DNA from: a virus
DNA: 64,000 nucleotides
Direction: 5' to 3' (one strand)
IMG/VR virus record: IMGVR_UViG_3300028569_000028
Coordinates: 1-64,000 of that record
Shown: piece by piece, positions 1 to 64,000 of the stretch
Layout of the letters: every line of letters starts with the position of its first letter
How positions within the stretch are numbered: position 1 is the stretch's first letter
Notes under the pieces: model-generated
The model's database searches: none
Told to the model about the DNA's origin: nothing
Seen by the model: the letters and a program-made list of their open reading frames with translations, nothing else
Position numbers and translations under genes: made by a program

Positions 1-40
1 CCCCCCCCTGCTGGGCTGGCCTCGCTCGTACCTCATCCCT

Positions 41-56
41 TGGCACAACTCTTGCA
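41..56 (+). promoter_or_regulatory. sigma54 (-24/-12) consensus site
   Basis: TGGCACAACTCTTGCA = TGGCAC-N5-TTGCA, GG-N10-GC spacing exact. Confidence 0.7.
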
Positions 57-59
57 CCA

Positions 60-75
60 TGCAACACTCATGCCA
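60..75 (-). promoter_or_regulatory. sigma54 consensus site, facing the site at 41-56
   Basis: reverse complement TGGCATGAGTGTTGCA, GG-N10-GC. Confidence 0.65.
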
Positions 76-95
76 TAGCTACGTGCCCTCCTAGT

Positions 96-111
96 TGGCA
101 CAGGACTTGCT
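96..111 (+). promoter_or_regulatory. sigma54 consensus site
   Basis: TGGCACAGGACTTGCT, GG-N10-GC. Confidence 0.7.
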
Positions 112-321
112 AGTCAGCTGGCTGCCAGTAATAGTTGGCATCTTTCTCAAGCCAGTCATTCACTTCTTTCATACTAGTAACTGTTGTGATTGTTTGGTCA
201 GTTGTTCCATCAAAGATAACATAAAGCATATACTTCTCCAATGTTTGTTTCTCTCCTAAGTTATAACACGGTTCCAGCCAAACGCACCAAACGTAGCAAT
301 CTCATGGGGTTATGCCATAAG

Positions 322-350
322 TTGACAGGCTGGGCGTTTACCTGTAGTAT
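322..350 (+). promoter_or_regulatory. sigma70-type early promoter
   Basis: TTGACA-17bp-TAGTAT just upstream of ORF 367. Confidence 0.7.
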
Positions 351-366
351 CTAGGTTATCAACACG

Positions 367-618
367 ATGCAACAAGGGGACAACATGAAGCTTTCATTAT
401 ACAAGTCACTGCTCACAAACAAGCGTACAGTGGTTGTTCTTAGTATTGGGAAGTGCGGTCATGAGGGCTATAGAGAAGTACAGGTAACATATCGCATGGG
501 GCACTACCAGTATCAGATAACTGAAGGCTACACTTGGTTGACAGCTGGATCATTGCCGGGAGAGAAGGGCTTGAAGAGTGTGCTGAATATATTGGAAGGG
601 AAGGCTAAGGCTTTATAA
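367..618 (+). CDS. hypothetical early protein
   Basis: ORF between promoter and terminator; likely start is ATG 385 after AAGGGG. Confidence 0.6.
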   Translation: MQQGDNMKLSLYKSLLTNKRTVVVLSIGKCGHEGYREVQVTYRMGHYQYQITEGYTWLTAGSLPGEKGLKSVLNILEGKAKAL

Positions 619-693
619 AACATATCGAGGGAAGCTTAAGTAGTTGTTTTCACAACGTCCATATGCTTACTTTTCCCTCATTTAACCCACCCC

Positions 694-735
694 AAAGAGC
701 TTGTGCTATACATTGCGCAGGCTCTTTTCTTTTTC
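694..735 (+). terminator. intrinsic terminator
   Basis: AAAGAGCTTGTGC-loop-GCGCAGGCTCTTT followed by a T-rich run. Confidence 0.65.
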
Positions 736-895
736 TTCCAATTGGATGTATAAAGCTTTTTGTTTGATAAGTTGACGTAACAAGTCTTAAGAGTGACGAT
801 ATTTCTTGTTTAGCTTAATCGACATGGGGCTAAACAAAGACACTTAACCTTAGAGTGTCACGTCAAACAAGTTTAGTTGAAGGAGAGTTTCTACC

Positions 896-911
896 TTCAA
901 AAACCATGCCA
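896..911 (-). promoter_or_regulatory. near-consensus sigma54 site
   Basis: rc TGGCATGGTTTTTGAA (TTGA instead of TTGC at -12). Confidence 0.4.
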
Positions 912-947
912 ATCGGTGGATGACATAGTGGGAATTTTTATTCCCTT

Positions 948-964
948 TGCAAGTCCTGTGCCAA
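948..964 (-). promoter_or_regulatory. sigma54 consensus site; 16-bp perfect inverted repeat of 95-110
   Basis: rc TTGGCACAGGACTTGCA. Confidence 0.7.
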
Positions 965-1107
965 GTTAATTAGTCTTGGTCTCTGGAATTATTCTGGTTA
1001 CGTTACCTTAAACCTTTTCGGTTTACCCTCTTGTAGTGCAGAAAAAACTTGTTTAAAGATGGTCCTTTTTAGCTCTCTTTTCACGCTTTACGGAGTCACC
1101 TTCATCT

Positions 1108-1119
1108 TATAAGGGTGTT
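1108..1119 (-). promoter_or_regulatory. copy of the putative late-promoter motif AACACCCTTATA
   Basis: exact 12-mer also at 44576, 51596 and 58252. Confidence 0.5.
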
Positions 1120-1256
1120 TATTCGTTGTCACTCATAAACGCTTGAAAAGCTTGAAAAGCATGTAAAAAGTTCACGGTTATTTACTTAACCCATTGCATT
1201 ATTTTACCAGTATGATACCTTCTTATTAACCGAAACACTTAACAAAGGATGAAACA

Positions 1257-1448
1257 ATGAAGTCACTTGAAACACTTAAAGCATTATCTGAATTACTTGA
1301 AAATAAAGCTCTTGTATACTTTAACGAGCTTGGCGACTTAGAGGCTTATAATCGCATCCAGATTGAGCTTAAAAGCGTTAATTCCTGTATACTTGAACTT
1401 ATGGTACAGGAACAGGAAGAGCGCATTAAACGAGCATTAATAGCTTAA
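1257..1448 (+). CDS. hypothetical protein
   Basis: ORF with AAGGA RBS. Confidence 0.6.
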   Translation: MKSLETLKALSELLENKALVYFNELGDLEAYNRIQIELKSVNSCILELMVQEQEERIKRALIA

Positions 1449-1460
1449 TAAGGGGACATT

Positions 1461-1772
1461 ATGAATAAAGCAATATGTAATGAAGTTATAGATTATTTAA
1501 CTAATTGGAAAGAGGCATTTTTAAATGGGTCTGACTGGTCCTTTGAAAAAGAATTAGGAATTGAGTGCATTACTGACTCACTTGATGGAATAAGTGAAAA
1601 AGGTCATCCCTGTTTTGCCTCTTATTTATTTAGCCAACTAAATGACAAGGAAAAAGAGTATATCTTGAACAACTTGGATGATGATTTAGAAAGTACATGG
1701 GAAGCTTTAAAAGATGATTATGATGCGATAAAAATAGCAATGGATAATTACATAAAAAAAGGCGAGTCATGA
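1461..1772 (+). CDS. hypothetical acidic protein
   Basis: ORF with AAGGGG RBS. Confidence 0.65.
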   Translation: MNKAICNEVIDYLTNWKEAFLNGSDWSFEKELGIECITDSLDGISEKGHPCFASYLFSQLNDKEKEYILNNLDDDLESTWEALKDDYDAIKIAMDNYIKKGES

Positions 1773-1830
1773 TTTTACTTTCATGGGTTTTAAAGGCATT
1801 AGCTTTTTATCTTTTATGTAAACTTTTTAG

Positions 1831-1859
1831 TTGACGCATTGAATGGAAAAGACTAAAAT
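1831..1859 (+). promoter_or_regulatory. sigma70-type promoter
   Basis: TTGACG-17bp-TAAAAT. Confidence 0.65.
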
Positions 1860-1886
1860 AAAGCAGGACTAAAAAAGGGGAACAAA

Positions 1887-2117
1887 ATGAGATTCGGTTT
1901 TAAAATTCATTTAGATGATATTGCTCAAAAGTTAGTGGATAAGGGATTCACGAGTCAACAAATTGATTCTAATGAACTCACTAATATTGTGGCAGAACTT
2001 TTGCAGGACGAATATGATTTTTTTACTTCATTGGAAGAAGAGATGCAAAAAATCGAAAATGGTGAAATTAAGCCAAGAAATAGAGCAGAATATGACGAAT
2101 CAATCGGGGAGTTTTAA
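1887..2117 (+). CDS. hypothetical acidic protein
   Basis: ORF with GGGG RBS. Confidence 0.65.
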   Translation: MRFGFKIHLDDIAQKLVDKGFTSQQIDSNELTNIVAELLQDEYDFFTSLEEEMQKIENGEIKPRNRAEYDESIGEF

Positions 2118-2119
2118 TT

Positions 2120-2401
2120 ATGAATATTCAAGAATTTAAAAATGAAGTTAAGGGTAATTTTTTTAGAGCTTGCTTCGTGAAAAAGGATGGCACGTTTCGA
2201 GAAATGACTGCGCGTTTTGGAGTTAAGAAATATCTTAAGGGTGGAGAATTAAAATATTCACCTGAGGCGCATAACTATATTGTAGTTTTTGACATTGATA
2301 AAAAAGAATATCGCACTATTAACATGGATAAACTTGTTTATCTGCGTTATAATGGCAAAGAAGTAATTGGCGATAAGGCTTTACTTTACGCTTTAAACTA
2401 A
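2120..2401 (+). CDS. SH3 beta-barrel (WYL-like/DUF2693-type) protein
   Basis: FVKKDGTFREMTA...VVFDIDKKEYRTI pattern. Confidence 0.6.
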   Translation: MNIQEFKNEVKGNFFRACFVKKDGTFREMTARFGVKKYLKGGELKYSPEAHNYIVVFDIDKKEYRTINMDKLVYLRYNGKEVIGDKALLYALN

Positions 2402-2529
2402 GGAATTTTTATGATTAAACCTATTTTAATTCTCTTTGTTTTTTCTTTACTTGTTTCAGCTTTGAAACCAAGTCCCAGTGTAAAAGAGTTAACGCAAGTA
2501 AATAAAACTTATTGCAAGGACATATGTAA

Positions 2530-2712
2530 ATGAAAAAAGAAACCACCTTAAAACTAAATAAGAGAGAATTAGAAATTATTAAAGATGCTTTAGATAATCA
2601 TAAAGTAATAGTTAAGATTAAAGCTTATAATTCAAATTCTCAGCGTAGAGAACTTGCTATAAATGAACTTTACAATATTGAAAGCATTGAAAAAAAAATA
2701 AAGGTAATATAA
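2530..2712 (+). CDS. hypothetical protein
   Basis: ORF in tightly packed operon. Confidence 0.55.
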   Translation: MKKETTLKLNKRELEIIKDALDNHKVIVKIKAYNSNSQRRELAINELYNIESIEKKIKVI

Positions 2713-3056
2713 TGAAAACATACTTAATTGATCTTGATGGAATTGACTCTGAAATTTTTAAAAGCCTTATGGGGTTTGTCCTTACGACTGGACTTAATTT
2801 TAGAAAGGTTGACCAAAAAACAGAAAGCGGAACCGGTAGAACTCTTTTTGTAGAGCTTGCCACAAAAGGCGAAGAAACAGCTTTAAAAGCGTTTTTAGAA
2901 AAACAAAGCATTACCCCACCTATTATCATTGGGAATGCTAATAAAGCCAATTTAGCCGGTAAAAATCTGGGTGTTTTTTCTTTAGTTGAAGAACCAATTG
3001 GAAACTATTATCAGGATAAAACTACCGGCAAGAAATTTGCCATTGTGAGGAGCTAA
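2712..3056 (+). CDS. hypothetical protein
   Basis: TAATG-coupled ORF. Confidence 0.6.
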   Translation: MKTYLIDLDGIDSEIFKSLMGFVLTTGLNFRKVDQKTESGTGRTLFVELATKGEETALKAFLEKQSITPPIIIGNANKANLAGKNLGVFSLVEEPIGNYYQDKTTGKKFAIVRS

Positions 3057-3390
3057 TGTCTAAGTTTGGATTCTTATTTTATCTTATTACTGGTTTAAGT
3101 TTGGCAATGTTAACTAATTTACTAGTAAAGCTTTAATTATGAATAAATTGCAGAGCTTTTTATTGCTTATCGGTGTTTTTGGACTTATGATTGTGGCTGG
3201 TGGAATTGTTTATAACTTATTTATGGGAGAACTAAATGATGAATAATGAGCAAATTGAAAACACTATTAACGAAACGTGTGACCTGCTTGACCTTGCCGT
3301 AAACGAGCAGGAAAAAAAGCTTTTAGAGGCTAAGCTTTTTGAGCTTGTAGAACAATTGAATGGGAACACTATTTATTTAACGGTGCAATA

Positions 3391-3594
3391 ATGGAAGTTG
3401 AAATAGGCGATGTTTTTAGAGATAATCATAAAAGTTACATAGAGTATCTGTTTAAAGTTGTGGAAATAATAGACCACATTCGTGTAGATTGTGAGGTTCA
3501 TTTAGCAGGTGGTTGTTTTAGACGTTCAATTGAGCATAAAAATACCTTGCTTAAAATGCAAAAGCTTTCAAGTTTAGAAAGGGAATTATTATGA
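3391..3594 (+). CDS. small SH3/KOW-like protein with C-terminal SSLERELL tail
   Basis: EIGDVF N-terminus; shared C-terminal motif. Confidence 0.65.
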   Translation: MEVEIGDVFRDNHKSYIEYLFKVVEIIDHIRVDCEVHLAGGCFRRSIEHKNTLLKMQKLSSLERELL

Positions 3595-4058
3595 ATATTT
3601 TCGTTTCCTCATCTTGTCCGATTCAATCGGCTAAATATCTCGACAATTCCAGATGCATCAAAATGTGTCTTGAATCCGCTCAACTACTTTCGACAGCGTT
3701 ACGAGTCAACGGCTATAAGGGCGATGATGTCTATAAAATAGCTCATCTTAACCATCCGAGTTCGCGCTGGTGTAGAACTACCCAAGGCAATTACAAATGG
3801 CTTTTAGAGCATTTTAAAGCGTTATGCGATGAGTATACCCGACGCACTGGAAAGATTCATGCAAGTTCTAAACTATTGCCTATTTTTGAGCGAGGCGTTA
3901 GCCTCATTCCAGTGGGTGAGCGTATGCCTTTTTCAAACAATGCAAGAAACTTGACGAAAGGTGTTGACTTTACGCATGAAACTAATGTAACATTGGCATA
4001 TCAACTTTACCTCTCAACTCGTTGGGAGAGTGATGCAAGGGAGCCAAAATGGAGCTAA
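3591..4058 (+). CDS. pyrimidine dimer DNA glycosylase / endonuclease V-like protein
   Basis: MNIF...KMCLESAQLLST...YKIAHLNHP..RW...NYKWL...LCDEYTRR.GKIH. Confidence 0.8.
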   Translation: MNIFVSSSCPIQSAKYLDNSRCIKMCLESAQLLSTALRVNGYKGDDVYKIAHLNHPSSRWCRTTQGNYKWLLEHFKALCDEYTRRTGKIHASSKLLPIFERGVSLIPVGERMPFSNNARNLTKGVDFTHETNVTLAYQLYLSTRWESDAREPKWS

Positions 4059-4420
4059 GTATGGAAGAAATGATTAAAGAACTTTCATCCACTAGTATCA
4101 CATCGGTTGTAGGAAAAGATGGGGAGTCAGCTCTTATCTGGACTATAGAAGGGTGTAATGTAGAATTTGAAAATACTAATATAAAAGCAAATAATGACGA
4201 TATGGAGATTTTTTCATTACTTAGTAAAATGTATATTTCTAACGATTTAGAGATTATGCGAGAAATAGTCACAGGAAGATTAGGTTCAAAAACTTTTAAT
4301 TCTCAAAATAAATCAATAGGGGAGTTAGAAAATGATATTATGGTAAATCTAAAAAAACTTTATCCAGATATTAAACACTTAGTAAAATTTAAAAAAGGAG
4401 AAAACAATGGAAACAATTAA
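4049..4420 (+). CDS. hypothetical protein
   Basis: ORF overlapping its neighbours. Confidence 0.55.
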   Translation: MELSMEEMIKELSSTSITSVVGKDGESALIWTIEGCNVEFENTNIKANNDDMEIFSLLSKMYISNDLEIMREIVTGRLGSKTFNSQNKSIGELENDIMVNLKKLYPDIKHLVKFKKGENNGNN

Positions 4421-4637
4421 GAAATTCAAAAACAGAAAGCTTTACAGCAAAACAACGAAAGGATATGTTACACTTAACTATCTGGTGGATAAGATAAGAC
4501 GTAATGAATCATTCCAAGTTGTAGAGCATGGCACTAACAACGATATAACGACTAAAACACTACGTCAGGCACTAACTACGGTTGAACTTACTGAGGATAT
4601 TATGCGAAAGGTTATTCTTGCCAATGGTTCGAATTAA
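4407..4637 (+). CDS. PhaR/PHB-accumulation regulator N-terminal DNA-binding domain protein
   Basis: IKKFKNRKLYSKTTKGYVTL...F.V....NDIT.KTLRQ matches the PhaR-N pattern IKKYxNRRLY..YITL. Confidence 0.75.
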   Translation: METIKKFKNRKLYSKTTKGYVTLNYLVDKIRRNESFQVVEHGTNNDITTKTLRQALTTVELTEDIMRKVILANGSN

Positions 4638-4896
4638 TTATAAGAAATTAAGCGAAAGTGTTATACAAAGCAAAGAGCTGACTTCCGTTAAGGGAGTCGG
4701 CTATTTTGTTCGTATTGACTATGAAAAAGGTTTGTGGCAGATTTTCAATGCCAAGCGTAGGAATTGCATTAAAAGCGGGACAAGCGATAATAAGAACGTT
4801 CTAAGACGCGCAGCAAGGCGAGAACTTCAAAGTTTAGGGGTAAGGCTTGAAAAAGAATTCACCGAAAAAGGATATTCAAAAACCAGAAGTGGGTGA
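4582..4896 (+). CDS. hypothetical basic protein (likely start 4624)
   Basis: ORF; MVRINYKK start more plausible. Confidence 0.55.
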   Translation: MNLLRILCERLFLPMVRINYKKLSESVIQSKELTSVKGVGYFVRIDYEKGLWQIFNAKRRNCIKSGTSDNKNVLRRAARRELQSLGVRLEKEFTEKGYSKTRSG

Positions 4897-5089
4897 ATTT
4901 TATAAGTTATTTAGATATAGAGGCTTAGACTATGGGAATATTATAGAAATTTTAAAAATTGAAGGTAATGTAGCATTTTATAGAACTCTAGATGGTAGCG
5001 ATTGTGTTTATAATAGTTACTGGGATTTTATTAGTTTTACAGATGTTTTTGATAGGAAACTTACTCCACTGGAAGTCGAGCTTTTATGA
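4847..5089 (+). CDS. small SH3/KOW-like protein with C-terminal TPLEVELL tail
   Basis: PEVGEFY; shared C-terminal motif. Confidence 0.6.
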   Translation: MKKNSPKKDIQKPEVGEFYKLFRYRGLDYGNIIEILKIEGNVAFYRTLDGSDCVYNSYWDFISFTDVFDRKLTPLEVELL

Positions 5090-5262
5090 TTGTATATATT
5101 CTAACAATTTCTATGGTTTATGGTTCAACTACTTATGGCTATAAGTTTATAGAGAAAGCTAATTGTGAGAAAGTAGGAAAAGACCTCACAAAAAGCTTAA
5201 AGTATTCGCAGTTTACTTGCAAAAAGAAACACCACGTTATACAATAAAAGTAGGAGGATTTT

Positions 5263-5763
5263 ATGAACCTAATAGAAAAATTCGAGAACATGCCTTTTCA
5301 AGATGTTAAAACTTTCAACAGCATCTTTAAAAATAGCCCAATTACTGACTTTCCTTTTGACTTAGAAGTTGAGATTGGACATCTAACAACAGATAACCAA
5401 AGAAAAGTAAAAGTTGGCGAGACTATTCTATTCTTAAACCTAACGCAAAAAATCCTAGCAGGTGTTAGAAAAGTCAATAAAAATAATAAAAAGCTTGAGA
5501 AAGTTAATTTAACAACTCTTAAAACACTTCCAGCTATTTATTCAAAGCTTACCCCTACCGAATTCATGACTTATCTTGCAATTAAAGAACTAAAAGAAGT
5601 GGATAGTATCACAGCATTATCCAGAGTTATACCAATGACGACAAAAACTATTTCTACTTGTTTGATAAAGCTATCAAATTTAGGATTGATACAAAAAAAG
5701 AAAGTATCTAATGGAGATAAAACATTTTTAAAAATCGTTGACACAGGCAAACTTTTAGATTAA
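5263..5763 (+). CDS. helix-turn-helix (winged-helix-like) protein
   Basis: LTPTEF...SITALSRVIPMTTKTISTCLIKLSNLGLI C-terminal wHTH pattern; AGGAGG RBS. Confidence 0.6.
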   Translation: MNLIEKFENMPFQDVKTFNSIFKNSPITDFPFDLEVEIGHLTTDNQRKVKVGETILFLNLTQKILAGVRKVNKNNKKLEKVNLTTLKTLPAIYSKLTPTEFMTYLAIKELKEVDSITALSRVIPMTTKTISTCLIKLSNLGLIQKKKVSNGDKTFLKIVDTGKLLD

Positions 5764-5766
5764 CAT
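5738..5766 (+). promoter_or_regulatory. sigma70-type promoter
   Basis: TTGACA-17bp-TAACAT upstream of the AAA gene. Confidence 0.55.
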
Positions 5767-5796
5767 TTACTTGGGGATAATATACAGGAGGAACTT

Positions 5797-6954
5797 ATGA
5801 ATATTACACAACTTAAAACCAGCATTCCGTTTCTTATTCAATCTGGACTTGTGCCAAACATTATCGGCAAACATGGTATTGGTAAATCTTCAGTGATTGC
5901 TCAATTTGCCAAAGATAATGGCTATTCTTTCCATCCTTTCTTTCTGGGCCAAATGTCCGACACAGGCGATTTATTGGGACTTCCAGAGTTTGACCGAGAT
6001 GCTAATGGTAAAGCTATTTCAACTAATTTTATTCATCCAGCTAAGCTTCCAAAAAAGCCACGTTCGATTCTATTCTTTGATGAGCTTAATCGTGCATCAA
6101 AAGACTTGCTTCAGGCTATCTTCCAGCTTGCTCTTGAGGGTACTATTCACGACTATACTCTTCCACCAGATTCAGCGATTATCATGGCAATGAATCCAGC
6201 AACAGACGATTATTCTGTACTTGATTTTGCCGACAAAGCTTTTGCGGATCGTTTCGTTCACATTAACCTTGACCCGACTCACGAAGAGTTTCATGCTTAT
6301 ATGACTTCTCGTTATGGCACAAGTGATGTAAGTTCGTTTCTACGTCAGCAAACAAAACTTCTTGAGGAGACTGATCTTGCTCCTGTGACTCTTGAGTTTG
6401 TTAAGCCTTCAAGACGTTCATGGGATAGACTTCAAAAGCTTCAAAACACTGGAATGCCTGAGAATCTATTTAGAGAAGCTGGCATGGGTATTGTTGGAAC
6501 GGCTGCAATGATTGCTTATAGCTCTTGGAAGGAAACTCAGATAAAGATTATTGAAGGTGCTGAGATTTTAGATAATTATGCAGCGGTGAGAGAAAGATAC
6601 CTTGGCTATTTCAAGGATGTTGAATCTCCAAGAAATGACATTGTGTCTACCGTTTGTTCCAACTTTTCAGAGGAACTCACAAAGCGTCTTAAGAGCGGTA
6701 ATCTAAATCTTTCTGAAGGTAAAAATGCCGCAGCTTTCTTGCTTGACTCTCCAATTGAGAACTGCTATTCAACTCTTCTTCCTTTTAGACTTATGGAAGA
6801 ATTTACTAATGACTCAGTAATTATTGATTGCTTGCTTGAGAATAAAGAACTTGTAAATAGAGTAAAAGAAGCTAAGAAAGCAAAAGAAGCTTATTTAAAA
6901 GCAAAAGAGAAGCGAGACAACAAAAATAAACTTGATGAAGAAATACCATTTTAA
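5797..6954 (+). CDS. MoxR-like AAA+ ATPase
   Basis: Walker A GKHGIGKS, Walker B ILFFDELNR, AMNP sensor, DRF Arg finger; upstream of a vWA partner. Confidence 0.85.
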   Translation: MNITQLKTSIPFLIQSGLVPNIIGKHGIGKSSVIAQFAKDNGYSFHPFFLGQMSDTGDLLGLPEFDRDANGKAISTNFIHPAKLPKKPRSILFFDELNRASKDLLQAIFQLALEGTIHDYTLPPDSAIIMAMNPATDDYSVLDFADKAFADRFVHINLDPTHEEFHAYMTSRYGTSDVSSFLRQQTKLLEETDLAPVTLEFVKPSRRSWDRLQKLQNTGMPENLFREAGMGIVGTAAMIAYSSWKETQIKIIEGAEILDNYAAVRERYLGYFKDVESPRNDIVSTVCSNFSEELTKRLKSGNLNLSEGKNAAAFLLDSPIENCYSTLLPFRLMEEFTNDSVIIDCLLENKELVNRVKEAKKAKEAYLKAKEKRDNKNKLDEEIPF

Positions 6955-6997
6955 ATCTTGACGCAAGAACTCTCCTTCTAGTATCATTGCGTTGTGT

Positions 6998-7033
6998 GAA
7001 GAGGCGGATTCCCCACCGCCTCTTCTTTTTTTT
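6998..7033 (+). terminator. intrinsic terminator
   Basis: GAAGAGGCGG-8nt-CCGCCTCTTC followed by T8. Confidence 0.8.
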
Positions 7034-7044
7034 AGGAGAATAGT

Positions 7045-7770
7045 ATGATTTCAAAACTTACCCCAGAACAAGAATCTAAAATTCCTGAATATTTAAACTA
7101 TTGGCTTAGTGTTGGTTTAAGAACTGAAACAATTGATAGGGAAAGAGCTAAAGAATCTATAGATTTTCTTTATACTAAGATTTTAAAGATAGATAAGCCG
7201 AAACAATATCTTTTTTTAGACTCTCCAATGGCTTGTCAGATCTTTTTAAATAGTTCTAACCAGCTTGAGAACCAGCTTAGGAACCAGCTTGGGAACCAGC
7301 TTTGGAACCAGCTTAGGAACCGGCTTTGGAACCAGCTTGAGAACCAGCTTGAGAACCAGCTTAGGAACCAGCTTAGGAACCAGCTTTGGAACCAGCTTAG
7401 GGACCCGCTTAGGGACCAGCTTGAGAACCAGCTTGGGGACCAAAAAATGCAATTTACTTATGAATCCAAAACAAATTGGATGCAGTATTATTATTGGCAC
7501 TATTCGTTTATTTTAAACGAGCTATTTCCTGAAAAAAAGAAAGATTTTAGTTTATTTTTGGAATACTTGGAACACTCTAAGCACTACCATCACACTTATC
7601 TTTCTCCAGACATAGCGGTATTCTCTGACTTTCCTAAAACTATATCAGTAAACTCAGAAGGAAAGCTTGACAATGCGCAAGGAAAAGCTTTAGAATATAG
7701 AGATGGGTATGGCTTTTATGCTTCAAATGGTATTACAGTTAGATCATCATTAGAATTAGAGCTTTTATAA
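7045..7770 (+). CDS. DUF6745-like protein with NQLx tetrapeptide repeats and SSLELELL tail
   Basis: KLTPEQE...LDSP N-terminus, repeat tract, P..I..N.EGKL....KALEYRDGYGFY..NG C-terminus. Confidence 0.65.
   Translation: MISKLTPEQESKIPEYLNYWLSVGLRTETIDRERAKESIDFLYTKILKIDKPKQYLFLDSPMACQIFLNSSNQLENQLRNQLGNQLWNQLRNRLWNQLENQLENQLRNQLRNQLWNQLRDPLRDQLENQLGDQKMQFTYESKTNWMQYYYWHYSFILNELFPEKKKDFSLFLEYLEHSKHYHHTYLSPDIAVFSDFPKTISVNSEGKLDNAQGKALEYRDGYGFYASNGITVRSSLELELL
7258..7437 (+). repeat. 15 x 12-bp tandem repeat AACCAGCTTnnG (NQL[ERGW])
   Basis: read directly from the sequence. Confidence 0.95.
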
Positions 7771-7779
7771 GGGGTACTT

Positions 7780-8982
7780 ATGAATAAACTTCAGCAATCA
7801 ATTATTTCTCTAATCTTCTCAGAACCTTTCTACGGACATTTGATTTCAAAGATGCGAATAACTAAAACTGATAAAATTCCTACAGCTGGAGTTTATATTA
7901 CTGATAAGATTAACCTAACTTACAATGAGGAATGGCTTGAAAGCTTAGAGCTTATCGATGTTGTGAAAGTGCTTAAGCATGAGTGTGCGCATATTTTACA
8001 AGAGCATATTACAAGAGCTAAACAGATTGGAGCAACTAGTCAAGAACTTCACAAGCGTTTTAACATTGCCACAGATGCAACTATTAATACCCACGATCTT
8101 ATTCCAACAGTTGAAAAGATTGGTGGAGTTACAATCAAAAGCCTAAATGAAATGCTTAAGGGAATGCTTGATAAAGCTAACGAAAAAGATAAAGGTAAAA
8201 GAAAGTTTAAGCCATTAGAAGAAGGAAAGCTTGCGGAGTATTATTACAACCGACTCAATGAGTTTGCAGAAGAAAATGCTGATATCCTTCCAGAGGGTGG
8301 AGGAATGGGTGAAACTATGGATGATCATTCTACTTGGGAACAATCCGAAGGGAATGAAGAAATGCAGAAAGAAATAGCAAAGCAAGCCATTAATGATGCA
8401 GTTAAAGGTGCTGGCGGTATTGGAAATTTGCCGGGAGATATTGCAGCACTTGTAAGTGATATGAATAAAAGCCAAGTTAACTGGAAACAACAGCTTAGAC
8501 AGATGTTCGTAAGTGCGCAAAAGAGTATAAAAGAATCAACAAGAAAAAGACGTAATAGACGTTATGGAATTCTCCAGCCGGGGTCAAAAAGAAAGCCTAA
8601 ATTTAAAGTTACCGTTGCAGTAGATACCTCAGGATCAATGAGTGGAGAACCTTTAAAACATGCGTGGGCTGAACTTTCCGCAATTCACAGCTCATTTACT
8701 GACATAGAGCTGATAGTAATAGAAGCCGACTGTGTTGTGCAGAATGTTTACGAATTTAATCCTAAACAAGTACCTGAATTTAAAGGAACTGGCGGCACAA
8801 GTTATTCTCCGGCAATACAAAAGGCAGCTGAACTTAAAACGGAACTACTGGTATTCATTGGAGACATGGACGCAGCGGATAAGCCAAATAAACCCAAGTT
8901 CCCTGTTGTTTGGTGCGTAACTGGAAATTCAAATCCTCCTGCCGACTTTGGAAAAGTTGTAAGAATAGAGGTAGGTAAATAA
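7780..8982 (+). CDS. metallopeptidase + vWA domain protein (DUF2201-like), MoxR partner
   Basis: HECAH zincin motif; MIDAS DTSGSM; GTGGT; DMD. Confidence 0.85.
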   Translation: MNKLQQSIISLIFSEPFYGHLISKMRITKTDKIPTAGVYITDKINLTYNEEWLESLELIDVVKVLKHECAHILQEHITRAKQIGATSQELHKRFNIATDATINTHDLIPTVEKIGGVTIKSLNEMLKGMLDKANEKDKGKRKFKPLEEGKLAEYYYNRLNEFAEENADILPEGGGMGETMDDHSTWEQSEGNEEMQKEIAKQAINDAVKGAGGIGNLPGDIAALVSDMNKSQVNWKQQLRQMFVSAQKSIKESTRKRRNRRYGILQPGSKRKPKFKVTVAVDTSGSMSGEPLKHAWAELSAIHSSFTDIELIVIEADCVVQNVYEFNPKQVPEFKGTGGTSYSPAIQKAAELKTELLVFIGDMDAADKPNKPKFPVVWCVTGNSNPPADFGKVVRIEVGK

Positions 8983-9560
8983 TGGAAGAGTGGAAGGAAT
9001 TTAGAAAAGGATACTCAATATCTAATCACGGAAGAGTTAGAAATGACGAGACTATGAAAATTAGAAAATTAAGTATAAGAAGAAGCTACTTATCTATTTA
9101 CATTGTGGATAAAAACTACGTAGTTCATAGGCTAGTAGCAAGTTATTTTTTAGAAAAAAGTAACTCAGATTTTAATGTGGTAAATCACTTAGATAGTAAT
9201 AGGTTAAACAATCACTATACAAATTTAGAATGGACCGATGTTAAAGGTAATACAAAGCATTGTTATGATAAAAAACGACACACTTCAATATGGTCAGAAG
9301 AGTTTAAAAGGAAAAGAGCAAAACCAAATGTACCTGCCAAAGCTCGCAAGCGTTATTTACCAATAGGAGTTAAAAAAATAAAGCAAAAAACTAAAGATAA
9401 GTACGTGGCTCAGATAGGAAATAATGAAAAGGGGCTAGTTTACCTAGGTATATATGATACTATAGAAGAAGCTTATAAAAAAATAAAAGACTGGTACTTT
9501 AATACTTATGGAGTATATCCTATGGAAAATTTCACCTACAATCTTAAGGACTCGGTTTAA
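8982..9560 (+). CDS. HNH homing endonuclease (NUMOD4-like N-terminus, AP2-like C-terminus)
   Basis: EEWK..YSISNHGRVRN; VHRLVA..VNHLDSNRLNNHYTNLEW; YLGIYDTIEEA. Confidence 0.85.
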   Translation: MEEWKEFRKGYSISNHGRVRNDETMKIRKLSIRRSYLSIYIVDKNYVVHRLVASYFLEKSNSDFNVVNHLDSNRLNNHYTNLEWTDVKGNTKHCYDKKRHTSIWSEEFKRKRAKPNVPAKARKRYLPIGVKKIKQKTKDKYVAQIGNNEKGLVYLGIYDTIEEAYKKIKDWYFNTYGVYPMENFTYNLKDSV

Positions 9561-9844
9561 TGTTCAAAGTTGGCGTTAGAAACTCCCCTCCTCCAGCTAC
9601 TTTTGGTAGAGTTATTTACTTGGAGAATTGTAAATGATAGAAAAAACTAAAGAAGTAGCTTCCAAAACTATATTTGTTTTGCTTATACTTAACATAATTG
9701 TCTTGCTAATTGCCAAGGGTTTTAGCTTGACAGTTATAGAAAATGTTAAAAGTAAGTTGAAATAATTTTGAAACAGTGCTAAAATTTAAACAAGTTTAAG
9801 ATGTTAAAACATTAAGAACTTATTACCAAAAAGGGAGAATTATT

Positions 9845-10579
9845 ATGCGGTACTTGTTAATTACTTTACTGTTAGTTTCATGCGGCAAAGATGGAAAGAA
9901 TGGGAGAAGTGGAGTTGACGGTAAGGATGGATTGAATGGACACTCTCTTACTTCTCAGATCAACATTGCATCTGTTTTGGAATGCTCTACTGGTGGACAA
10001 AGACTTGATATTTATTTAGATATGAATGATAATTTCTCTACGGATGAATATGACTTATATCTTAATAGTTTAGTTGCTTGTAATGGTATAAATGGAATTG
10101 ACGGAGAAGATGGTAATGATGGTTTTGATGGTAGAGATGGAGCTATTGGACTTCAAGGAGAACGAGGAGAGCAAGGACCGCCCGGATTAGAAGGTAAGGT
10201 TGGACCTCAAGGTTTAGATGGAATGCAAGGTCCACAAGGAATCCATGGCATTCAAGGTGCTGTAGGAGAACGTGGAGAAGTTGGTCCAAGGGGATTGCAA
10301 GGGAATGAAGGTGCTAATGGTGCTAATGGATTAGATGGTAAAGATGGTAGTAGTGGGGCAGTTATATCATCATATGTGTCCTCAAATTGTACGCCAATTT
10401 CAGGTACAAGTCTCTTCGTAAAGCCTAACTCAAGTAACTCCGCTGTGTACTCAACAGGCACTTGTTCGGGTTCTAGTAAGTTATATGAAATTGAAAATGG
10501 TACTTCTCTTTTCTTGGATTCTAACATACTAGCTATTAAACTAACTACAGGTGGAATTAGAGTTATTAAGTTCAATTAA
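9845..10579 (+). CDS. collagen-like lipoprotein
   Basis: lipobox LVSC; long Gly-X-Y tract. Confidence 0.8.
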   Translation: MRYLLITLLLVSCGKDGKNGRSGVDGKDGLNGHSLTSQINIASVLECSTGGQRLDIYLDMNDNFSTDEYDLYLNSLVACNGINGIDGEDGNDGFDGRDGAIGLQGERGEQGPPGLEGKVGPQGLDGMQGPQGIHGIQGAVGERGEVGPRGLQGNEGANGANGLDGKDGSSGAVISSYVSSNCTPISGTSLFVKPNSSNSAVYSTGTCSGSSKLYEIENGTSLFLDSNILAIKLTTGGIRVIKFN

Positions 10580-10582
10580 TAT

Positions 10583-10818
10583 GAGCAAACCTGTGAACTG
10601 TTGGCAGGGATTCGAATGACTCAGAGTAGGCTTGGATTGGAACCTTCGATTAGGTATCAAGTACGGCTGACGAGACAGTGTAGCGGGGCGGGAGTTTGTT
10701 AGTTTGATAACCGCAGCGAACAACCTTAAACTATCGTTACCGTGTCACATACGGATTGAACTTGAATGTGCTAGACGCTATAGGGTTTGGAGTTGTGAGG
10801 TGGCGGCTCGCTTTTTTT
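10583..10818 (+). ncRNA. candidate structured RNA (unclassified)
   Basis: GC-richer than flanks, no convincing ORF, several helices, ends in a T7 run. Confidence 0.35.
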
Positions 10819-11125
10819 AGGAGAACTAAGCATGAGAATTGCTTTAAAATATGTAAAGAAAAATGAACATGGTATAATCCCTTATTACTACGACGATGAT
10901 TCTCTTAAAGGGGTTAGCATCATGGGGGTAAGACGGGGGTATATTTTTCTACTTAAATACTTTAGTGAGGAAGCTAAGCAGTTTCTTTTAATTAAGTTTA
11001 AACGATAGGAAGTAATATGAACCTCAAAGAAATCAAAGACGCAGCTAGACAGGCTTTCCGAGATCAGCAATTACAAGATACTGAAAGTGGAGTGCCGGAC
11101 AAGTATTAAAAGAGATAGGTGAAGA

Positions 11126-11371
11126 ATGAACATCAACGGAACATGCCCTCACTGTAACGCAAGCTTAGACGGTGACTTAGTTATCAACTATCCACTTAGC
11201 CAAGGCAAATCAAGGGAAGAAGCTTTAGCTTATGCAGCAAGTTATACTGGCTGGGAAGAGCATGGGGAAGATAATCGATGGGGTAGAGCAGTTGCTTTGT
11301 ATTGCATGGACAGGGATCGTACAATAGGGTATAGGTGCCCTGATTGTAATGAGACTTGGGAGAGGAAGTAA
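11126..11371 (+). CDS. zinc-ribbon protein
   Basis: CPHC...CPDC. Confidence 0.65.
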   Translation: MNINGTCPHCNASLDGDLVINYPLSQGKSREEALAYAASYTGWEEHGEDNRWGRAVALYCMDRDRTIGYRCPDCNETWERK

Positions 11372-11859
11372 TGCCACGACATCATTGGGGAGATGAAGAT
11401 TTTGATTGGGACTCGCTATATAAAGCAGAGCGTGAGCTTAACCATATAATGAAAAGGTATGGTAGAATTGGCGTACACTCAAAAGAGAAGTACGGCACTC
11501 TTCGATTTTCCATTTACTTCTGCAATGGCACTCTCCATTCATTCACTCATCCCGGCTACGTATATTCTCAGTATCCAAAATGGCTTTGGTCATTCGATGT
11601 AATTAATAAGCCACTCAAGTATATTTATCCAATCATTAACTTCTGGCAGAAGCTTGTGTTCCAATATGCTTTCACTACAGTATGTGCTAAGTATCCGCAT
11701 ATACGCAAAGAAATTATTAGTGACGCTCCAAAAGAATTACTTCCTTGCGAACTTGCTATAGAGTGTGCTAAAATGTGGAGTAACAGTTGTAGTTTTTGTA
11801 AAAAAATGTCTACAACCGATCATTACAAGTGTCCTCATTGTGGAGAATTGAAAAGATAA
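11356..11859 (+). CDS. hypothetical protein with C-terminal zinc ribbon
   Basis: KEKYGTLRF motif; CSFC...CPHC. Confidence 0.6.
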   Translation: MGEEVMPRHHWGDEDFDWDSLYKAERELNHIMKRYGRIGVHSKEKYGTLRFSIYFCNGTLHSFTHPGYVYSQYPKWLWSFDVINKPLKYIYPIINFWQKLVFQYAFTTVCAKYPHIRKEIISDAPKELLPCELAIECAKMWSNSCSFCKKMSTTDHYKCPHCGELKR

Positions 11860-11986
11860 TGGAGCCGTTTAAGTTGCGACAATTTGTCACGACCTCATTC
11901 TAGATAAACGGTAGGTGCTTGAAATCGGTTCAAGTTAAATGATGGCACAAACCAGCAGCCTTTAAGTCCTTTTATAGGAGGAAGAA

Positions 11987-12166
11987 GTGAAAACTACTAT
12001 ATCAAAGTACGCTAGTTACATCAACGTAAAAGAATGGGACGATTCCTTCCGTCCTCTTAAAACCAAAGAACTTGCTAATGGTATTTACTTAGACTACAAT
12101 AAAGATGGAGAGCTTGTTGGTATTGAAATACTTTCAGAGCTTGTACCAGAGTATTATAAGGAATAA
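11987..12166 (+). CDS. DUF2283-like small protein (59 aa, not in ORF track)
   Basis: GTG start after AGGAGG; IYLDYNKDGELVGIEIL. Confidence 0.65.
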   Translation: MKTTISKYASYINVKEWDDSFRPLKTKELANGIYLDYNKDGELVGIEILSELVPEYYKE

Positions 12167-12168
12167 GA

Positions 12169-12396
12169 ATGACTAAATACAAAATAGCAGAAGTAGCCGT
12201 TGAAATTAAAGACAATGGCGAGGTACTGTACTGGGTGTATTGTGCTGGCACGTTTCCTGAGCAAGGTGGTAGGGCGTTTACTTACGGTAACTTCGGCACT
12301 CCCAATCTGGAACAATCGCTGGATAAGATGAAGAGTATACTGCTTAAAGACCAAGCTCTTATATTAGAGAAAGTAAAGGGACAAGTGGATGAATGA
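12169..12396 (+). CDS. hypothetical protein
   Basis: ORF with AAGGA RBS. Confidence 0.55.
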   Translation: MTKYKIAEVAVEIKDNGEVLYWVYCAGTFPEQGGRAFTYGNFGTPNLEQSLDKMKSILLKDQALILEKVKGQVDE

Positions 12397-12697
12397 GTAT
12401 AAGCCTGATAGATGGATTATATTAAAGATAACTAATGGCGAAAAAGTTATATACAAAGTTATGGGTGGTTGGTATGGTGGCTATTTAGGAGCTGATAGCT
12501 GGCGTATGAATAGCGGCATAACTAAAGTTGAACTTGATGTAGGTACTTACAACTTCCATGGACACAGCGGAAGCGTTTACTTGTGCCACAAGAATAGTTA
12601 CGGTACAACAGTATTTATGAGTTCAGCATTGCCTGATAGCGATAATGTACAAATACTCCCTGATTCTGATTTCACTACATTGCTGGAGAAGCTATGA
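12389..12697 (+). CDS. conserved phage hypothetical protein
   Basis: PDRW...YKVMGGWYGGYLGADSWRMNSGI motif of a kind common in large phages. Confidence 0.65.
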   Translation: MNEYKPDRWIILKITNGEKVIYKVMGGWYGGYLGADSWRMNSGITKVELDVGTYNFHGHSGSVYLCHKNSYGTTVFMSSALPDSDNVQILPDSDFTTLLEKL

Positions 12698-12848
12698 CAG
12701 AAATACTCTACGACCTAATAAATAACGAGCTGCTTCTTTTCACTGGAGCGTTTGAAGTTGATGTAAAAACAAAAACCATGACTTTATACTTGCAAACTAA
12801 TCGTAAACGTATTAAAATAATTAATGCGAGTCAACTCACTCACATAGG

Positions 12849-13061
12849 ATGGTTATGAAAGTAATTGAACAAGTAAAGCTACAAAAAGATATTAAAGTTC
12901 CTTTTAATGTTTGGCGCATGTTTAGTGAGCAATGTGAGTTTATTAACATTGCTGGAAGTCAAGCCTCACTTGGAGGGGATTTTGGAACAACTGAAGAACT
13001 AAGAGAAGCTGTTAAGTTTTATGTTGAGCAGCTAGGTGGAACTGTTAAGTGGGGTAAGTAG
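12849..13061 (+). CDS. hypothetical protein
   Basis: ORF in operon. Confidence 0.55.
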   Translation: MVMKVIEQVKLQKDIKVPFNVWRMFSEQCEFINIAGSQASLGGDFGTTEELREAVKFYVEQLGGTVKWGK

Positions 13062-13420
13062 TGTTTACTTCCTGTATTCTGTTCTATTCATTCCTTGCTG
13101 GGATCGATCCACAGTTAACTCAAGCAGTTATACAAGTTGAAAGCAGGGGAGATCCTTATGCTGTTGGAAAGCTTGATGATTCTGGCTTAATGCAAATTCG
13201 TCACAGGTTCGTCCCAGAAACTCAACAACAACTATTCCAAGGCTGTACCAACATTAAGCGGGGCGTTGCTCTTTTAAAGCAAGCAAGAGAAAAATGTAAG
13301 CACAAGTTAGACAATACTTGGCTTGTATGTTACAATGTAGGTTTGAAAGGAGGCTCTAAGATTCGTTACCCAAGTAGTTTTATTTACTACAAAAAAGTTA
13401 TGTCTGAGATGAAAAAATAA
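13061..13420 (+). CDS. soluble lytic transglycosylase (SLT domain)
   Basis: AVIQVES (catalytic Glu), GLMQI, CYNVG. Confidence 0.85.
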   Translation: MFTSCILFYSFLAGIDPQLTQAVIQVESRGDPYAVGKLDDSGLMQIRHRFVPETQQQLFQGCTNIKRGVALLKQAREKCKHKLDNTWLVCYNVGLKGGSKIRYPSSFIYYKKVMSEMKK

Positions 13421-13477
13421 ATTGAAAAAGCTAACATTGTTTGATATATTATAAACCTAGATTGTAATGGGGGTTAT

Positions 13478-15334
13478 GTGGAAAAAAGCGTTAAAGTTAT
13501 GTCGGACATCACAGTTTTTTCAAAGTATGCTAAATTTAATAAAAATGAAAACAGAAGAGAGACTTGGGAAGAAATTTGCATTCGCAATAGAGATATGCAT
13601 ATTAAAAAATACCCGCAATTAGAAGCTGAGATTCGTCAAGTTTATACCGACTTTGTAATTCCTAAAAAAGTTCTTCCATCAATGCGTTCAATGCAGTTTG
13701 GAGGAAAGCCTATCGAAATTAGTCCTAACCGTATTTTTAACTGCGCTTATGCTCCAGCAGATAGCCACTTAATCTTTTCTGAAGCAATGTTTCTTTTGCT
13801 AGGGGGGACAGGACTTGGATATTCTGTACAACGACATCATGTTGAAAAAATTGGGGAAGTTGTTAAGCCGGGAAGACCTAGACGTTTTCTTATTGAAGAC
13901 TCAATTCAAGGCTGGGCTGAAGCTGTAAAAAAACTTATGGAAGCTTATTTTAAAGGTAAATCTTTGCCTGTGTTTGACTTTTCCGACATTAGAGCTAAAG
14001 GAGCTGAGCTTGTGACTTCAGGGGGTAAAGCTCCGGGTCCAGAACCACTCAAGACTTGCTTGTTTAATCTTCAACGTATTCTTGATAGAAAGCAGATTGG
14101 AGATAAGCTTGGAACTTTAGAAGTTCACGACCTACTTTGTTTTGTAGCCGATGCGGTACTATCTGGTGGAATTCGTAGAGCAGCTTTAATATCTCTCTTT
14201 GATGTTGATGACGAAGATATGCTGACTTGCAAGTTTGGAAGCTGGTGGGAGCTTAATCCACAACGAGGAAGATCTAATAACTCAGCGGTTGTAATTCGCC
14301 ATAAAGTAACTGAAAGTACTTTTAAAGGTTTGTGGGAGAAAATTAAAGCTTCTGGTTCTGGAGAGCCGGGGTTGTACTTTTCAAACAATGCAGACTGGGG
14401 AACAAATCCATGCTGTGAAATCGCTCTGCGTCCATTCCAATTCTGTAATTTGACAGAAATTAACGCATCTGATATTGTAGATCAAGTTGACTTAAATGCT
14501 CGTGCCAAAGCTGCTGCATTTATTGGAACGCTCCAAGCAAGTTACACAGATTTCTACTACTTGCGAGATATTTGGCAGAAGACAACTGAGAAGGATGCTT
14601 TGATTGGAGTTGGTATTACTGGCATTGCTTCTGGAGTTATTCTACCGCTAGACTTAAATAAAGCCTCTAACGTTGTAAAGGAAGAAAATGCTAGGATTGC
14701 GGATATTATCGGCATTAATCATGCTGCTAGGACTACTTGTGTTAAGCCATCTGGTACAACATCGCTTGTTGTCGGGAGTAGTAGCGGTATCCATGCTTGG
14801 CATTCTGAGTATTATATTAGAAATATACGCTTTGGTAAAAACGAAACAATCTACAAATATCTTGCAGCCAATCACCCAGAAATCGTACAAGACGAATTCT
14901 TTAAACCGCACGAACAAGCCGTAGTAGGCATTCCAGTTAAAGCTCCAGAGAACGCTATTTTCCGCACAGAATCGGCTATTGAACTTCTGGAGCGAATTAA
15001 GAAATTCTCTTTAGAGTGGGTAAAGCCGGGACATAGAAAAGGCGATAATACACATAATGTTTCAGCTACTATTTCAGTTGGAGAAGACGAGTGGGACATT
15101 GTTGGGCAGTGGATGTGGGAAAATAGACATTGCTATAATGGACTTTCTGTCCTTCCAAGAAATGAGCATAGTTATCAACAACCCCCATTTGAAGAATGTT
15201 CCAAAGAGAAATTTGAAGAGTTGTATAAAAGTCTTAAGAATGTTGACTTGACAAAAGTTATTGAGATGAGCGATAATACAGATCTAAGCGGAGAGCTTGC
15301 TTGTGCAAATGGTGTATGTGAAGTTAATTTTTAA
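13478..15334 (+). CDS. nrdJ: class II (adenosylcobalamin-dependent) ribonucleotide reductase
   Basis: NPCCEI active-site loop, KPSGTTS, C-terminal CANGVC; no beta subunit gene nearby. Confidence 0.9.
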   Translation: MEKSVKVMSDITVFSKYAKFNKNENRRETWEEICIRNRDMHIKKYPQLEAEIRQVYTDFVIPKKVLPSMRSMQFGGKPIEISPNRIFNCAYAPADSHLIFSEAMFLLLGGTGLGYSVQRHHVEKIGEVVKPGRPRRFLIEDSIQGWAEAVKKLMEAYFKGKSLPVFDFSDIRAKGAELVTSGGKAPGPEPLKTCLFNLQRILDRKQIGDKLGTLEVHDLLCFVADAVLSGGIRRAALISLFDVDDEDMLTCKFGSWWELNPQRGRSNNSAVVIRHKVTESTFKGLWEKIKASGSGEPGLYFSNNADWGTNPCCEIALRPFQFCNLTEINASDIVDQVDLNARAKAAAFIGTLQASYTDFYYLRDIWQKTTEKDALIGVGITGIASGVILPLDLNKASNVVKEENARIADIIGINHAARTTCVKPSGTTSLVVGSSSGIHAWHSEYYIRNIRFGKNETIYKYLAANHPEIVQDEFFKPHEQAVVGIPVKAPENAIFRTESAIELLERIKKFSLEWVKPGHRKGDNTHNVSATISVGEDEWDIVGQWMWENRHCYNGLSVLPRNEHSYQQPPFEECSKEKFEELYKSLKNVDLTKVIEMSDNTDLSGELACANGVCEVNF

Positions 15335-15480
15335 TTAGGAGATTTATGAAAACATTTACTATTATATTCCTTCTAGGATTCTTTGTATCTTGTGCCAGTA
15401 ATCAGGATAAGCCTGTGGTAAAAGAAGAACCGGCACGACCATATACAGACTATCCAAATTTTTACAGATAAACTTTAACT

Positions 15481-16485
15481 TTGAAGGTTCCCTTGGGCAT
15501 TGATGTATCATTTTCTGCTTTAGACTGCTTTGAACAATGCTCGGAGAAGTATAGACTTCGTTATAGAGAACGGCTAACCTCTGAGAAAATTCCAAGTCCT
15601 TTGTTCTTTGGTACAGCTATTGATGCTGCGGTTGAACTTTTTCTACTAAAGAGAAAGGTAAATCTAACCGAGAAAGAACTTGACTTGCTTCTGAATGAAA
15701 ATGCATATTCAATGTTTGACAAAACCATGCGAGAGCAGAATGGTGCATTACTTGAAAGGAATCCTTTGTGTGAGTATTTCTATTCTGACTTTGATCCAAA
15801 CATCCTACTGGCTGAAGATTTTAAAGCACTTACAAAATCCTATCCAAGTATTACAGACTGGGAAGAATTCTTTGCCTATTGTAAAAAAAGCATAAAAACC
15901 CATGGAGAGCTTAAGCCGGGATCAAAAATTGCTTTTAATAACCTATGTTGGCTTAGCCTTTATCGAAAGGGCGAAATGATGCTTAAGGCTTATGAAAGAG
16001 ACATTCTTCCAGAGATTCAAGAAGTATTCGATATTCAAAAAGAAGTTCAGCTATTAAATGAATCTGGAGATCGACTAAGGGGTAAAATTGACTTTATTGC
16101 GAGTTTTAAAGATGATCCTAGCGCAAAGTTCATTATTGATAACAAAACCTCCTCAGAAGCTTATAAAGCAGATTCTGTGGCAAACAGCACTCAGCTTGCT
16201 ATTTACTGCGAAGCTGAGGCTTGTGATAGAGCTAGTTACGTTGTTATGGAAAAAAAGATGCGACTTAAAGAGCCAAAAGCAAGAACCCAGCTTATAAAAG
16301 ACATTATCTCTAATGAGCATAAGCAGAAAACATTTGACATTATAGAACAAAAGCTTAATAATATAGCCTGTGCAGAGTTTCATAAAAAGGACTCTCCAAA
16401 AGAATGCCACTTTTTCGGCAAGCCTTGCGAGTTTTTTAATTTATGCTGGCATGGGAGAATGGATGGGATCAAAAAGAAAAATTAA
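15481..16485 (+). CDS. PD-(D/E)XK nuclease (RecB/Cas4-like)
   Basis: SFSALDCFEQC; GKIDF; IIDNKT; QLAIY; C-terminal Cys cluster. Confidence 0.8.
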   Translation: MKVPLGIDVSFSALDCFEQCSEKYRLRYRERLTSEKIPSPLFFGTAIDAAVELFLLKRKVNLTEKELDLLLNENAYSMFDKTMREQNGALLERNPLCEYFYSDFDPNILLAEDFKALTKSYPSITDWEEFFAYCKKSIKTHGELKPGSKIAFNNLCWLSLYRKGEMMLKAYERDILPEIQEVFDIQKEVQLLNESGDRLRGKIDFIASFKDDPSAKFIIDNKTSSEAYKADSVANSTQLAIYCEAEACDRASYVVMEKKMRLKEPKARTQLIKDIISNEHKQKTFDIIEQKLNNIACAEFHKKDSPKECHFFGKPCEFFNLCWHGRMDGIKKKN

Positions 16486-16678
16486 AGTTGGAGATAATGT
16501 CCTTTGTATACAGGAATTACACGTGCCTAAATTTATTGGACATGTTTGGAAAGTTATAGAAATAGATACAGATAATGGTTTATATTACTGTATTAATCAT
16601 AATATGATAGAGCTTGAGTATGTTTTTCGTTTGGAGGAAATTGCTATAAATTCATCATTAATAAGGGAGTTATTGTGA
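16463..16678 (+). CDS. small SH3/KOW-like protein with C-terminal SSLIRELL tail
   Basis: IKVGDNV; start refined to ATG 16463 after GGGAG. Confidence 0.6.
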   Translation: MGSKRKIKVGDNVLCIQELHVPKFIGHVWKVIEIDTDNGLYYCINHNMIELEYVFRLEEIAINSSLIRELL

Positions 16679-16842
16679 CTTTTAAAAAAGGTGATAAAAT
16701 TATAGACTTACCAAGTGGTAGGATATTCATAATTAAATATATGTTAGACAAAAAGCCCGTTGTTAATAATGGAGAATTTGATTTTCCACTTAGACTGGAA
16801 GTTGTTATAAAATGGAGTCCCTTAATGGAGGAATTGATATGA
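16675..16842 (+). CDS. small SH3/KOW-like protein with C-terminal SPLMEELI tail (55 aa, not in ORF track)
   Basis: GTG start overlapping previous TGA; MTFKKGDKII...WSPLMEELI. Confidence 0.65.
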   Translation: MTFKKGDKIIDLPSGRIFIIKYMLDKKPVVNNGEFDFPLRLEVVIKWSPLMEELI

Positions 16843-17177
16843 GCGATTTAGAGAAGAAGTCCAAGAAAGAGCTATTGGACATTATTGACCAGCTTAAAGA
16901 AAAGCTAGGAGAGATGCAAGGAGTTGAAGCTAAGCAAGAATCTTTAGAGCAAAGTTTGCCGGGAGTTGGCTTATCTGTTATTCAAGACAGAGATGGACTT
17001 TTCAAGATTCTGGAAATTTCATTTGACTTTGATTCAAAAGCCGCTACAATTACAAGTGTGACAAATGCCAACTCAACTGGGTATGACTATGCACTTTATG
17101 ATGCAAAGAAATTCTTGGTAGAACGAATTATGCATAAGTCTAATATTAACCATTTAAAGGAGAAAAAAAATGGATAA
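16839..17177 (+). CDS. hypothetical protein
   Basis: ATG 16839 after GGAGG; N-terminal coiled coil. Confidence 0.6.
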   Translation: MSDLEKKSKKELLDIIDQLKEKLGEMQGVEAKQESLEQSLPGVGLSVIQDRDGLFKILEISFDFDSKAATITSVTNANSTGYDYALYDAKKFLVERIMHKSNINHLKEKKNG

Positions 17178-17424
17178 GGAATTTGCTAAACGTCTTAAAA
17201 AGCTTGTGCCGGAAGATGGTGGATTTGATCTAAGTTTCAACCTATCTAACTCAGGTCAAGCTGGTAAGGTTGCATCTACTTTAAATCTTACAATCTTTTC
17301 AGCTGGTAAAGAAGGTAAAGGTCCAATCATTACAAAGAAAGTATCTATTCCAGCAATTGCTGCAACTATTGCCGAAGCTAATATTATTGCTTTGGAAGAT
17401 ACTCTAAGTCTGTTGGGGGTATAG
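17170..17424 (+). CDS. hypothetical protein
   Basis: ORF with AAGGAG RBS. Confidence 0.6.
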   Translation: MDKEFAKRLKKLVPEDGGFDLSFNLSNSGQAGKVASTLNLTIFSAGKEGKGPIITKKVSIPAIAATIAEANIIALEDTLSLLGV

Positions 17425-17428
17425 TTAA

Positions 17429-18013
17429 GTGGACTTCCAAAAGAGAGAAAGCTTTAGAATAAATGTAATCTCCATGTTGGAAACAATATACGGTTTGGGT
17501 GAAGTCTGGGCATTTCACCCAAGTTTTTTAAACATACTAGTATCTAATACAGGAAAAGCAAAAAACGCACTTACTGGAACTGAGTTTTCTATAAGAAAAA
17601 CTTGGCAGGGGTATTGCGTTTGTAGTATTCCTACATTTCATACTACTGGAGTTAAAAAATCAAAAAGTTATTTAGTTCATAGATTAGTAGCAGAAACATT
17701 TTTTACTTTTTTGGTAAATGCAAAAGATTATGAAGTTAATCACATTTCTGGAGATAAATCAGATAATAGTGTTTATAATTTAAATTGGATGACTAGACAA
17801 GAAAATCTCCAACATGCTAGAGATACTGGACTATTTAAATCGTGTTTTGGCTCAGCAAATGGTAGATTTAAGCATTTAGATTCTGATTTGAAAGATATTG
17901 TGGATTTAAAAAAACTAGGCTATACTTATACGGAGATTGCAAAATCGTATAATTTGAAGCCAACTTATATGTCTACCCTATTAAAAAGGAGGGGATTTTT
18001 ATGTCAGGATTAA
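17429..18013 (+). CDS. HNH homing endonuclease with C-terminal HTH
   Basis: VHRLVAETF..VNHISGDKSDNSVYNLNWMTRQEN; TYTEIAKSYNL. Confidence 0.85.
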   Translation: MDFQKRESFRINVISMLETIYGLGEVWAFHPSFLNILVSNTGKAKNALTGTEFSIRKTWQGYCVCSIPTFHTTGVKKSKSYLVHRLVAETFFTFLVNAKDYEVNHISGDKSDNSVYNLNWMTRQENLQHARDTGLFKSCFGSANGRFKHLDSDLKDIVDLKKLGYTYTEIAKSYNLKPTYMSTLLKRRGFLCQD

Positions 18014-18621
18014 TTTACAAAAAAATGTCAGAGGTTATGCGAGACATTGGATCTATTGGGAAAGATCAAAAAAATCAAGCTCAAGGATTTAAATTTAGAG
18101 GTATTGATCAATTTGTTAATTCTCTTTACCCAGCATTAACAAAACATGGAGTTTTTATGGCTCCTCGTTGTGTTAGTGAACAACATGAACTTAAAGAAGT
18201 TACTAGAGGTTCTGGTAAGGCTGGAGTGGATAAGCACGTTACAATTATGATGGAGTACGACTTCTTTGCTGAAGATGGTTCAAAAGTAACTGTCGGACCT
18301 ATTCCTGCCGAAGGTTTGGATTCTGGGGATAAAGCTACAAATAAAGCTCTTTCAGCAGCTCTTAAGTATGCTCTTATTCAAACATTTGCTATTCCAACAG
18401 AGGATATGGCAGAGGCTGATTTGGAAAGTCCAGAAATTGGAAAACGCTTTTCAGCAAATGTCACGGTTACAACAATTTCAGCTCCCGTAACGAATAATGT
18501 TGCTAAGCTTGAAGAAAAGCCTGTAGAATCAACTCCAGCTGCGAGTCGTGGTTCGTTTCGTAAGAATCCCGCTAAAGACGTTGCGAATTCAGGAGCAACA
18601 ATTCCCTCAGGAGATCTATAA
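18001..18621 (+). CDS. ERF-family single-strand annealing protein
   Basis: IGKDQKN..QGFKFRGID; EGLDSGDKATNKALSAALKYAL..F.IPTED. Confidence 0.85.
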   Translation: MSGLIYKKMSEVMRDIGSIGKDQKNQAQGFKFRGIDQFVNSLYPALTKHGVFMAPRCVSEQHELKEVTRGSGKAGVDKHVTIMMEYDFFAEDGSKVTVGPIPAEGLDSGDKATNKALSAALKYALIQTFAIPTEDMAEADLESPEIGKRFSANVTVTTISAPVTNNVAKLEEKPVESTPAASRGSFRKNPAKDVANSGATIPSGDL

Positions 18622-18977
18622 TGGAAAATGCTGGTAAAGTTATCTCTAAGAAAGAAGTAACAGAAACGCTTGTGAGAAACATTGTTTCAGATCAAGCTGA
18701 GTTTAAAGAAGTAAAGCAAGAACTTCGCCATGGGCAGAAAGATAGGCTTATGGATGCTATGACTAACTATCCCTTGCTTGATGAGGACTTCGATGAGTCT
18801 GAGCCTGAGCTTAGAACTGCCTTTGTAATTTGGAAGCGCATTTCAGATAGCTTGGTTGCTCTTGGAACAGAAGCAGCGATTGAGGGTATTATTAATGGTT
18901 TTGCAAGAAGTCAACAAACAAACGAAGCCAATGGCTTAACAGAAGGAGCAGCAAATGTCGAAACAACAGAAGGGTAA
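18621..18977 (+). CDS. hypothetical protein
   Basis: TAATG-coupled ORF. Confidence 0.6.
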   Translation: MENAGKVISKKEVTETLVRNIVSDQAEFKEVKQELRHGQKDRLMDAMTNYPLLDEDFDESEPELRTAFVIWKRISDSLVALGTEAAIEGIINGFARSQQTNEANGLTEGAANVETTEG

Positions 18978-19296
18978 GTATGCTACAGTTGGAAGTCTAA
19001 TTTTCCAATCTCAATTCGATGAGGAAGGTAATAGACTAGAAGGCGAATACAAGACCGATGATAAAGGTCGTAAGCTATATGCACTTAAACTTGATAAAAA
19101 CACGGAAGTAATTATCAATGGTGTAAATATGTCTGGAAAAGTTCTTTATGTTTCTCGTCCAGAAACAAAGCTTACACGACTTCTCGACAAGGGAGTTATT
19201 GATAAAAAAGAATTTGATAAGAAGGTTGCTGACTTTGGTCCGGGTGGACGACTAGAGTTTGTCCAGATGGAAATTGTTGCTGATCTTGAGAAATAA
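18955..19296 (+). CDS. hypothetical protein, possible phage SSB
   Basis: beta-rich, next to ERF, followed by a terminator; function inferred from context only. Confidence 0.4.
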   Translation: MSKQQKGKYATVGSLIFQSQFDEEGNRLEGEYKTDDKGRKLYALKLDKNTEVIINGVNMSGKVLYVSRPETKLTRLLDKGVIDKKEFDKKVADFGPGGRLEFVQMEIVADLEK

Positions 19297-19298
19297 AA

Positions 19299-19328
19299 AA
19301 AGGGGGCTGAAAAGCCCCTTTCTTCTTT
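19299..19328 (+). terminator. intrinsic terminator
   Basis: GGGGCT-GAAA-AGCCCC followed by TTTCTTCTTT. Confidence 0.75.
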
Positions 19329-19337
19329 GGAGTTTTC

Positions 19338-19562
19338 ATGAAGTTTAAAATTGGACCTTTTCGACAAGCACATAAAACGTTTGTACAAGAGAGATATATA
19401 AAAGATGGTATGGATTCTTTAGCTTTATATTGTGCTGTTAGTTTATGTCCAGTAATTGCAGCTTATACCTATTGTCAAGAAATCGATCCAGATAATTCTG
19501 AGTTGACGAGAAGAATTGAAAGTGTTAAGCTTTTTTATGGAATCGAAGAGGTAGAAGAATGA
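19338..19562 (+). CDS. hypothetical protein
   Basis: GGAG RBS. Confidence 0.6.
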   Translation: MKFKIGPFRQAHKTFVQERYIKDGMDSLALYCAVSLCPVIAAYTYCQEIDPDNSELTRRIESVKLFYGIEEVEE

Positions 19563-19768
19563 AGCCGGGAAGATATATTATTTTAGAAAAAACTGCGTTC
19601 TGGGTTCATTCTGATTTTGACATGTTGGATATTTTAGAAATAACCGAGAAAGAAATAAAGTATGAGTATGTTGGAGATAAGGATAAGATTGTAAGGTGTA
19701 GGTATTATGTAGAATTTATACAACTTAAACTTGCTCCGCATTCACCACTAATGGAAGAATTAATTTAG
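19559..19768 (+). CDS. small beta-rich protein with C-terminal SPLMEELI tail
   Basis: MKPGRYI; shared C-terminal motif. Confidence 0.65.
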   Translation: MKPGRYIILEKTAFWVHSDFDMLDILEITEKEIKYEYVGDKDKIVRCRYYVEFIQLKLAPHSPLMEELI

Positions 19769-19775
19769 GAGAATT

Positions 19776-20807
19776 ATGATTGAAACGAAGGAAAAAATAC
19801 AAATGACTAACTTCAATGATAAAAGAAAGCAACAGATGGGTGTGCGTTCAATGGCAGACCTTCGTCGTTCCGGTAAGGTAACTGGGGGACTTAATACAAA
19901 GCTTTTTGTAAACGGTCCTGTAGAGTTTGACTGCTTAAAAAATCAATGGAGCAGGCAGGAAATGCTTGGAGTTATCGGAGATTCTGGAGTAGGAAAATCA
20001 GAAGTAGTGCTTTGTTTTTTTAAAGAGATTCTTTTGAACAATCCTAATTCTTGTGCGGTATATGTTTCTCTTGAAATGACTGACGAGAAAATTTCCCAGC
20101 GTTGGTACAAGCTAACAGAAGATTGTCCTGAAGTTTCGGAAAGACTATATGTAATTTCTCGCTACGACGAAAATGGTAAAAGTCGAGAAGTTTCTATGGG
20201 CTGGATTAAGAAAGAGCTTGTTAAGTATCGTGAAGTCATTGGAGATGTTGTTTCGTTTGCCATTGACCATATTCACTGCTTAGGAGAGAATGACCCTTCT
20301 ACTCTAAACTCGATTATGATTACGTTAAAAGAAATGGCAGTGGAGATGAATGCTTTTGGAATTGCCATGGCACAAGTTAATAAAGGCGCAGGACAGAAGG
20401 GCGAAGTTCCTCTGGATTCGGATGCAGTACTTGGATGTTCACAATTCAAATATATTTGTAGTGACATTATGCAAATTCACCGTCCTATTTTAAGGCTAGA
20501 GGAAGATGCCAAGATGTCAATAATGGGTTGGGGCTATTGCAAGATTCGAGAGGCTGATAAAGCTGATAAAGTTAAGCGTGGTCAAAACAAGCTTCTGGCT
20601 TATGACATTGACACTCGAAGTTTCAAGAAGATGTCTACTCCAGAGTATTCTACTTTTAAGCTATATTATAATGAGCTTTTAGAAATGAAATCTGCGGAAG
20701 AAAAACACAAGAGCTTTACTTATGACTTGGTGAAAGAAGTTGTGAGTCCAAATGGAAAGGTTGTTATAATTACAGAGAAGTTTAGTGGAGATTCGGGGGA
20801 TTTATAA
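19776..20807 (+). CDS. DnaB-like (SF4) replicative helicase
   Basis: GDSGVGKS, SLEM, IDHIH, AQVNK, KIR motifs. Confidence 0.8.
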   Translation: MIETKEKIQMTNFNDKRKQQMGVRSMADLRRSGKVTGGLNTKLFVNGPVEFDCLKNQWSRQEMLGVIGDSGVGKSEVVLCFFKEILLNNPNSCAVYVSLEMTDEKISQRWYKLTEDCPEVSERLYVISRYDENGKSREVSMGWIKKELVKYREVIGDVVSFAIDHIHCLGENDPSTLNSIMITLKEMAVEMNAFGIAMAQVNKGAGQKGEVPLDSDAVLGCSQFKYICSDIMQIHRPILRLEEDAKMSIMGWGYCKIREADKADKVKRGQNKLLAYDIDTRSFKKMSTPEYSTFKLYYNELLEMKSAEEKHKSFTYDLVKEVVSPNGKVVIITEKFSGDSGDL

Positions 20808-21658
20808 TGAAGCTTAGTATTTTTTCTAAGGTAAACTACCTACCAAAGAATAAAGATGATAAGATTGCCCAGTCTAAACTTGCGTCTAATCCTAACCTTC
20901 CACAAGTAATTGAGATTACTACTGATGAGGATTTGATTAAGGCTGTAACATCTTATGGATGGAGTCCGAGTATTTTCTCAAGCTTTAGACATAATGATAA
21001 TTTTATTTCTACTGACTTTATGAGCTTAGACGTTGATTCTGGGTTAACTATAGAAGAAGCTGAGAAGCGTGTGCAAAGACTTGGAGTGGCTTGCTTATGC
21101 CTTCCAAGTCCGAGCTTTACCCCAGAGTTTCATAAGTTCCGACTAATATTTCCACTGGCTAAGACTATTCTTAACAAAGATGACTTTGATGCTACGTGGG
21201 ATTGGTTACAAGAACAATTACCAGAACTTGACGCACAATGCTCTGACTATGCTCGTTGGTACGCTCCTTCCAAGATGGAAGCTGGCTTTTGGCAAGATGG
21301 AGAATTCCTTATGCCAAAGAAAGCTCCACAAGCTGTAGCAAGTTCCCTAAGCCACGCAGAAGCTCAGGTAATTGTCCCAGAAGAGCTTTCAGAGATTGTT
21401 AAGCTTTTGTATGGCAAAGAACGAGAAACCATTTCTGAGTCTGTGGAGTTCTTTCTAACTAATGCAGGGACAGGATTGCCGGGACTCTGGATCAATGCGC
21501 TAAATAGTTGCACCTTCTCTCTTGCCTTATCTGGGGTTGATGATACAATAATTGAGGAAGTCATTGATAAGATTTCTCCAGAACCTTTGGATAAGCGCGA
21601 CCTATACCAAATTAACAGGGCTATACGAGATGGAAAAAAAGCTAGAGAAAAGATGTAA
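20807..21658 (+). CDS. archaeo-eukaryotic-type primase (PrimPol-like)
   Basis: SLDVD, SPS...HKFRLIFPL, D..C.D; adjacent to helicase. Confidence 0.65.
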   Translation: MKLSIFSKVNYLPKNKDDKIAQSKLASNPNLPQVIEITTDEDLIKAVTSYGWSPSIFSSFRHNDNFISTDFMSLDVDSGLTIEEAEKRVQRLGVACLCLPSPSFTPEFHKFRLIFPLAKTILNKDDFDATWDWLQEQLPELDAQCSDYARWYAPSKMEAGFWQDGEFLMPKKAPQAVASSLSHAEAQVIVPEELSEIVKLLYGKERETISESVEFFLTNAGTGLPGLWINALNSCTFSLALSGVDDTIIEEVIDKISPEPLDKRDLYQINRAIRDGKKAREKM

Positions 21659-21851
21659 GGTGGATGATTTTAAGGTTGGCTCCAAGTACCGTTGTGGTTT
21701 ACATACCTTTTATGTAACTAATATTGACAGCATACACGGATGTGTGTATATTAAGTGGATTAAAGATAATGCTCAAGGTCTTATTTATCTTGGTAGTGAG
21801 TTCTATTCCTATGAAGTTCCACTATCATCCTTAGAAAAGGAGTTACTTTGA
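21630..21851 (+). CDS. small SH3/KOW-like protein with C-terminal SSLEKELL tail
   Basis: FKVGSKY; start uncertain (21630 or GTG 21660). Confidence 0.6.
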   Translation: MEKKLEKRCKVDDFKVGSKYRCGLHTFYVTNIDSIHGCVYIKWIKDNAQGLIYLGSEFYSYEVPLSSLEKELL

Positions 21852-22099
21852 AAGACTCGCTAATTGACTATAATGATATATCATTTGAAAACCTAACTAT
21901 GAAAATGGATCTTGAAGGACTTAGCGATGATATATTACTAGAAGAGTGTAATTTTATATTAAGCGGTCAATATGAAAGTGAACTTATGGATAACGTACTT
22001 GCCAATTACTTTAAAACCGGTAGCATTAGTAAACAAGAGCGTATGGTAGCAGAAGCTCTTTATATACTAGCTAACGGAGAACTTGCATGGGAAATTTAA
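21848..22099 (+). CDS. hypothetical acidic protein
   Basis: TTG start coupled to previous stop, AAGGAG RBS. Confidence 0.6.
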   Translation: MKDSLIDYNDISFENLTMKMDLEGLSDDILLEECNFILSGQYESELMDNVLANYFKTGSISKQERMVAEALYILANGELAWEI

Positions 22100-22317
22100 A
22101 AGTTGGCGATGATATTATAGTTACAAAAGTATTGTGTATTGCTACAGCAATAAAAGCTAAATCAATAATTGGAACTAAACATAAAATTATTCAATTAGAT
22201 TTTGTAGATTTTATAAGCTTCCAATTTCAAACGTATCCGTATCAGATATTAGTAAAAGGTACTACTTTCTGGGTGGAAGGAATTCCTTACAGTTCTTTAA
22301 TGGAGGAGTTATTTTGA
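22087..22317 (+). CDS. small SH3/KOW-like protein with C-terminal SSLMEELF tail
   Basis: LKVGDDI; shared C-terminal motif. Confidence 0.65.
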   Translation: MGNLKVGDDIIVTKVLCIATAIKAKSIIGTKHKIIQLDFVDFISFQFQTYPYQILVKGTTFWVEGIPYSSLMEELF

Positions 22318-23723
22318 AAGATTCTTATCATATTTCTGATAGCATTGCTTATTCCGAATTACGTTCTCTTATATTAGAGGACAAGGAACCTTTTCAACTC
22401 AAGCCTGATAAAATTGAAACAAAAGATTACGAGTTTACATTCGCAGAAACTTATAAGCCTTTTCTAAAAGAATTACAGTATCAAGATGATATCATTTTTG
22501 GTAAAGATAAAACTTTAGAAATTGTGGCTATTGAATTGCAAGATAATAATGCCATTCTATTCAAACTGGATGGTTCTGTAGAGGTACGTCCAGCTAAGTT
22601 TTGGCTTTTATCATCAACAAAGATCGACCTTAATTTTAAAAGACTGGAAGGTAATCTCCATTACAAGTACATTAGGTATTTCTCATCTTATGAGCAATTC
22701 TGCAAATATATGCAAATGTTTATGGGTATGAGAAAAGATGTCTATGGTGTATGGAATGCTCGTGAGCAATTTATGCTTCACGAAGGAATAACGCTTTATA
22801 AGGGACTTCAGCCACAGGATTTAGGTGTACTGGCTTTTGATATTGAGTCTGATGGATTAACAAAGCATTCCGGTAGCCAAGTTTATCTTATTACAAATAG
22901 CTATCGCAAAAAAGACCTGCATATTAAAAAGCACTTCAGACTCGACCATTACAAAGATTGTGGCGAACTTATTGATGCTTGGACTGAATGGCTAAGAGAA
23001 ATTGATCCAGATATTATTAACTTCTGGAACGGATATGGTTATGACTTACCCTATCTTGAGCATGTTGCAGGACTTTATGACACAAGCCTAAAGCTTGGGC
23101 GTGATGGTTCAAATGTCCAATTTAAGAAGAAAGCCTCTCAGAAGCGCGTGGACGGAAATACAAGTTGGGACTACTTTAAAGCTCATATCTATGGTAGACA
23201 AATTATTGATGGTCAATTTGTAGCATTAAACTATGGCGTTGGTAAGGGATATCCAAGTTGGGGGTTAAAGCCTATCGCTGAAGCTGAAGGCTTTGTTACG
23301 CCTGATAGACAATTCTATGATGCTTCTCAAATTCATAAAAACTGGGGAATTCCAGAAGAGCGTGAGAAAATTATCCAGTATGGTATCGATGACTCAGAGG
23401 ATACAATTAATTTATACTTCCGAATGATTACTTCCTATTTTTATACAGCTGTATCAACAGCTATGCCATTTGAAGAAATGCTACAAGGAGCTACTGGTAA
23501 ATGGGTAAATTCAGTTCTTGTGCGGGGATATCTCCAGCGTGGATATTCTATTCCTAAAGCTTCTGAACCGCAAAGAGTAGCTGGTGGTATGAGTTATGGA
23601 ATTCCGGGAATCTATTCCAATGTTCTAAAGTATGATGCTGCCAGTTACTATCCTAGCACTATCCTAAGTTTAATATTCACAATTCAGAAAAAGATCCTGA
23701 CAATATATTTGTTAAGACTGTAA
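22314..23723 (+). CDS. family B DNA polymerase, N-terminal part (3'-5' exonuclease + motif A); frameshifted at ~23665
   Basis: FDIES, NGYGYDLPYL, YGIDD exonuclease motifs; YDAASYYPS motif A. Confidence 0.85.
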   Translation: MKDSYHISDSIAYSELRSLILEDKEPFQLKPDKIETKDYEFTFAETYKPFLKELQYQDDIIFGKDKTLEIVAIELQDNNAILFKLDGSVEVRPAKFWLLSSTKIDLNFKRLEGNLHYKYIRYFSSYEQFCKYMQMFMGMRKDVYGVWNAREQFMLHEGITLYKGLQPQDLGVLAFDIESDGLTKHSGSQVYLITNSYRKKDLHIKKHFRLDHYKDCGELIDAWTEWLREIDPDIINFWNGYGYDLPYLEHVAGLYDTSLKLGRDGSNVQFKKKASQKRVDGNTSWDYFKAHIYGRQIIDGQFVALNYGVGKGYPSWGLKPIAEAEGFVTPDRQFYDASQIHKNWGIPEEREKIIQYGIDDSEDTINLYFRMITSYFYTAVSTAMPFEEMLQGATGKWVNSVLVRGYLQRGYSIPKASEPQRVAGGMSYGIPGIYSNVLKYDAASYYPSTILSLIFTIQKKILTIYLLRL

Positions 23724-24778
23724 AATACTTTACCGAAGCTCGACTAAATAATAAGAAGCTATTTAAAGAAACTGGAGATAAGTATTATGATGATTTACAG
23801 GCTGCTGGTAAAATCTTCATTAACTCAAGTTATGGAGTTTTAGGGACTCCCGGCTTGAACTTTAACTCTTTTGAACACGCAGCAGAAATTACCCGATGTT
23901 GCAGAGCTGGACTTAGCAAGGCTGTAATCTGGGCAACAGGTTATGATATTACTCACTGGTGGAAAGAATATAAGGAAGAACAAGATTATGAAGACTTTTC
24001 TCACATTGATATACAAACTAAAGTTAGCTTTGATAATATGCCTAGAAATAATTACATCCTTGTTAACCTCGATACCGACTCACTCTCTTTCGCTAAAAAT
24101 GACCACAGCAGCTTTTCTGAGGAAGAGAAGCGAAGTATTGAAGAGCAACTTAAAGGAATAATGTATTGCGATTGGGAAGACGATGGTGAATATGACCGAG
24201 TGATTGTTTCCAAGGCTAAGAACTATGTTTTACTTCCCAAGGGTGAAAAGAAGTTTAAAACTAAAGGTTCAAGCTTTGTTGATAGTAAGAAAGAACCGGC
24301 ATTGTTATCTATGCTCCAAGAACTTCTTAAGAGCTTGGTTTTTAATGAAGGAAAGGAGCTGGAGGTTTATAATAGGTATTGCAAAGAAACCTTAGCCATT
24401 TCAAATATTTCTCGTTGGGCTGTAAAAAAGTCTGTGACTAAAAAGCTGTTAACTGGAACTAGGAAAAATGAAACTAAGGTTTTAGAAGCTTTAGACTCGG
24501 ATGCTAGAGAAGGTGATAAAGTTTGGGTTTATAACGCAGTTGATGGAGAGGTTCAAGTTGAAGCAAAAGGTGAACTTCAGTTCTACAAGGATGGTCGTCC
24601 CAAGATGGAAGCAAACCGAGTTCTTAGAAATGTAAAACGCTTTGATGGAAATTATGACAAGGATCATTATTTAAGCAGAGTTTATGCCACTATAAGAATT
24701 TTAGAAAATGTTCTTGATATGTCACAGTTCTTGGATTACTCTAAACCTAAGAATGCTAAACTCAAGGAGAGTTTGTGA
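23657..24778 (+). CDS. family B DNA polymerase, C-terminal part (-1 frame, open from 23657)
   Basis: motif B QAAGKIFINSSYG lies upstream of the ORF-track start 23855; DTDS motif C; KNY. Confidence 0.85.
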   Translation, partial: HYPKFNIHNSEKDPDNIFVKTVKYFTEARLNNKKLFKETGDKYYDDLQAAGKIFINSSYGVLGTPGLNFNSFEHAAEITRCCRAGLSKAVIWATGYDITHWWKEYKEEQDYEDFSHIDIQTKVSFDNMPRNNYILVNLDTDSLSFAKNDHSSFSEEEKRSIEEQLKGIMYCDWEDDGEYDRVIVSKAKNYVLLPKGEKKFKTKGSSFVDSKKEPALLSMLQELLKSLVFNEGKELEVYNRYCKETLAISNISRWAVKKSVTKKLLTGTRKNETKVLEALDSDAREGDKVWVYNAVDGEVQVEAKGELQFYKDGRPKMEANRVLRNVKRFDGNYDKDHYLSRVYATIRILENVLDMSQFLDYSKPKNAKLKESL

Positions 24779-25173
24779 TATTAGTGTCTAAAGAAAAGAT
24801 TAAAAAATGGAATAGTTATAGAAGTAGAGCTTTAAAGAAAAATATACCTTTTACATTAAGTGAAGATTTATTTTTTATAGCACTTCATACTCAATGTTTT
24901 ATTTGCGGAAAAAACGGTCAGAACAATGAGTTAGGTTTAGATAGACTTAACAATAATTCTGGATATATATCAGGAAATATAGCCCCTTGTTGTTGGGAAT
25001 GCAATAGAGTTAAAAGTAACCTAAGTGGTAAGGATTTTCTTAAGTGGTTAAAAAGACTACAACCAAAACATCCCTTAATAACAAAAGGTCATTGTCAACC
25101 TAAAGGCTATTTGAATGGTCAATTTGTTTATATTGATATAAAAATAAATCCTGAATTATTAAAACAAATATAA
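24775..25173 (+). CDS. HNH-like endonuclease
   Basis: CFICG..GLDRLNNNSGYISGNIAPCCWECNRVK. Confidence 0.75.
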   Translation: MILVSKEKIKKWNSYRSRALKKNIPFTLSEDLFFIALHTQCFICGKNGQNNELGLDRLNNNSGYISGNIAPCCWECNRVKSNLSGKDFLKWLKRLQPKHPLITKGHCQPKGYLNGQFVYIDIKINPELLKQI

Positions 25174-25361
25174 CTTGACATATAATTTCGCTTTAGTGTA
25201 AACTGCCCGATAGGAGCTATCGTGGAAATACTACAAACAATCGCTTTACTGTGTCAACTTAGTGGAGCTGGAGTTTATGCAGAAGAAGCACAGCTACGCT
25301 GTCAAAAGTATTATGTTAAATGTTTAGACCCACTTAATGCTGGCTATAAAACCTTAGCCAA

Positions 25362-25700
25362 ATGTATACTGGAGAAAAAATGAACTTAAAAATTGGCGAT
25401 AAAGTAAAAATGACAAAGAAAGGCTTTAAATTCTACGGCAATATAGAAATCACATTCGATATGAATCAAATTGATGGAAAGATGATTTATGAGCATTTTG
25501 AATCAGCTCTTTGTGAATCCAAAGCTATTCATGGTATTGGTACTGTTAAAAGATTCAACGATCTAAACGAACCTTATGTTCTTTGGGAAAATAGTTTAGA
25601 TGGAATAAGGTATTTCTACACTCACTACTTTGAACTAAAAGATGTAAGAAAGCTTAATTTCTTTGACAGACTTAAAGCTAAACTAAAGAGTTTACTATGA
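25362..25700 (+). CDS. KOW/SH3-like hypothetical protein (likely start 25380)
   Basis: LKIGDKVK; GGAG RBS before ATG 25380. Confidence 0.55.
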   Translation: MYTGEKMNLKIGDKVKMTKKGFKFYGNIEITFDMNQIDGKMIYEHFESALCESKAIHGIGTVKRFNDLNEPYVLWENSLDGIRYFYTHYFELKDVRKLNFFDRLKAKLKSLL

Positions 25701-25848
25701 TTATTTTGCTTAAACTAGCACTTAGCTTTTTCATTGGTAAAGTTATTGGGAAGTATTGCCATAAAAATGAACTTAGCCCATTTTTGGGTATTGCGTTAAC
25801 TGTAGCGTGTGTTCTTGCTACTTGTGTAATAATTGATAAGATGATTTT

Positions 25849-26274
25849 ATGAAGCAATATTTAAACTATGTACTTGTTGGAGTTATTGCTTTAGTAGTTG
25901 GTAGATTTGTATTACAACCAAAGCCTAAAACTATTGAAGTTGTTAGGTACGTGGAAAAGAAAGAAGAAACTAAGAAGACAAAGAAAATCACAAAGACTAA
26001 AGAACGCAAGAATCCAGATGGAAGTTCCCAGACTGAAGTAGAAGTTGTCGAAGATTCTACTAGTAACTCTTCATCAACTATTACTTCTGAAAAAACAAAG
26101 GTTATTTCTAAAGGCATATCAGTTGGTATACTCGCTCTAAAAGACTTGGATAAGTTCTCAGAAAAGCTTGAGTATGGCGCAGTTGTGTCTGTCCCAGTAT
26201 TAGGTAGCTTGTCTATAATTGGTTCAGCTGATACCACAAAACGAGTTGGTTTAGGCTTAGCTTTGGAGTTTTAA
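25849..26274 (+). CDS. membrane-anchored protein with C-terminal beta strands (possible spanin-like)
   Basis: N-terminal TM helix, Lys/Thr-rich linker, ends VGLGLALEF. Confidence 0.45.
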   Translation: MKQYLNYVLVGVIALVVGRFVLQPKPKTIEVVRYVEKKEETKKTKKITKTKERKNPDGSSQTEVEVVEDSTSNSSSTITSEKTKVISKGISVGILALKDLDKFSEKLEYGAVVSVPVLGSLSIIGSADTTKRVGLGLALEF

Positions 26275-26471
26275 TGGGTTGGTGGGATGATCCTAATTAT
26301 GATTCCAAGAAGAAGGAAGAGAACGAATCTGCTCTACCTTGGGACAAACAAATGTGTCACCATGATTGGAAAGCTGTTGTGCTAATAAGAACTACAGTAT
26401 ATAATTGTATACGTTGTGATGTTAAAAAAGAAGACTTCGAAGCTTGGGAAAAGAAGCGACGAGGCTTTTAA
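26274..26471 (+). CDS. small zinc-binding protein
   Basis: CHHDW...CIRC. Confidence 0.55.
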   Translation: MGWWDDPNYDSKKKEENESALPWDKQMCHHDWKAVVLIRTTVYNCIRCDVKKEDFEAWEKKRRGF

Positions 26472-26581
26472 AGGAACTATATGTCAGATTCAATTGGAAG
26501 TGTTTGTAATAAAGAAGAGTGTAAGGGTACAGAATATACCTGTGCTTGTCAGAAGTGTGAAAAAAACTCAGAAGAAGGATA

Positions 26582-26842
26582 GTGAAAGGTTCAGAGCTTC
26601 TGGAGTTTATTAAGAACAATAATTTAGAAAATGAAGAAATAACTATTGAGTATTTTTCTTGGGAAAGAAAACAAAAATATTGCGGAAAATGTAATTGCAT
26701 TGTAAACTTGAATAGGTTTCACAAAGGAACTTCTGGGCTTGATCCAGATAAATCATCTTTCTATAGATACATATGTAGAGAGTGTTTAAATAAGTCTGCT
26801 TTTCATAAGAAATATAAAAAGAAAGAGGAACTGGGAATATGA
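26582..26842 (+). CDS. zinc-finger protein
   Basis: CGKC...CREC. Confidence 0.55.
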   Translation: MKGSELLEFIKNNNLENEEITIEYFSWERKQKYCGKCNCIVNLNRFHKGTSGLDPDKSSFYRYICRECLNKSAFHKKYKKKEELGI

Positions 26843-27462
26843 ATAGTTATTTTGATAAGTTCGGAAGACTTCATCACAAGCCTTGCATCAACGGAGAACC
26901 CGCTGGAAACAATGGCTGGATTTACTCCGCCTACTTCCATAAAAGTAAAGGGAGTCTTAACTCTATCCTACTAAATGAATGCTTTAGAGATTGTGTGAAA
27001 AAACATCCAAATGGTCAGCTTTATACAAATAGACATCCAGATGGATATAGCAAGGTTCCTCAGTCTCGTGACGAAATTCTTGGCATGGCTTCTCTTGGAT
27101 TCCTTCACCCAATGCATCTAAACGGCTGGAACTTTAGCCCTTACCCTATCCCACCCTTTAGCTTGAAAACGCTTATAAAGCAAGTTTTGGAGCTTAAGGG
27201 ACAGCACAGAAATTATTTCTGGAAGAATGACTTGTCCCAGATTTACCGCTTTGCTTTTTCTGTTCCTTTACAAGATAGAGCTTTTCTGTTAGAATGCTTT
27301 GGAGAAACGAGAAGAATATCTTATTTCTTTTATAAAGCTATTGCTTTTCTTGATGCCAAATTTGGTAAGCCTAAGAATGGCATTCCTTGGCTTAAGTATG
27401 GTGGAGAAGAGAGAAGACGAGTAATGCAAGCTGAGTTTCCAGAAGGACATCCGTTGAGGTAA
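26839..27462 (+). CDS. hypothetical protein
   Basis: 207 aa ORF coupled by ATGA. Confidence 0.65.
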   Translation: MNSYFDKFGRLHHKPCINGEPAGNNGWIYSAYFHKSKGSLNSILLNECFRDCVKKHPNGQLYTNRHPDGYSKVPQSRDEILGMASLGFLHPMHLNGWNFSPYPIPPFSLKTLIKQVLELKGQHRNYFWKNDLSQIYRFAFSVPLQDRAFLLECFGETRRISYFFYKAIAFLDAKFGKPKNGIPWLKYGGEERRRVMQAEFPEGHPLR

Positions 27463-27464
27463 TT

Positions 27465-27704
27465 ATGATTAAGTTTAAAGCATTTATTTATCGCTTTTCA
27501 AACATCTTCGGACTTTACATTTATCTGGCTCAGAAAGAAGAAGACGCCTATATTAATAGCTTAGGTGAAGATGCAGATTTTTTAAGCTCTGGACTTTGGC
27601 AAGCATGTAATGGATTTACAACTATCCTTACATATAAACAACCCTTCTTTAAATCTCTTGTATCCAAAACAAAACATGCTTTTGATTTCAGGAGCTATAA
27701 ATGA
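27465..27704 (+). CDS. hypothetical protein
   Basis: GAGG RBS. Confidence 0.55.
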   Translation: MIKFKAFIYRFSNIFGLYIYLAQKEEDAYINSLGEDADFLSSGLWQACNGFTTILTYKQPFFKSLVSKTKHAFDFRSYK

Positions 27705-28102
27705 TTAGCTGGCAAGAAATTCTAGGCACTTATAAAGAAGCAGACATCCCCAAAGAACATTTGGACAATCTTAGAATTTTGCATAAAAAGATGAATGAAG
27801 TTAGAAAGCAGTACGCTAAGCCGATGACTCCTACCAGCATATATCGAAGTATGGCTGATCATTTGCGTATTTATAAAGAACTTGGCATAACTGACAAGGC
27901 TAAGATTCCAATGAAGTCAAAGCATTTAAGTGGAGAAGCTATTGATATCTCCGATAAAGATGGTGAGCTGATGATTTGGTGCAAGAGTAATGTACTTATA
28001 CTGGAAAGTGTCGGTTTATGGTGCGAAGAGAAAGATGACAAGAAAAGAGTTCACTTCCAGATAGTTCCTCCTAAAAGCGGTAATAGATTCTTTCTTCCAT
28101 AG
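27701..28102 (+). CDS. peptidase M15-family peptidoglycan hydrolase (candidate endolysin)
   Basis: TSIYRS; SKHLSGEAIDI (H-x6-D); VHFQ. Confidence 0.8.
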   Translation: MISWQEILGTYKEADIPKEHLDNLRILHKKMNEVRKQYAKPMTPTSIYRSMADHLRIYKELGITDKAKIPMKSKHLSGEAIDISDKDGELMIWCKSNVLILESVGLWCEEKDDKKRVHFQIVPPKSGNRFFLP

Positions 28103-28270
28103 TATTGACAAACTTTATTTATCATGAGAGACTGCTAAAATGAATTCTGAAGACTACCACAGCCAACGAATTAAGTTACAAGTGTTACAGGCAAAATTAC
28201 AATTTTTACAAGTTGTAATTCAAGTTACTACATTGGCGGCTACTTTAATACTTCTTGGGAATAAGCTATA

Positions 28271-28570
28271 ATGGTCACTATGATAGTTGTTGGAATTTTG
28301 TTGACAATTAATATGTTTTTAATGCATATTGAGTATCTAGGAAAGGCGTATAGCTGGACTTATAAAAAACTCATGAGACCAAAATTTGAATCAGGTGAAC
28401 TTGTAATGATAGGAAATATAGAATTTAAAGTTATGTATGTGACAAAAAACCATAGACCGTACACTTATTATTGTACGCCAGTTAGTTATAAAAAGATGTA
28501 CTTCGTAGATAATTATTACCACGAATCTCAAATCAAAAAGAAGACTGGTTTATTAAAGGAATTAGAATGA
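28271..28570 (+). CDS. TM-anchored SH3-like protein with C-terminal TGLLKELE tail
   Basis: N-terminal hydrophobic helix; PKFESGELV; variant of the shared tail. Confidence 0.6.
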   Translation: MVTMIVVGILLTINMFLMHIEYLGKAYSWTYKKLMRPKFESGELVMIGNIEFKVMYVTKNHRPYTYYCTPVSYKKMYFVDNYYHESQIKKKTGLLKELE

Positions 28571-29355
28571 GCAAACAGAATTGGAGTAAACCTCAGATTA
28601 ATTTTGTAATTACCCAACATAAGAGAGGATTTTCTAGAAAGGAAATTACTTATAAGTTTAATAATAGATTTCCTGAAAGCATTAGAACTCAAGATTCAAT
28701 TAAGCATTGCATTGATATACATGGGGTAAGTGTAGAAAAGTATATTCCTAAAGTTCTCATTATTGACATTGAGACAAAACCAATGCTTGCTAAAGTTTGG
28801 GGCTTGTTCGATCAAAACATCGCTTTAAACCAAATTGTAGATGAAGGTGGTATATTCTCGTGGAGTGCTAAATGGCTTGATTCTAAAGAAGTTATGTATA
28901 AAGATGTCAAAGGTAATAAGAAAAAAGAAAAAGAATTACTTAAGCCTATGTGGAAGCTAATGGATGAAGCTGATATTATTATCGGTCAAAACAGTAATAG
29001 CTTTGATATTAAAAAACTAAATGCTAAGTTTTTAGAATATAAGCTTGGATCTCCTAGTGAGTATAAAAAGATAGATACGATGCTAATGGCAAAGAAACAT
29101 TTTAAGTTTGTTTCTAATAAGTTGGAGTACATGTCTAAAAAGTTTTGCAAAATCAAGAAATTAGCACATAGTAAATTTCCGGGGTTTTCTTTGTGGGATG
29201 AATGTGAGAAAGGGAACTTACAAGCTTGGAAAGAGATGAGGCTTTACAATATGGCTGATGTAGAAGCCACAGAAGAACTCTTTTTAGTATTGTCTGAGTT
29301 TGATAAATCAGAAGTAGTAACGAGTGCTTTAAGAGCTTATAAAAACAGAGGCTAA
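28567..29355 (+). CDS. RNase H-like (DEDD/YprB-type) exonuclease with N-terminal HTH-like domain
   Basis: IIDIET, GQNSNSFDIK, IDTM, YNMADV. Confidence 0.8.
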   Translation: MSKQNWSKPQINFVITQHKRGFSRKEITYKFNNRFPESIRTQDSIKHCIDIHGVSVEKYIPKVLIIDIETKPMLAKVWGLFDQNIALNQIVDEGGIFSWSAKWLDSKEVMYKDVKGNKKKEKELLKPMWKLMDEADIIIGQNSNSFDIKKLNAKFLEYKLGSPSEYKKIDTMLMAKKHFKFVSNKLEYMSKKFCKIKKLAHSKFPGFSLWDECEKGNLQAWKEMRLYNMADVEATEELFLVLSEFDKSEVVTSALRAYKNRG

Positions 29356-29356
29356 T

Positions 29357-29701
29357 ATGGCTGGTAAAAAGTTCGTGACAAGAATTATAAAAGGAGCCGA
29401 ATGGCACTTCTACTTGGAGTCTGCTACCGTTTATAAGCGCAAGCATGGTTCTGACTCTGATGCTATTACTTATATTAAAGAACGTGAAGTTTACTTTAAT
29501 GCCGCTGAGTTTGACACTAACTGTGTGCGTCATGAATTGTTCCATATTTACATAGCTGAGAGCAATACTAACTCTTCTCCAGATTTTACAAAGGATGACA
29601 TGGAAGATTTAAGTGCTGAAATTGTTGGGGAATTTGGACCTCTAATAGTTCATGAAGCTGACTTTATTCACAACAAACTTGTAGTATTGAATAGAAAATG
29701 A
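29357..29701 (+). CDS. small zinc metallopeptidase-like protein
   Basis: RHELFH HExxH plus downstream Glu. Confidence 0.6.
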   Translation: MAGKKFVTRIIKGAEWHFYLESATVYKRKHGSDSDAITYIKEREVYFNAAEFDTNCVRHELFHIYIAESNTNSSPDFTKDDMEDLSAEIVGEFGPLIVHEADFIHNKLVVLNRK

Positions 29702-29937
29702 AATTAATAGCAAAACTTGTATTTAAAATACATAGACTTATTTATAAGTACCCAACTAAATCTGAGATTAGACTTGCTTTAGCAGTTATACCTTTTGATA
29801 GATTTGAATTGACAGAAAGTGTAGGTATATTGTATCTTTGTGAGAGTTCTATTGAAGAAGTTGGAGATTGGTTTAGTATGGATGAGAAAGCAGTTATTAA
29901 AGAATTAAATACTTTAGCAGACAAGGTTAAACTATGA
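29698..29937 (+). CDS. hypothetical protein (possible HTH)
   Basis: SIEEVGDWFSMDEKAV. Confidence 0.5.
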   Translation: MKLIAKLVFKIHRLIYKYPTKSEIRLALAVIPFDRFELTESVGILYLCESSIEEVGDWFSMDEKAVIKELNTLADKVKL

Positions 29938-30353
29938 TTGAAACTATTTTTGGTTCAGTAGATATAGGAGATAGAGTTCAGTTTGATTATCCAACTGGAG
30001 TAAAAACTGGGGTTATCAAAAGTGTAACTCCTACACTAAGTAGCATTTCTGTTTCTATTTATTGTACTGATAGATCTGGAGGACACACTCTGTCAGTTCC
30101 TCATTATAATATCACTAAGATTCTTTCAGTAGAGGATACTTCTATTACCACACAAGAAGAAATTAAGAAACCTGCCAGATATAATAAGAAGGGTAAGCTT
30201 GAGTGCTGGGACGTAGTTCTTGACCAAGAGATGAATTTCTTGGAAGGCTCAGTTCTTAAATACCTTTGGCGTTATAAAGAAAAGAATGGAATTCATGACT
30301 TACAAAAAGCTAAAGTTTATATTGACAAGATTATTGAAGAGTTAAAGAAATGA
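29934..30353 (+). CDS. SH3-like + DUF3310 (SaV / T7 gp1.7-like) protein
   Basis: KPARYN..G.LECWD...FLEGSVLKYLWRYKEKNGIHDLQKA. Confidence 0.8.
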   Translation: MIETIFGSVDIGDRVQFDYPTGVKTGVIKSVTPTLSSISVSIYCTDRSGGHTLSVPHYNITKILSVEDTSITTQEEIKKPARYNKKGKLECWDVVLDQEMNFLEGSVLKYLWRYKEKNGIHDLQKAKVYIDKIIEELKK

Positions 30354-30476
30354 CATTAATTAAATGTACCACTAGCTTTTTAATTGGCTTTTATATTAGT
30401 TTTGTAATAACATTATCTATAACTGGCTATGTCATGGTTACAGAATTTGTATCCAAAGCTAGTTTAAGAACAAAAA

Positions 30477-30719
30477 TTGTTTATATTGACGGGAAGGTGT
30501 ACGATGTTAAAGAGAAGCGAAATTGAAGGTATTTACTATTCTAATAAAACTGGGAGAATGTTCGAAGCTGTATCTGATGGGCATGGCTATGTAATTACTA
30601 GATATTGTGATGATGCCAGTCCTCAGTTTGGACCATGTGTTGTAGATTATATTTTTAGAATGCACCATTTTATGGATATATATGAAACTATAATTAGTTA
30701 TACAGAAGATGACAATTAA
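30477..30719 (+). CDS. hypothetical protein
   Basis: ORF; likely start ATG MLKRSE. Confidence 0.5.
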   Translation: MFILTGRCTMLKRSEIEGIYYSNKTGRMFEAVSDGHGYVITRYCDDASPQFGPCVVDYIFRMHHFMDIYETIISYTEDDN

Positions 30720-31267
30720 TGTTTATCACTATTCTTACTTTGTGTATTATCTATCTAGCTTATTTATACATAAGCCAATTAGTAAAGCATAAAGAACTTA
30801 TCATTGGGTATAAGAATCAGGTAGAATCGTATAAAAAGCTTGTGCCGGATGTTGGAGCAATTGTACCTATATCGCACTTTAGGGAAGTCGTTGACAATAA
30901 GACCTTCCAGTTAAATAAAACTGAGGCTCAGCTATTGCTAGTTGAAAAAGAACTTCAAGAGCTTAAGTCTCAACAGCAAAGTAAAAGCGTTAGGCTTGGC
31001 TTAATCTCAGAATGTGTCTTGCCTTTTCACAGCGATTTCAAGTATAATGTTAAAGATCTTGTTCCAGTATTTAGACCCATAGACTACATTGTGTTTGCTG
31101 AAGATGAAATTGTATTTTTGGAAATAAAGATTGGGACTAGCCATCTTAGTGAAAAACAAAGGAACATACGTAATTTAGTCCAACAGGGTAAAGTTAGGTT
31201 CGAAGAGCATCGTGTCAATGAAACTGGATATTCCATAAAGGAGAATCATGGGAAGACGCAAAGCTAA
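30719..31267 (+). CDS. Holliday-junction-resolvase-like endonuclease (Endonuc_Holl) with N-terminal TM and coiled coil
   Basis: PIDYIVF..IVFLEIK.G.S.LSEKQRNIR..V..GKV. Confidence 0.75.
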   Translation: MFITILTLCIIYLAYLYISQLVKHKELIIGYKNQVESYKKLVPDVGAIVPISHFREVVDNKTFQLNKTEAQLLLVEKELQELKSQQQSKSVRLGLISECVLPFHSDFKYNVKDLVPVFRPIDYIVFAEDEIVFLEIKIGTSHLSEKQRNIRNLVQQGKVRFEEHRVNETGYSIKENHGKTQS

Positions 31268-31523
31268 TCTGGAATTAGAATATGAACTTGAACGTCAAAT
31301 CAAGGACTTAAAAGAGCAGAATGCTAAATTAAAAAAGTTGTTGCGTGAAAAAGAAAAGACTGTTAAAGTAGAAAAGAAGGACAAGCCTATTGAAAAGGCT
31401 AAGCCTGTTGAAAAAGAATGTCCTAAATGTGGAGCTAAGATTAAATCTTCTGAACTTCCAATGGGGTATTTAGAATTATGTTCGGTTGGTTGTGGATACA
31501 GGGCAGTTACTAAAAAAAAATAA
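31248..31523 (+). CDS. coiled-coil + zinc-ribbon protein
   Basis: CPKCG...CSVGC. Confidence 0.6.
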   Translation: MGRRKANLELEYELERQIKDLKEQNAKLKKLLREKEKTVKVEKKDKPIEKAKPVEKECPKCGAKIKSSELPMGYLELCSVGCGYRAVTKKK

Positions 31524-31532
31524 AGAGGTATT

Positions 31533-31937
31533 ATGACAAAAGATAAAGGTATTCGAGTTTCTGTAGAGCAGATAATTAACAGCGATTCTTTAAACGCCTC
31601 CAATTCTGACTGGATAACTCCTAAAAAAGCAACCCTACTATCTGGAAATGCTGGTACTTTAGTTGAAGCTGAAGAAGGCGGGATGTATCTGATTCCAATG
31701 GGTTTATGGTTTAGAAGTGATTTATATAATAAAGGACTACCTCAGGTTAGTGAGTTTAATAAACTTCAGGATTTAGGGCTTACTATTATAAAAGACAAGA
31801 TTGTAAGGCATGAAGCAAAAACAGAACAAAAAGAAGTGAGTGATAATGGACAAGCGATTCGAAGCCAAGATAATGTCAGCTCTAAGAAAGTTAACAAAAC
31901 AATGGCCACCAATATTAAAAGCGAAACGAAAGACTAA
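31533..31937 (+). CDS. hypothetical protein
   Basis: GAGG RBS. Confidence 0.55.
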   Translation: MTKDKGIRVSVEQIINSDSLNASNSDWITPKKATLLSGNAGTLVEAEEGGMYLIPMGLWFRSDLYNKGLPQVSEFNKLQDLGLTIIKDKIVRHEAKTEQKEVSDNGQAIRSQDNVSSKKVNKTMATNIKSETKD

Positions 31938-32241
31938 AGTAGGTCCAGAGCTTCATAAATGTCCTTTGTGTGAGCAATTGGTTTATACTGGCAAAAGAGC
32001 TATTGAAGTAATTCAAATCGACCATCCTAGTGTCATTGCTGGACGTATGGACGTAGACCATCGAATTCCAATCATAGAGATTCAAGAATCTGGAAAAGAA
32101 AAAGATTGGAACTCTATAATATCTAGGATGTTTTGTGAAGAAGATAATTTGCAATCGATTTGTTCTAAATGTCACCTAGAAAAGACAAAAAAAGAAAGAA
32201 CAGAGAGAGCTTTAGCGAGGAAGAATGGTACAAAAAGATAA
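31840..32241 (+). CDS. HNH endonuclease
   Basis: CPLC; VDHRIP; NLQSICSKCHLEKT. Confidence 0.8.
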   Translation: MIMDKRFEAKIMSALRKLTKQWPPILKAKRKTKVGPELHKCPLCEQLVYTGKRAIEVIQIDHPSVIAGRMDVDHRIPIIEIQESGKEKDWNSIISRMFCEEDNLQSICSKCHLEKTKKERTERALARKNGTKR

Positions 32242-32983
32242 GATTTATATAGTATACTGCACTACAAATATTATTAATAATAAGAAATACATTGGAGTTC
32301 ATGGATGTTTTAGTTTAACGGATGGATATATTGGAAGCGGTTATGCTTTAAAAGAGGCTATTAAAAAGTATGGTAAAGATAGTTTTTCTAGAGAGGTTTT
32401 ATTTACATTTAAAACAGAGGAAGAAGCTTATAAGAAAGAGCAGGAGCTAGTTGGGGTTGATAAAGTAAATAATATTGACTATTATAATATGTCAGTCGGT
32501 GGTAGAGTTCCTAAAAATATTTCACAAGAATCTAAAGATAAATGGATAAGTAAACTTAAAGGAAGAAAAAGCAAATCAAAACTAAAAATAAAAGTTAAGG
32601 CTACTCATATTAGAACGTTAGAAGTCAGAGAGTTTGATTCTATTTTAGAATGCTCTCGGGTTTTAAATTTATCATATTCTGCAATTTTAAAAGTATGTAA
32701 ACGTCGATATGGAATGACTCATTGTAGAGAATGGACATTTGAAACAAGTAAATATGGAAAGTCCCTACCTGTAAAAAATAAAGATACTTTGGGTATAGAT
32801 ATCCAGCGTGGTAAGTATGTAGCTAGTTTTGGAAAGAAAGTATTAGGGAGATATAATACGATTGAAGATTCAGTGGAGTCTCAATTAAACTTCGTTAAAT
32901 CATTCAATCCTAAAAATAAAGCTCAAAGTTCTTTAAAAAAGAAATATGAAATGTACTTAAGCTCCTTTCCAAAGAGAAGCTAA
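32225..32983 (+). CDS. GIY-YIG homing endonuclease (Seg-like)
   Basis: IVYCTTNIINNKKYIGVH..Y.GSG..KKYG...F.REVL; NUMOD-like C-terminus. Confidence 0.85.
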   Translation: MVQKDKIYIVYCTTNIINNKKYIGVHGCFSLTDGYIGSGYALKEAIKKYGKDSFSREVLFTFKTEEEAYKKEQELVGVDKVNNIDYYNMSVGGRVPKNISQESKDKWISKLKGRKSKSKLKIKVKATHIRTLEVREFDSILECSRVLNLSYSAILKVCKRRYGMTHCREWTFETSKYGKSLPVKNKDTLGIDIQRGKYVASFGKKVLGRYNTIEDSVESQLNFVKSFNPKNKAQSSLKKKYEMYLSSFPKRS

Positions 32984-33120
32984 GTTCTTGGAAAGAGGTG
33001 GATTTGCCACTGGAGTAGTATTAATTGGAGACTGTAAGAAATAATTATTGTTTTTTCTTACGGAGTTTGGTATAGTATTATTACAAACAATAGCGTTTGT
33101 TTATTTTTATTGGAGTTTTC

Positions 33121-33891
33121 ATGAATAAGGTTTTACTAATTCTATTATGTATTTGTTCTACAGCTATAGCTAAAAATGACGATATTACGCTAACGGAAGA
33201 TAATTTTGTTTCATTCAATCGACAAGTTAGCGATGAGTATACTTCTAAGAAAACTCTTGAGATTATTAAAAAAGCTAAAAAGGGAATTCCTCTATATTTA
33301 GTACTTGATACTCCGGGCGGATCGGTAAGTGCAGGATTAGCCTTTATTGATGCTGTTAAGAGTTTAAAAGTTCCCGTACACACCATTACAATCTTTGCTG
33401 CTTCTATGGGATACCAAATGGTACAGGAACTCGGAACTCGATACATTACATCATCTGGAACTCTTATGAGTCATAGAGGTGCGGTTGGAGGTTTATCTGG
33501 GCAAGTGCCGGGAGAGCTTAATTCTCGACTAAACCATATCCAGTCCATTCTAAATGGAATGTCTACCAGAGCTGCTGCTAGAGTTGGTATGAGTAAGAAA
33601 GCTTATGACGATGCTATCGTTAATGAATTGTGGGTTTCTGGGGAAGAGGCTGTTGCTTCAAAACATGCTGATAAGCTAGTAAGTATTCAGTGTGAAAAAT
33701 CTTTAACTGATGGAACCTATACTGAAGAAATGTTTACCATCTTTGGTAAAGTAACAATTGTATTTTCTAAATGTCCTTTGATTTCATCTCCTATTAGTTT
33801 TTCTTTTGGAAAAGAAGTAAAATCTGAAGATATGAAAAAAGTAAAAAGAGTCATTGAATTAAAGAAGAAGAATATTAATTTGACTTTTTAA
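33121..33891 (+). CDS. ClpP/crotonase-fold serine protease with signal peptide
   Basis: LDTPGGSV..G, AASMG (Ser), LMSH (His), W.SGEEAV..KHAD; MNKVLLILLCICSTAIA signal. Confidence 0.8.
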   Translation: MNKVLLILLCICSTAIAKNDDITLTEDNFVSFNRQVSDEYTSKKTLEIIKKAKKGIPLYLVLDTPGGSVSAGLAFIDAVKSLKVPVHTITIFAASMGYQMVQELGTRYITSSGTLMSHRGAVGGLSGQVPGELNSRLNHIQSILNGMSTRAAARVGMSKKAYDDAIVNELWVSGEEAVASKHADKLVSIQCEKSLTDGTYTEEMFTIFGKVTIVFSKCPLISSPISFSFGKEVKSEDMKKVKRVIELKKKNINLTF

Positions 33892-33898
33892 GGAATAT

Positions 33899-34285
33899 AT
33901 GGGAAAGTCTATTGAAGAACTGTTGAAACTTATTGAACAAAAGCCTAAGAATGCAAAGAAGGCTAGAGAAGATAATAAGGATGTACTTGAGTTTATTAAA
34001 GAATTTGGAGTAGAGTCAGGTACACAATCAGTTCCCAATTACTTAATTTTTTATATTTATAGATCAATCTGGAGAGCTGACCAACCAAAAAGAAAGGCTA
34101 AGAAAATAACTTTCTTCCAGACTTTTAGTAAGCACTTTCCAGATTATCGAAAAAATAACCAGCGTTTCTATATGTTAAAAGAAGAATTATTTGATGTTAA
34201 TGAGGAGCTGCTAACTGCTGCAAAACAATATGATAAACAATACTGGCAAAATAAAAAAACACAGAAAAAAGTTCCAACACCTTAG
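33899..34285 (+). CDS. hypothetical protein
   Basis: AAGGA RBS. Confidence 0.6.
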   Translation: MGKSIEELLKLIEQKPKNAKKAREDNKDVLEFIKEFGVESGTQSVPNYLIFYIYRSIWRADQPKRKAKKITFFQTFSKHFPDYRKNNQRFYMLKEELFDVNEELLTAAKQYDKQYWQNKKTQKKVPTP

Positions 34286-34784
34286 AAAAAATGGAGCTAG
34301 AGTGCATAGACAAGATTTTATAGAATCTACTTATATTCACGGAATTGTCAATGTTAATGGAGAGCAAGTAATTCGCCCTCTAAACATAGAAGAAAGACAG
34401 TTCTTGGATGACTACTATAAAGAATTTGTTCATGGCACTTTTGTAACGGATAAAGAATCTACTAAGCTTTTTAAAATAGCTAAGAAACTTTCTAAAAAAC
34501 CAGACAATGTGAAATTTTTTGAAGATAACGGTTTTTACCCAGAAGAAGTTGAACGAGCAGTAAACTCCTTTAATGAGAAGAGTAAGCGTCTTGGAAATAT
34601 GGCTTGTGACTTTTGGCAACAACGAGACATAAACTCAGATGATTATAAGCGTAGGTTTGATATACAGAACAATGCTTCTAAAGGATTGCAGTTGGAATCT
34701 TTTGAGGATATCCAGTATATATCTAATGTAGATGATTTTGTAGATACAATTATTGAAGACCTAATTACGGAAAGCGAGGAATAA
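34230..34784 (+). CDS. hypothetical protein
   Basis: 184 aa ORF. Confidence 0.6.
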   Translation: MINNTGKIKKHRKKFQHLRKNGARVHRQDFIESTYIHGIVNVNGEQVIRPLNIEERQFLDDYYKEFVHGTFVTDKESTKLFKIAKKLSKKPDNVKFFEDNGFYPEEVERAVNSFNEKSKRLGNMACDFWQQRDINSDDYKRRFDIQNNASKGLQLESFEDIQYISNVDDFVDTIIEDLITESEE

Positions 34785-34975
34785 TGTCTAAAACTGTAGT
34801 TATTAAAAAAGACGAAGAAACACAAGAACACTATTTTGATATGAAAGACTTGGAAGATTTGTTTGAAGATCCATCATTAATCGACCAATACTCTATGGAG
34901 TTGCGAGATGATGGTTCTATACTTCTTGAGTTTTTTGACAAAGACAATAACAAAATTTTACCAAATAAAGTATGA
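34784..34975 (+). CDS. small AbrB/SpoVT-like protein
   Basis: beta-hairpin/helix pattern ending ELRDDGSILL. Confidence 0.4.
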   Translation: MSKTVVIKKDEETQEHYFDMKDLEDLFEDPSLIDQYSMELRDDGSILLEFFDKDNNKILPNKV

Positions 34976-35898
34976 AAACTCCTGAACAAATAAAGTTGGA
35001 ACTAGACGAATACGTTATTGGACATGAAAAAACCAAGCGTTCTATGTCAGTTGCGGCTTATAATCACTTTAAGAGAATGGCTGGAAGTAACATTAAAAAA
35101 AGTAATGTACTTTTAATGGGACCGACTGGATGCGGAAAAACATACATGGTTTCTATTCTAGCTAAAATTCTAGGAGTTAACTTTCTTACAAGCGACGCTA
35201 CTCAATTTACCTCATCTGGATATCAAGGTAGGAGCGTCGAGGAGTTAATCACAGACATCATTGGTGTTTGTGAGGATGATGAAAAGAAAGCTAGTAAAGC
35301 TATTATATACATTGATGAAATTGATAAGCTTAGAAAAAAAGACTCCGCTGGTTCTGGTCCAGATGTTAACGGTCTTGGAGTTCAACAATCACTACTAAAA
35401 CTTTTGGAAGGGAGTGATGTACCTTATATTTCTAAATATTCTCAAAATGGAGAATATGATAAAAAGATGAATACTAAAGATATTATGTTTATATGTTCTG
35501 GAGCTTTTGTTGGTCTTGAATCAACTTCAATACCGCATCTAATTGATTTTGGAATGATCCCAGAGTTTTTAGGAAGATTTTCTGTAATTACCCAACTTCA
35601 AGAGCTTAAGTTTGATGATTATAAAAAAATCCTTAAAGACTCTAAAGGTTCGATTCTAAATTCATTTCGTGAGTGGTTTTCAAGTGAAAAAATTGAGCTT
35701 GTGGTCGATGACAGTGCTCTTAATATCATTGCACAAAAAGCCATTGAAAAAGGTCTTGGAGCTAGAGGATTACACAGCGTTCTTGACGAAGCTTTATTAA
35801 ATGCTCAATTTGAAGCCCCTAGTTTGACTAACAAGCCAAAACAATTTATACTTGACGCTAGTGTTGTAATGACAGGAAAATCTAAATGGGTTTACTAA
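34972..35898 (+). CDS. clpX: ClpX-like AAA+ unfoldase (no N-terminal zinc-binding domain, no IGF loop)
   Basis: LDEYVIG..K..SVAAYNH.KR; KSNVLLMGPTGCGKT; DAT..T..GYQG; IYIDEIDK; GVQQSLLK; GMIPEFLGR; GARGL. Confidence 0.9.
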   Translation: MKTPEQIKLELDEYVIGHEKTKRSMSVAAYNHFKRMAGSNIKKSNVLLMGPTGCGKTYMVSILAKILGVNFLTSDATQFTSSGYQGRSVEELITDIIGVCEDDEKKASKAIIYIDEIDKLRKKDSAGSGPDVNGLGVQQSLLKLLEGSDVPYISKYSQNGEYDKKMNTKDIMFICSGAFVGLESTSIPHLIDFGMIPEFLGRFSVITQLQELKFDDYKKILKDSKGSILNSFREWFSSEKIELVVDDSALNIIAQKAIEKGLGARGLHSVLDEALLNAQFEAPSLTNKPKQFILDASVVMTGKSKWVY

Positions 35899-35908
35899 AA
35901 GGAAGATT

Positions 35909-36169
35909 ATGAGCTATAGCATTGATGGAAAAATTGCAAATCAAAGTACAGTCTTAAGATTATCTGGAAAAGTATCCTGTGCTAAATGTTGTAAGAGTAT
36001 TAAAGCTCCGGAATTAGCTATAGTAAATAATTCTGCAACGAAACAAATATTTGACTGTGCTAGTTACATTGGAACAGAGCATTTCGTTTATGAGAGTAAA
36101 AGTGGCACAGCTGTTATTTATTGCTCAGAATATTGCAGAAACAAGCACAATCATAGATTTAACAAATGA
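35909..36169 (+). CDS. treble-clef/TRASH-like zinc-finger protein
   Basis: CAKC...YCSEYC. Confidence 0.55.
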   Translation: MSYSIDGKIANQSTVLRLSGKVSCAKCCKSIKAPELAIVNNSATKQIFDCASYIGTEHFVYESKSGTAVIYCSEYCRNKHNHRFNK

Positions 36170-36357
36170 AAAGAAGTGAGATGATTGACATTCTTAATAA
36201 TGCTATCAACTCTAATCTCTACCAAGATTACTATTTTAGCGAAGATATGCTGGAAGAAGTCTTGCTTGCAATAGAAGAAGCGGGAATGTTGCCTCCAAGG
36301 TGTGAACTTATTAAATTAGGCATATCGGATAATGCTTGGGAGCCTGAGAGTGAATAA
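36166..36357 (+). CDS. hypothetical protein
   Basis: MKRSEM...IEEAGMLPP...WEPE. Confidence 0.6.
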   Translation: MKRSEMIDILNNAINSNLYQDYYFSEDMLEEVLLAIEEAGMLPPRCELIKLGISDNAWEPESE

Positions 36358-36901
36358 CGCTAATCTACCCCCTATTCGGGTTTATGTCTGGGACTATTTC
36401 CTTTTTGACTGCGACTCTAATAAAGAAGGCAAAACTGGTGGACATTTAGTGTCTGTCCGAGCAAGACAGAATCAAGCCCTTCAATTTAACGTCATTTTGG
36501 ACACAGGTGCTCTTTTCACTGGACTTCCTGCCCATGCTATTACCTTTAGAGAAGACCTAAGTAATGGCAAATTAGAGCTTCCTGATGCTCAGATGTGGGA
36601 CTGTATTAGCGATGACGTAGAAGTGTTCTGTATGGAAAGTTTACGATATGCTGAATGCGAAGTTCGTCCCAGTATAATTGGAGCAAAATTAGGTACTTAT
36701 CTTTTCACAGTTGATTTTGTTGGGGGAGGCTATTCTAGGCATCCCACTCACTGGAAAATGCTTCATGCTGTTCAGACTTTGGATGGCTATTTTATGCTGT
36801 ATCCGCAATATAGAATTACTTTCTTGGATAAAGCTTTGTATGAAGATAAAGAACTTCCGCAGTATAAAGCAAATTCAAAACATTGGATTGTGGGTTCATG
36901 A
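36332..36901 (+). CDS. conserved phage hypothetical protein
   Basis: NANLPP...GALFTGLPAHA...MWDC...YLFTVDF. Confidence 0.65.
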   Translation: MLGSLRVNNANLPPIRVYVWDYFLFDCDSNKEGKTGGHLVSVRARQNQALQFNVILDTGALFTGLPAHAITFREDLSNGKLELPDAQMWDCISDDVEVFCMESLRYAECEVRPSIIGAKLGTYLFTVDFVGGGYSRHPTHWKMLHAVQTLDGYFMLYPQYRITFLDKALYEDKELPQYKANSKHWIVGS

Positions 36902-36982
36902 AAGACTTTACTTGGGGAACTTTAATTTGTTGCTTATTTTTAGCTTTTATGTTAGGGTTTTTAGCATGTCACAAGCTTTATA

Positions 36983-37411
36983 GTGGGCTTGAGGAGGAAA
37001 GTGATGCTAACTACGATTTTACTAGGCGGATTGACTCATCACTTTCTAGGAAGTAGCCTTCCATATTGCAATAGAGTTAATAACTTTGGATCAATTGTAA
37101 ATCCATATGCTGTTGTAATGAAGGGTATAGAAGATCTAAAAGCTGGATTTATTTTAGGCACAGACTCAGCTTGTGGTACAATTGTAGGTCCAGTTTCTAG
37201 TTTTAAGCTTAGCGATAACGTAGATTTTATTGCCGGAGCTTACAATACAAACTTTAGGGAATTTAATAAGTTAGGAATTAAACCGTCTAATATAGTAGGA
37301 CTAACTCCAATGATTGGAATAAATTACAAAGTTAAGCTTACTAAAAGCATAAGTTTGGATAACATCATTTCTTTTGGAATAGTTTCACACGCAGTAAGTT
37401 TCAGCTTCTAG
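36983..37411 (+). CDS. putative outer-membrane beta-barrel protein
   Basis: alternating amphipathic strands, C-terminal SFSF. Confidence 0.45.
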   Translation: MGLRRKVMLTTILLGGLTHHFLGSSLPYCNRVNNFGSIVNPYAVVMKGIEDLKAGFILGTDSACGTIVGPVSSFKLSDNVDFIAGAYNTNFREFNKLGIKPSNIVGLTPMIGINYKVKLTKSISLDNIISFGIVSHAVSFSF

Positions 37412-37677
37412 AAAAACATCTTAGCTACGCCAAAAATGAACATAGCAGCTGAAGATAAAGCTCCAATAACTTTAAGACTTGCATCCATTAAAGCGATATG
37501 CTTTTTAACTGGAACCATTTCTTGGCGAATAAGTTCAATATTTTCTTCTGCCAAGGATGTACGGTAAATGTGATGTTCTAAGTCTTTTGCCTGTCTAGCA
37601 AGGGTGACGTCAATACTGGAGAGTTTTTCATCAACTTTGTCTAACTTCTCTTCAATCTTTGTAAGCTGCTCTTTCAT
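37408..37677 (-). CDS. coiled-coil protein with C-terminal TM helix (holin/hemolysin XhlA-like)
   Basis: heptad N-terminus, hydrophobic C-terminus. Confidence 0.5.
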   Translation of the reverse strand: MKEQLTKIEEKLDKVDEKLSSIDVTLARQAKDLEHHIYRTSLAEENIELIRQEMVPVKKHIALMDASLKVIGALSSAAMFIFGVAKMFF

Positions 37678-37691
37678 GACATTCCCTTTTT

Positions 37692-39758
37692 TTAAGCTGG
37701 ACCTTTTAGCATTAACGGTACTTCTTCTTCTGTTTCTTTCTTATCTTTAAGCTTACGCAATAATTCTCGAAAAGCTGGTTGCTGGTTTAGTCCAAAAAGG
37801 ATAGCTTCTTTCTGAGAAGCTGGAGCATCTACAATTTGGCTTAGAACACGGCTATATTCTTGGGAAGCTTTGTCTGGAGAAGCTTGCATAGATTGAAGAA
37901 CAGAAGCTATTTCAGAAGGATTGTCGGCTTTTAAAGTTTTTTTATAAACATTATATTGAGAACCTGCTTGTCCTCTTTCTAAACGCCTCAAAGCTTCTGA
38001 GCTAAAGTCTACCTCAGTTGGCTGCTCATAAAATTCTTTTGCTGGTTTAATAAAGGCTTCTCCAGCTGCTTTAGTTGCTGGAACAACACCTTTTTCTAGC
38101 TCTTTTTTACCGGCTACATAAGCTCCTGTAACATCTGTAAATGGGATTGGATTGATAACTTCACCTGCAGTAACGCCTAATTTTTCTACACCTTCTAATC
38201 CAGCTTCTTCGGCTCCTTTGTAAGCCATGCCCCCAGCAACTAAAGCACCTAGCGGTCCTAGAATTTTTGATGCTTTTGCGGCTGTTTTATAAAGTCCTGA
38301 GCCTTTAGCTAAAGAAGCTGCTTCTTGTATTTTGGTTCCGGTTGGTATTAGTGGCACTGTAGACAATGCTCCCAATGCTCCCCCTACTCCACCAACAGCA
38401 GATCCTGCGCCAAGTGCAGCTAATGTTTTTAATCTAGTTACTCCCGGTAAATCTTTTGCCTCTTTTACTGTTTTTTTAATTCCCGATAACGGAAACTCTG
38501 TTTGAAATCTATCCATATTTACTGGAAGCATGTCGCTCTGAAGCGGAACATTAAGCTCTACTTGTAATTCTTGAGCTTGATTAATATATTTATTTAACCT
38601 ATTAATCTCTTTATCATTTCCTGTTTTATATAGGTTTTCTATTTTTTTATCATTTGTAATTTTAATATTACCTTCAGTATCTAAGCCTAATCCGAACTCC
38701 CTCATTCCTTTTTCAAGCTGTATAGCTTTTTGAGATTGAGCCTGTCCTTTTTTATATCCCTCAGCCCCTTCTAAATCTTTTAAATAGTTAGAAACGTTTC
38801 TAGCAATTTCTTGTTTAAATTTTTCAGCTTCACTTGGAGCAGCTAGGTAACTTAGTTGGTCTTGTAAACCTCTAACATAACTTGCTAAATTCTCAGGTGA
38901 TATGGAGCCTGTTTTTAAAAAGTCTATTTCTTTTCTTAAAGCTTCTCCTAATTCTTTTTGTATTTTTTTATTAGCTAGTTCTGGACGAGCCTGTAAAAGC
39001 TCTCCCGGAATATTAGTAGATTTTTCAAAATCCTTTAAAGTTGGAGGAATAGATTCGGTAGGACTTTTTGCTAATTCTGGAATAGTTTCTGAAAGTTTTG
39101 AATTAACATTTTTCAATTCTTGAGATAATGTATTAATTTCTTTATTTCTTTCTATTGATTCAATGCCAGATTCTTGAATTTTTAATAATTTATTTTTTAG
39201 TATTTCTTGTTCATCTAATAAACTTTGTAATTCTGAAGCTTTTTTAGAAGGAACTTTTTTAGCTTGTGGCATTTCTTCTGGAGCAAGTTCCATTACTGGA
39301 CCTTTGGTAATATCCCCCAGTTCTGGTATAATTTCTTGACCGCTAATAGGAGCTAAACCTTTAAGACTTTCAACTCCACGCTTTCTAGCTTCAAAGCCAG
39401 CTTGTCTTGTTTGTTGTGTTAGTTCTTGAAATTTATCTAAAAGATCTGAGAATGACCTAGCTTTTTTGTAATCTTCCGGGGCTTCAGATATAGTTTTCAT
39501 TTGTTGAGGAGTTAACACTCCAACTTTTTCTAAAGCGTATTGTCCTGCTCCAGAAACTCCTCTACGCAAAGCTTCTGTTGCTAAACCACCTGTTATTGCT
39601 GCGGTTTTTATTTTAGGTTGTTCAGATATAGGTTCCTGTTTTGTAACTACTGTTTCATTTACATCTTCTGTATCTTCAAAAGCAGGTAATGATTCTGTTT
39701 GATCAAAACTTGGTAATTCCTCAGTATCTTCAAAAGCTGGAAGTTTTTCATTTGCCAT
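37692..39758 (-). CDS. putative internal virion / ejection protein
   Basis: helical, Gly/Ala TM-like segments, LP.F..TE N-terminal repeats; position in late operon. Confidence 0.55.
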   Translation of the reverse strand: MANEKLPAFEDTEELPSFDQTESLPAFEDTEDVNETVVTKQEPISEQPKIKTAAITGGLATEALRRGVSGAGQYALEKVGVLTPQQMKTISEAPEDYKKARSFSDLLDKFQELTQQTRQAGFEARKRGVESLKGLAPISGQEIIPELGDITKGPVMELAPEEMPQAKKVPSKKASELQSLLDEQEILKNKLLKIQESGIESIERNKEINTLSQELKNVNSKLSETIPELAKSPTESIPPTLKDFEKSTNIPGELLQARPELANKKIQKELGEALRKEIDFLKTGSISPENLASYVRGLQDQLSYLAAPSEAEKFKQEIARNVSNYLKDLEGAEGYKKGQAQSQKAIQLEKGMREFGLGLDTEGNIKITNDKKIENLYKTGNDKEINRLNKYINQAQELQVELNVPLQSDMLPVNMDRFQTEFPLSGIKKTVKEAKDLPGVTRLKTLAALGAGSAVGGVGGALGALSTVPLIPTGTKIQEAASLAKGSGLYKTAAKASKILGPLGALVAGGMAYKGAEEAGLEGVEKLGVTAGEVINPIPFTDVTGAYVAGKKELEKGVVPATKAAGEAFIKPAKEFYEQPTEVDFSSEALRRLERGQAGSQYNVYKKTLKADNPSEIASVLQSMQASPDKASQEYSRVLSQIVDAPASQKEAILFGLNQQPAFRELLRKLKDKKETEEEVPLMLKGPA

Positions 39759-39760
39759 AA

Positions 39761-41011
39761 TTAATCCACGAATCTTATTGGTTTTAAAGTAGTTGTATCA
39801 TATTCTACAGTTCTTCCACTCTTTTTATCTTTTCTAAGAAGTGTTTGAGATTTAGTTGTAGTTGGTTGTTCTTGTTGTTGCAAAACTAAATCTGGACGAA
39901 TAGTTTCTTTAACCTCGCCTTCTGACATTTTAGTACGCTTAGTACCTTGTTTTGCATATACGTTTAATCTATCTTGTAAATCTCTTTGTCCTGCTTTTTC
40001 AAAAGTATTGGCAAGTTGATTCATAAATTTTTTATTATTCTCAGTTAATGTACCAGTAGCAAGCTCTTGTGCAGCTTGTTGTAATCTATCTAAAACTGCT
40101 CTACTTCCACCAAATACGCTAACATCTTGGTCTGTTAATGTTCCAACTTCTCCAGATGCTCTTGCTGCAAAACGCTTAGCAGCCTCTGCTCCAATTGGGT
40201 TGTTTTCAGAAAGAAAATCTCTCATAGTTCTTGCAGAAGCCATTCTTTCTTCTGCTTTTACAACTTGTTTATCTTTATTAAAAGATTCCTGCAAATTCTT
40301 TACTTTATCATATTCAAATTTATCTTCTCTAAACTGTCTGGACTCTTCTTTCCCAGCCCCCATCCTTTCAACTTGCTTTCCATATAGTCTGTTCTTTTCT
40401 TCCATTGCTTGAATGCGTTGTTTTTCTAATTCTCTTTTAGCTGTAGAAGATTCACCTATAGCTAATTGCTTATATTGATCCATCAATGCTTGTCTTCTAG
40501 CAGCAACATCACTTTGAATCTCTGGAGCTGTTGCAAACATATCAGCAACTTTACCCAATCCAGCACCTTGCTGAACTTGTACTCCCGGAGCTTTAACATT
40601 CATTTGACCTTGAGCATTAAGATACGTAGCTAACGCATCCCCAATACTTCCGCCAACTTTTAGCATTCTATCACGACTTCTGGCATCTTCCAAGCTTTGC
40701 TGATCTTTTCCAAGCATTTTTTGATACTCAGCAATTAAAGCTTCTGACTTTGACATTGTAGTTTTTGTGTCATCTGTGTCATCTTTAGCTGGAGGAGCTG
40801 GGGCTTTTGGGGCAGTTGAGGATTTAGTACTTTTTTGTGTATCTATTTTTGGAGCTACAATTGGAGCAACTTGTGGAACAACAACTTCTGGAGCTTGCAT
40901 AGATAGCTGAGCAAGTTCTTCTGGAGTTAATGGAGCATTATCTTCTTGTGCTCCAAAAGCACTCATTAGCTCATTATTATTTAGCTGATCTAAAAAAATG
41001 TTTTTAGCCAT
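39761..41011 (-). CDS. putative ejection protein
   Basis: Gln/Ala-rich helical; G.LTDQDV motif; context. Confidence 0.55.
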   Translation of the reverse strand: MAKNIFLDQLNNNELMSAFGAQEDNAPLTPEELAQLSMQAPEVVVPQVAPIVAPKIDTQKSTKSSTAPKAPAPPAKDDTDDTKTTMSKSEALIAEYQKMLGKDQQSLEDARSRDRMLKVGGSIGDALATYLNAQGQMNVKAPGVQVQQGAGLGKVADMFATAPEIQSDVAARRQALMDQYKQLAIGESSTAKRELEKQRIQAMEEKNRLYGKQVERMGAGKEESRQFREDKFEYDKVKNLQESFNKDKQVVKAEERMASARTMRDFLSENNPIGAEAAKRFAARASGEVGTLTDQDVSVFGGSRAVLDRLQQAAQELATGTLTENNKKFMNQLANTFEKAGQRDLQDRLNVYAKQGTKRTKMSEGEVKETIRPDLVLQQQEQPTTTKSQTLLRKDKKSGRTVEYDTTTLKPIRFVD

Positions 41012-41022
41012 ATTATTTATTC

Positions 41023-41985
41023 CTATTTCAATTTATTCATGTAAAAATCATCATAAGGATTAGCTGCAGTATCTCCACCATAACCACTCATTGCTGTTTG
41101 AGTTCCAGCTCCTGCGGCTGCACTTTTACCATAAGCTCCCATACCAGCAGCACCTACTGTACCTGCTAAGTTTAACATAGCTCCAGTTTGAGCTTGCTTA
41201 GCTTGTTGAGCCGCTGCCGCCTGTTTTTGCAAATTATCCGCCATTGAAGTTTGTGCCCCAGAGACTCCAGTAGCTTTTGCCATTTCCATTCGAAACTGTT
41301 CAGGAATTAAACCTTTATTTGCTATTTCCATTTGATTTCTTGTAGCAGTTCCCATATTTGCGATATTTTGTTTTTGTTGTATATTAAATAAATTAATAGC
41401 TTCTCTTGCTCTTTTATTTTCTAAATTAATTTCATCAGCTCTGGTAGCTTTCTGTCCAGCAAGTCCGAGTTGTTGTTGTTGCATTCCAGAAGCCATATTT
41501 GATTGTTGTCCTAAAGCTGCCATTCTTGCTTGTTGAGCTTGAGCTGCTGTTTGTAAAGCAACATCCCTTCCACTTTGACCTGCACCTTGAACTGCTTGTG
41601 CCTGAAGAGCTAACTTCTGTCCTTGACCAAGAGTTGGATCTTCTTTAAGTTGCTGTAAACGAGCTTGTTCTGAGCCGGCAATTCTACCAAGTCCTTCTTC
41701 TAAGTTTAATCTAGATTGAGCATCAAGTCCACCAGCTTCTGTAACTCCAGTAATTCCTTCTAATGCTGCCATTTGTGCAGCTTGAAGTCTTGGGTCCATT
41801 GCAATTTCTTCAAATCTGGATGGTCCTAATGCTTCAGCTTCCAATTGTCCTACAAGTTCTGGAGCTTCCAATGCAATTTTTTGAGCTTCAATTGTTGGAA
41901 TACCGATAGCTTCTAGACGGGCAATGTTGTCTCGCATAAGCTTGTTGGCTGATTTCATTTCACTTTTTCCAGCATTTTTACTCAT
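41023..41985 (-). CDS. putative ejection/pilot protein
   Basis: Gln/Ala/Gly-rich with C-terminal Gly-Ala segment. Confidence 0.55.
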   Translation of the reverse strand: MSKNAGKSEMKSANKLMRDNIARLEAIGIPTIEAQKIALEAPELVGQLEAEALGPSRFEEIAMDPRLQAAQMAALEGITGVTEAGGLDAQSRLNLEEGLGRIAGSEQARLQQLKEDPTLGQGQKLALQAQAVQGAGQSGRDVALQTAAQAQQARMAALGQQSNMASGMQQQQLGLAGQKATRADEINLENKRAREAINLFNIQQKQNIANMGTATRNQMEIANKGLIPEQFRMEMAKATGVSGAQTSMADNLQKQAAAAQQAKQAQTGAMLNLAGTVGAAGMGAYGKSAAAGAGTQTAMSGYGGDTAANPYDDFYMNKLK

Positions 41986-42334
41986 ATCTCACACCTCTAT
42001 TATAAATTATCTGATAAACATCTTCGTAATTATGTTGCATTCCAAAAAGCCTACAAAGATGCGCAGTTCTTTGTTGGGTAAACTCAGAAGTGCTTTTACT
42101 TATTTGAGCAGAAATTGTTTTACATTCTTTTTGTTTAGCAATTTCTTCTACTTTAGTTGCTAATTCTTTCCACTTATCTCTACCCCTTGCTAGAGGAGTT
42201 ACGTACATTTCTATAATTTTTATACATTTAACTGGACCAATTTCCTGTAGCTCATAAGTTACAAAGCTATCTTCATCCTCTAAGGTTTCCCAGTTAACCG
42301 TTTCTTTAACAAACTCTGCGTATAGACTAGCCAT
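41978..42334 (-). CDS. GNAT-fold acetyltransferase-like protein
   Basis: IIEMYVTPLARGR motif A; such genes often sit by podovirus internal proteins. Confidence 0.65.
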   Translation of the reverse strand: MASLYAEFVKETVNWETLEDEDSFVTYELQEIGPVKCIKIIEMYVTPLARGRDKWKELATKVEEIAKQKECKTISAQISKSTSEFTQQRTAHLCRLFGMQHNYEDVYQIIYNRGVRYE

Positions 42335-44556
42335 TAACTTTGCCTACGCAATAAATCCGTTAAAGCTGCAGTTCTTGCTCTTGTTGCTTCTGTATCAACA
42401 ATATTAGCTCTATTTTCAAATCCTTGACCTTGTAGAAATTGAGCATATTTATTTTGTAAATCTTGAATTGCTAAATCTTTTGCTATTGCAGAACCATAAG
42501 CTTTCATCTCTCCAGTATTAATACCGCCTATAGCTCCTCCGATTCCTCGTAAAGCACTGCCTATAGCTCCGCTAGAGCTTCCGCCAACATTAGAGATAGC
42601 TCCTCCAACTTTTGAGCGAGCATCTTGAACTCCTGTTGCAATAGTTCCTAATCCTTTAATTCCTAATTTTTCTTCTAGTTCTTTTGCAAGATCAGTATAC
42701 AATTGAGTTGTGTCTAAAGTATTAGCCCCTGCGAATCCCCCAACAGCTCCTCCTATTGCAGCTCCTATACCAGCACCAATAGGACCAGTTCCAGTCATAG
42801 CACCAATACTAGCCCCTGTACTAGCTCCTGCACCAACACCTTCTAGTGCCGATCCGCCAATTCCTTCTTGTATATCTCTACTAGTTGATGTAGCACCTAA
42901 ATATTTATTAAGCAAGTCTTTATCTGACAGTAGAGATTTTATCCCTTCTGTACCTTCTGCACCAACATCGTACCCAGCTTGACGAAGCATGTCAGATACA
43001 TTCCCTTCAACAGATGCACCGTATGTTTTTGTTTTTTTACCATATACATTACCACGAGATACTTTCTTTTCTCCCGTTCCTGTTAATGTAGCTCCCTCGG
43101 CTGCAGTTTTAAATCCTTGCTGAGATTCATTTAACAACCTTCTAAAAGACTCGACATCTAAGGAAGATGATAAATCCTGAGTTCCGGCTTTTGATAAATC
43201 GCTATATGTTAAATCTTTTTGTAATTCTCTTGAAATATCTGTACCAGCAAGTTGTTGTAATGCAAGTTGTCTAGAAAGTTCATCTTTAGTAATAAGTTTA
43301 GCACGTTCTGCTTCAGCAGCTTTGATATCTTCTGGACGAATGTTATAAAGTCCCTCACCCGCTCCAATTCCTAAAACAGCAGCTTCTTCTGCAGATAATT
43401 CCCATTGTGGCTTAGTTTTAGTTGCTAATGATTGTTTAAAATACTCTGGAAGTCTATCCCACTCTGTTTGATAAACTGGATTACCTGCTGTATCTACAAT
43501 TTGCTTTCCTGCAGAATCAAGTTTTGCAATTTTATTGCCTTGCGTATCAACTGCTGGAGTTTTAATTAAATCATCAATTCTTTTTTCTGTAGCTTGTTCT
43601 TCTACAGCTCTTGCTCCAGTAAACTCTTGTCTTGCTCCAGATCGAATCCCTTCAATTACGGCTTGTCTTTGTACTGCCTCATTGGTGGAAAGATTCTGAG
43701 CAGCTTGTAAAGCTTCTTGAGCTTTAGCAGCTGGTTGAGCTTGTTCTTGTAGTTGTTTAACGCCTTGCTGAGATGCGTTTAAAAGAAGAGCATCAAGCTT
43801 TGACACACCCCTTCCATATTCTCTCGTTCTACCAAATACATCTTTTAAAAGCTGCTCTCTACCTAACGCAGTCTGAGTCTTTTGTGCCGCTTCCTGAGCT
43901 GTTCTAGCTTTCTGAGATGCTTGTTCGTAAAGCCCCGCTTGCTGAAGAGAAGCCGGTCCTTGATATTGAGCATTAATAATTTCAGCAAAACGCTGTTGTT
44001 GTTCTGGAGTGAAATATTGTTGAGCTTGAGCTTGTGGCTGAGTTGGTGCTTGAGTGGGGGTTGGAATAGCTGGAGCTTGTCCTTCTACTAATGCTGCAGC
44101 TTGTGTTTGTGGTTGTGGTTGTGGAGCTTGATAAGTCGCTCCTCTAGCAGTTCCAACAATACCTTTAGCTTCTTGTGCAGCTGTTTCCATACTCTTGATG
44201 GAGCCAGCTTCCATTCGTCTTCCAAACGCTTCCTGAGCTTGTTGTGTGCCTTTTTGAGCACCTGCTCCAAGTTTCTGAACCTGTTGAGTAGCGGCTTGAG
44301 CAACACGCTGTTGCCCTCCACTTTGAGCGGCTTGTAAATAATTTTTTAAATTGGAAAAAGTGCCAGTTCCAGCTTTAGGCTGTTTTGGCATTGGCATTGA
44401 TGATTGGGATGGTTGACTCGCTCCAATAGTTGCTGGAGCGGAGGAAGCCTGTTGAGGCTGTTGTTCTTCGGGCTGTGGTTGACCAGCCATGCCTTGACCT
44501 AGTGCTTGGCTTGTACCTTGACCTTGTTGTTGTTCTTCGTCTTTTACAATAGCCAT
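42334..44556 (-). CDS. putative ejection / internal virion protein
   Basis: Q/A/P-rich N-terminus, glycine-zipper C-terminus; preceded by late motif. Confidence 0.6.
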   Translation of the reverse strand: MAIVKDEEQQQGQGTSQALGQGMAGQPQPEEQQPQQASSAPATIGASQPSQSSMPMPKQPKAGTGTFSNLKNYLQAAQSGGQQRVAQAATQQVQKLGAGAQKGTQQAQEAFGRRMEAGSIKSMETAAQEAKGIVGTARGATYQAPQPQPQTQAAALVEGQAPAIPTPTQAPTQPQAQAQQYFTPEQQQRFAEIINAQYQGPASLQQAGLYEQASQKARTAQEAAQKTQTALGREQLLKDVFGRTREYGRGVSKLDALLLNASQQGVKQLQEQAQPAAKAQEALQAAQNLSTNEAVQRQAVIEGIRSGARQEFTGARAVEEQATEKRIDDLIKTPAVDTQGNKIAKLDSAGKQIVDTAGNPVYQTEWDRLPEYFKQSLATKTKPQWELSAEEAAVLGIGAGEGLYNIRPEDIKAAEAERAKLITKDELSRQLALQQLAGTDISRELQKDLTYSDLSKAGTQDLSSSLDVESFRRLLNESQQGFKTAAEGATLTGTGEKKVSRGNVYGKKTKTYGASVEGNVSDMLRQAGYDVGAEGTEGIKSLLSDKDLLNKYLGATSTSRDIQEGIGGSALEGVGAGASTGASIGAMTGTGPIGAGIGAAIGGAVGGFAGANTLDTTQLYTDLAKELEEKLGIKGLGTIATGVQDARSKVGGAISNVGGSSSGAIGSALRGIGGAIGGINTGEMKAYGSAIAKDLAIQDLQNKYAQFLQGQGFENRANIVDTEATRARTAALTDLLRRQS

Positions 44557-44575
44557 ATGTATTTTTCCTCTGTAA

Positions 44576-44587
44576 TATAAGGGTGTT
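44576..44587 (-). promoter_or_regulatory. putative late promoter AACACCCTTATA
   Basis: 19 nt upstream of ATG 44556. Confidence 0.65.
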
Positions 44588-44633
44588 AAATGGCATTTTT
44601 CACATTCAACACAATATCAATTACTTATAACTA

Positions 44634-44662
44634 TTGCCAGTCTCACAAAGTTATGCTATATT
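44634..44662 (+). promoter_or_regulatory. sigma70-type promoter antisense to the late arm
   Basis: TTGCCA-17bp-TATATT with TG extension. Confidence 0.5.
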
Positions 44663-44967
44663 TGTGAACGGAGACTAACATCTCCTCTTTTTGCTCTTTT
44701 GGACCGTGAAATAGAGAGTTTACAAGCGAACTCGATATATGAGCCGGTGTAGGAAACGAAATACTCAACTAGGTGTCGTAAAACCACTAAGTACCTAGCG
44801 GAAAGCCAGAGAGTTAAACAAAACAACTTATAGACTTGGGGTTTTGTAGAAAAGAGAAATTCAGGTTAAAAGCCCCAGCCTTATCCCCAATTAGCTAAAA
44901 AGCACATTAAGGATTTGGTTTTACTAAAAAGAGATTTAAGCTCTATATAAGTGAAACTATGTCAAAA

Positions 44968-45375
44968 TTACTGAATAAGCTCCAGCGTTAACCTATACTT
45001 TACTCCAGTAGTAAATCCCACCCCATAATTAATCTTAACAATGCCATTGCCTTGAAAGCTCCAGTCAAGATATGGAACCTGAGAAATTCTTGAAGCATTA
45101 GTAATGTTTTGAATCTTTCCAATGTGAAGCATTGAAACAAAGCTTAAGTTCGTTACAATACTAGCATTTCCAACAGGCTTGCCTGTAGAATCAAAGCTAA
45201 TATCAATGTTAACTTTGGCACGAGCTAAATTATCAAAATCAAGTTGACCATTTACAACTTGGTATATTTCATCAGCAAATTCATTATAAGAACCAGCAAC
45301 TCCCTCAATAACTTCTTGAGCTTCTTTGCTGTAATCCTCTGGAATAATTCTTCGAATATCACTTAACTTTGGCAT
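44968..45375 (-). CDS. virion-associated hypothetical protein
   Basis: TAATG-coupled to the nozzle gene. Confidence 0.6.
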   Translation of the reverse strand: MPKLSDIRRIIPEDYSKEAQEVIEGVAGSYNEFADEIYQVVNGQLDFDNLARAKVNIDISFDSTGKPVGNASIVTNLSFVSMLHIGKIQNITNASRISQVPYLDWSFQGNGIVKINYGVGFTTGVKYRLTLELIQ

Positions 45376-48300
45376 TATCTATAGCCTCTAGAAGATACTT
45401 CTCTAGGCTGTAAAGAAACTCCAATGAGTTTCCATTCTTCTCTGGCATTAATATGTCTGAATTGCACATGCAAATAGCGACAGCGAGATTTATCTCTTGG
45501 TATGAGAGTCCTAACTGGAACTTCATTTCCCTCTCCGCCATAAGTTACATCTGCCCAACTATATCCATCCCAGTATCCCGGACCTTTTCCAAAGAATTCT
45601 ACAGAAGCAAAGTCATACGACCTATCAGATGAGTAAGCAACAATGCCTCCCCAAAAGTTATTCTGGTCAAAGATAAAAGTTCCCTCGGATACTTGCTTTG
45701 TCATTTCAGGCTTACCAAAATGTTGTGGAGCGTACTGCACAAGACATTTAATAGCTTTAAAGAAACTTACGTTTCCTTGAATGAACTTGTTCATGAATTT
45801 TAAAGTAACAGTGTTAAATCTTGGATTAACTACTGTAACAAGTGCTTCATAAGTTAAAAGGTCTGTAGCAAGTTTGTAATTTTTAAACCCAGTTGCGGCA
45901 ATTGTACTATTAAGATAATTAATAATGTCGTTGTAATCATCTCTAAGCTCTATAAGAGAATTAGAGTTTGAACTTGCTGGAACCATAATTCCATCAGAGT
46001 TAAGCTTTGCAACAAGCTGCACCAACTTAGCCGCTAAGCTATCTCCAGTTACTGCCTTAAGTGTTGAGTAATAATTATTGGAATTAAGAATGTCTCTATC
46101 CAGTTTCTTAAGAAGTCTGTTATATTTGTTAATATCCACATACTGAGTTTGTACTAAGACATCTCCAGCTTCGAGTTCAGCTACGGAAGAAATAATAACG
46201 GTTAAGTCATTAATTGCTCCAGCACTAATACTTCTAATAATTTCTCTATCAGATTGGTCTTGTCTTTCTAAGTTTTTTCTTTCTTTAAGAACATAAGGTC
46301 TACTAGAGGAATCTCCTAAATAAATTTTATCATCATTAGGATTTACCACTCCACAGTTAGCTGGCTTTGTCCAACGAGTCCATGCTCTTGTAAATGTATT
46401 GTATCTAAAAGCTTGAGTAGCATAGTTATCTGTTGTTTTTTCTGGAAGCCATATAATGTAACATCTATCAGATTCAGAAGCCATTCCCCAGCTCATAAGC
46501 TTATAATTAAACTTAGCGTTGGCGATTTCCTGTATCTTGTTTTCAATATTTCTGGAGATAATACCCACCCCAGTCTCTGACACAGTTACTACACCTTGGC
46601 TAGTAAGCACATAAATGAGGTTATTGAGGTTTGTGGCTGTATCTGGAGCAAAGGTAAGGGCAGAGGAGTCAGACAGTCTCACGCTGAAATTTGGAGCAGC
46701 TGAGCCTGATATAATATAAACTCCATCTTCTTTAAGGACAACAAGGCTATCTCTTAACGCCATAATGCGTTGAATGGCTTTATCTTTTGGTCCAATGTCG
46801 ATATAGTTAACTAAAGGCACTGCTTCTGGCTGATTTATCTTTGAAAAGTAAATTCTATTTCTATTTGAAGAATTATCTGATACAACATCAGCTGGGAAAA
46901 TAATTGCTTGATCAAAAGCAGAGTAAGTTGTTGTAGAGCTAAAACCTGTAATTGTTAGAGAAGTTGTAGTTGGAGTTGTAGCAACAGTTTTTCTTCCAGA
47001 TAAAATAGTGGCAGAAGTTGTTGGTTTAATAAATACATAAACATCTTGATTCGGAAGTAATTCGTGAGCCGCTGTAGTATTAATAGTAGTAGGAGCTGTA
47101 ACATTAGAAATCGTCTTAACAACTGGAATAGATGGTTCAAATACGGCAGTAGTTGTTGCATGACTGAATCCTAGAAATACTGGGTCATCAAGCAAGTTCT
47201 TAGCTTCTAAAACAATAATACCCGGTAGGTCATTTGGACCAGATAGGTAGAAAGCTGTAACTGGAGAAGAAGCATCTTTATTAATGATTCTTTCAAGTGA
47301 CCTTGCTGTATCTTCTACTGAAAGTCCTTGAGAGGCTAATCCAGATAAAAGCACTTCGTTTGCTGCAGCATTTTCTCCAAGTCCTTCTTGAAACACAGTA
47401 GGAGTTACCCAGCTCACTGCGGCAACTGACTGGGTTACGGCACTAGCGTTACCGTTGTCGGTATAAGTAAGCCTTATTACCCCAGAGCCAATATCTGTTG
47501 CTTCAAAATCTGGAATGTCAAAGAATGCACTTATGAATGCGTCAACTGAACCTTGGGTTGTATTGTCATAGCCTTCTAAAGCAACTCTTAAAAGAATAGA
47601 AGAATCATTACTTGGAGCTTCAGAGTCGTGTAATATATTAGCTGTACCGACTGCAGAGCTTAAGTCTATTGCTGTCCCATTCACCGTTAAAGATAGTTTA
47701 AAGACGTTATCACTTATTCTTATGGCATAGTACGTGCCAGCTGTTAAACCAGCAGGTAAGCTTGCTCCAGAGATTGCTACTTTGTCGTTTGTTGCTAAGC
47801 CGTGTGCAGCTATGGTAATTTCTTCTGTTGTTGCATTTACTGCAGTATCTGTAAAGCTAAAGCTAACAGTACCCTTATCAAACCAGACTCTATACTTAAC
47901 TCTATCTTGAGCTGACATTACATCGAAATAAGATCCTCCAGTTGTCTCAGCTTTTTTCTTAGCTGTGAAATCTACAATTTCATTCCTTCCAACAAAAGTG
48001 TAAGTTCTAACAATTTGAGAATTAGCGATGTATAATTTAGAAACTCCAGAAGTGAACTGGCTTACAGAAAGTAAATTGAATTGAACTCTATGCCTTTCTT
48101 TTGTATTGGCATAGAAAGCTGAGCCTTTAAACACAGCAACATCATGCGCTACTGGAGGAGCTTCATTTGACTGAAGAGAACCTTCGCCAGTTACAGGATT
48201 ATTATAAAGAAATAACCCACCTTGTCTAAATGTTTCTGGAACAATGTCGCTAAAAGTAATGCTTGATGGAATTGGAGAAGAATCTTCAACGACTGCATAT

Positions 48301-49961
48301 TCTGCAATCTTCTGGAACTCTTCACCCGGATCGATGTCGTTAAGCGTTAAGCCTGTAGCTACTGTAATAAAAGCTGTTCTATAAATTTCATAGAAATAAG
48401 TTCTATCATTATTGGTGATGATTTCTGAAGGAACTGTAAAGCTTAGAGATGTGTTAGCCGGAATTCCTGTAGCAGTTTGACCATCAAATACTTTTGAAAC
48501 AGTTATAAGTGATGAATCGATATTTCCAGCTGATGCGTCAAGTACGTTACCGCCATCAATGTTTGTAACGGTAACTTCTGTTGAGGTAGTGCTAACGCTA
48601 ACATCAGATACAAGAGAAATTGTTTCGGCAATCTTTGCCATGTAATTTTCTTTTGACTTATTAGAGATTTTATAAATCTCAACTTCTCGTAAATCTCTAC
48701 CAACTAGACTTGTATCCGTTGGGGCAACGTCTGTCCCAGAAATATTAAACCAGCAAGCGAATTTATTTGTTGGAGAGTCGAAAGTAAAATAATTAGAATT
48801 AAATAATCCTGAATAAATATTAGAAACGCCTTCAATTTTTGTTAAACTTATAGCAGACCCACTTGAAGTGGCTGATAATTGAAATGTATCTGTAGTAACG
48901 TTTACTATGTAGTATGTATTTGCTTTGTTTATTTCTTTTGGAATAATTCCATAAAGTCTAACTTTTGTATTGTTTGTATACCCATGCGAAGTTACTGTTA
49001 TAGTTTTTCCAACATTGGTACTCTCTACAATACCGCCAGTTCCTGTAGCTGTTATATCAATTTCAGAACCTTCGATTGTATTCTTAAGCTTGATTTTATT
49101 AGTATCTACTCGTATAACGTAATAATTACCAGCTGATAACCCCGTAGGTAATACTAAAGCTCCGGCTGATAGTTTTATTAAGTCATTTGTTTGAAAGTTA
49201 TGATCGACTGCACCAGTTGTAAGATTTATAGTATTTGTTGTAATATTAACATCGGCTGTTACAAATGGAAATTCAATACCACCAGAGAGAGCAGTTGTGG
49301 AGTCGAATTGTTTATGAATTCCTGCACCAGCAGTAGTTACGGCAATACTAAACTCTTCCCCAACATTTATATCATTAGAAGTATTTGTTAAAACATATCT
49401 AGAACTTGGAACGCCACGGTTAATATTACCATTGGCATCTTTTTTAGCCCAAAGAACTTTATACCCAACTTTTGATTGAGCTGGAAGAAAACCAGACTCG
49501 GAAGGAACAATAACGCCTTCTAAGCTTAGAGCTTTAACTGCTCCAGCATTTGTGATAAAACCAGCAGAAGTTGTAAAGTCACTGGCAGAAGTTGCCGAGA
49601 TTTTTTTAATGCCTTCGCTTGTTGTAAAATACAGGTTTGAGTTAAGCTCGAAATATTTAATTCTAAGCCTTTCCACAAGCTCAGAATAGACTCCAGAAAA
49701 GTTTAGGAAGGTTCCATTACCATCAGAGTCGAAACTTAATTTATTTGAGAAATGGCGAAGAATACGCCCTTTATAAGTGAGTAGTTGTTTTACAACAGTG
49801 TCATCATCTGTTTTATTTCCAAACTCTCCAAAGCCTCGTCTACTCTGAATTACGTTGTCAAAATCAATGACGCAGTTATCAAGAATTTCAGCGGCTCCAT
49901 CTGGTCTTGCGAGTTCGTTTGGACTTGTTACCAAGCCTCGGTTGATAGTTAGTACAGACAC
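45375..49961 (-). CDS. tail nozzle / stabilization-like protein with inserted beta domains
   Basis: GL.TSPN...LDNCVID..IQSRRG N-terminus; NRIYFSK..PE; LVVLKEDG propeller blades; follows the adaptor gene. Confidence 0.65.
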   Translation of the reverse strand: MSVLTINRGLVTSPNELARPDGAAEILDNCVIDFDNVIQSRRGFGEFGNKTDDDTVVKQLLTYKGRILRHFSNKLSFDSDGNGTFLNFSGVYSELVERLRIKYFELNSNLYFTTSEGIKKISATSASDFTTSAGFITNAGAVKALSLEGVIVPSESGFLPAQSKVGYKVLWAKKDANGNINRGVPSSRYVLTNTSNDINVGEEFSIAVTTAGAGIHKQFDSTTALSGGIEFPFVTADVNITTNTINLTTGAVDHNFQTNDLIKLSAGALVLPTGLSAGNYYVIRVDTNKIKLKNTIEGSEIDITATGTGGIVESTNVGKTITVTSHGYTNNTKVRLYGIIPKEINKANTYYIVNVTTDTFQLSATSSGSAISLTKIEGVSNIYSGLFNSNYFTFDSPTNKFACWFNISGTDVAPTDTSLVGRDLREVEIYKISNKSKENYMAKIAETISLVSDVSVSTTSTEVTVTNIDGGNVLDASAGNIDSSLITVSKVFDGQTATGIPANTSLSFTVPSEIITNNDRTYFYEIYRTAFITVATGLTLNDIDPGEEFQKIAEYAVVEDSSPIPSSITFSDIVPETFRQGGLFLYNNPVTGEGSLQSNEAPPVAHDVAVFKGSAFYANTKERHRVQFNLLSVSQFTSGVSKLYIANSQIVRTYTFVGRNEIVDFTAKKKAETTGGSYFDVMSAQDRVKYRVWFDKGTVSFSFTDTAVNATTEEITIAAHGLATNDKVAISGASLPAGLTAGTYYAIRISDNVFKLSLTVNGTAIDLSSAVGTANILHDSEAPSNDSSILLRVALEGYDNTTQGSVDAFISAFFDIPDFEATDIGSGVIRLTYTDNGNASAVTQSVAAVSWVTPTVFQEGLGENAAANEVLLSGLASQGLSVEDTARSLERIINKDASSPVTAFYLSGPNDLPGIIVLEAKNLLDDPVFLGFSHATTTAVFEPSIPVVKTISNVTAPTTINTTAAHELLPNQDVYVFIKPTTSATILSGRKTVATTPTTTSLTITGFSSTTTYSAFDQAIIFPADVVSDNSSNRNRIYFSKINQPEAVPLVNYIDIGPKDKAIQRIMALRDSLVVLKEDGVYIISGSAAPNFSVRLSDSSALTFAPDTATNLNNLIYVLTSQGVVTVSETGVGIISRNIENKIQEIANAKFNYKLMSWGMASESDRCYIIWLPEKTTDNYATQAFRYNTFTRAWTRWTKPANCGVVNPNDDKIYLGDSSSRPYVLKERKNLERQDQSDREIIRSISAGAINDLTVIISSVAELEAGDVLVQTQYVDINKYNRLLKKLDRDILNSNNYYSTLKAVTGDSLAAKLVQLVAKLNSDGIMVPASSNSNSLIELRDDYNDIINYLNSTIAATGFKNYKLATDLLTYEALVTVVNPRFNTVTLKFMNKFIQGNVSFFKAIKCLVQYAPQHFGKPEMTKQVSEGTFIFDQNNFWGGIVAYSSDRSYDFASVEFFGKGPGYWDGYSWADVTYGGEGNEVPVRTLIPRDKSRCRYLHVQFRHINAREEWKLIGVSLQPREVSSRGYR

Positions 49962-49964
49962 AGC

Positions 49965-51164
49965 TTACCACCTTCTATTGCGTCGCCCTAGAGTGTTCAG
50001 TGTATTTACCAGAGGTGAATGCCTAGACTTAATCTTCTGCATTGCACCTTCAACTCTATTGTCGAGAAATGTTGCAGCATCTTTTTCCATTGTGGCAAGT
50101 TTTCTTTCTGCAGATTGTTTATTTTGCTCATCGCCCATTGCTTCCAAACAAGCAACAGCAACTCGCTGTGCTAAAATAGGATGGAGTTCTGTGGGGATAT
50201 TTGGAACAAATGTTTCCTCTGCAAGCGTTATATAAGAGCCTACAATAAGATCTGGAATATCTGTTGCTACAAAGCTTATTTGTTTAGATACTTGATTGAT
50301 TGCGTTAAAACGCTTATCATAATGAATTATTTTATTTGGGGATACATTTTGAACAAAGTCAAAGAAATTATTCTGGAGAAATATAGCTGGAAGAGTAGAT
50401 AGTGTTAGTCGTTTAACACTTAGTGCAGCATTGAAATTTCCACCGATAGATCCAACAGAAGAAGTAGTAAATTTAACACTAAAAGTATTTGCATCAATAA
50501 CATTAATTTCATGGAATCCATCCACAGAAGGAGTTGTATTAGCCCCAGAAATTTGAACAAGTTGTTTATTAGTAAGTCCATGACTAACACTTGTAAATGT
50601 GGTTTCTGTTCCAGAGACTATGTTTGTAAAAGCTCCAGTCTTAGGATTAATCTGGTCAATTTCAGAAGTCTGTGCAATACTAATAATGGTACTGCCAGCA
50701 GATTCTATTACTAAATGGTTAGGACGCATATAGAAATACATGCGAAGTTTCATTCTATCATTTGCATCAAAGTTAGAAAGAATTACATCGTTGTTTTCTA
50801 AATAAAAGCCACGGTTATTAATGTACGTTGTGGTGTTTGTGAAATCTGAAATTTCACCTAAAGAATATCTATGCATTTCAAAAATATTATCATTTTCATC
50901 AATAAGAGCTACATCACGCATTTTATTCCCATGCGCTCTAGAAGGAATAGCATATCTCTTTTTCCCCCCTATTAATGGAAGGTCGATATAGTAAATGAGA
51001 TGCTCTTCGTGCATTCTTTGTATAAGCGGCACAAGTCCAATATTGACTTCTTCTGTAGCCATTCTTAATAAATCTTCATCGGTAAAAGACTCTTGAGAAT
51101 TGGGTATGAATGCGCGTCGCTTAATACTGCGAATTAAATCGCCAGTTTTTAAAATGCTACTCAT
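49965..51164 (-). CDS. head-tail adaptor-like protein with inserted beta domain
   Basis: LIRSIKRR...EDLLR..EE; IP.ELHPIL...A.ACLE helical C-terminus. Confidence 0.6.
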   Translation of the reverse strand: MSSILKTGDLIRSIKRRAFIPNSQESFTDEDLLRMATEEVNIGLVPLIQRMHEEHLIYYIDLPLIGGKKRYAIPSRAHGNKMRDVALIDENDNIFEMHRYSLGEISDFTNTTTYINNRGFYLENNDVILSNFDANDRMKLRMYFYMRPNHLVIESAGSTIISIAQTSEIDQINPKTGAFTNIVSGTETTFTSVSHGLTNKQLVQISGANTTPSVDGFHEINVIDANTFSVKFTTSSVGSIGGNFNAALSVKRLTLSTLPAIFLQNNFFDFVQNVSPNKIIHYDKRFNAINQVSKQISFVATDIPDLIVGSYITLAEETFVPNIPTELHPILAQRVAVACLEAMGDEQNKQSAERKLATMEKDAATFLDNRVEGAMQKIKSRHSPLVNTLNTLGRRNRRW

Positions 51165-51178
51165 TTTATAGCCTTATA

Positions 51179-51568
51179 TTACTTTCCTAGTTTCTTCTTC
51201 AGCATTTCGAACATTGCTTCCATTTCTTCTGGAGACATTTCCGAGGCATCTTCTTCCGCTTCCATTTCTGGAGACTCTTCTTCAGAATCCTCAGAAGCTT
51301 GACAAAGAGGACAGCCTTTGCCTTTACACTTAGGACAAGACTCATCTTCTGATTCTTCGCCATTACCTTCTTGGCTAGATTTCATCTGCATAATCTTCTC
51401 AGCCATAGAAAGTCCTTTTTTAAGACCTTCTGGAGAGTCAGACATAACAGATACTTTTTTCATGCCTTTTTTGCCAATCATGTCTTTCATTGGAGAATAC
51501 ATGTCATTTGACATTTCTTTTGAAAGTTCTTTGAGCATCTCAGACTTAGCTTTTGCTTTCTTTTCCAT
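51179..51568 (-). CDS. acidic late protein with CxxCxGxGCxxC motif
   Basis: own late motif and AAGGAG RBS. Confidence 0.6.
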   Translation of the reverse strand: MEKKAKAKSEMLKELSKEMSNDMYSPMKDMIGKKGMKKVSVMSDSPEGLKKGLSMAEKIMQMKSSQEGNGEESEDESCPKCKGKGCPLCQASEDSEEESPEMEAEEDASEMSPEEMEAMFEMLKKKLGK

Positions 51569-51595
51569 AGTTTATAGCTCCTTTGTGCCACATAA

Positions 51596-51607
51596 TATAA
51601 GGGTGTT
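51596..51607 (-). promoter_or_regulatory. putative late promoter AACACCCTTATA
   Basis: 27 nt upstream of ATG 51568, just past a terminator. Confidence 0.65.
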
Positions 51608-51660
51608 ATTTGTTAATTTATTAATATTATTAATTATTTATGTAAAAACAAAGAGTTAGA

Positions 51661-51691
51661 AAAGAAAAAGGCCCCTATATGGAGCCCTTTT
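51661..51691 (-). terminator. intrinsic terminator
   Basis: rc AAGGGCTCC-ATATA-GGGGCCTTTTTCTTT. Confidence 0.65.
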
Positions 51692-51695
51692 ATTA

Positions 51696-52541
51696 TTAAT
51701 CTTGTTGATAAATTTCAAACTTACTGATTCGTATTATGTCGGAGCTAGATGCGCCTACAAAATTAAAAGATAGATTATAGTAACCCGGACCACCATCGGC
51801 AACACCCGGACCACCATCGGCAAGTCTTGTTAAATCAAACTCATGATAACCATTTGCTGCAACCGATGCTAAAATTTGTGCCGTTGTAGCTGTAAGTGCT
51901 GATTCTGCTCCATGATCTGTCCAATAAATTGCGTAAGTTCCAGATCCTTCAATAGAATCAACGTAAAGTCTAACTTTCAAGTTACTAGATTTTGTCTCAG
52001 TAGTTATAGCTGCTGATCTAGGATAAATAATTCCATAGTTATTTTCTCCTACGATATCAAAACCAACTTGAATTAATTTTCCTTCTTGTAAGTTACTACT
52101 CCCAGTAGTATTCTCGTGTACCGCAGGGGCAGAGTATGAATTATTAATAAACATTCTAGTATGGTAAAGACTTAAATTAGAAGGCGGTTGAGATGATTGA
52201 AAATTAATATCAAATTCGGAAGCCTGAACTTCAGATCTTGGTATTTCTAAAAATCCACCATCAAAGTCTAATATTACCAATTTTTGAATTTCAAACGAAT
52301 CTCTAGCTTGATTTGAAACTAAAAAAGACCCCACTGGAGTAGATAAAGTTGCGTCAAATTCAACAATTTCATACTGACTTCCAGAAGAACTTTTATACAC
52401 CACATTAACTCTGTACCAATTACTAGAGTCAGAAAAATAAGAATCTGCAACAACCATAGCATGTTGCAAAAGCTCAGATTTAGAAAGAGTAAAAGCGGCA
52501 GTTTGTCCTTTATAAGTGGACGGTTTTGTTATTATAGCCAT
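51696..52541 (-). CDS. virion/fibre-associated protein, paralogue of 53545-53979
   Basis: shared N-terminal ~115 aa; beta-rich C-terminus. Confidence 0.6.
   Translation of the reverse strand: MAIITKPSTYKGQTAAFTLSKSELLQHAMVVADSYFSDSSNWYRVNVVYKSSSGSQYEIVEFDATLSTPVGSFLVSNQARDSFEIQKLVILDFDGGFLEIPRSEVQASEFDINFQSSQPPSNLSLYHTRMFINNSYSAPAVHENTTGSSNLQEGKLIQVGFDIVGENNYGIIYPRSAAITTETKSSNLKVRLYVDSIEGSGTYAIYWTDHGAESALTATTAQILASVAANGYHEFDLTRLADGGPGVADGGPGYYNLSFNFVGASSSDIIRISKFEIYQQD
51783..51823. repeat. 21-bp tandem duplication (ADGGPG x2)
   Basis: ACCCGGACCACCATCGGCAA twice. Confidence 0.9.
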
Positions 52542-52552
52542 TTTTATTCTCC

Positions 52553-53524
52553 TTAAACTTTAATAATTAGACGAAGATTAGCATTTGTATCTGGACTTGG
52601 AATATTAAAAGTAGTAGAGCCGTTTCCAGACCCGTAAGAAACTCCAATCAATGTAAAAAGAGCAGAGTATGTTGATCTGCTAACAGCAGAACCATCACAT
52701 AAAAGCCACCCAGAAGGAGCCGAGGAACCAGCATATATCTGTATTACTCCTACTGGAATAAGTCCACTTGTTGCAACTATAGAATCTGCGTAGGACTTTG
52801 CAGAATTTAGAGTTGTAACATCAGCTGCTAGTCTAGTAACCTCTTCTGTAGCTATAATTGCCGCAAAGTCCATTAGTTTAGACTCTGTATAAGACTTTGC
52901 CGAGTTTAGAGTTGTAACATCAGCTGCTATTCTAGTATTTACTTCTTCAGTTAAACTAGTAGATAAAGCAGTATCGGCTGCTAGTCTAGTAACCTCTTCT
53001 GTAGCCAAAGCTGCCCAAAACGGCCATACTTTGGAATCTGCGTAAGACTTTGCCGAGTTTAGAGTCGTAACATCAGCAGCAGTTCTATTACTTACTTCTT
53101 GACTTAAACTTGTAGATAAAGCAGTATCAGCTGCTAGTCTAGTAACCTCTTCTGTAGCTATAATTGCCGCAAAGTCCATTAGTTTAGACTCTGTATAAGA
53201 CTTTGCAGAATTTAGAGTTGTTGTATCTGCAGAATTTCTCGCAGAAACCTCAGAGCTAATTTCAGAATCAGTGTAAGACTTTGCGGAATTTAAAGTATTC
53301 GTATCTGCTGTTTGTCTGTTTGTAACTTCAGAACTTAAAGCAGAATCTAAACTTGATAATTCGCTTATAACCTCTGATTTTTTTTGATCGGCATAAGCCT
53401 TTAGAGGAGCTTCCAGAGTACTAGCCTTTATAGACTTCGATACTCCACCAGTGGAAACAAGTAGTAAGTCATCGGCACTAAGGCTCGTGACTTTTTCGGA
53501 TAACTGTGATAATTTTTTATTCAT
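52553..53524 (-). CDS. tail fibre protein with coiled-coil repeats and tail-collar domain
   Basis: TLNSAKSY repeats; PVGVIQIYAGSSAPSGWLLCDGSAVSRSTYSALF...TTFNIP. Confidence 0.85.
   Translation of the reverse strand: MNKKLSQLSEKVTSLSADDLLLVSTGGVSKSIKASTLEAPLKAYADQKKSEVISELSSLDSALSSEVTNRQTADTNTLNSAKSYTDSEISSEVSARNSADTTTLNSAKSYTESKLMDFAAIIATEEVTRLAADTALSTSLSQEVSNRTAADVTTLNSAKSYADSKVWPFWAALATEEVTRLAADTALSTSLTEEVNTRIAADVTTLNSAKSYTESKLMDFAAIIATEEVTRLAADVTTLNSAKSYADSIVATSGLIPVGVIQIYAGSSAPSGWLLCDGSAVSRSTYSALFTLIGVSYGSGNGSTTFNIPSPDTNANLRLIIKV
52820..53206. repeat. 81-bp perfect direct repeat (52820-52900 and 53126-53206)
   Basis: read directly; offset 306 bp, in frame. Confidence 0.85.
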
Positions 53525-53544
53525 TATTTACTCCGTTTGTATTA

Positions 53545-53979
53545 CTATAGTACTAAGAATTCTTCAGATTCTAATAAAAGAGCAGCTCCATCTTCTAGTA
53601 ATAGTACAAACTCTTCACTTTCCGAGCCAGTATAAAGTTCTAGATCAAAATCTAACGTATTCAAATCATTTCTTTCTAATTTTAAAATTTCACCGTCAAG
53701 ATCAACAATTACCAAAGATTCAATCTGGAATGATGTTCTTGCTTTTTCAGAAGCAGAAAACATCCCATACATAAAACCATCAGCTGAGTCAAAATTAACA
53801 ATAATTCTCTGATTTCCTTCGGTGCTTTTATAGTTAAGATAAACTTTATGCCACTTGGAAAAACTAGAAAATTGTAAATTAGAAGATACGATATGATTAT
53901 TTATTAGATTTGTTTTAAAAAGGGTAATTTCTACAGGAGTGCCTTTATAAATAACACTTGGTTTTGATATAATAGACAT
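53545..53979 (-). CDS. virion-associated protein, paralogue of 51696-52541
   Basis: MSIISKPS..KG; W.KV...YKS..G.Q; C-terminal LLLEDG..LLLE motif. Confidence 0.6.
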   Translation of the reverse strand: MSIISKPSVIYKGTPVEITLFKTNLINNHIVSSNLQFSSFSKWHKVYLNYKSTEGNQRIIVNFDSADGFMYGMFSASEKARTSFQIESLVIVDLDGEILKLERNDLNTLDFDLELYTGSESEEFVLLLEDGAALLLESEEFLVL

Positions 53980-53991
53980 TTTTTATTCCTT

Positions 53992-54018
53992 AAAAATAGA
54001 GGGGACTTACGTCCCCTC
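53992..54018 (-). terminator. intrinsic terminator
   Basis: rc GAGGGGAC-GTAA-GTCCCCTC-TATTTTT. Confidence 0.8.
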
Positions 54019-54028
54019 CCCCAATAAA

Positions 54029-56839
54029 TTAGTAGTAGTAAGTTATGAAAATGCTATCGCCTTCTTCAATTTTTTCTTCACCGCTTGGGTTAGCAAAAGA
54101 ATTGATCCAAGTAAGACGAGTTTTACCGCCAACAACGCTGACAGTATAATCTTCATCTTTATGAACAGAAAGACGATTTACACAAACAATAAGAGAATTA
54201 GCAACTACTTCTCTTTCAAGTTCAATGTAGCCAAGTTCAGAACTAATAACAGTTTTTTGTTTACCAAAAGCTTTAGCTTCGATAACATCCAAACGTTGAT
54301 CTAGAGCTTCTTCAGCAGAAGTTGCTCTTGAAACTTCATTAGAAACAGAACCTTCTACAGCTGTAATATCACTTTCTGCAGTGGTCATACGACCTTCTAG
54401 AGATGTGATATTTTGTTCAGCATTAAGCATTTGAGATTGAAGAGTAGAAACGTCAGACTCTACTTCGTCCATACGGCCTTCAAGAGCAACAACGTCACCC
54501 TCAGCAGTATCCATACGGCCTTCAAGAGCTACAATATCGCCCTCAGCAGTATCCATTCTACCTTCAAGAGCTACTACATCTCCTTCAGCAGTTGTAAGTC
54601 TAGAATTAAGTCCAGACTCTACACCCATAGCTCTTATTTCTTCGTCATCAATAGCAGACTGAAGAGAAGCTTCTACGCCCATAGCACGAGACATCTCTGA
54701 GCTAACAGCACTTGTTCTATCAGAAATTTCTTGAGTAATTTGAGATTGTAAAGAACCCTCAACTCCCATAGCTCTAGTTTCTTCAGAATCAATATTACCT
54801 TGAAGAGTTTGTTCTGCACTTTCAGCACGAGACTCCTCAGAATCGATCTGAGATTGTAGAGAACCTTCCACACCCATTGCACGAGATTCTTCAGAATCAA
54901 TTTGAGACTGCAAAGATCCCTCAACGCCCATAGCGCGAGTTTCTTCTGCATCGATATTATCTTGAAGAACTTGTTCTGCACTTTCAGCGCGAGACTCTTC
55001 TGAATCAATTTGAGACTGTAAAGACCCTTCAATACCTGTTGCACGAGTTACTTCTGCATCAATTGCATCTTGAAGATCTTGTTCAGCAGCTTGAGCACGA
55101 GCTACTTCCTCTCCTAGAGCAGAAGAAGAACCTGTACCTAGAGCAGAAATTGCTCCTTGTAGGCTAGAATCTGCAGACTGGAAAGCAGCAATTACTTCTG
55201 TCAATGAATCAAGAGCAGCTGGATCAACATTACTTAGAATATTGTTGATTTGGTTTTGTAGACCTTGGTCAGCAGAAATACGAGCTGATTCTTCAGAATC
55301 AATCTGAGATTGCAAAGACCCTTCTACGCCCATAGCTCTAGTTTCTTCAGAATCAATTTGACCCTGTAGAGAACCTTCTACACCCATAGCACGAGACATT
55401 TCTTGAGAAACAGCATCTTCTCTGTCAGAAACTTCTTGAGTAACTTGGTTTTGAAGCTTACTGATACCTTCTACTAGAGAATCAGTAGAAACTACTTCTC
55501 CAGACATTTCAACATCAAGAAGAGAAAGCTCAGATTGCTGAACTCTTTCTTCAGTAAAGAACTTATTAACCATTCCTTCTTGTACGTTATCACTGTTAAT
55601 AGCGAAATCGCCATTAGCAAAAGTAACGCTTAATCCAGCATTTGGATCAGAAGATAAAGAAACATCGCCTAACTGGATTGTATTACCAGAAAGGAATAGA
55701 TCTTTAAATTTCTTGGTAGAAGAACCTAAATCATAAGCTTCATCTGTATCTGGGATAATGCTTCCAGAAATATTTCCAAGTTTTGTTTGAACTCTTTCAT
55801 TTGTGAAGTAAAGGTTAGACCCTTCAACTACTTCACTAGTAGTAAGATCATCAATTTGCTGTTGTAAAGAACCTTCGACACCCATAGCACGAGTTTCTTC
55901 AGAAGAAACCGCTGTAATTCTGTCAGAAACTTCTTGATCAAGAGCATCTTGAATAGACTCTTCCACACCCATAGCACGAGACATTTCTGAACTAACAGCA
56001 GATGTTCTGTCAGAAACTTCTTGCGTGATTTGACTTTGTAGAGAACCCTCAACTCCCATAGCACGAGACATCTCTGAGCTAACAGCAGATGTTCTATCTG
56101 AGATTTCTTGAGTGATTTGACCCTGTAGAGAACCTTCTACGCCCATAGCACGAGTTTCTTCAGAATCAATTTCTTCCTGAAGACCTTGCTCAGCAGATTG
56201 AGCACGAGAAACTTCAGATGTAATTTGAGACTGTAGAGAACCTTCTACGCCCATTGCGCGAGTTTCTTCGTCTTCAATTTTACCATCAAGAACGATATCA
56301 GCAGCTTCACGAGCTGACTCTTCAGAGTCAATATTAGACTGGAGAGTTGATTCAGCAGTTTGAGCACGAGAAATTTCTTCTCCCAAAGCTGATGTTGAAC
56401 CAGTTCCCAATGCTGATATTGCATCTACTAAGTTTTGATCGGCTTGTTGGAAAGCTTGTACAACTTCTGTCAAAGAATCTAGGGCACCCGGATCTACGTT
56501 ACTCAAAATATTGTTAATTTGAGATTGTAGACCTGCATCTCCAGCAATACGTGAAGTTTCTTCTGCATTTAGAGCTGACTGTAAAGAACCTTCTGCAGCA
56601 ACTGCACGAGACTCTTCTGTTTCAAGAGCACTTTCAAGATCTGATCTTAATTCATCTACTTGAGATTTAAAGGCAATTTCTTGCCCTTTGGACAATACTT
56701 CACCATCTGAACCAAGCTTCAAGAGTTCAATCTCTCCAGCTGGGCCTTCAATTCGTAAAGATTGGCCACTTAGAAGTTTAATTTTCGATCCGTCAACGGC
56801 ATCGTTTTTAATAAACTTCTTTTTAATTTGTTGAGCCAT
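54029..56839 (-). CDS. long acidic coiled-coil fibre protein
   Basis: ~12 RAMGVE repeats; two ALDSLTEV blocks; EGSNLYFT; IIPDTDEAYDLGSS. Confidence 0.75.
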   Translation of the reverse strand: MAQQIKKKFIKNDAVDGSKIKLLSGQSLRIEGPAGEIELLKLGSDGEVLSKGQEIAFKSQVDELRSDLESALETEESRAVAAEGSLQSALNAEETSRIAGDAGLQSQINNILSNVDPGALDSLTEVVQAFQQADQNLVDAISALGTGSTSALGEEISRAQTAESTLQSNIDSEESAREAADIVLDGKIEDEETRAMGVEGSLQSQITSEVSRAQSAEQGLQEEIDSEETRAMGVEGSLQGQITQEISDRTSAVSSEMSRAMGVEGSLQSQITQEVSDRTSAVSSEMSRAMGVEESIQDALDQEVSDRITAVSSEETRAMGVEGSLQQQIDDLTTSEVVEGSNLYFTNERVQTKLGNISGSIIPDTDEAYDLGSSTKKFKDLFLSGNTIQLGDVSLSSDPNAGLSVTFANGDFAINSDNVQEGMVNKFFTEERVQQSELSLLDVEMSGEVVSTDSLVEGISKLQNQVTQEVSDREDAVSQEMSRAMGVEGSLQGQIDSEETRAMGVEGSLQSQIDSEESARISADQGLQNQINNILSNVDPAALDSLTEVIAAFQSADSSLQGAISALGTGSSSALGEEVARAQAAEQDLQDAIDAEVTRATGIEGSLQSQIDSEESRAESAEQVLQDNIDAEETRAMGVEGSLQSQIDSEESRAMGVEGSLQSQIDSEESRAESAEQTLQGNIDSEETRAMGVEGSLQSQITQEISDRTSAVSSEMSRAMGVEASLQSAIDDEEIRAMGVESGLNSRLTTAEGDVVALEGRMDTAEGDIVALEGRMDTAEGDVVALEGRMDEVESDVSTLQSQMLNAEQNITSLEGRMTTAESDITAVEGSVSNEVSRATSAEEALDQRLDVIEAKAFGKQKTVISSELGYIELEREVVANSLIVCVNRLSVHKDEDYTVSVVGGKTRLTWINSFANPSGEEKIEEGDSIFITYYY

Positions 56840-56857
56840 TCGCTCTCCCCTTGTTGT

Positions 56858-57226
56858 TTAGTACTGAATAATCAGTACATCTGTTTCTTCTAAGAATCCA
56901 TCCAGTCCTAGGTCACTCCATGATATTTTATTTCCAATTACCTGATAGTCTATATCGTTTAACTGAGAAATTCCTCCATATATATCAATAGTAACAGCAC
57001 TAGATACTAAGGGTGTTTGCGCAAGCGTCACAAATTTGTTATTTATATCAGCTTGAGTTAATTGAATTTTTTCAACAACAGAGCCTCCAATAGGAAAACC
57101 TCCTGCTGAAACTCCATCACCCCCGTAAAATGCTTTTTTATCTACATCATAAACTACTTCGCTGCCTTGTAAAACAAGAGCAATTCTTTGAAGCGTTGTA
57201 ATCTTAGGTGCTTTAAATATCGCCAT
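56858..57226 (-). CDS. virion protein (fibre N-terminal-like motif + Ig-like C-terminus)
   Basis: EVVYDVDKK.FYGGDG...GG; DYQVIGNKISW...DVLIIQY similar to the C-terminus of the 936 aa fibre. Confidence 0.6.
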   Translation of the reverse strand: MAIFKAPKITTLQRIALVLQGSEVVYDVDKKAFYGGDGVSAGGFPIGGSVVEKIQLTQADINNKFVTLAQTPLVSSAVTIDIYGGISQLNDIDYQVIGNKISWSDLGLDGFLEETDVLIIQY

Positions 57227-57401
57227 CGTAAACTCTTAAGCCTTGGTCAATTTGGGAAGAATCTATACTCCTATCCCCCATATCAATCTGGATATCACTT
57301 TCTAGTGTATCTCCCATATCGATATCGGCTAACTCGGCAAACGTTTCAGGAGGCTCTGTCCAAACAATTTCGGCTTTAAATTGGTCAAATTTCCAAGGCA
57401 T
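57213..57401 (-). CDS. small acidic protein with IDMG repeats
   Basis: TAATG-coupled; IDMG/IDQG x3. Confidence 0.55.
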   Translation of the reverse strand: MPWKFDQFKAEIVWTEPPETFAELADIDMGDTLESDIQIDMGDRSIDSSQIDQGLRVYDGDI

Positions 57402-58237
57402 TAATACCTCGTCTTTTGAACGGATACTATTAGTTTTTTTGTTGAGTCTACGTAAGTAACTAAAACGTCTTGCACTACTTGTGTATTATATTTATAACTA
57501 TAAAGTTCGCTTATATTACTTGGAAATGTAGTGGCAATTTCATCCCACAAAACTTCATTTGGAGGAACGGTAGCTTCTTCTCTATGTTCAAACTGTCCTG
57601 TAAATAAATTAAACCTATAGTTTTTTAAAGTTTGACCTTTATAAACGGGATTAGAATTATCATAGTCAATCTGAATAAATCCAACTAATTCCTGTGCACC
57701 GCTTGTATTAGTTATTGTAAAGCCTGTGCCAAAATTGCTAGAGCTTGTCACAAGCCCAAGTCCGGCAGTTCTAATGTCCACAACAGAATTCGTCCTAGAA
57801 GCTGTAAAATCGTCTTTAAACAGCGTATTGAGCGTCAGGGATACTGCCATAGCAATTACTGAAGAAGGATCATTAGCGTTAATTTGAATCTCAATAGGAG
57901 TGGAATTCTGTGGAGCTGGATCTACCCCAAAATTATCAACGTTAAACCAAATGTGAAATGGCTTATTATCTGGAGCTGAGAAAAGTTTAATGTATGTATT
58001 TTGTAAAGAGCCAACTACGTCTGAAACACAACCTAGTGTTGTTTTGTGAGACTCAGAGCCTCTAAAATAAGAAACTTCAATTGGCTGGTTATCTAAATTA
58101 TAATCAGCTCTAAAGTGTGTATAATAGCTTGAAATTACTGATCTGGTATCGGTTGTGCGAATAGATTGTCCATGAAAGTCATGAACTTCTTTAACTATAA
58201 GGCCGGGATCATATTGGGAATTTTTATTATTAGCCAT
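57401..58237 (-). CDS. virion structural protein
   Basis: beta-rich; WFN..DPAP module shared with the nozzle; late motif upstream. Confidence 0.6.
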   Translation of the reverse strand: MANNKNSQYDPGLIVKEVHDFHGQSIRTTDTRSVISSYYTHFRADYNLDNQPIEVSYFRGSESHKTTLGCVSDVVGSLQNTYIKLFSAPDNKPFHIWFNVDNFGVDPAPQNSTPIEIQINANDPSSVIAMAVSLTLNTLFKDDFTASRTNSVVDIRTAGLGLVTSSSNFGTGFTITNTSGAQELVGFIQIDYDNSNPVYKGQTLKNYRFNLFTGQFEHREEATVPPNEVLWDEIATTFPSNISELYSYKYNTQVVQDVLVTYVDSTKKLIVSVQKTRY

Positions 58238-58251
58238 TAAAACCTCTGTTA

Positions 58252-58263
58252 TATAAGGGTGTT
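58252..58263 (-). promoter_or_regulatory. putative late promoter AACACCCTTATA
   Basis: 14 nt upstream of ATG 58237, next to GAGG RBS. Confidence 0.65.
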
Positions 58264-58293
58264 TTTTTACGTATTTCTAAGTACTTAAAAACA

Positions 58294-61200
58294 CTACACA
58301 GAGGTCGTTATAGCTCTAAATTTAATAATTCCAGATACAAAACCAGTATAATTCAAAGATGTATATTGAATTTGCCCAGTGTTAGTTATATTAAAAATAA
58401 CTCCTGTGGCATCTCCTTTGGTGCTGATTGAGTAATCCCACTCCGAGCCTTTCTGTATACCTTCTAGTTCAAAGACCTCAAATAGGTCAGTAGTAGCATC
58501 TACAGACACCGAAATAAGAGCTTTGAAAGATCTAACAACAGCATTATTAAAAGTGAATCCAGTTATACTTTCAGGAACAACCTGAGAGTTAGAAAAAGAA
58601 TAGCTTCCTTCACTGAGATCGCCCGGAGATATACCAGCACTTACCAAAGCGTCTACCTGAGCTTTTGTGTAGTAACGAATATCTCCACGAGCATCTGTAT
58701 GATACTGAATGTGGTCGTCGTTACTAAGTCCAGAAAGAAGTCCATGACTTGTTGCAACACCAGCTGGGGTATAAAGCTGAGTGCCTCTAAAATCAACATA
58801 AGATCCACCATTTATAGATCTTGTTCTAGCCTTTGGTGTATTTGTGTAAGTATTAGCAGTTTCAAAAACAACACTACCGAGAGCTACAAATTCAGCAAAT
58901 GGTAAGCCAGATAAACTGGTAATTTCAGTACTTGCAGCAAGTCTAGCAGCTGTAACATTTCCGTACTCAGCAATACCTTGAATTGCTATAATTGGAGTTT
59001 CTTTATCATTTGTGCCAAATAAATGCACAAGAACAAAAGCATTATTAGCAACTTCTGTTAATTGCCAAGAACCTGAAATTAATTGATTATAAGGTAATCT
59101 TCCAGAAACTCCAGTATATCCAGCCGTTCCGCTATAAATAACTGGAAAGGAATCTGCAGCTTTTTTACGCCACAAGGTTCCTTGTCTAAATAAAACAGGA
59201 ATTTGTGTTTCTGCGGGTAGAGTTAAAAGTAAATCCTCGTCACGAATTGTACCTTCGTCTGCTGTAAATTGAGCATGAGTTGCTAAGCTACCATCGCCAT
59301 TAACTACGAAGTTTTCTAAAGCCAAACCAGATAAGTATTGCGCTCCAAAAACTGTGTGGAGATAACTGTGAGTTTCTCCATCCATTACTAAGCCGTGTCT
59401 TTCTTCTGCAAAGTATGAATGAGTATTTGTATCTGTATTCCAGTAAACAATAGACAATAAAGCATTTTCTTTAAATAATACAGAACCGCCAACTTGAGTA
59501 GTAGAAAGAACTCCAGAAGCGTTATAATAAATAAAATGATTTCCAGCCAAGTTAGGAATTTGTATAGTTTCGGCAGAGGTTTTTGTAAACTTTATACCTC
59601 TTACATAGAATTCAAAAGAAGCTCCAACTGGAGCAATAGTGAAAGTTCTATCTGGACCAGAATCGCTAAAACTTGTCGTAGATTCTGTTCTTGTGGCAAA
59701 ACCAGTTGGTTCATTAGTTACTGTATTCTGAGCTTCTCTTCTAGCAGCAAGTTCATCTAAATGAGCTTTAATTGTTGAACCGTCGGCAACATCCCAATAA
59801 GCAGGAACTGCTTGTTGATTTGCTAAATCATCAGAATCTAAAACAACTACATTTGTTTGTCCGTTGACAGAAAGTACTGGAGCTGCAGAAATTTCAACAT
59901 AAATGCTTCCAGACCAGCGATAACATAGATTTGTGTCAAGAGCAATATAAATCTTACCAGTTTCTCCAGTTATAGGAAAAGCTGCTAAATTAGCATATTC
60001 CACAACATCATCAACATAACTTGGAAGGTAGGTTGAGTCAATTTTAGCTAGAGAGTTTAGTGGAGCAACTCCATTAGCTACACCTTTTTGAGAAACAGAA
60101 ATCTTATTAGCGGCTAATTGATCTAAAGCTCCCGCTACGTTAGATACAGCTGGAGACCAGTTTCCTGAAACTCCCATTTTATATCCAGCATCAGTAGCTG
60201 TTGGTCCAAATACTGTCCTAGTTCCGGTTAATGTATCTGAAACTTCTCCTCTATGAACATTTATTAATTGATAAAAACAAGTTCCTGTTTTATTTATACT
60301 AATAAAAGATAAATCTATTTTTTGCAAAGAAGCATTAGCAATACTAATAAAGTTTGTTGCGGTTAAGTTTGCTGTTGAATTAAAAAATCCCGTCTGAGCG
60401 AATCCCCACATTCCAGTAATTGCTAAAGCCCCTGCAGTATGTGTAATTCCGTAAATTCCATATGTGTCATACATTGCTACAGCAACATTTGCACTATTTA
60501 CAATAACATTTGCGTAACCAAGTTTACAACGATACATTCCTATCGTAGTTCCAGCTACTGGAGTTCCTGCAATATTGAGAGTTCCTTCAATTGTACAATC
60601 TACAAACTCAATAAAATTTCTATAAGTACTTGTTAAATTTACACCAGTTCCAGCTAATCCAGCAACTGAACCATTTACAAACGCACAGTTCTCAAATAAA
60701 TGTCTTCCGGGAGTATCGTTGATAACTAAAGCGTATCCAGAAGTTGGAGCAAATTCAATATCTTGTACACGAACTCTATTAGTTTGAGTTCCTGTAATAG
60801 TTAAACTTCCTATTATTTTAAATGGTCCAGAATTAGTATTGTTTCTAACAGCTGGCATAATATATAAATTGGAAACTGCATTACTTACTGTGATGTTTTC
60901 CACCATAGTAATATCATTTTTTAAATGAATTAAAATTGCTGTATTTCCACCAATATTCTGTAACTGCGCTGCGTTTACTGCTGCTTGAACTGTTTTAAAC
61001 GGCTTGTAAGGAGAACCATCTACCACAGTTCCAATATAGTCATAATTAACGTGTAATTCATGGTAATAAGTAGAAGCATCTAATTGATTTTGTACTGATG
61101 TAGAAGCTGCGTCTACATAAGTTTTAACAGCTTTTTGAGAAGGATAAAGTGTATCTGAATTTCCAGCTAATGTTCCATCTACTGATTTATTAGCAGTATC

Positions 61201-61785
61201 TTCTTTAGCATTTAAAGCTGTTTGAGTGGCTGTTGAAATTGGCTTATCTAAGTCGCTTGTATTATCAACATTTCCAAGACCAATATCATTGGGTGAAACA
61301 TAATCTGTAACTTGAAGCCAATTTGCTGGATAAGCTACTGGATTATAACCAGCTGCTCCAATTGCTATAATCATTCTAAATGAAGCACCATTAAACATTA
61401 CACCGTCACCAACAGTATATGTTACTCCATTATTATAATCACCAGTCCAACTAACATCAGTAATTAAATCTAAAGCTGCTTGGGTAGCTGTAGAAATTGG
61501 CTTGTCTAAATCACTTGTATTATCAACTTGGTCTAGGCCAATGTCGGACTTGTCCAGAACAACGTCACCAACTTGTGTGTTGACTGAAGTAACTTCTGAT
61601 GGAGAAATTTCAACGTAAGAAGTTCCATTCCATTTATAAAGCTTTTCTGTGTCAGCTGCTAAATAGATTTTACTTAATTGTCCTACTAATGGAAAAGAAG
61701 AAAGGTCGGCATATTCTTGAAAGCCGGTTCCGCCTCCCCCTCCAGAAATTGAAATATATCCAAGTCTAATTGCGGTATGAGCCAT
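58294..61785 (-). CDS. tail fibre/spike with beta-helix-like region
   Basis: DIGL..VDNTSDLDKPISTATQ x2; CBM-like Y..GVTYTVGDGV; DGS.YKPFKTVQAAVNA cap before a beta-helix. Confidence 0.75.
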   Translation of the reverse strand: MAHTAIRLGYISISGGGGGTGFQEYADLSSFPLVGQLSKIYLAADTEKLYKWNGTSYVEISPSEVTSVNTQVGDVVLDKSDIGLDQVDNTSDLDKPISTATQAALDLITDVSWTGDYNNGVTYTVGDGVMFNGASFRMIIAIGAAGYNPVAYPANWLQVTDYVSPNDIGLGNVDNTSDLDKPISTATQTALNAKEDTANKSVDGTLAGNSDTLYPSQKAVKTYVDAASTSVQNQLDASTYYHELHVNYDYIGTVVDGSPYKPFKTVQAAVNAAQLQNIGGNTAILIHLKNDITMVENITVSNAVSNLYIMPAVRNNTNSGPFKIIGSLTITGTQTNRVRVQDIEFAPTSGYALVINDTPGRHLFENCAFVNGSVAGLAGTGVNLTSTYRNFIEFVDCTIEGTLNIAGTPVAGTTIGMYRCKLGYANVIVNSANVAVAMYDTYGIYGITHTAGALAITGMWGFAQTGFFNSTANLTATNFISIANASLQKIDLSFISINKTGTCFYQLINVHRGEVSDTLTGTRTVFGPTATDAGYKMGVSGNWSPAVSNVAGALDQLAANKISVSQKGVANGVAPLNSLAKIDSTYLPSYVDDVVEYANLAAFPITGETGKIYIALDTNLCYRWSGSIYVEISAAPVLSVNGQTNVVVLDSDDLANQQAVPAYWDVADGSTIKAHLDELAARREAQNTVTNEPTGFATRTESTTSFSDSGPDRTFTIAPVGASFEFYVRGIKFTKTSAETIQIPNLAGNHFIYYNASGVLSTTQVGGSVLFKENALLSIVYWNTDTNTHSYFAEERHGLVMDGETHSYLHTVFGAQYLSGLALENFVVNGDGSLATHAQFTADEGTIRDEDLLLTLPAETQIPVLFRQGTLWRKKAADSFPVIYSGTAGYTGVSGRLPYNQLISGSWQLTEVANNAFVLVHLFGTNDKETPIIAIQGIAEYGNVTAARLAASTEITSLSGLPFAEFVALGSVVFETANTYTNTPKARTRSINGGSYVDFRGTQLYTPAGVATSHGLLSGLSNDDHIQYHTDARGDIRYYTKAQVDALVSAGISPGDLSEGSYSFSNSQVVPESITGFTFNNAVVRSFKALISVSVDATTDLFEVFELEGIQKGSEWDYSISTKGDATGVIFNITNTGQIQYTSLNYTGFVSGIIKFRAITTSV

Positions 61786-61787
61786 AA

Positions 61788-62144
61788 CTAGTGCCTTTGT
61801 TTAGCAGCGTAAAATATTCTTGTAACGTCTAATGCACCAGAAACGACATCTACCTTAACTCTGGCAAATAAAGCTCCAGAACCAGCAATGTCCCAAATGT
61901 GAGAGCCTGATGCATCTGTTATAGCTTGTGTCGATTCTACAATGTCAGCAAAATTTATATTGTCTGAGGAAATTTGTAAAATAAGACTCATGGCAGGAGA
62001 AACGCCATTGTCATAGTTAACTTGAATGGAAAACTCGCTTTCTCTGTCATCCAAAGAAAACGCTGGAGAAACCCATGTAGCATTAACAGTTTCTGGTCCA
62101 TCCAATATCTCTTTGAGGCGAATTGCATCTAAAATAAAGCTCAT
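61788..62144 (-). CDS. beta-sandwich virion protein
   Basis: LQISSDNINFADI...ARVKV. Confidence 0.55.
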   Translation of the reverse strand: MSFILDAIRLKEILDGPETVNATWVSPAFSLDDRESEFSIQVNYDNGVSPAMSLILQISSDNINFADIVESTQAITDASGSHIWDIAGSGALFARVKVDVVSGALDVTRIFYAAKQRH

Positions 62145-62422
62145 TTTTCTTCCTCTTTTTTATCAAATTCTATTCTACCCTTGTCTGCAGTCATTCTTCT
62201 TCCTAAATATGCAAACAAACATCCAAAAAATAAATAATTAGCAGCATCTAAGTCAACAGTTCCCAGAATTTTAGTAACCTTCCCAATTTGTCCAAGAAGT
62301 GCTGTATTAAAAGATATGAAAGCAAAAGTAGCAGTTATGGAAGGCTTACCATCAACCCTTATCATTGGTAATGGTATTCCATACTGGTTCATTTTCTTAA
62401 ACAATTCCTTTATCTTTTCCAC
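62141..62422 (-). CDS. membrane protein with two hydrophobic segments (holin candidate)
   Basis: GKPSITATF...LFFGCLFAYLGRR, charged C-terminal tail. Confidence 0.5.
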   Translation of the reverse strand: MEKIKELFKKMNQYGIPLPMIRVDGKPSITATFAFISFNTALLGQIGKVTKILGTVDLDAANYLFFGCLFAYLGRRMTADKGRIEFDKKEEEK

Positions 62423-62907
62423 TATCTCTTACCTTTTTTCCAGTCTTCAAAAGAATAAACTTTAGCTGAAACAATAGTGTGGTTATCATAAAGCTTTGTA
62501 ACAGCTCTTAAATAACCCCGGTAAGCTCTATAATCTTTCTTTTCTTCCGTTGAAATTGCACAATCAGCAAGTTGCGTCCAGTCAGTCATTGCTAAAAGCT
62601 GCGTTCTTTTTCTTCTAAAGATCTTCCAAATATCTTCTACTGAGTTAGGAGAAGCTTCTTCAATCTTAAGCTCAACGCCTTCTGTAAGCTTGTAATACCT
62701 TACAATATTACCATCAACAAGTTCCGTTTTTTCATCCACTACAAATGGTTGATTTTCTGGAGTTATATAACTTTCTTCAACCCACTTGGAAATTCCATTC
62801 CAATGTCCAAAAGCTAAATGATAGTCTCTATAAAGCTGGGCAAGTTCTGAAGTTTCAAATTCATGCACTTGCTCAATATCGCCTTGACGAACAATAAGCT
62901 TGTGCAT
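62422..62907 (-). CDS. tail fibre assembly chaperone
   Basis: RRKRTQLLAMTDWTQLADC....YRAYRGYLR. Confidence 0.75.
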   Translation of the reverse strand: MHKLIVRQGDIEQVHEFETSELAQLYRDYHLAFGHWNGISKWVEESYITPENQPFVVDEKTELVDGNIVRYYKLTEGVELKIEEASPNSVEDIWKIFRRKRTQLLAMTDWTQLADCAISTEEKKDYRAYRGYLRAVTKLYDNHTIVSAKVYSFEDWKKGKR

Positions 62908-62917
62908 GAATTAATCC

Positions 62918-63403
62918 TTACTTAATAATTGCTTCTCTAGCCATTTGTCTTTGCTGCAATAGCTCTTGGAATTCCTCTCCAGATAAGCTTGTAGCTAAAC
63001 CTATATCTTGCTGATCGCGATGGCGTAGAACTTTCCAATCATTTCCATCAAGAAAAGCTTGTGCTTCTGCATTTGCTTTTTCTTGCTCAAGCTGAGAAGT
63101 TATGTCAACAATCTCAACTTCGTAGCTGCCCGGAATATGCATTTCCTGCATTTCATGTTGAGCTGGAACAATTTCTACATCTTGAAACTGTGGAGGATCA
63201 AATGATTCTCCGTTTTCATCAAGTACTTCTTGAGATTCAAGAACTGCTGGAGAAATTTCTACTTGCTGTTGAATTGTCTGGGCTGGTTCGCCAAAACTTT
63301 TCATGCCTTCGTGGTGAGAAAGCCAAGCTTGCGCCTCTTCCTGTGAAGGAAAAGACGCTTGGTTAGTAATTTGATCTTGTTTTTTTATTGATATTTTAAT
63401 CAT
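62918..63403 (-). CDS. tail fibre chaperone-like protein
   Basis: AQAFLDGNDWKVLR...RQMAREAI. Confidence 0.6.
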   Translation of the reverse strand: MIKISIKKQDQITNQASFPSQEEAQAWLSHHEGMKSFGEPAQTIQQQVEISPAVLESQEVLDENGESFDPPQFQDVEIVPAQHEMQEMHIPGSYEVEIVDITSQLEQEKANAEAQAFLDGNDWKVLRHRDQQDIGLATSLSGEEFQELLQQRQMAREAIIK

Positions 63404-63405
63404 AA

Positions 63406-64000
63406 TTAATTCCTTCCACCAATATTAGTTTTTGTAATTGAAAATTGGTTCCATATGTTATTAGAAATTAAAGCTACCGCTCCTGAATTATTATGAAAAG
63501 TAGACATACTAAGGATATCATTCTTCTTTAAATAAATTATATCAGAATTTCCTCCTCCTACATTTGTAGTACCCGCTACTATAGATCGACGAGTACTCAC
63601 TACTACTCCATTCTTTACAAAACTCACGTCCACAACTAATCCAGTAGTCCAAGAAGTACTGGCATACAATATATTACCATTTACTTGATAATATCCGGCT
63701 TCTGGTGCAGTAAATACTCCAGTCGCATTATTCAAACTTGCATTCGTATCAAAAGATTTAGCTGAGTCATACGTAATAGTCGTTGGAGTAGATGCTGGAA
63801 TACTTTGTCCACTACTTTGAACGCCTCTCGCACTTACACGCTCAATATTCATGCCAGTTAAAGCTGGATTCTTGCTTGCGTTGATTACGAGGTAGCCGGA
63901 AGTTTGTGTTGAAATATCATCGAAATAGAATCGACTATCTGTATAAGTTGTATTGGCTACAGCTCCTGCATCGACTATCAAAACCCCTGTTACTTCATTA
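63406..64000 (-). CDS. C-terminal part of a tail fibre with C1q/TNF-like head (truncated by window edge)
   Basis: FDTNASLNNATGVFTAPEAGYYQV...IIYLKKND....F.I. Confidence 0.7.
   Translation of the reverse strand, partial: NEVTGVLIVDAGAVANTTYTDSRFYFDDISTQTSGYLVINASKNPALTGMNIERVSARGVQSSGQSIPASTPTTITYDSAKSFDTNASLNNATGVFTAPEAGYYQVNGNILYASTSWTTGLVVDVSFVKNGVVVSTRRSIVAGTTNVGGGNSDIIYLKKNDILSMSTFHNNSGAVALISNNIWNQFSITKTNIGGRN

Follow-up and report, generated by a model that had tools for sequence, protein, structure and literature searches.

Layout of the locus

The window, by which we mean the whole stretch of DNA that was analysed, comprises bases 1-64000 of the 80,011-bp IMG/VR record of an uncultured lake phage, which is classed as linear and 95% complete. 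Plus-strand genes run from ~77,736 through the contig end up to ~36 kb, and minus-strand genes, including those of terminase, portal and capsid, occupy 37.7-77.5 kb. A search of the 64-kb window with the sigma-54-type pattern TGGCAY-N5-TTGCW returned four exact matches, all within 41-963, against 0.14 expected, and none of 100 shuffles of the window reached four. They are the four sites that a preliminary description of this DNA had listed, re-found here as the sole exact matches in 64 kb. A fifth exact site lies beyond the window, at genome position 78041-78056 on the minus strand. The cluster is located inside the early arm; the divergent switch, at 77.5-77.7 kb, is ~2.3 kb upstream of it. 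Its sites are referred to as arrays A and B with respect to the variable cassette between them, and the features of the region are as follows.

1-8, plus strand: poly-C run as assembled (C8); relatives have C13-C16 at the equivalent place
9-40, plus strand: GC-rich spacer from the poly-C to the first site, rich in GGCT/TGGC
41-56, plus strand: exact sigma-54-type site, left half of a facing pair; the pair layout is kept in relatives
60-75, minus strand: exact sigma-54-type site, right half of the facing pair, with a 3-nt gap to its partner
96-111, plus strand: exact sigma-54-type site, last of array A; left arm of a 16-nt inverted repeat (95-110)
110-229, minus strand: 39-aa ORF of the variable cassette with a GGAGAAG ribosome-binding site, reading towards array A
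322-350, plus strand: sigma-70-type promoter of the cassette gene, TTGACA-17-TAGTAT
367-618, plus strand: 83-aa cassette ORF without a known domain; a similar 73-aa ORF is present in G009
about 694-737, plus strand: intrinsic terminator-like hairpin and T run, closing the cassette transcript
755-865, no strand assigned: conserved non-coding block with a hairpin at ~810-845, nearly identical in G004
896-911, minus strand: weak sigma-54-like site with a single mismatch within the -12 GC (TTGAA)
948-963, minus strand: exact sigma-54-type site, last of array B, facing inward; right arm of the inverted repeat (949-964)

The head-to-head arrangement that had been described for the sites at 41 and 60 is indeed present. 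The two inverted copies that had been claimed are a perfect 16-nt inverted repeat, since the sites at 96 and 948 have a common spacer. The near match reported at 896-911 is present as well, but the mismatch costs the -12 box its invariant GC, and we therefore regard it as a weak site. Placing all sites in non-coding DNA also needs a correction, in that 96-111 overlaps the stop codon of the conserved 39-aa ORF on the minus strand. The outermost sites of the cluster point inward, with the leftmost facing right and the rightmost facing left. In G001, G002, G003, and G005, four related contigs, the cluster likewise closes with a near-identical inward-facing site, TGGCACAGACTTTGCA.

The cassette has its own sigma-70 promoter and its own terminator, and the flanking genes also have consensus sigma-70 promoters. 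An ORF similar to the 39-aa one is found at the equivalent position of G003. Searches of IMG/VR returned no relatives of the 83-aa ORF (by peptide patterns) or of a 103-aa ORF. The content of the cassette differs between the near-identical contigs G001 and G002, beginning 20 bp to the right of array A. The idea that the sites themselves mark recombination breakpoints was rejected, as only this first breakpoint is near array A and the remaining ones are elsewhere. In G004, the block at 755-865 is kept while the adjoining sigma-54 sites are not conserved. No tRNAs were found in the window and no Rfam families within 1-1400, and no RNA sequencing runs are listed as containing this phage DNA.

A conserved module and the supposed genome end

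Close relatives were retrieved via the large terminase (TerL) at 82-91% identity. The number of exact distinct sites is 10 in G001, 8 in each of G002, G003, and G005, 4 in G009, and 3 in G004. A single cluster of 2-10 exact sites is present in every relative whose contig is complete or long, down to 45% TerL identity, and a control pattern of reversed letters gave no matches in the relatives. The more distant G006 (TerL 47%) and G007 (TerL 45%) have two exact sites each at the syntenic place; these adjoin a C or G homopolymer of 8-9, and the long C-rich tract described below is absent. Two further contigs, G025 and G031, which were retrieved through the pair pattern, have structural genes in common with this phage family. 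A DNA-level search of GenBank phages found no close relatives, and the nearest isolate-linked terminase, from a Silvanigrella phage, is 29% identical.

Comparison of the relatives reveals that the DNA of the cluster does not align outside the boxes and that the N5 spacers vary from site to site, while no relative has a variant of the box order (TGGCA then TTGCA) or of the 5-nt spacing. Because the boxes are fixed while their surroundings and spacers drift, selection acts on the boxes themselves. The preliminary description had made its reading depend on conservation in related phages, and such conservation is what we found.

The order of elements around the sites is identical in G000-G005 and G009, and we refer to it as the module. 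The first early operon closes with a small gene whose product ends in ...ELL, and the module begins directly past the stop codon of this gene. The second element is a conserved block of ~30 bp, located ~80-115 bp upstream of array A, in which no dyad symmetry was seen. The third is a C-rich, G-poor tract of ~45 nt, which is followed by the poly-C run and then by the GC-rich spacer. The spacer measures 20-32 nt in all seven contigs, and its sequence is not conserved. Array A has 3-5 sites in ~110 bp, arranged in tandem at 25-26 bp and as facing pairs. Past array A come the variable small-gene cassette, array B, ~300 bp of non-coding DNA, and the main early genes.

At the junction between operon and array, an 80-nt window has the highest C-minus-G value genome-wide, with C at 0.33-0.42 and G at 0.10-0.12 in all six relatives compared. 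The junction is C-rich and G-poor over ~70-80 nt after a stop codon, as in rut-type sequences, and from this composition we infer a putative Rho loading site. A conserved RNA fold of the 30-bp block together with the C-rich tract was also considered; at only -3.8 kcal/mol it is weak, and we do not claim it.

Elsewhere in the genome no run of C or of G reaches 7, and the true length of the poly-C is probably greater than assembled. The 3′ end of the contig is a C-rich sequence, and in the relatives the same sequence runs directly into a poly-C of 13-16. Seven related contigs (G002, G003, G004, G005, G009, G006, and G007) continue through the point that corresponds to base 1, and G001 overlaps itself across this point and terminates in a garbled G run. 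In two lake samples, the Logan contigs end 10 and 13 letters past base 1. Hence, base 1 is most simply explained as an assembly break in a homopolymer, given that the relatives read through it, that a poly-C lies at the break, and that the Logan contigs stop there.

The "left end" at which the cluster had been placed is thus merely a contig end. A physical genome end at base 1 was rejected as unsupported on the grounds of the related contigs that cross it, the self-overlap of G001, and the homopolymer at the break, and the seven contigs that span the point likewise speak against a genome terminus or cos/pac site. The same evidence, together with the internal position of the cluster in most relatives, gives no support to the earlier suggestions of a grip for genome entry and of end protection. 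Nor is the terminal enrichment expected earlier supported; the clusters of other phages are found where the two gene arms diverge.

Facing pairs across viruses and the candidate binder

At least 120 stretches in IMG/VR contain the facing pair, TGGCAY-N5-TTGCW-N2-3-WGCAA-N5-RTGCCA; among the matches listed, the contigs are 4-480 kb long with a GC content of 0.30-0.66. The same letters read backwards gave no match, and the pair pattern with gaps of 6-9 nt gave only 28 stretches. The preferred facing gap in viral contigs is 2-3 nt. By comparison, 185,579 bacterial and archaeal species genomes (596 Gb) yielded only 17 stretches with the pair, mostly on small contigs of metagenome-assembled genomes (MAGs), one of them identical to an IMG/VR contig. 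The gap distribution has maxima at 8, 16-21, and 29 nt for back-to-back sites and at 9-12 nt for tandem sites. The centres of the pairs are 82% A/T. The geometry of the sites looks designed.

Complete genomes usually have one cluster each. The number of sites varies: many phages have a single pair, and in arrays of other phages as many as 10 sites are packed into 500 bp. In eight unrelated genomes of 41-68 kb, the cluster coincides seven times exactly with the divergent switch at which the packaging/structural arm meets the other arm, and in seven unrelated complete phages it lies between two divergent sigma-70 promoters. Where a large terminase is encoded, the pair is 0.3-3.3 kb upstream of TerL in 34 of 35 loci. 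Clusters that precede terminase genes have a balanced site orientation (63 vs 70).

We then inspected nine cultured phages, namely YuA, the Silvanigrella phage, Alcaligenes QDWS535, MEP301, VA-RY-3, Ss1, BcepC6B, and the Caulobacter phages RW and GB2A. None of the nine has a cluster, and the Silvanigrella phage has one single site. Cultured relatives of the cluster-bearing contigs, with 41-46% TerL identity, have no site at all. In view of this patchy occurrence, the cluster is an accessory device and not a core element of replication or packaging. A search for shared cofactors among 12 complete genomes, at BLAST sensitivity, returned only DNA polymerase A, tail-fibre repeats, ribonucleotide reductase (RNR) and similar proteins, and no partner phage protein common to the cluster-bearing phages was found. 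The ClpX-like ATPase of this phage was rejected as a common cofactor, since apart from this phage only the close relative G001 has it.

The eleven specified positions of the motif are those of the sigma-54 consensus, whose extended form is written YTGGCACGr...TTGCW (PMC13207237 and PMC12754779). Positions left unspecified in the search follow the extended form as well. Of 38 sites, 30 have T or C before TGGCA, and 31 and 33, respectively, have a purine at the first and the second position after TGGCAY. The 147 distinct viral pairs comprise 294 half-sites, of which 277 (94%) open their spacer with a purine. Both the T before TGGCA and the purine after TGGCAY match the extended consensus. The earlier reading of the motif as a sigma-54 site thus gains support from the invariant boxes, their fixed order and spacing, the extended consensus, and a spread over GC contents of 30-66%. 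The DNA-binding domain of sigma-54 itself (PF04552) is absent from the 80-kb genome and from all 33 phage records searched. The activator domain (PF00158) is absent from the 80-kb genome and from 47 other pair-bearing phage records, which extends to the whole genome the earlier statement that the window has no recognisable activator. On these motif data, we consider the 16-mers likely docking sites for host sigma-54 polymerase. The binder is probably a universal host factor, because the pair spans phages with GC contents of 0.30-0.66.

Possible functions of the cluster

Among bacterial polymerase forms, only the one with sigma-54 binds its sites tightly and yet stays silent without the action of an ATPase activator. 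The perfect sites of at least 120 phage contigs, whose hosts differ widely in GC content, are arranged in a way that bacteria almost never use, and the phage records searched encode no activator; phages may therefore exploit the silent complex itself. Our main reading for this phage, with a probability of roughly 35%, is that docking of silent sigma-54 polymerase acts in cis as a transcription boundary. Host sigma-54 polymerase would sit on the sites as a silent closed complex, and the docked complex would stall polymerases leaving the first early operon or the cassette, whose transcripts would then be ended by Rho or by collision. Occupancy would drop upon firing of the sites by a host activator, or once there are more copies of phage DNA than molecules of the scarce sigma-54; by either event the boundary would become time- or state-dependent. 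The motif, its conservation, the architecture of the module and the absence of an activator are observed, and from them we infer sigma-54 binding, the silence of the polymerase and its boundary action.

The context that supports a boundary is the position of the module, which follows the stop codon of the first early operon and the C-rich tract and brackets a cassette with a promoter and a terminator of its own. Counting against it, G006 and G007 are without the long C-rich tract, and three G006 sites aim at the next gene. Silent and intragenic sigma-54 sites have been seen by ChIP in E. coli and Salmonella, for which repressor or roadblock roles have been suggested. They resemble the phage sites as candidates for sigma-54 docking without an evident regulated transcript, but they are single and scattered in host genes, whereas the phage sites form phased arrays in control DNA.

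Stopping read-through cannot be the general function of the cluster, because in other phages it lies between divergent promoters with no obvious read-through. We tentatively propose that many unrelated phages independently adopted the idle sigma-54 complex for early control; docked on phased, facing pairs of sites and with no activator involved, it would serve as a boundary, as a timer that is set by titration against the number of genome copies, or as a melting nucleus. If so, the phages would display a sigma-54 function that bacteria themselves do not use. Alternatively, early development of the phages may be coupled to a host signal by a route that has not been described so far. In both cases, the known ways in which phages take over host transcription would gain a further layer, and compact, portable DNA parts such as roadblocks, timers or sensors would come of it. 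With the supposed genome end removed as a false lead, the conserved module is now defined and can be synthesised.

Ordinary enhancer-dependent sigma-54 promoters, fired by a host activator (e.g. a nitrogen- or stress-sensing one), are a doubtful explanation. The activator would act from solution or from sites that we did not recognise, and condition-dependent sense and antisense transcripts would cover the cassette and flanking genes. The match to the promoter consensus is perfect, and some sites are well placed for a downstream gene: the three tandem sites of G006 are ~100 nt from the gene at which they aim, the G001 site at 8489 is ~90 nt before a gene with a good ribosome-binding site, and the outer sites of the cluster in the unrelated phage G041 are 56 and 119 nt before the first genes of its two arms. 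The distance of the conserved 30-bp block from array A is typical of an enhancer. However, the block is without dyad symmetry, none of the 47 records encodes an activator, and the flanking genes have consensus sigma-70 promoters. Both orientations are in use, and most sites in this phage family point at an ORF that converges on them, at non-coding DNA or at their partner. On a facing pair, the closed-complex footprints of two holoenzymes would overlap. Each predicted start of the pair falls inside the partner site, and this layout is near-absent in bacteria.

Bacterial RpoN promoters such as glnAp2, pspA and nifH are identical to the phage sites in the -24 GG, the -12 GC, the spacing and the extended consensus. 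They differ in that the phage sites are clustered, lie in both orientations and in facing pairs, and have neither an activator nor a consistent downstream gene. A full-text search of the literature returned no paper that describes facing pairs or arrays of sigma-54 sites in phage DNA. The only published precedent that we found for a sigma-54 promoter in a phage is Pseudomonas phage YuA, for which use of a sigma-54-like promoter has been reported (Ceyssens et al. 2008, as cited in bioRxiv 10.1101/2023.10.13.562163 / PMC10914365). According to that citation, YuA would be a phage relying on host sigma-54 at a promoter, which speaks for promoters here too. Different from the phages described here, YuA has no exact site and one site with 1 mismatch in 58.7 kb, and neither a cluster nor a pair.

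Another DNA-binding protein, such as a phage initiator, a repressor or a small terminase, is an unlikely binder. The 16-mer would then be an iteron and the TTGCW-nn-WGCAA centre a dimer site. An inverted TGCAA follows 21 of the 38 sites at 2 nt, even where the outer box of a partner is missing, so that a dimeric protein other than sigma-54 would fit as well. The tandem sites at 25-26 bp, the two separated arrays, and the regular position upstream of TerL point in the same direction. Lambda OR/OL, P4 ori/crr and plasmid iterons are alike in having repeated sites, palindromic or direct, in one non-coding region by early promoters, and two separated arrays. Such operators and iterons, however, co-vary with their own protein and differ between phages, whereas the motif here is constant and equals the host motif. 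It is very unlikely that chance alone would produce agreement with a universal host motif at 11 positions. The specificity is the same across the whole GC range and at TerL identities down to ~25%, and beyond hallmark genes no protein family is common to the phages. As to a small terminase, contigs traverse the cluster, which is therefore not a demonstrated end.

A sink for sigma-54, with the array titrating the cell's few molecules after phage DNA replication and thereby shutting host responses in trans, is quite unlikely. It would account for perfect-consensus sites of the tight-binding type without an activator, for the dense arrays of other phages, and for an arrangement that is specific to viruses. 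For a sink, the arrangement of the sites need not be fixed, yet facing gaps of 2-3 nt, helical phasing of the back-to-back gaps and a fixed location by early promoters are all conserved. Overlapping pairs would waste sites, and a single pair is all that many phages have. We know of no common anti-phage function that depends on sigma-54.

Least of all do we favour a replication origin or another unique cis site at which sigma-54 polymerase nucleates melting at the A/T-rich pair centre or primes synthesis: although most complete genomes have one cluster, in long non-coding DNA at a divergent strand switch, with A/T-rich pair centres, helically phased spacing like that of initiator-box arrays and, in most of these phages, a family A DNA polymerase, the cultured relatives without any site argue against a core replication feature, and strand switch and GC skew are confounded with transcription direction. 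To our knowledge, there is no precedent for sigma-54 polymerase at a replication origin, and no initiator gene is located in or beside the module. As for iteron features, tandem triplets at 25-26 bp are present in G001, G002, and G005, and elsewhere the orientations are mixed.

Poly-C tract and conserved non-coding blocks

Two features lie between the end of the first early operon and the first array of sigma-54-type sites (exact matches to TGGCAY-N5-TTGCW).

Window 1-8, preceded by genome 79,925-80,011 (beyond the window): poly-C tract; in relatives at L069:6011-6023 and L072:6757-6769
Genome 79,926-79,960, equal to L008:15926-15960 (beyond the window): block of about 30 bp, GACAGACTAACTAYAAAGTGGGAAATATAT, directly after a stop codon

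The poly-C tract is the sole long C/G homopolymer of the genome. Its length differs among near-identical relatives (13, 14, and 16), and a C8 or G9 run abutting a sigma-54-type site is retained even in relatives at 45% TerL identity. The block of about 30 bp is nearly invariant across six relatives. It is unique, with no second copy in the genome, and we found no convincing RNA fold for it. Two other non-coding blocks, at window 755-865 and 1058-1125, are near-identical to those of the relative G004, and the sigma-54-type sites between them are not kept in G004. The first of these blocks contains a 9-10-bp hairpin. The two blocks may represent a small RNA or a promoter.

Cassette differences between relatives

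Comparison of the relatives G002 and G001 reveals a 200-bp segment in G002 (L069:6160-6381), which hosts a minus-strand gene for a 73-residue protein. The segment is present in G002 and G005, missing from G001, and bordered by an 11-bp repeat. The 300-720 bp beyond it are occupied by unrelated cassettes, with an HExxH protein encoded in one of them.

Features elsewhere in the genome

Genome 78,041-78,056 (beyond the window), minus strand: fifth exact sigma-54-type site, between two early plus-strand genes
Window 33,097-33,891: ClpP-like protease gene
Window 34,972-35,898: ClpX-like ATPase gene

The fifth site is directed at the late operon, 540 bp off. Its counterparts in G001 and G004 are one-mismatch forms, and no such counterpart was found in G002, G003, or G005. 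The ClpP-like gene precedes the ClpX-like gene by 1 kb; among 33 phage records, only the close relative G001 has this ATPase.

Facing pairs in unrelated phages

In the unrelated phages G040 (L126:418-596) and G012 (L078:12539-12706), three or four head-to-head pairs of sites are stacked at periods of 43-67 bp. Up to 10 sites fall within 500 bp, the highest density of this layout in our analysis. The unrelated 41-kb phage G053 has one facing pair, and carries a sequence that, judged by eye, resembles a tRNA gene (L230:4105-4175), placed after a consensus sigma-70 promoter and before the gene that opens the rightward arm.

Follow-up and report, generated by a model that had tools for sequence, protein, structure and literature searches.

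A C-terminal motif shared by divergent early proteins of a phage and its relatives, a candidate common handle

Nine proteins with otherwise divergent bodies, encoded in a window of 64,000 nucleotides (the whole stretch of viral DNA analysed), end in the same short motif, and the spelling of this motif changes together between phage lineages, which points to an undescribed common handle. The tail is suggested to be a short linear motif that is portable and under selection as a protein sequence, and that one partner of the phage or of its host would recognise in trans; this reading is plausible, with a probability placed somewhat below even. Ser or Thr at position −8 would cap a two-turn amphipathic helix, one face of which would be formed by Leu −6, residue −3, Leu −2 and the final position, which is usually hydrophobic. 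Carried by fast-evolving small early proteins, mostly KOW/SH3-like barrels, and also by unrelated bodies, such a handle would allow many different proteins to be handled by the same machine, the outcome being docking, remodelling or turnover. The candidate partners are a MoxR-like ATPase with a DUF2201 protein, a Clp-type machine or a host protein.

The tail and the genes that carry it

All nine shared endings of the original prediction were recovered exactly, the spelling here from −8 to −1 being S-[SP]-L-x-x-E-L-L. The strict pattern [ST][SPG]L..EL[LIFE] occurs nine times in the six-frame translation of the window, each time on the + strand and directly before a stop codon; neither an internal match nor any match beyond these nine was found there.

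The first carrier, 3391..3594 (67 aa), has a KOW/SH3-like N-terminus (EIGD) and ends in SSLERELL, its stop overlapping the start of a pyrimidine-dimer glycosylase gene (ATGA). The second, 4889..5089 (66 aa, or 80 aa if the start is 4847), ends in TPLEVELL, also with an ATGA overlap; the orthologues of the two in L045 are 46 and 37% identical and end in SSLEKELM and TSLEIELL, respectively. The 241-aa protein of 7045..7770, a truncated DUF6745 homologue with QL repeats, ends in SSLELELL followed by TAA; its gene is flanked by MoxR-like and DUF2201 genes, and the next gene has a separate ribosome-binding site. Among the KOW/SH3-like carriers, 16463..16678 (71 aa, the start being either 16370 or 16463) ends in SSLIRELL with a GTGA overlap, and 16675..16842 (55 aa, GTG start) ends in SPLMEELI; orthologues of the latter occur in L068-L075, and none was found in L001. 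SPLMEELI, followed by TAG, is also the ending of 19559..19768 (69 aa), after which a DnaB-like helicase gene has its own ribosome-binding site. Two further KOW/SH3-like carriers, 21660..21851 (63 aa, start at 21552 or 21660; SSLEKELL) and 22087..22317 (76 aa; SSLMEELF), show TTGA overlaps, the second one with a DNA polymerase gene; its orthologue in L001 is 35% identical in the body and ends in SSLIEELF, the adjacent polymerase being 96% identical. The last carrier, 28271..28570 (99 aa), combines an N-terminal hydrophobic, membrane-anchor-like segment with an SH3-like part, ends in TGLLKELE with an ATGA overlap with an exonuclease gene, and has ten orthologues. The early 'xVGD' motifs quoted previously are present, and this start is conserved in the KOW/SH3-like carriers.

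The phenomenon is larger than was first reported, as the complete genome of 80,011 bp contains 15 to 16 tails, comprising 11 strict matches and looser ones ending at 78317, 78803, 79340 and 79576, all of them C-terminal. Two near-complete relatives carry 23 and at least 36 tails, and the number of carriers per genome ranges from 15 to about 40 across the phage and its relatives. Enrichment of the motif at C-termini is evident from the loose form ([STY]xLxxxLx-stop), which is found in 97 of 769 coding-strand ORFs of the relatives, as compared to 3 of 1,097 on the opposite strand and 12 of 7,886 ORFs in unrelated viral loci. Furthermore, 1.84 billion proteins include 57 small representatives of the family, and in 55 of these the tail is the exact end of the protein.

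Peptide-level selection and the Shine-Dalgarno overlap

Comparison of orthologue pairs revealed 88 synonymous and no replacement codon differences at Leu −6, and 76 and none at Leu −2, in keeping with the earlier claim of conservation at the protein level. The codon changes within the tail include TTR to CTN and TCN to AGY, and about 60% of the tail is identical even where the preceding 60 residues are less than 30% identical. Judged from these codon comparisons, selection acts at the peptide level.

The junction is nevertheless dual-coded, the same 24 bases serving as peptide, as Shine-Dalgarno site and often as the overlapping start of the next gene. Codons −4 and −3 double as the Shine-Dalgarno site of the next gene, with the adjoining bases of the two (third of −4, first of −3) constrained to G-G; AAG and GAG are strongly preferred as codon −4, codon −3 is nearly always G-first, and the RNA-level bias is confined to these two codons. 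The original prediction that the tail is not just a Shine-Dalgarno by-product thus holds as regards the peptide, but the overlap is stronger than it had allowed. A by-product of translational coupling, in which the ending would simply be a Shine-Dalgarno site, an A/T-rich spacer and an overlapping next start, could account for the codon bias, for the overlap of seven of the nine stops with a start codon (ATGA, GTGA or TTGA) and for the presence of Glu at −3 in other overlapping genes as well. It is, however, largely refuted already and is considered very improbable: the motif was not found at about 15 other overlapping junctions in the window, Leu and Ser switch codon families with no replacements, no ribosome-binding site reaches positions −8 to −5, and the last codon stays Leu or Phe even when the next gene must then start with TTG or GTG. 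The tail is also kept in the absence of an overlap where the next gene has its own ribosome-binding site, as proposed earlier for the stops at 7770 and 19768 and as now found for 11 of the 36 tails in G001. A coupling junction acting as an RNA signal only does not account for the codon-family switching and the lack of replacements at both Leu positions.

Folds of the carriers and lineage-specific spelling

The AlphaFold2 model of the 16463..16678 protein (pLDDT 89) displays strands at 12-15, 28-35, 40-45, 51-56 and 60-62 and a helix at 65-70, and Foldseek related it to NusG/Spt5 KOW, L24, SH3 and Agenet structures (TM 0.6-0.7, E 2e-3 or weaker). These models support the KOW/SH3-like fold proposed for the small carriers, the predicted five-stranded small barrel being that of the superfamily, and suggest that most carriers are such barrels followed by the short tail helix, others not. 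None of the eight small proteins matched a Pfam or PHROG family at E <0.01; weak SH3-type matches were confined to long tandem-repeat relatives, and in tandem SH3-like repeat proteins the profile fits at its barrel section, with no tail following. Certain carriers seem to be all-helical or contain a Gly inside the tail.

Portability of the tail, as originally proposed, is evident from its presence on the non-homologous DUF6745 body and from the 58 BLAST clusters into which 132 tail ORFs fall once the tail is trimmed off. The 241-aa protein scores 24.1 bits against DUF6745 (PF20530; cut-off 27) over profile positions 47-94 of 206 only, and phmmer and an alignment clearly show its homology to proteins with PF20530; from its sequence, it is a truncated DUF6745 homologue rather than a full member. 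The homologues of this protein, in which a missing tail was to count against the original prediction, are divided: about 40 clusters of short phage forms, with identities as low as 54%, carry the tail at their end without exception, whereas the cellular homologues of 330-420 aa run on for about 130 more residues without it. The tail of the 241-aa protein is modelled as a helix at 235-240 (pLDDT about 91), and the predicted helix reaches pLDDT 86-91 in both contexts modelled by AlphaFold2, the barrel protein and the DUF6745 short form.

Against a handle read in trans, a confident helix placed directly after the last strand fits packing in cis, and positions −8 and −7 carry residues that in general suit the start of a helix. 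A helix with a purely structural, capping role is a serious rival, although on balance we regard it as rather unlikely. The tail would then cover the hydrophobic barrel opening in one large and very divergent paralogous family, a few other proteins having received it by recombination at gene junctions, and uniformity within a lineage would reflect descent or old 3'-end exchange. Small SH3-like barrels capped by a C-terminal helix are known from Sso7d/Sac7d and chromodomains, in which a five-stranded barrel is likewise followed by a short amphipathic helix; the resemblance, structural only, favours a cap and leaves the genome-wide spelling switch unexplained. A cap is also consistent with the modelled position of the helix, with the conserved xVGD start and KOW/SH3-like fold of most carriers, and with the residues at −8 and −7, which are typical of helix capping. 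In the DUF6745 short form, too, the model ends in a five-strand subdomain followed by the helix, and the long DUF6745 proteins have a T-P-x-x-hydrophobic segment about 10 residues later, behind the same strands. However, tandem SH3-like repeats match the barrel without the helix, and a cap does not fit easily with the all-helical and Gly-containing carriers.

What a cap further leaves unexplained is the near-uniformity of positions −3 and −7 within a genome and their difference between genomes. The E-type spelling, S-[SP]-L-x-x-E-L-x, is found in G000, G003, L001, L045, L068-L076 and L079-L082, and the syntenic relative G001 has the A-type, T-[EPD]-L-x-x-A-L-x, with 33 Ala, 3 Ser and no Glu at −3; the comparison covers one complete A-type genome and one fragment, L077, in which −3 varies among A, G and V, and the E-type genomes are closely related to one another. 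In five syntenic orthologue pairs between G000 and G001, the spelling has switched together. The orthologues in G001 of 16463..16678 and 21660..21851 (both syntenic) and of 28271..28570 end in ATELEKALS, TDLIKALF and SDLLKSLL, respectively, and those of the last two in L077 end in SSLEKGLF and SGLLKGLE. Recent gene conversion is excluded, because tails within one genome differ at most synonymous sites. Nor is the switch a ribosome-binding-site effect, since Ala at −3 gives a weaker Shine-Dalgarno match (AAGGCT vs AAGGAG) and other G001 genes retain AGGAG-type sites. The concerted change could also stem from ancient 3'-end exchange between paralogues; a genome-wide change of spelling between lineages is what a shared reader predicts.

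The same change would be explained without a separate hub if the tail docked on the barrel or tail of another family member, forming homo- or hetero-oligomers whose members must change together. SH3-like barrels commonly bind peptides, and members of the tail family are frequently adjacent and translationally coupled; no barrel column covarying cleanly with residue −3 was found, which argues against such an association as it does against a cap, and it is held to be quite improbable.

Candidate readers and known systems

A handle recognised in trans would require a reader, and four genes of the window, all on the + strand, are candidates for this role. The MoxR-like AAA+ ATPase (AAA_5; 5797..6954) is present in G001, G003, G004, G005 and L045. 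Next to the DUF6745 homologue, 7780..8982 encodes a DUF2201_N putative metallopeptidase with a VWA-like domain, which is 59% identical in G001 and belongs to a family also common among phages lacking the tail. The Ser and His motifs of the ClpP-like serine protease (33097..33891) align with solved ClpP, and its gene is present in G001, G003, G004 and G006; it could instead be the prohead protease, none having been found in the head module. The MoxR-like and ClpP-like genes are shared by the two complete relatives and by most of the partial records examined.

The ClpX-like AAA+ module (34972..35898), a candidate for E-type tails only, is present in all three E-type genomes covering the region (G000, G003 and G004) and absent from the complete A-type G001, with its at least 36 tails, and from G006. 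Its alignment pairs residue 2 with residue 65 of full-length ClpX, so the protein begins at the AAA+ module, without the N-domain, and the IGF-loop segment is deleted. Because the gene is missing from a complete genome with 36 tails, the ClpX-like ATPase is not a general reader, and the atypical ClpX, named originally as one of the candidate hubs, is not upheld as a general one.

The last tail residue may be L, I, F, M, V, E, N, R, K, S or T, unlike degrons read through the terminal carboxylate. An ssrA-like ClpXP degron, for which two or three fixed non-polar final residues and a ClpX able to dock on ClpP are expected, does not match this variability or the deleted IGF loop of the phage protein, and an SspB-type adaptor tail does not match a ClpX-like protein without the zinc-binding N-domain and missing in G001. 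Clamp-binding and PIP-type motifs (QLxLF, QxxLxxFF) combine an initial Gln with an aromatic or Leu-x-Leu spacing; Gln does not occur in the tail, whose leucines lie at i, i+4 and i+5.

As a special case of reading in trans, the tail might expose early proteins to unfolding or degradation by a protease, Clp-type or other, encoded by the phage or its host, and so limit their lifetime. The strictly C-terminal position with a usually non-polar end, the many unrelated clients normal for a degron, the ClpP-like protease in every relative covering the region and the ClpX-like unfoldase of the E-type genomes, missing in the A-type G001 and in G006, are in line with this. Such a timer is nonetheless unlikely, as the ClpX-like protein lacks the IGF loop needed for ClpP docking, the ClpP-like gene could be a prohead protease, and the tail is modelled as a helix, not as a disordered end, with a variable and sometimes charged last residue.

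In phage T7, the acidic C-terminal tails of gp2.5 and gp4 dock on the DNA polymerase. The carriers described here similarly share a C-terminal tail and are interspersed with replication genes, but the T7 tails are acidic, disordered and Phe-ended on two or three carriers only, as compared to a leucine-based helix on 15 to about 40 proteins. Adaptors of the SspB type (SspB and ClpX: PMC13251409) and C-terminal degrons of the ssrA type link variable bodies to the AAA+ machine ClpX through a constant C-terminal peptide. The tail resembles these in its constancy on variable bodies, and E-type phages encode a ClpX-like ATPase; the phage ATPase, however, has neither the N-domain to which the SspB tail binds nor the IGF loop, and the last tail residue is not fixed.

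The diverse small internal proteins of T-even phages share one short terminal peptide read by one machine (PMC3012670), and their bodies, too, turn over quickly between related phages, only the peptide being shared. That peptide is N-terminal, its reader is the scaffolding core and the prohead protease cleaves it (PMC3012670), whereas the tail here is C-terminal and helical. Encapsulin cargo peptides insert hydrophobic residues into a pocket and, much like the tail, lie at the extreme C-terminus of unrelated folds and differ in spelling between systems (PMC7925596); they are, however, extended, Gly-rich and basic at the end, with cargo genes adjoining the shell gene (PMC7925596), in contrast to an acidic or neutral helix on scattered carriers. 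A capsid or compartment targeting peptide would follow the same logic as these two systems, and there is a loose likeness between the T-S-L-G-K-E-L subtype of the tail and the GSL core of the encapsulin peptides. Even so, it is the least credible of the readings, as all carriers lie in the early/replication arm, on the strand opposite the head genes, one conserved carrier looks membrane-anchored, and up to about 40 different cargoes would be needed.

A bolder form of recognition in trans, which we regard as rather unlikely, is an address-tag system run by a clade of phages, in which a lineage-specific eight-residue C-terminal helix would couple up to about 40 small and rapidly diversifying binders, KOW/SH3-like barrels as well as unrelated bodies, to one reader. 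For the reader, a Clp-type machine or the conserved MoxR-like ATPase together with its VWA/metallopeptidase partner could be considered, and each binder would deliver its own host or defence target to a shared processing step. Co-evolution of tag and reader would explain the genome-wide switch from S-S...E to T-E...A.

Distribution of the C-terminal tail

Six-frame translation of the window revealed nine matches to the strict pattern [ST][SPG]L..EL[LIFE]-stop, an eight-residue C-terminal tail whose positions are counted back from the stop (−8 to −1). All nine lie directly before a stop codon and on the + strand, and the endings listed in the original prediction are present exactly as written. 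The window covers the first 64 kb of a genome recorded as a single contig. The + strand carries the early, replication and accessory genes up to ~37 kb and again from ~78 kb, and the structural genes occupy the − strand. A dense tail array at 78.1-79.9 kb adds two further strict matches and four looser endings (KTLLTELR, YSLIKELL, TSLGKELN and TGLGKQLF), which brings the carriers in the whole 80,011-base genome to 15 to 16.

In the relatives of this genome, the loose form of the tail, [STY]xLxxxLx-stop, accounts for 12.6% of coding-strand ORF ends as compared to 0.27% on the opposite strand; it is present at 0.15% of ORF ends in 41 unrelated viral loci. The tail was not found in 41 more distant viral loci bearing DUF6745 (L003-L043). 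Among GenBank phages no close relative of this genome was found, the top match being ribonucleotide reductase at 60%. The partial locus L001, with a polymerase 96% identical, keeps six tails, its small proteins being merely 35-82% identical; between the two, one carrier has been lost and another gained. The tails of a further set of partial loci (L045, L068-L076 and L079-L082) number 4 to 11 per 8-21 kb and are confined to the coding strand; the near-complete genome G003 has 23, and the usable loci from the metagenome scan were L044-L046. The syntenic genome G001 (84,740 bases, rated complete) is 89% identical in the helicase and 82% in the capsid protein.

Mosaicism is evident at 19776-20807 in comparison with L001 and the partial locus L081, as the DnaB-like helicase of L001 is 43% identical and the flanking genes 70-96%, against the 89% helicase of G001, which is otherwise more distant than L001. 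The family-B-like DNA polymerase (22314-24778) is divided into two ORFs near 23664 by one base that is missing relative to L001; it is a single ORF in L001 (~824 aa) and G001 (843 aa). The split may stem from an assembly error, from a genuine frameshift or from programmed frameshifting. Genes for HNH or homing endonucleases lie between core genes (8982-9560, 17429-18013 and 32225-32983), at positions that vary between relatives. The window also encodes a T4 endonuclease V-type pyrimidine-dimer glycosylase (3591-4058; Pfam Pyr_excise), a protein of 244 aa whose PHROG matches are collagen-like or tail-fibre-like (9845-10579), located in the early arm away from the structural module, and a protein whose PHROG match bears the annotation ferredoxin or auxiliary metabolic gene (36332-36901).

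Fold and diversity of the carriers

Pfam and PHROG scans of the nine proteins and ten further carriers gave no usable family beyond a weak DUF6745 match. The AlphaFold2 model of the 16463-16675 protein, for which the input alignment comprised 36 family members, displays five strands followed by a helix at residues 65-70 (pLDDT 89), and superposes on NusG/Spt5 KOW, L24, SH3 and Agenet domains with TM 0.6-0.7. The KOW/SH3 fold guessed earlier from the sequence is thus upheld for this protein by structure prediction. The family profile matched 463 proteins among 1.84 billion representatives. Small proteins make up 57 of the best 150 profile matches and 55 of them end in the tail, residue −3 being Glu/Gln in 27, Ala/Ser in 27 and Val in one; the long matches are tandem SH3-like repeats, which align to the barrel part of the profile only. 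The ESM Atlas and a fold search of BFVD gave matches to uncharacterised small phage proteins only. Co-folding the 71-aa barrel protein with a second copy of itself gave a score of 0.08 (mark 0.42), which weighs neither way on binding. A 106-aa SH3-like protein at 25380-25700, starting MNLKIGD and ending ...KAKLKSLL without the tail register, may be a diverged or tail-less family member.

When the tail was trimmed from 132 tail ORFs of 13 sources, the bodies fell into 58 BLAST clusters; the other carriers show no detectable kinship. Some carriers look helical, and one conserved carrier has a hydrophobic N-terminal segment. The 241-aa protein (7045..7770, + strand) is a truncated DUF6745 homologue. 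About 40 short phage forms of DUF6745 (195-313 aa, identity down to 54%) end in N-S-[SPRK]-L-E-L-[EQ]-L-L, and the 330-420-aa forms, among them proteins of Oscillatoriales cyanobacteria, extend ~130 residues further without the tail. In the AlphaFold2 model of the 241-aa protein, the tail forms a helix at residues 235-240 (pLDDT ~91) after a beta-rich subdomain. The tail had been proposed to be portable; this is borne out in so far as the body is non-homologous to the barrels, but the local context is again one of strands followed by a helix. Tandem small-ORF arrays with recurrent endings of their own, such as ...[SV][VI]R[SG]IK and I[WK]xDL[NSD][GE][NS], were also recorded in DUF6745-bearing contigs (L021:11334-13793; L042:17368-19985, − strand; L022, L024 and L033), and these may be plain tandem paralogues.

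Peptide and ribosome-binding constraints at the gene junctions

The start of the next gene overlaps the stop (ATGA, GTGA or TTGA) at seven of the nine tails in the window, and the tail codons at −4/−3 (AAG GAG, AGG GAG, GAG GAA) resemble the Shine-Dalgarno site of that gene. In the larger tail sample, AAG or GAG is strongly preferred over AAA or GAA at codon −4, and the first base of codon −3 is nearly always G, indicating that part of the motif has been shaped by the ribosome-binding region. This shaping exceeds what the original prediction had allowed for these two codons; its statement that the tail is not just a Shine-Dalgarno by-product holds for the rest of the motif. Such a by-product was rejected as the whole explanation, as the motif is missing from ~15 further junctions of the window where genes overlap, and orthologue pairs display synonymous switching. 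The invariant leucines are encoded by TTA, TTG, CTT, CTA and CTG, and serine by both TCN and AGY; between orthologue pairs, Leu −6 shows 88 synonymous and no replacement differences and Leu −2 shows 76 and none, which confirms the predicted conservation at the protein level. As also predicted, the tail is kept ahead of genes that have a ribosome-binding site of their own (7770 and 19768), and likewise in 11 of the 36 tails of G001. Because most synonymous positions vary between tails, the idea of a conserved DNA cassette boundary or recombination site was discarded.

The last tail codon remains Leu or Phe even where the downstream gene thereby starts with TTG or GTG. Of the overlapping tail junctions, 7 of 11 here and 15 of 25 in G001 have such starts, as compared to ~1 of 15 overlapping junctions without a tail, almost all of which are ATGA. 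Examples within the overlapping stop occur at 21848 and 22314, the DNA polymerase gene starting with TTG. Judged from these codon patterns, the tail junction is under dual coding in which the peptide constraint dominates.

Spelling switch and candidate readers

At least 36 ORFs of G001 end in T-[EPD]-L-x-x-A-L-x (A-type spelling), residue −3 being Ala in 33, Ser in three and Glu in none, and Ser at −7 being absent. Five syntenic orthologue pairs (the gene after the nuclease, the one after the primase, the one before the exonuclease, the DUF6745 short form and one early-array gene) carry the E-type spelling, S-[SP]-L-x-x-E-L-x, in this genome and the A-type in G001. The more distant partial locus L077 has S-S-L-E-K-A/G-L-x. 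One lineage places its acidic residue at −3, and the other often has it at −7; on a helix these two positions are separated by a single turn and share a face. With Ala at −3 the Shine-Dalgarno match becomes weaker, yet normal sites are retained by other genes of G001, so translation signals do not account for the switch.

No clean barrel column covarying with Glu or Ala at −3 was found. This, together with uniformity within a genome, difference between genomes and orthologues switching together, is best explained by a constraint common to all carriers, which we tentatively read as recognition in trans by a partner, or reader. The main rival, in which the tail would cap its own protein as a helix packed in cis, agrees with the confident AlphaFold2 helices and with residues of the helix-capping kind at −8 and −7; it leaves the concerted spelling switch unaccounted for, and is considered a serious but less likely reading. 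The tail is acidic or neutral rather than basic, and a membrane-targeting amphipathic helix was rejected on that ground.

For recognition in trans, the ClpX-like ATPase (34972-35898; ClpX match E 6e-67) had been suggested as a candidate hub. It is present in this genome and in the relatives G003 and G004 (86% identity), was not found adjoining the ClpP-like gene of the relative G006, and is absent from the complete G001, so it cannot be the general reader; it could be a candidate for E-type tails. The protein begins at the AAA+ module without the zinc-binding N-domain and has GYQG as pore-1; its alignment with E. coli ClpX falls into two blocks, with the IGF-loop segment of ~28 residues left out between them. 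The DUF6745 short form is flanked by two other candidates, a MoxR-like ATPase (present in G001, G003, G004, the relative G005 and L045) and a DUF2201 metallopeptidase/VWA protein (G001, L044 and L045), whose regions fall outside most partial loci; DUF2201 is also common among phages without tails. A ClpP-like protease is a further candidate, being present in G001, G003, G004 and G006 and not found in the 57%-complete G005. It keeps the Ser and His motifs (PF00574, 51 bits), and may be the prohead protease, since the head module has no protease gene of its own. Two conserved genes of unknown function come after it in the window (33097-34784 for all three), and the trio is also conserved at the early-arm end in G001.

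AAA+ adaptor tails, degrons and the acidic tails of T7 are among the analogues of the tail. Of the systems described so far, the closest in logic is the capsid targeting sequence common to otherwise diverse T-even internal proteins (PMC3012670), and the C-terminal targeting peptides on encapsulin cargo are also close (PMC7925596). None of the compared systems fits as a family for the tail, and literature searches on DUF6745 and on shared C-terminal motifs in cyanophage early genes turned up no account of it. The tail would be a variant of a known logic in which a portable terminal peptide is placed on diverse phage accessory proteins.

The junction offers a clear example of dual coding, selection acting on the same 24 bases both for the peptide and for ribosome binding at the next gene, and the demands of the peptide go so far as to impose TTG or GTG as the start of that gene. 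Should the tail be a handle that a partner recognises in trans, it would point to a modular form of host take-over or counter-defence, in which one constant docking peptide serves many disposable recognition bodies, and up to one third of the early genes of a genome would belong to the tail system. It would then also be usable as a portable engineering tag and, employed as bait or in E-type/A-type swaps, would give experimental entry to dozens of unannotated phage proteins.
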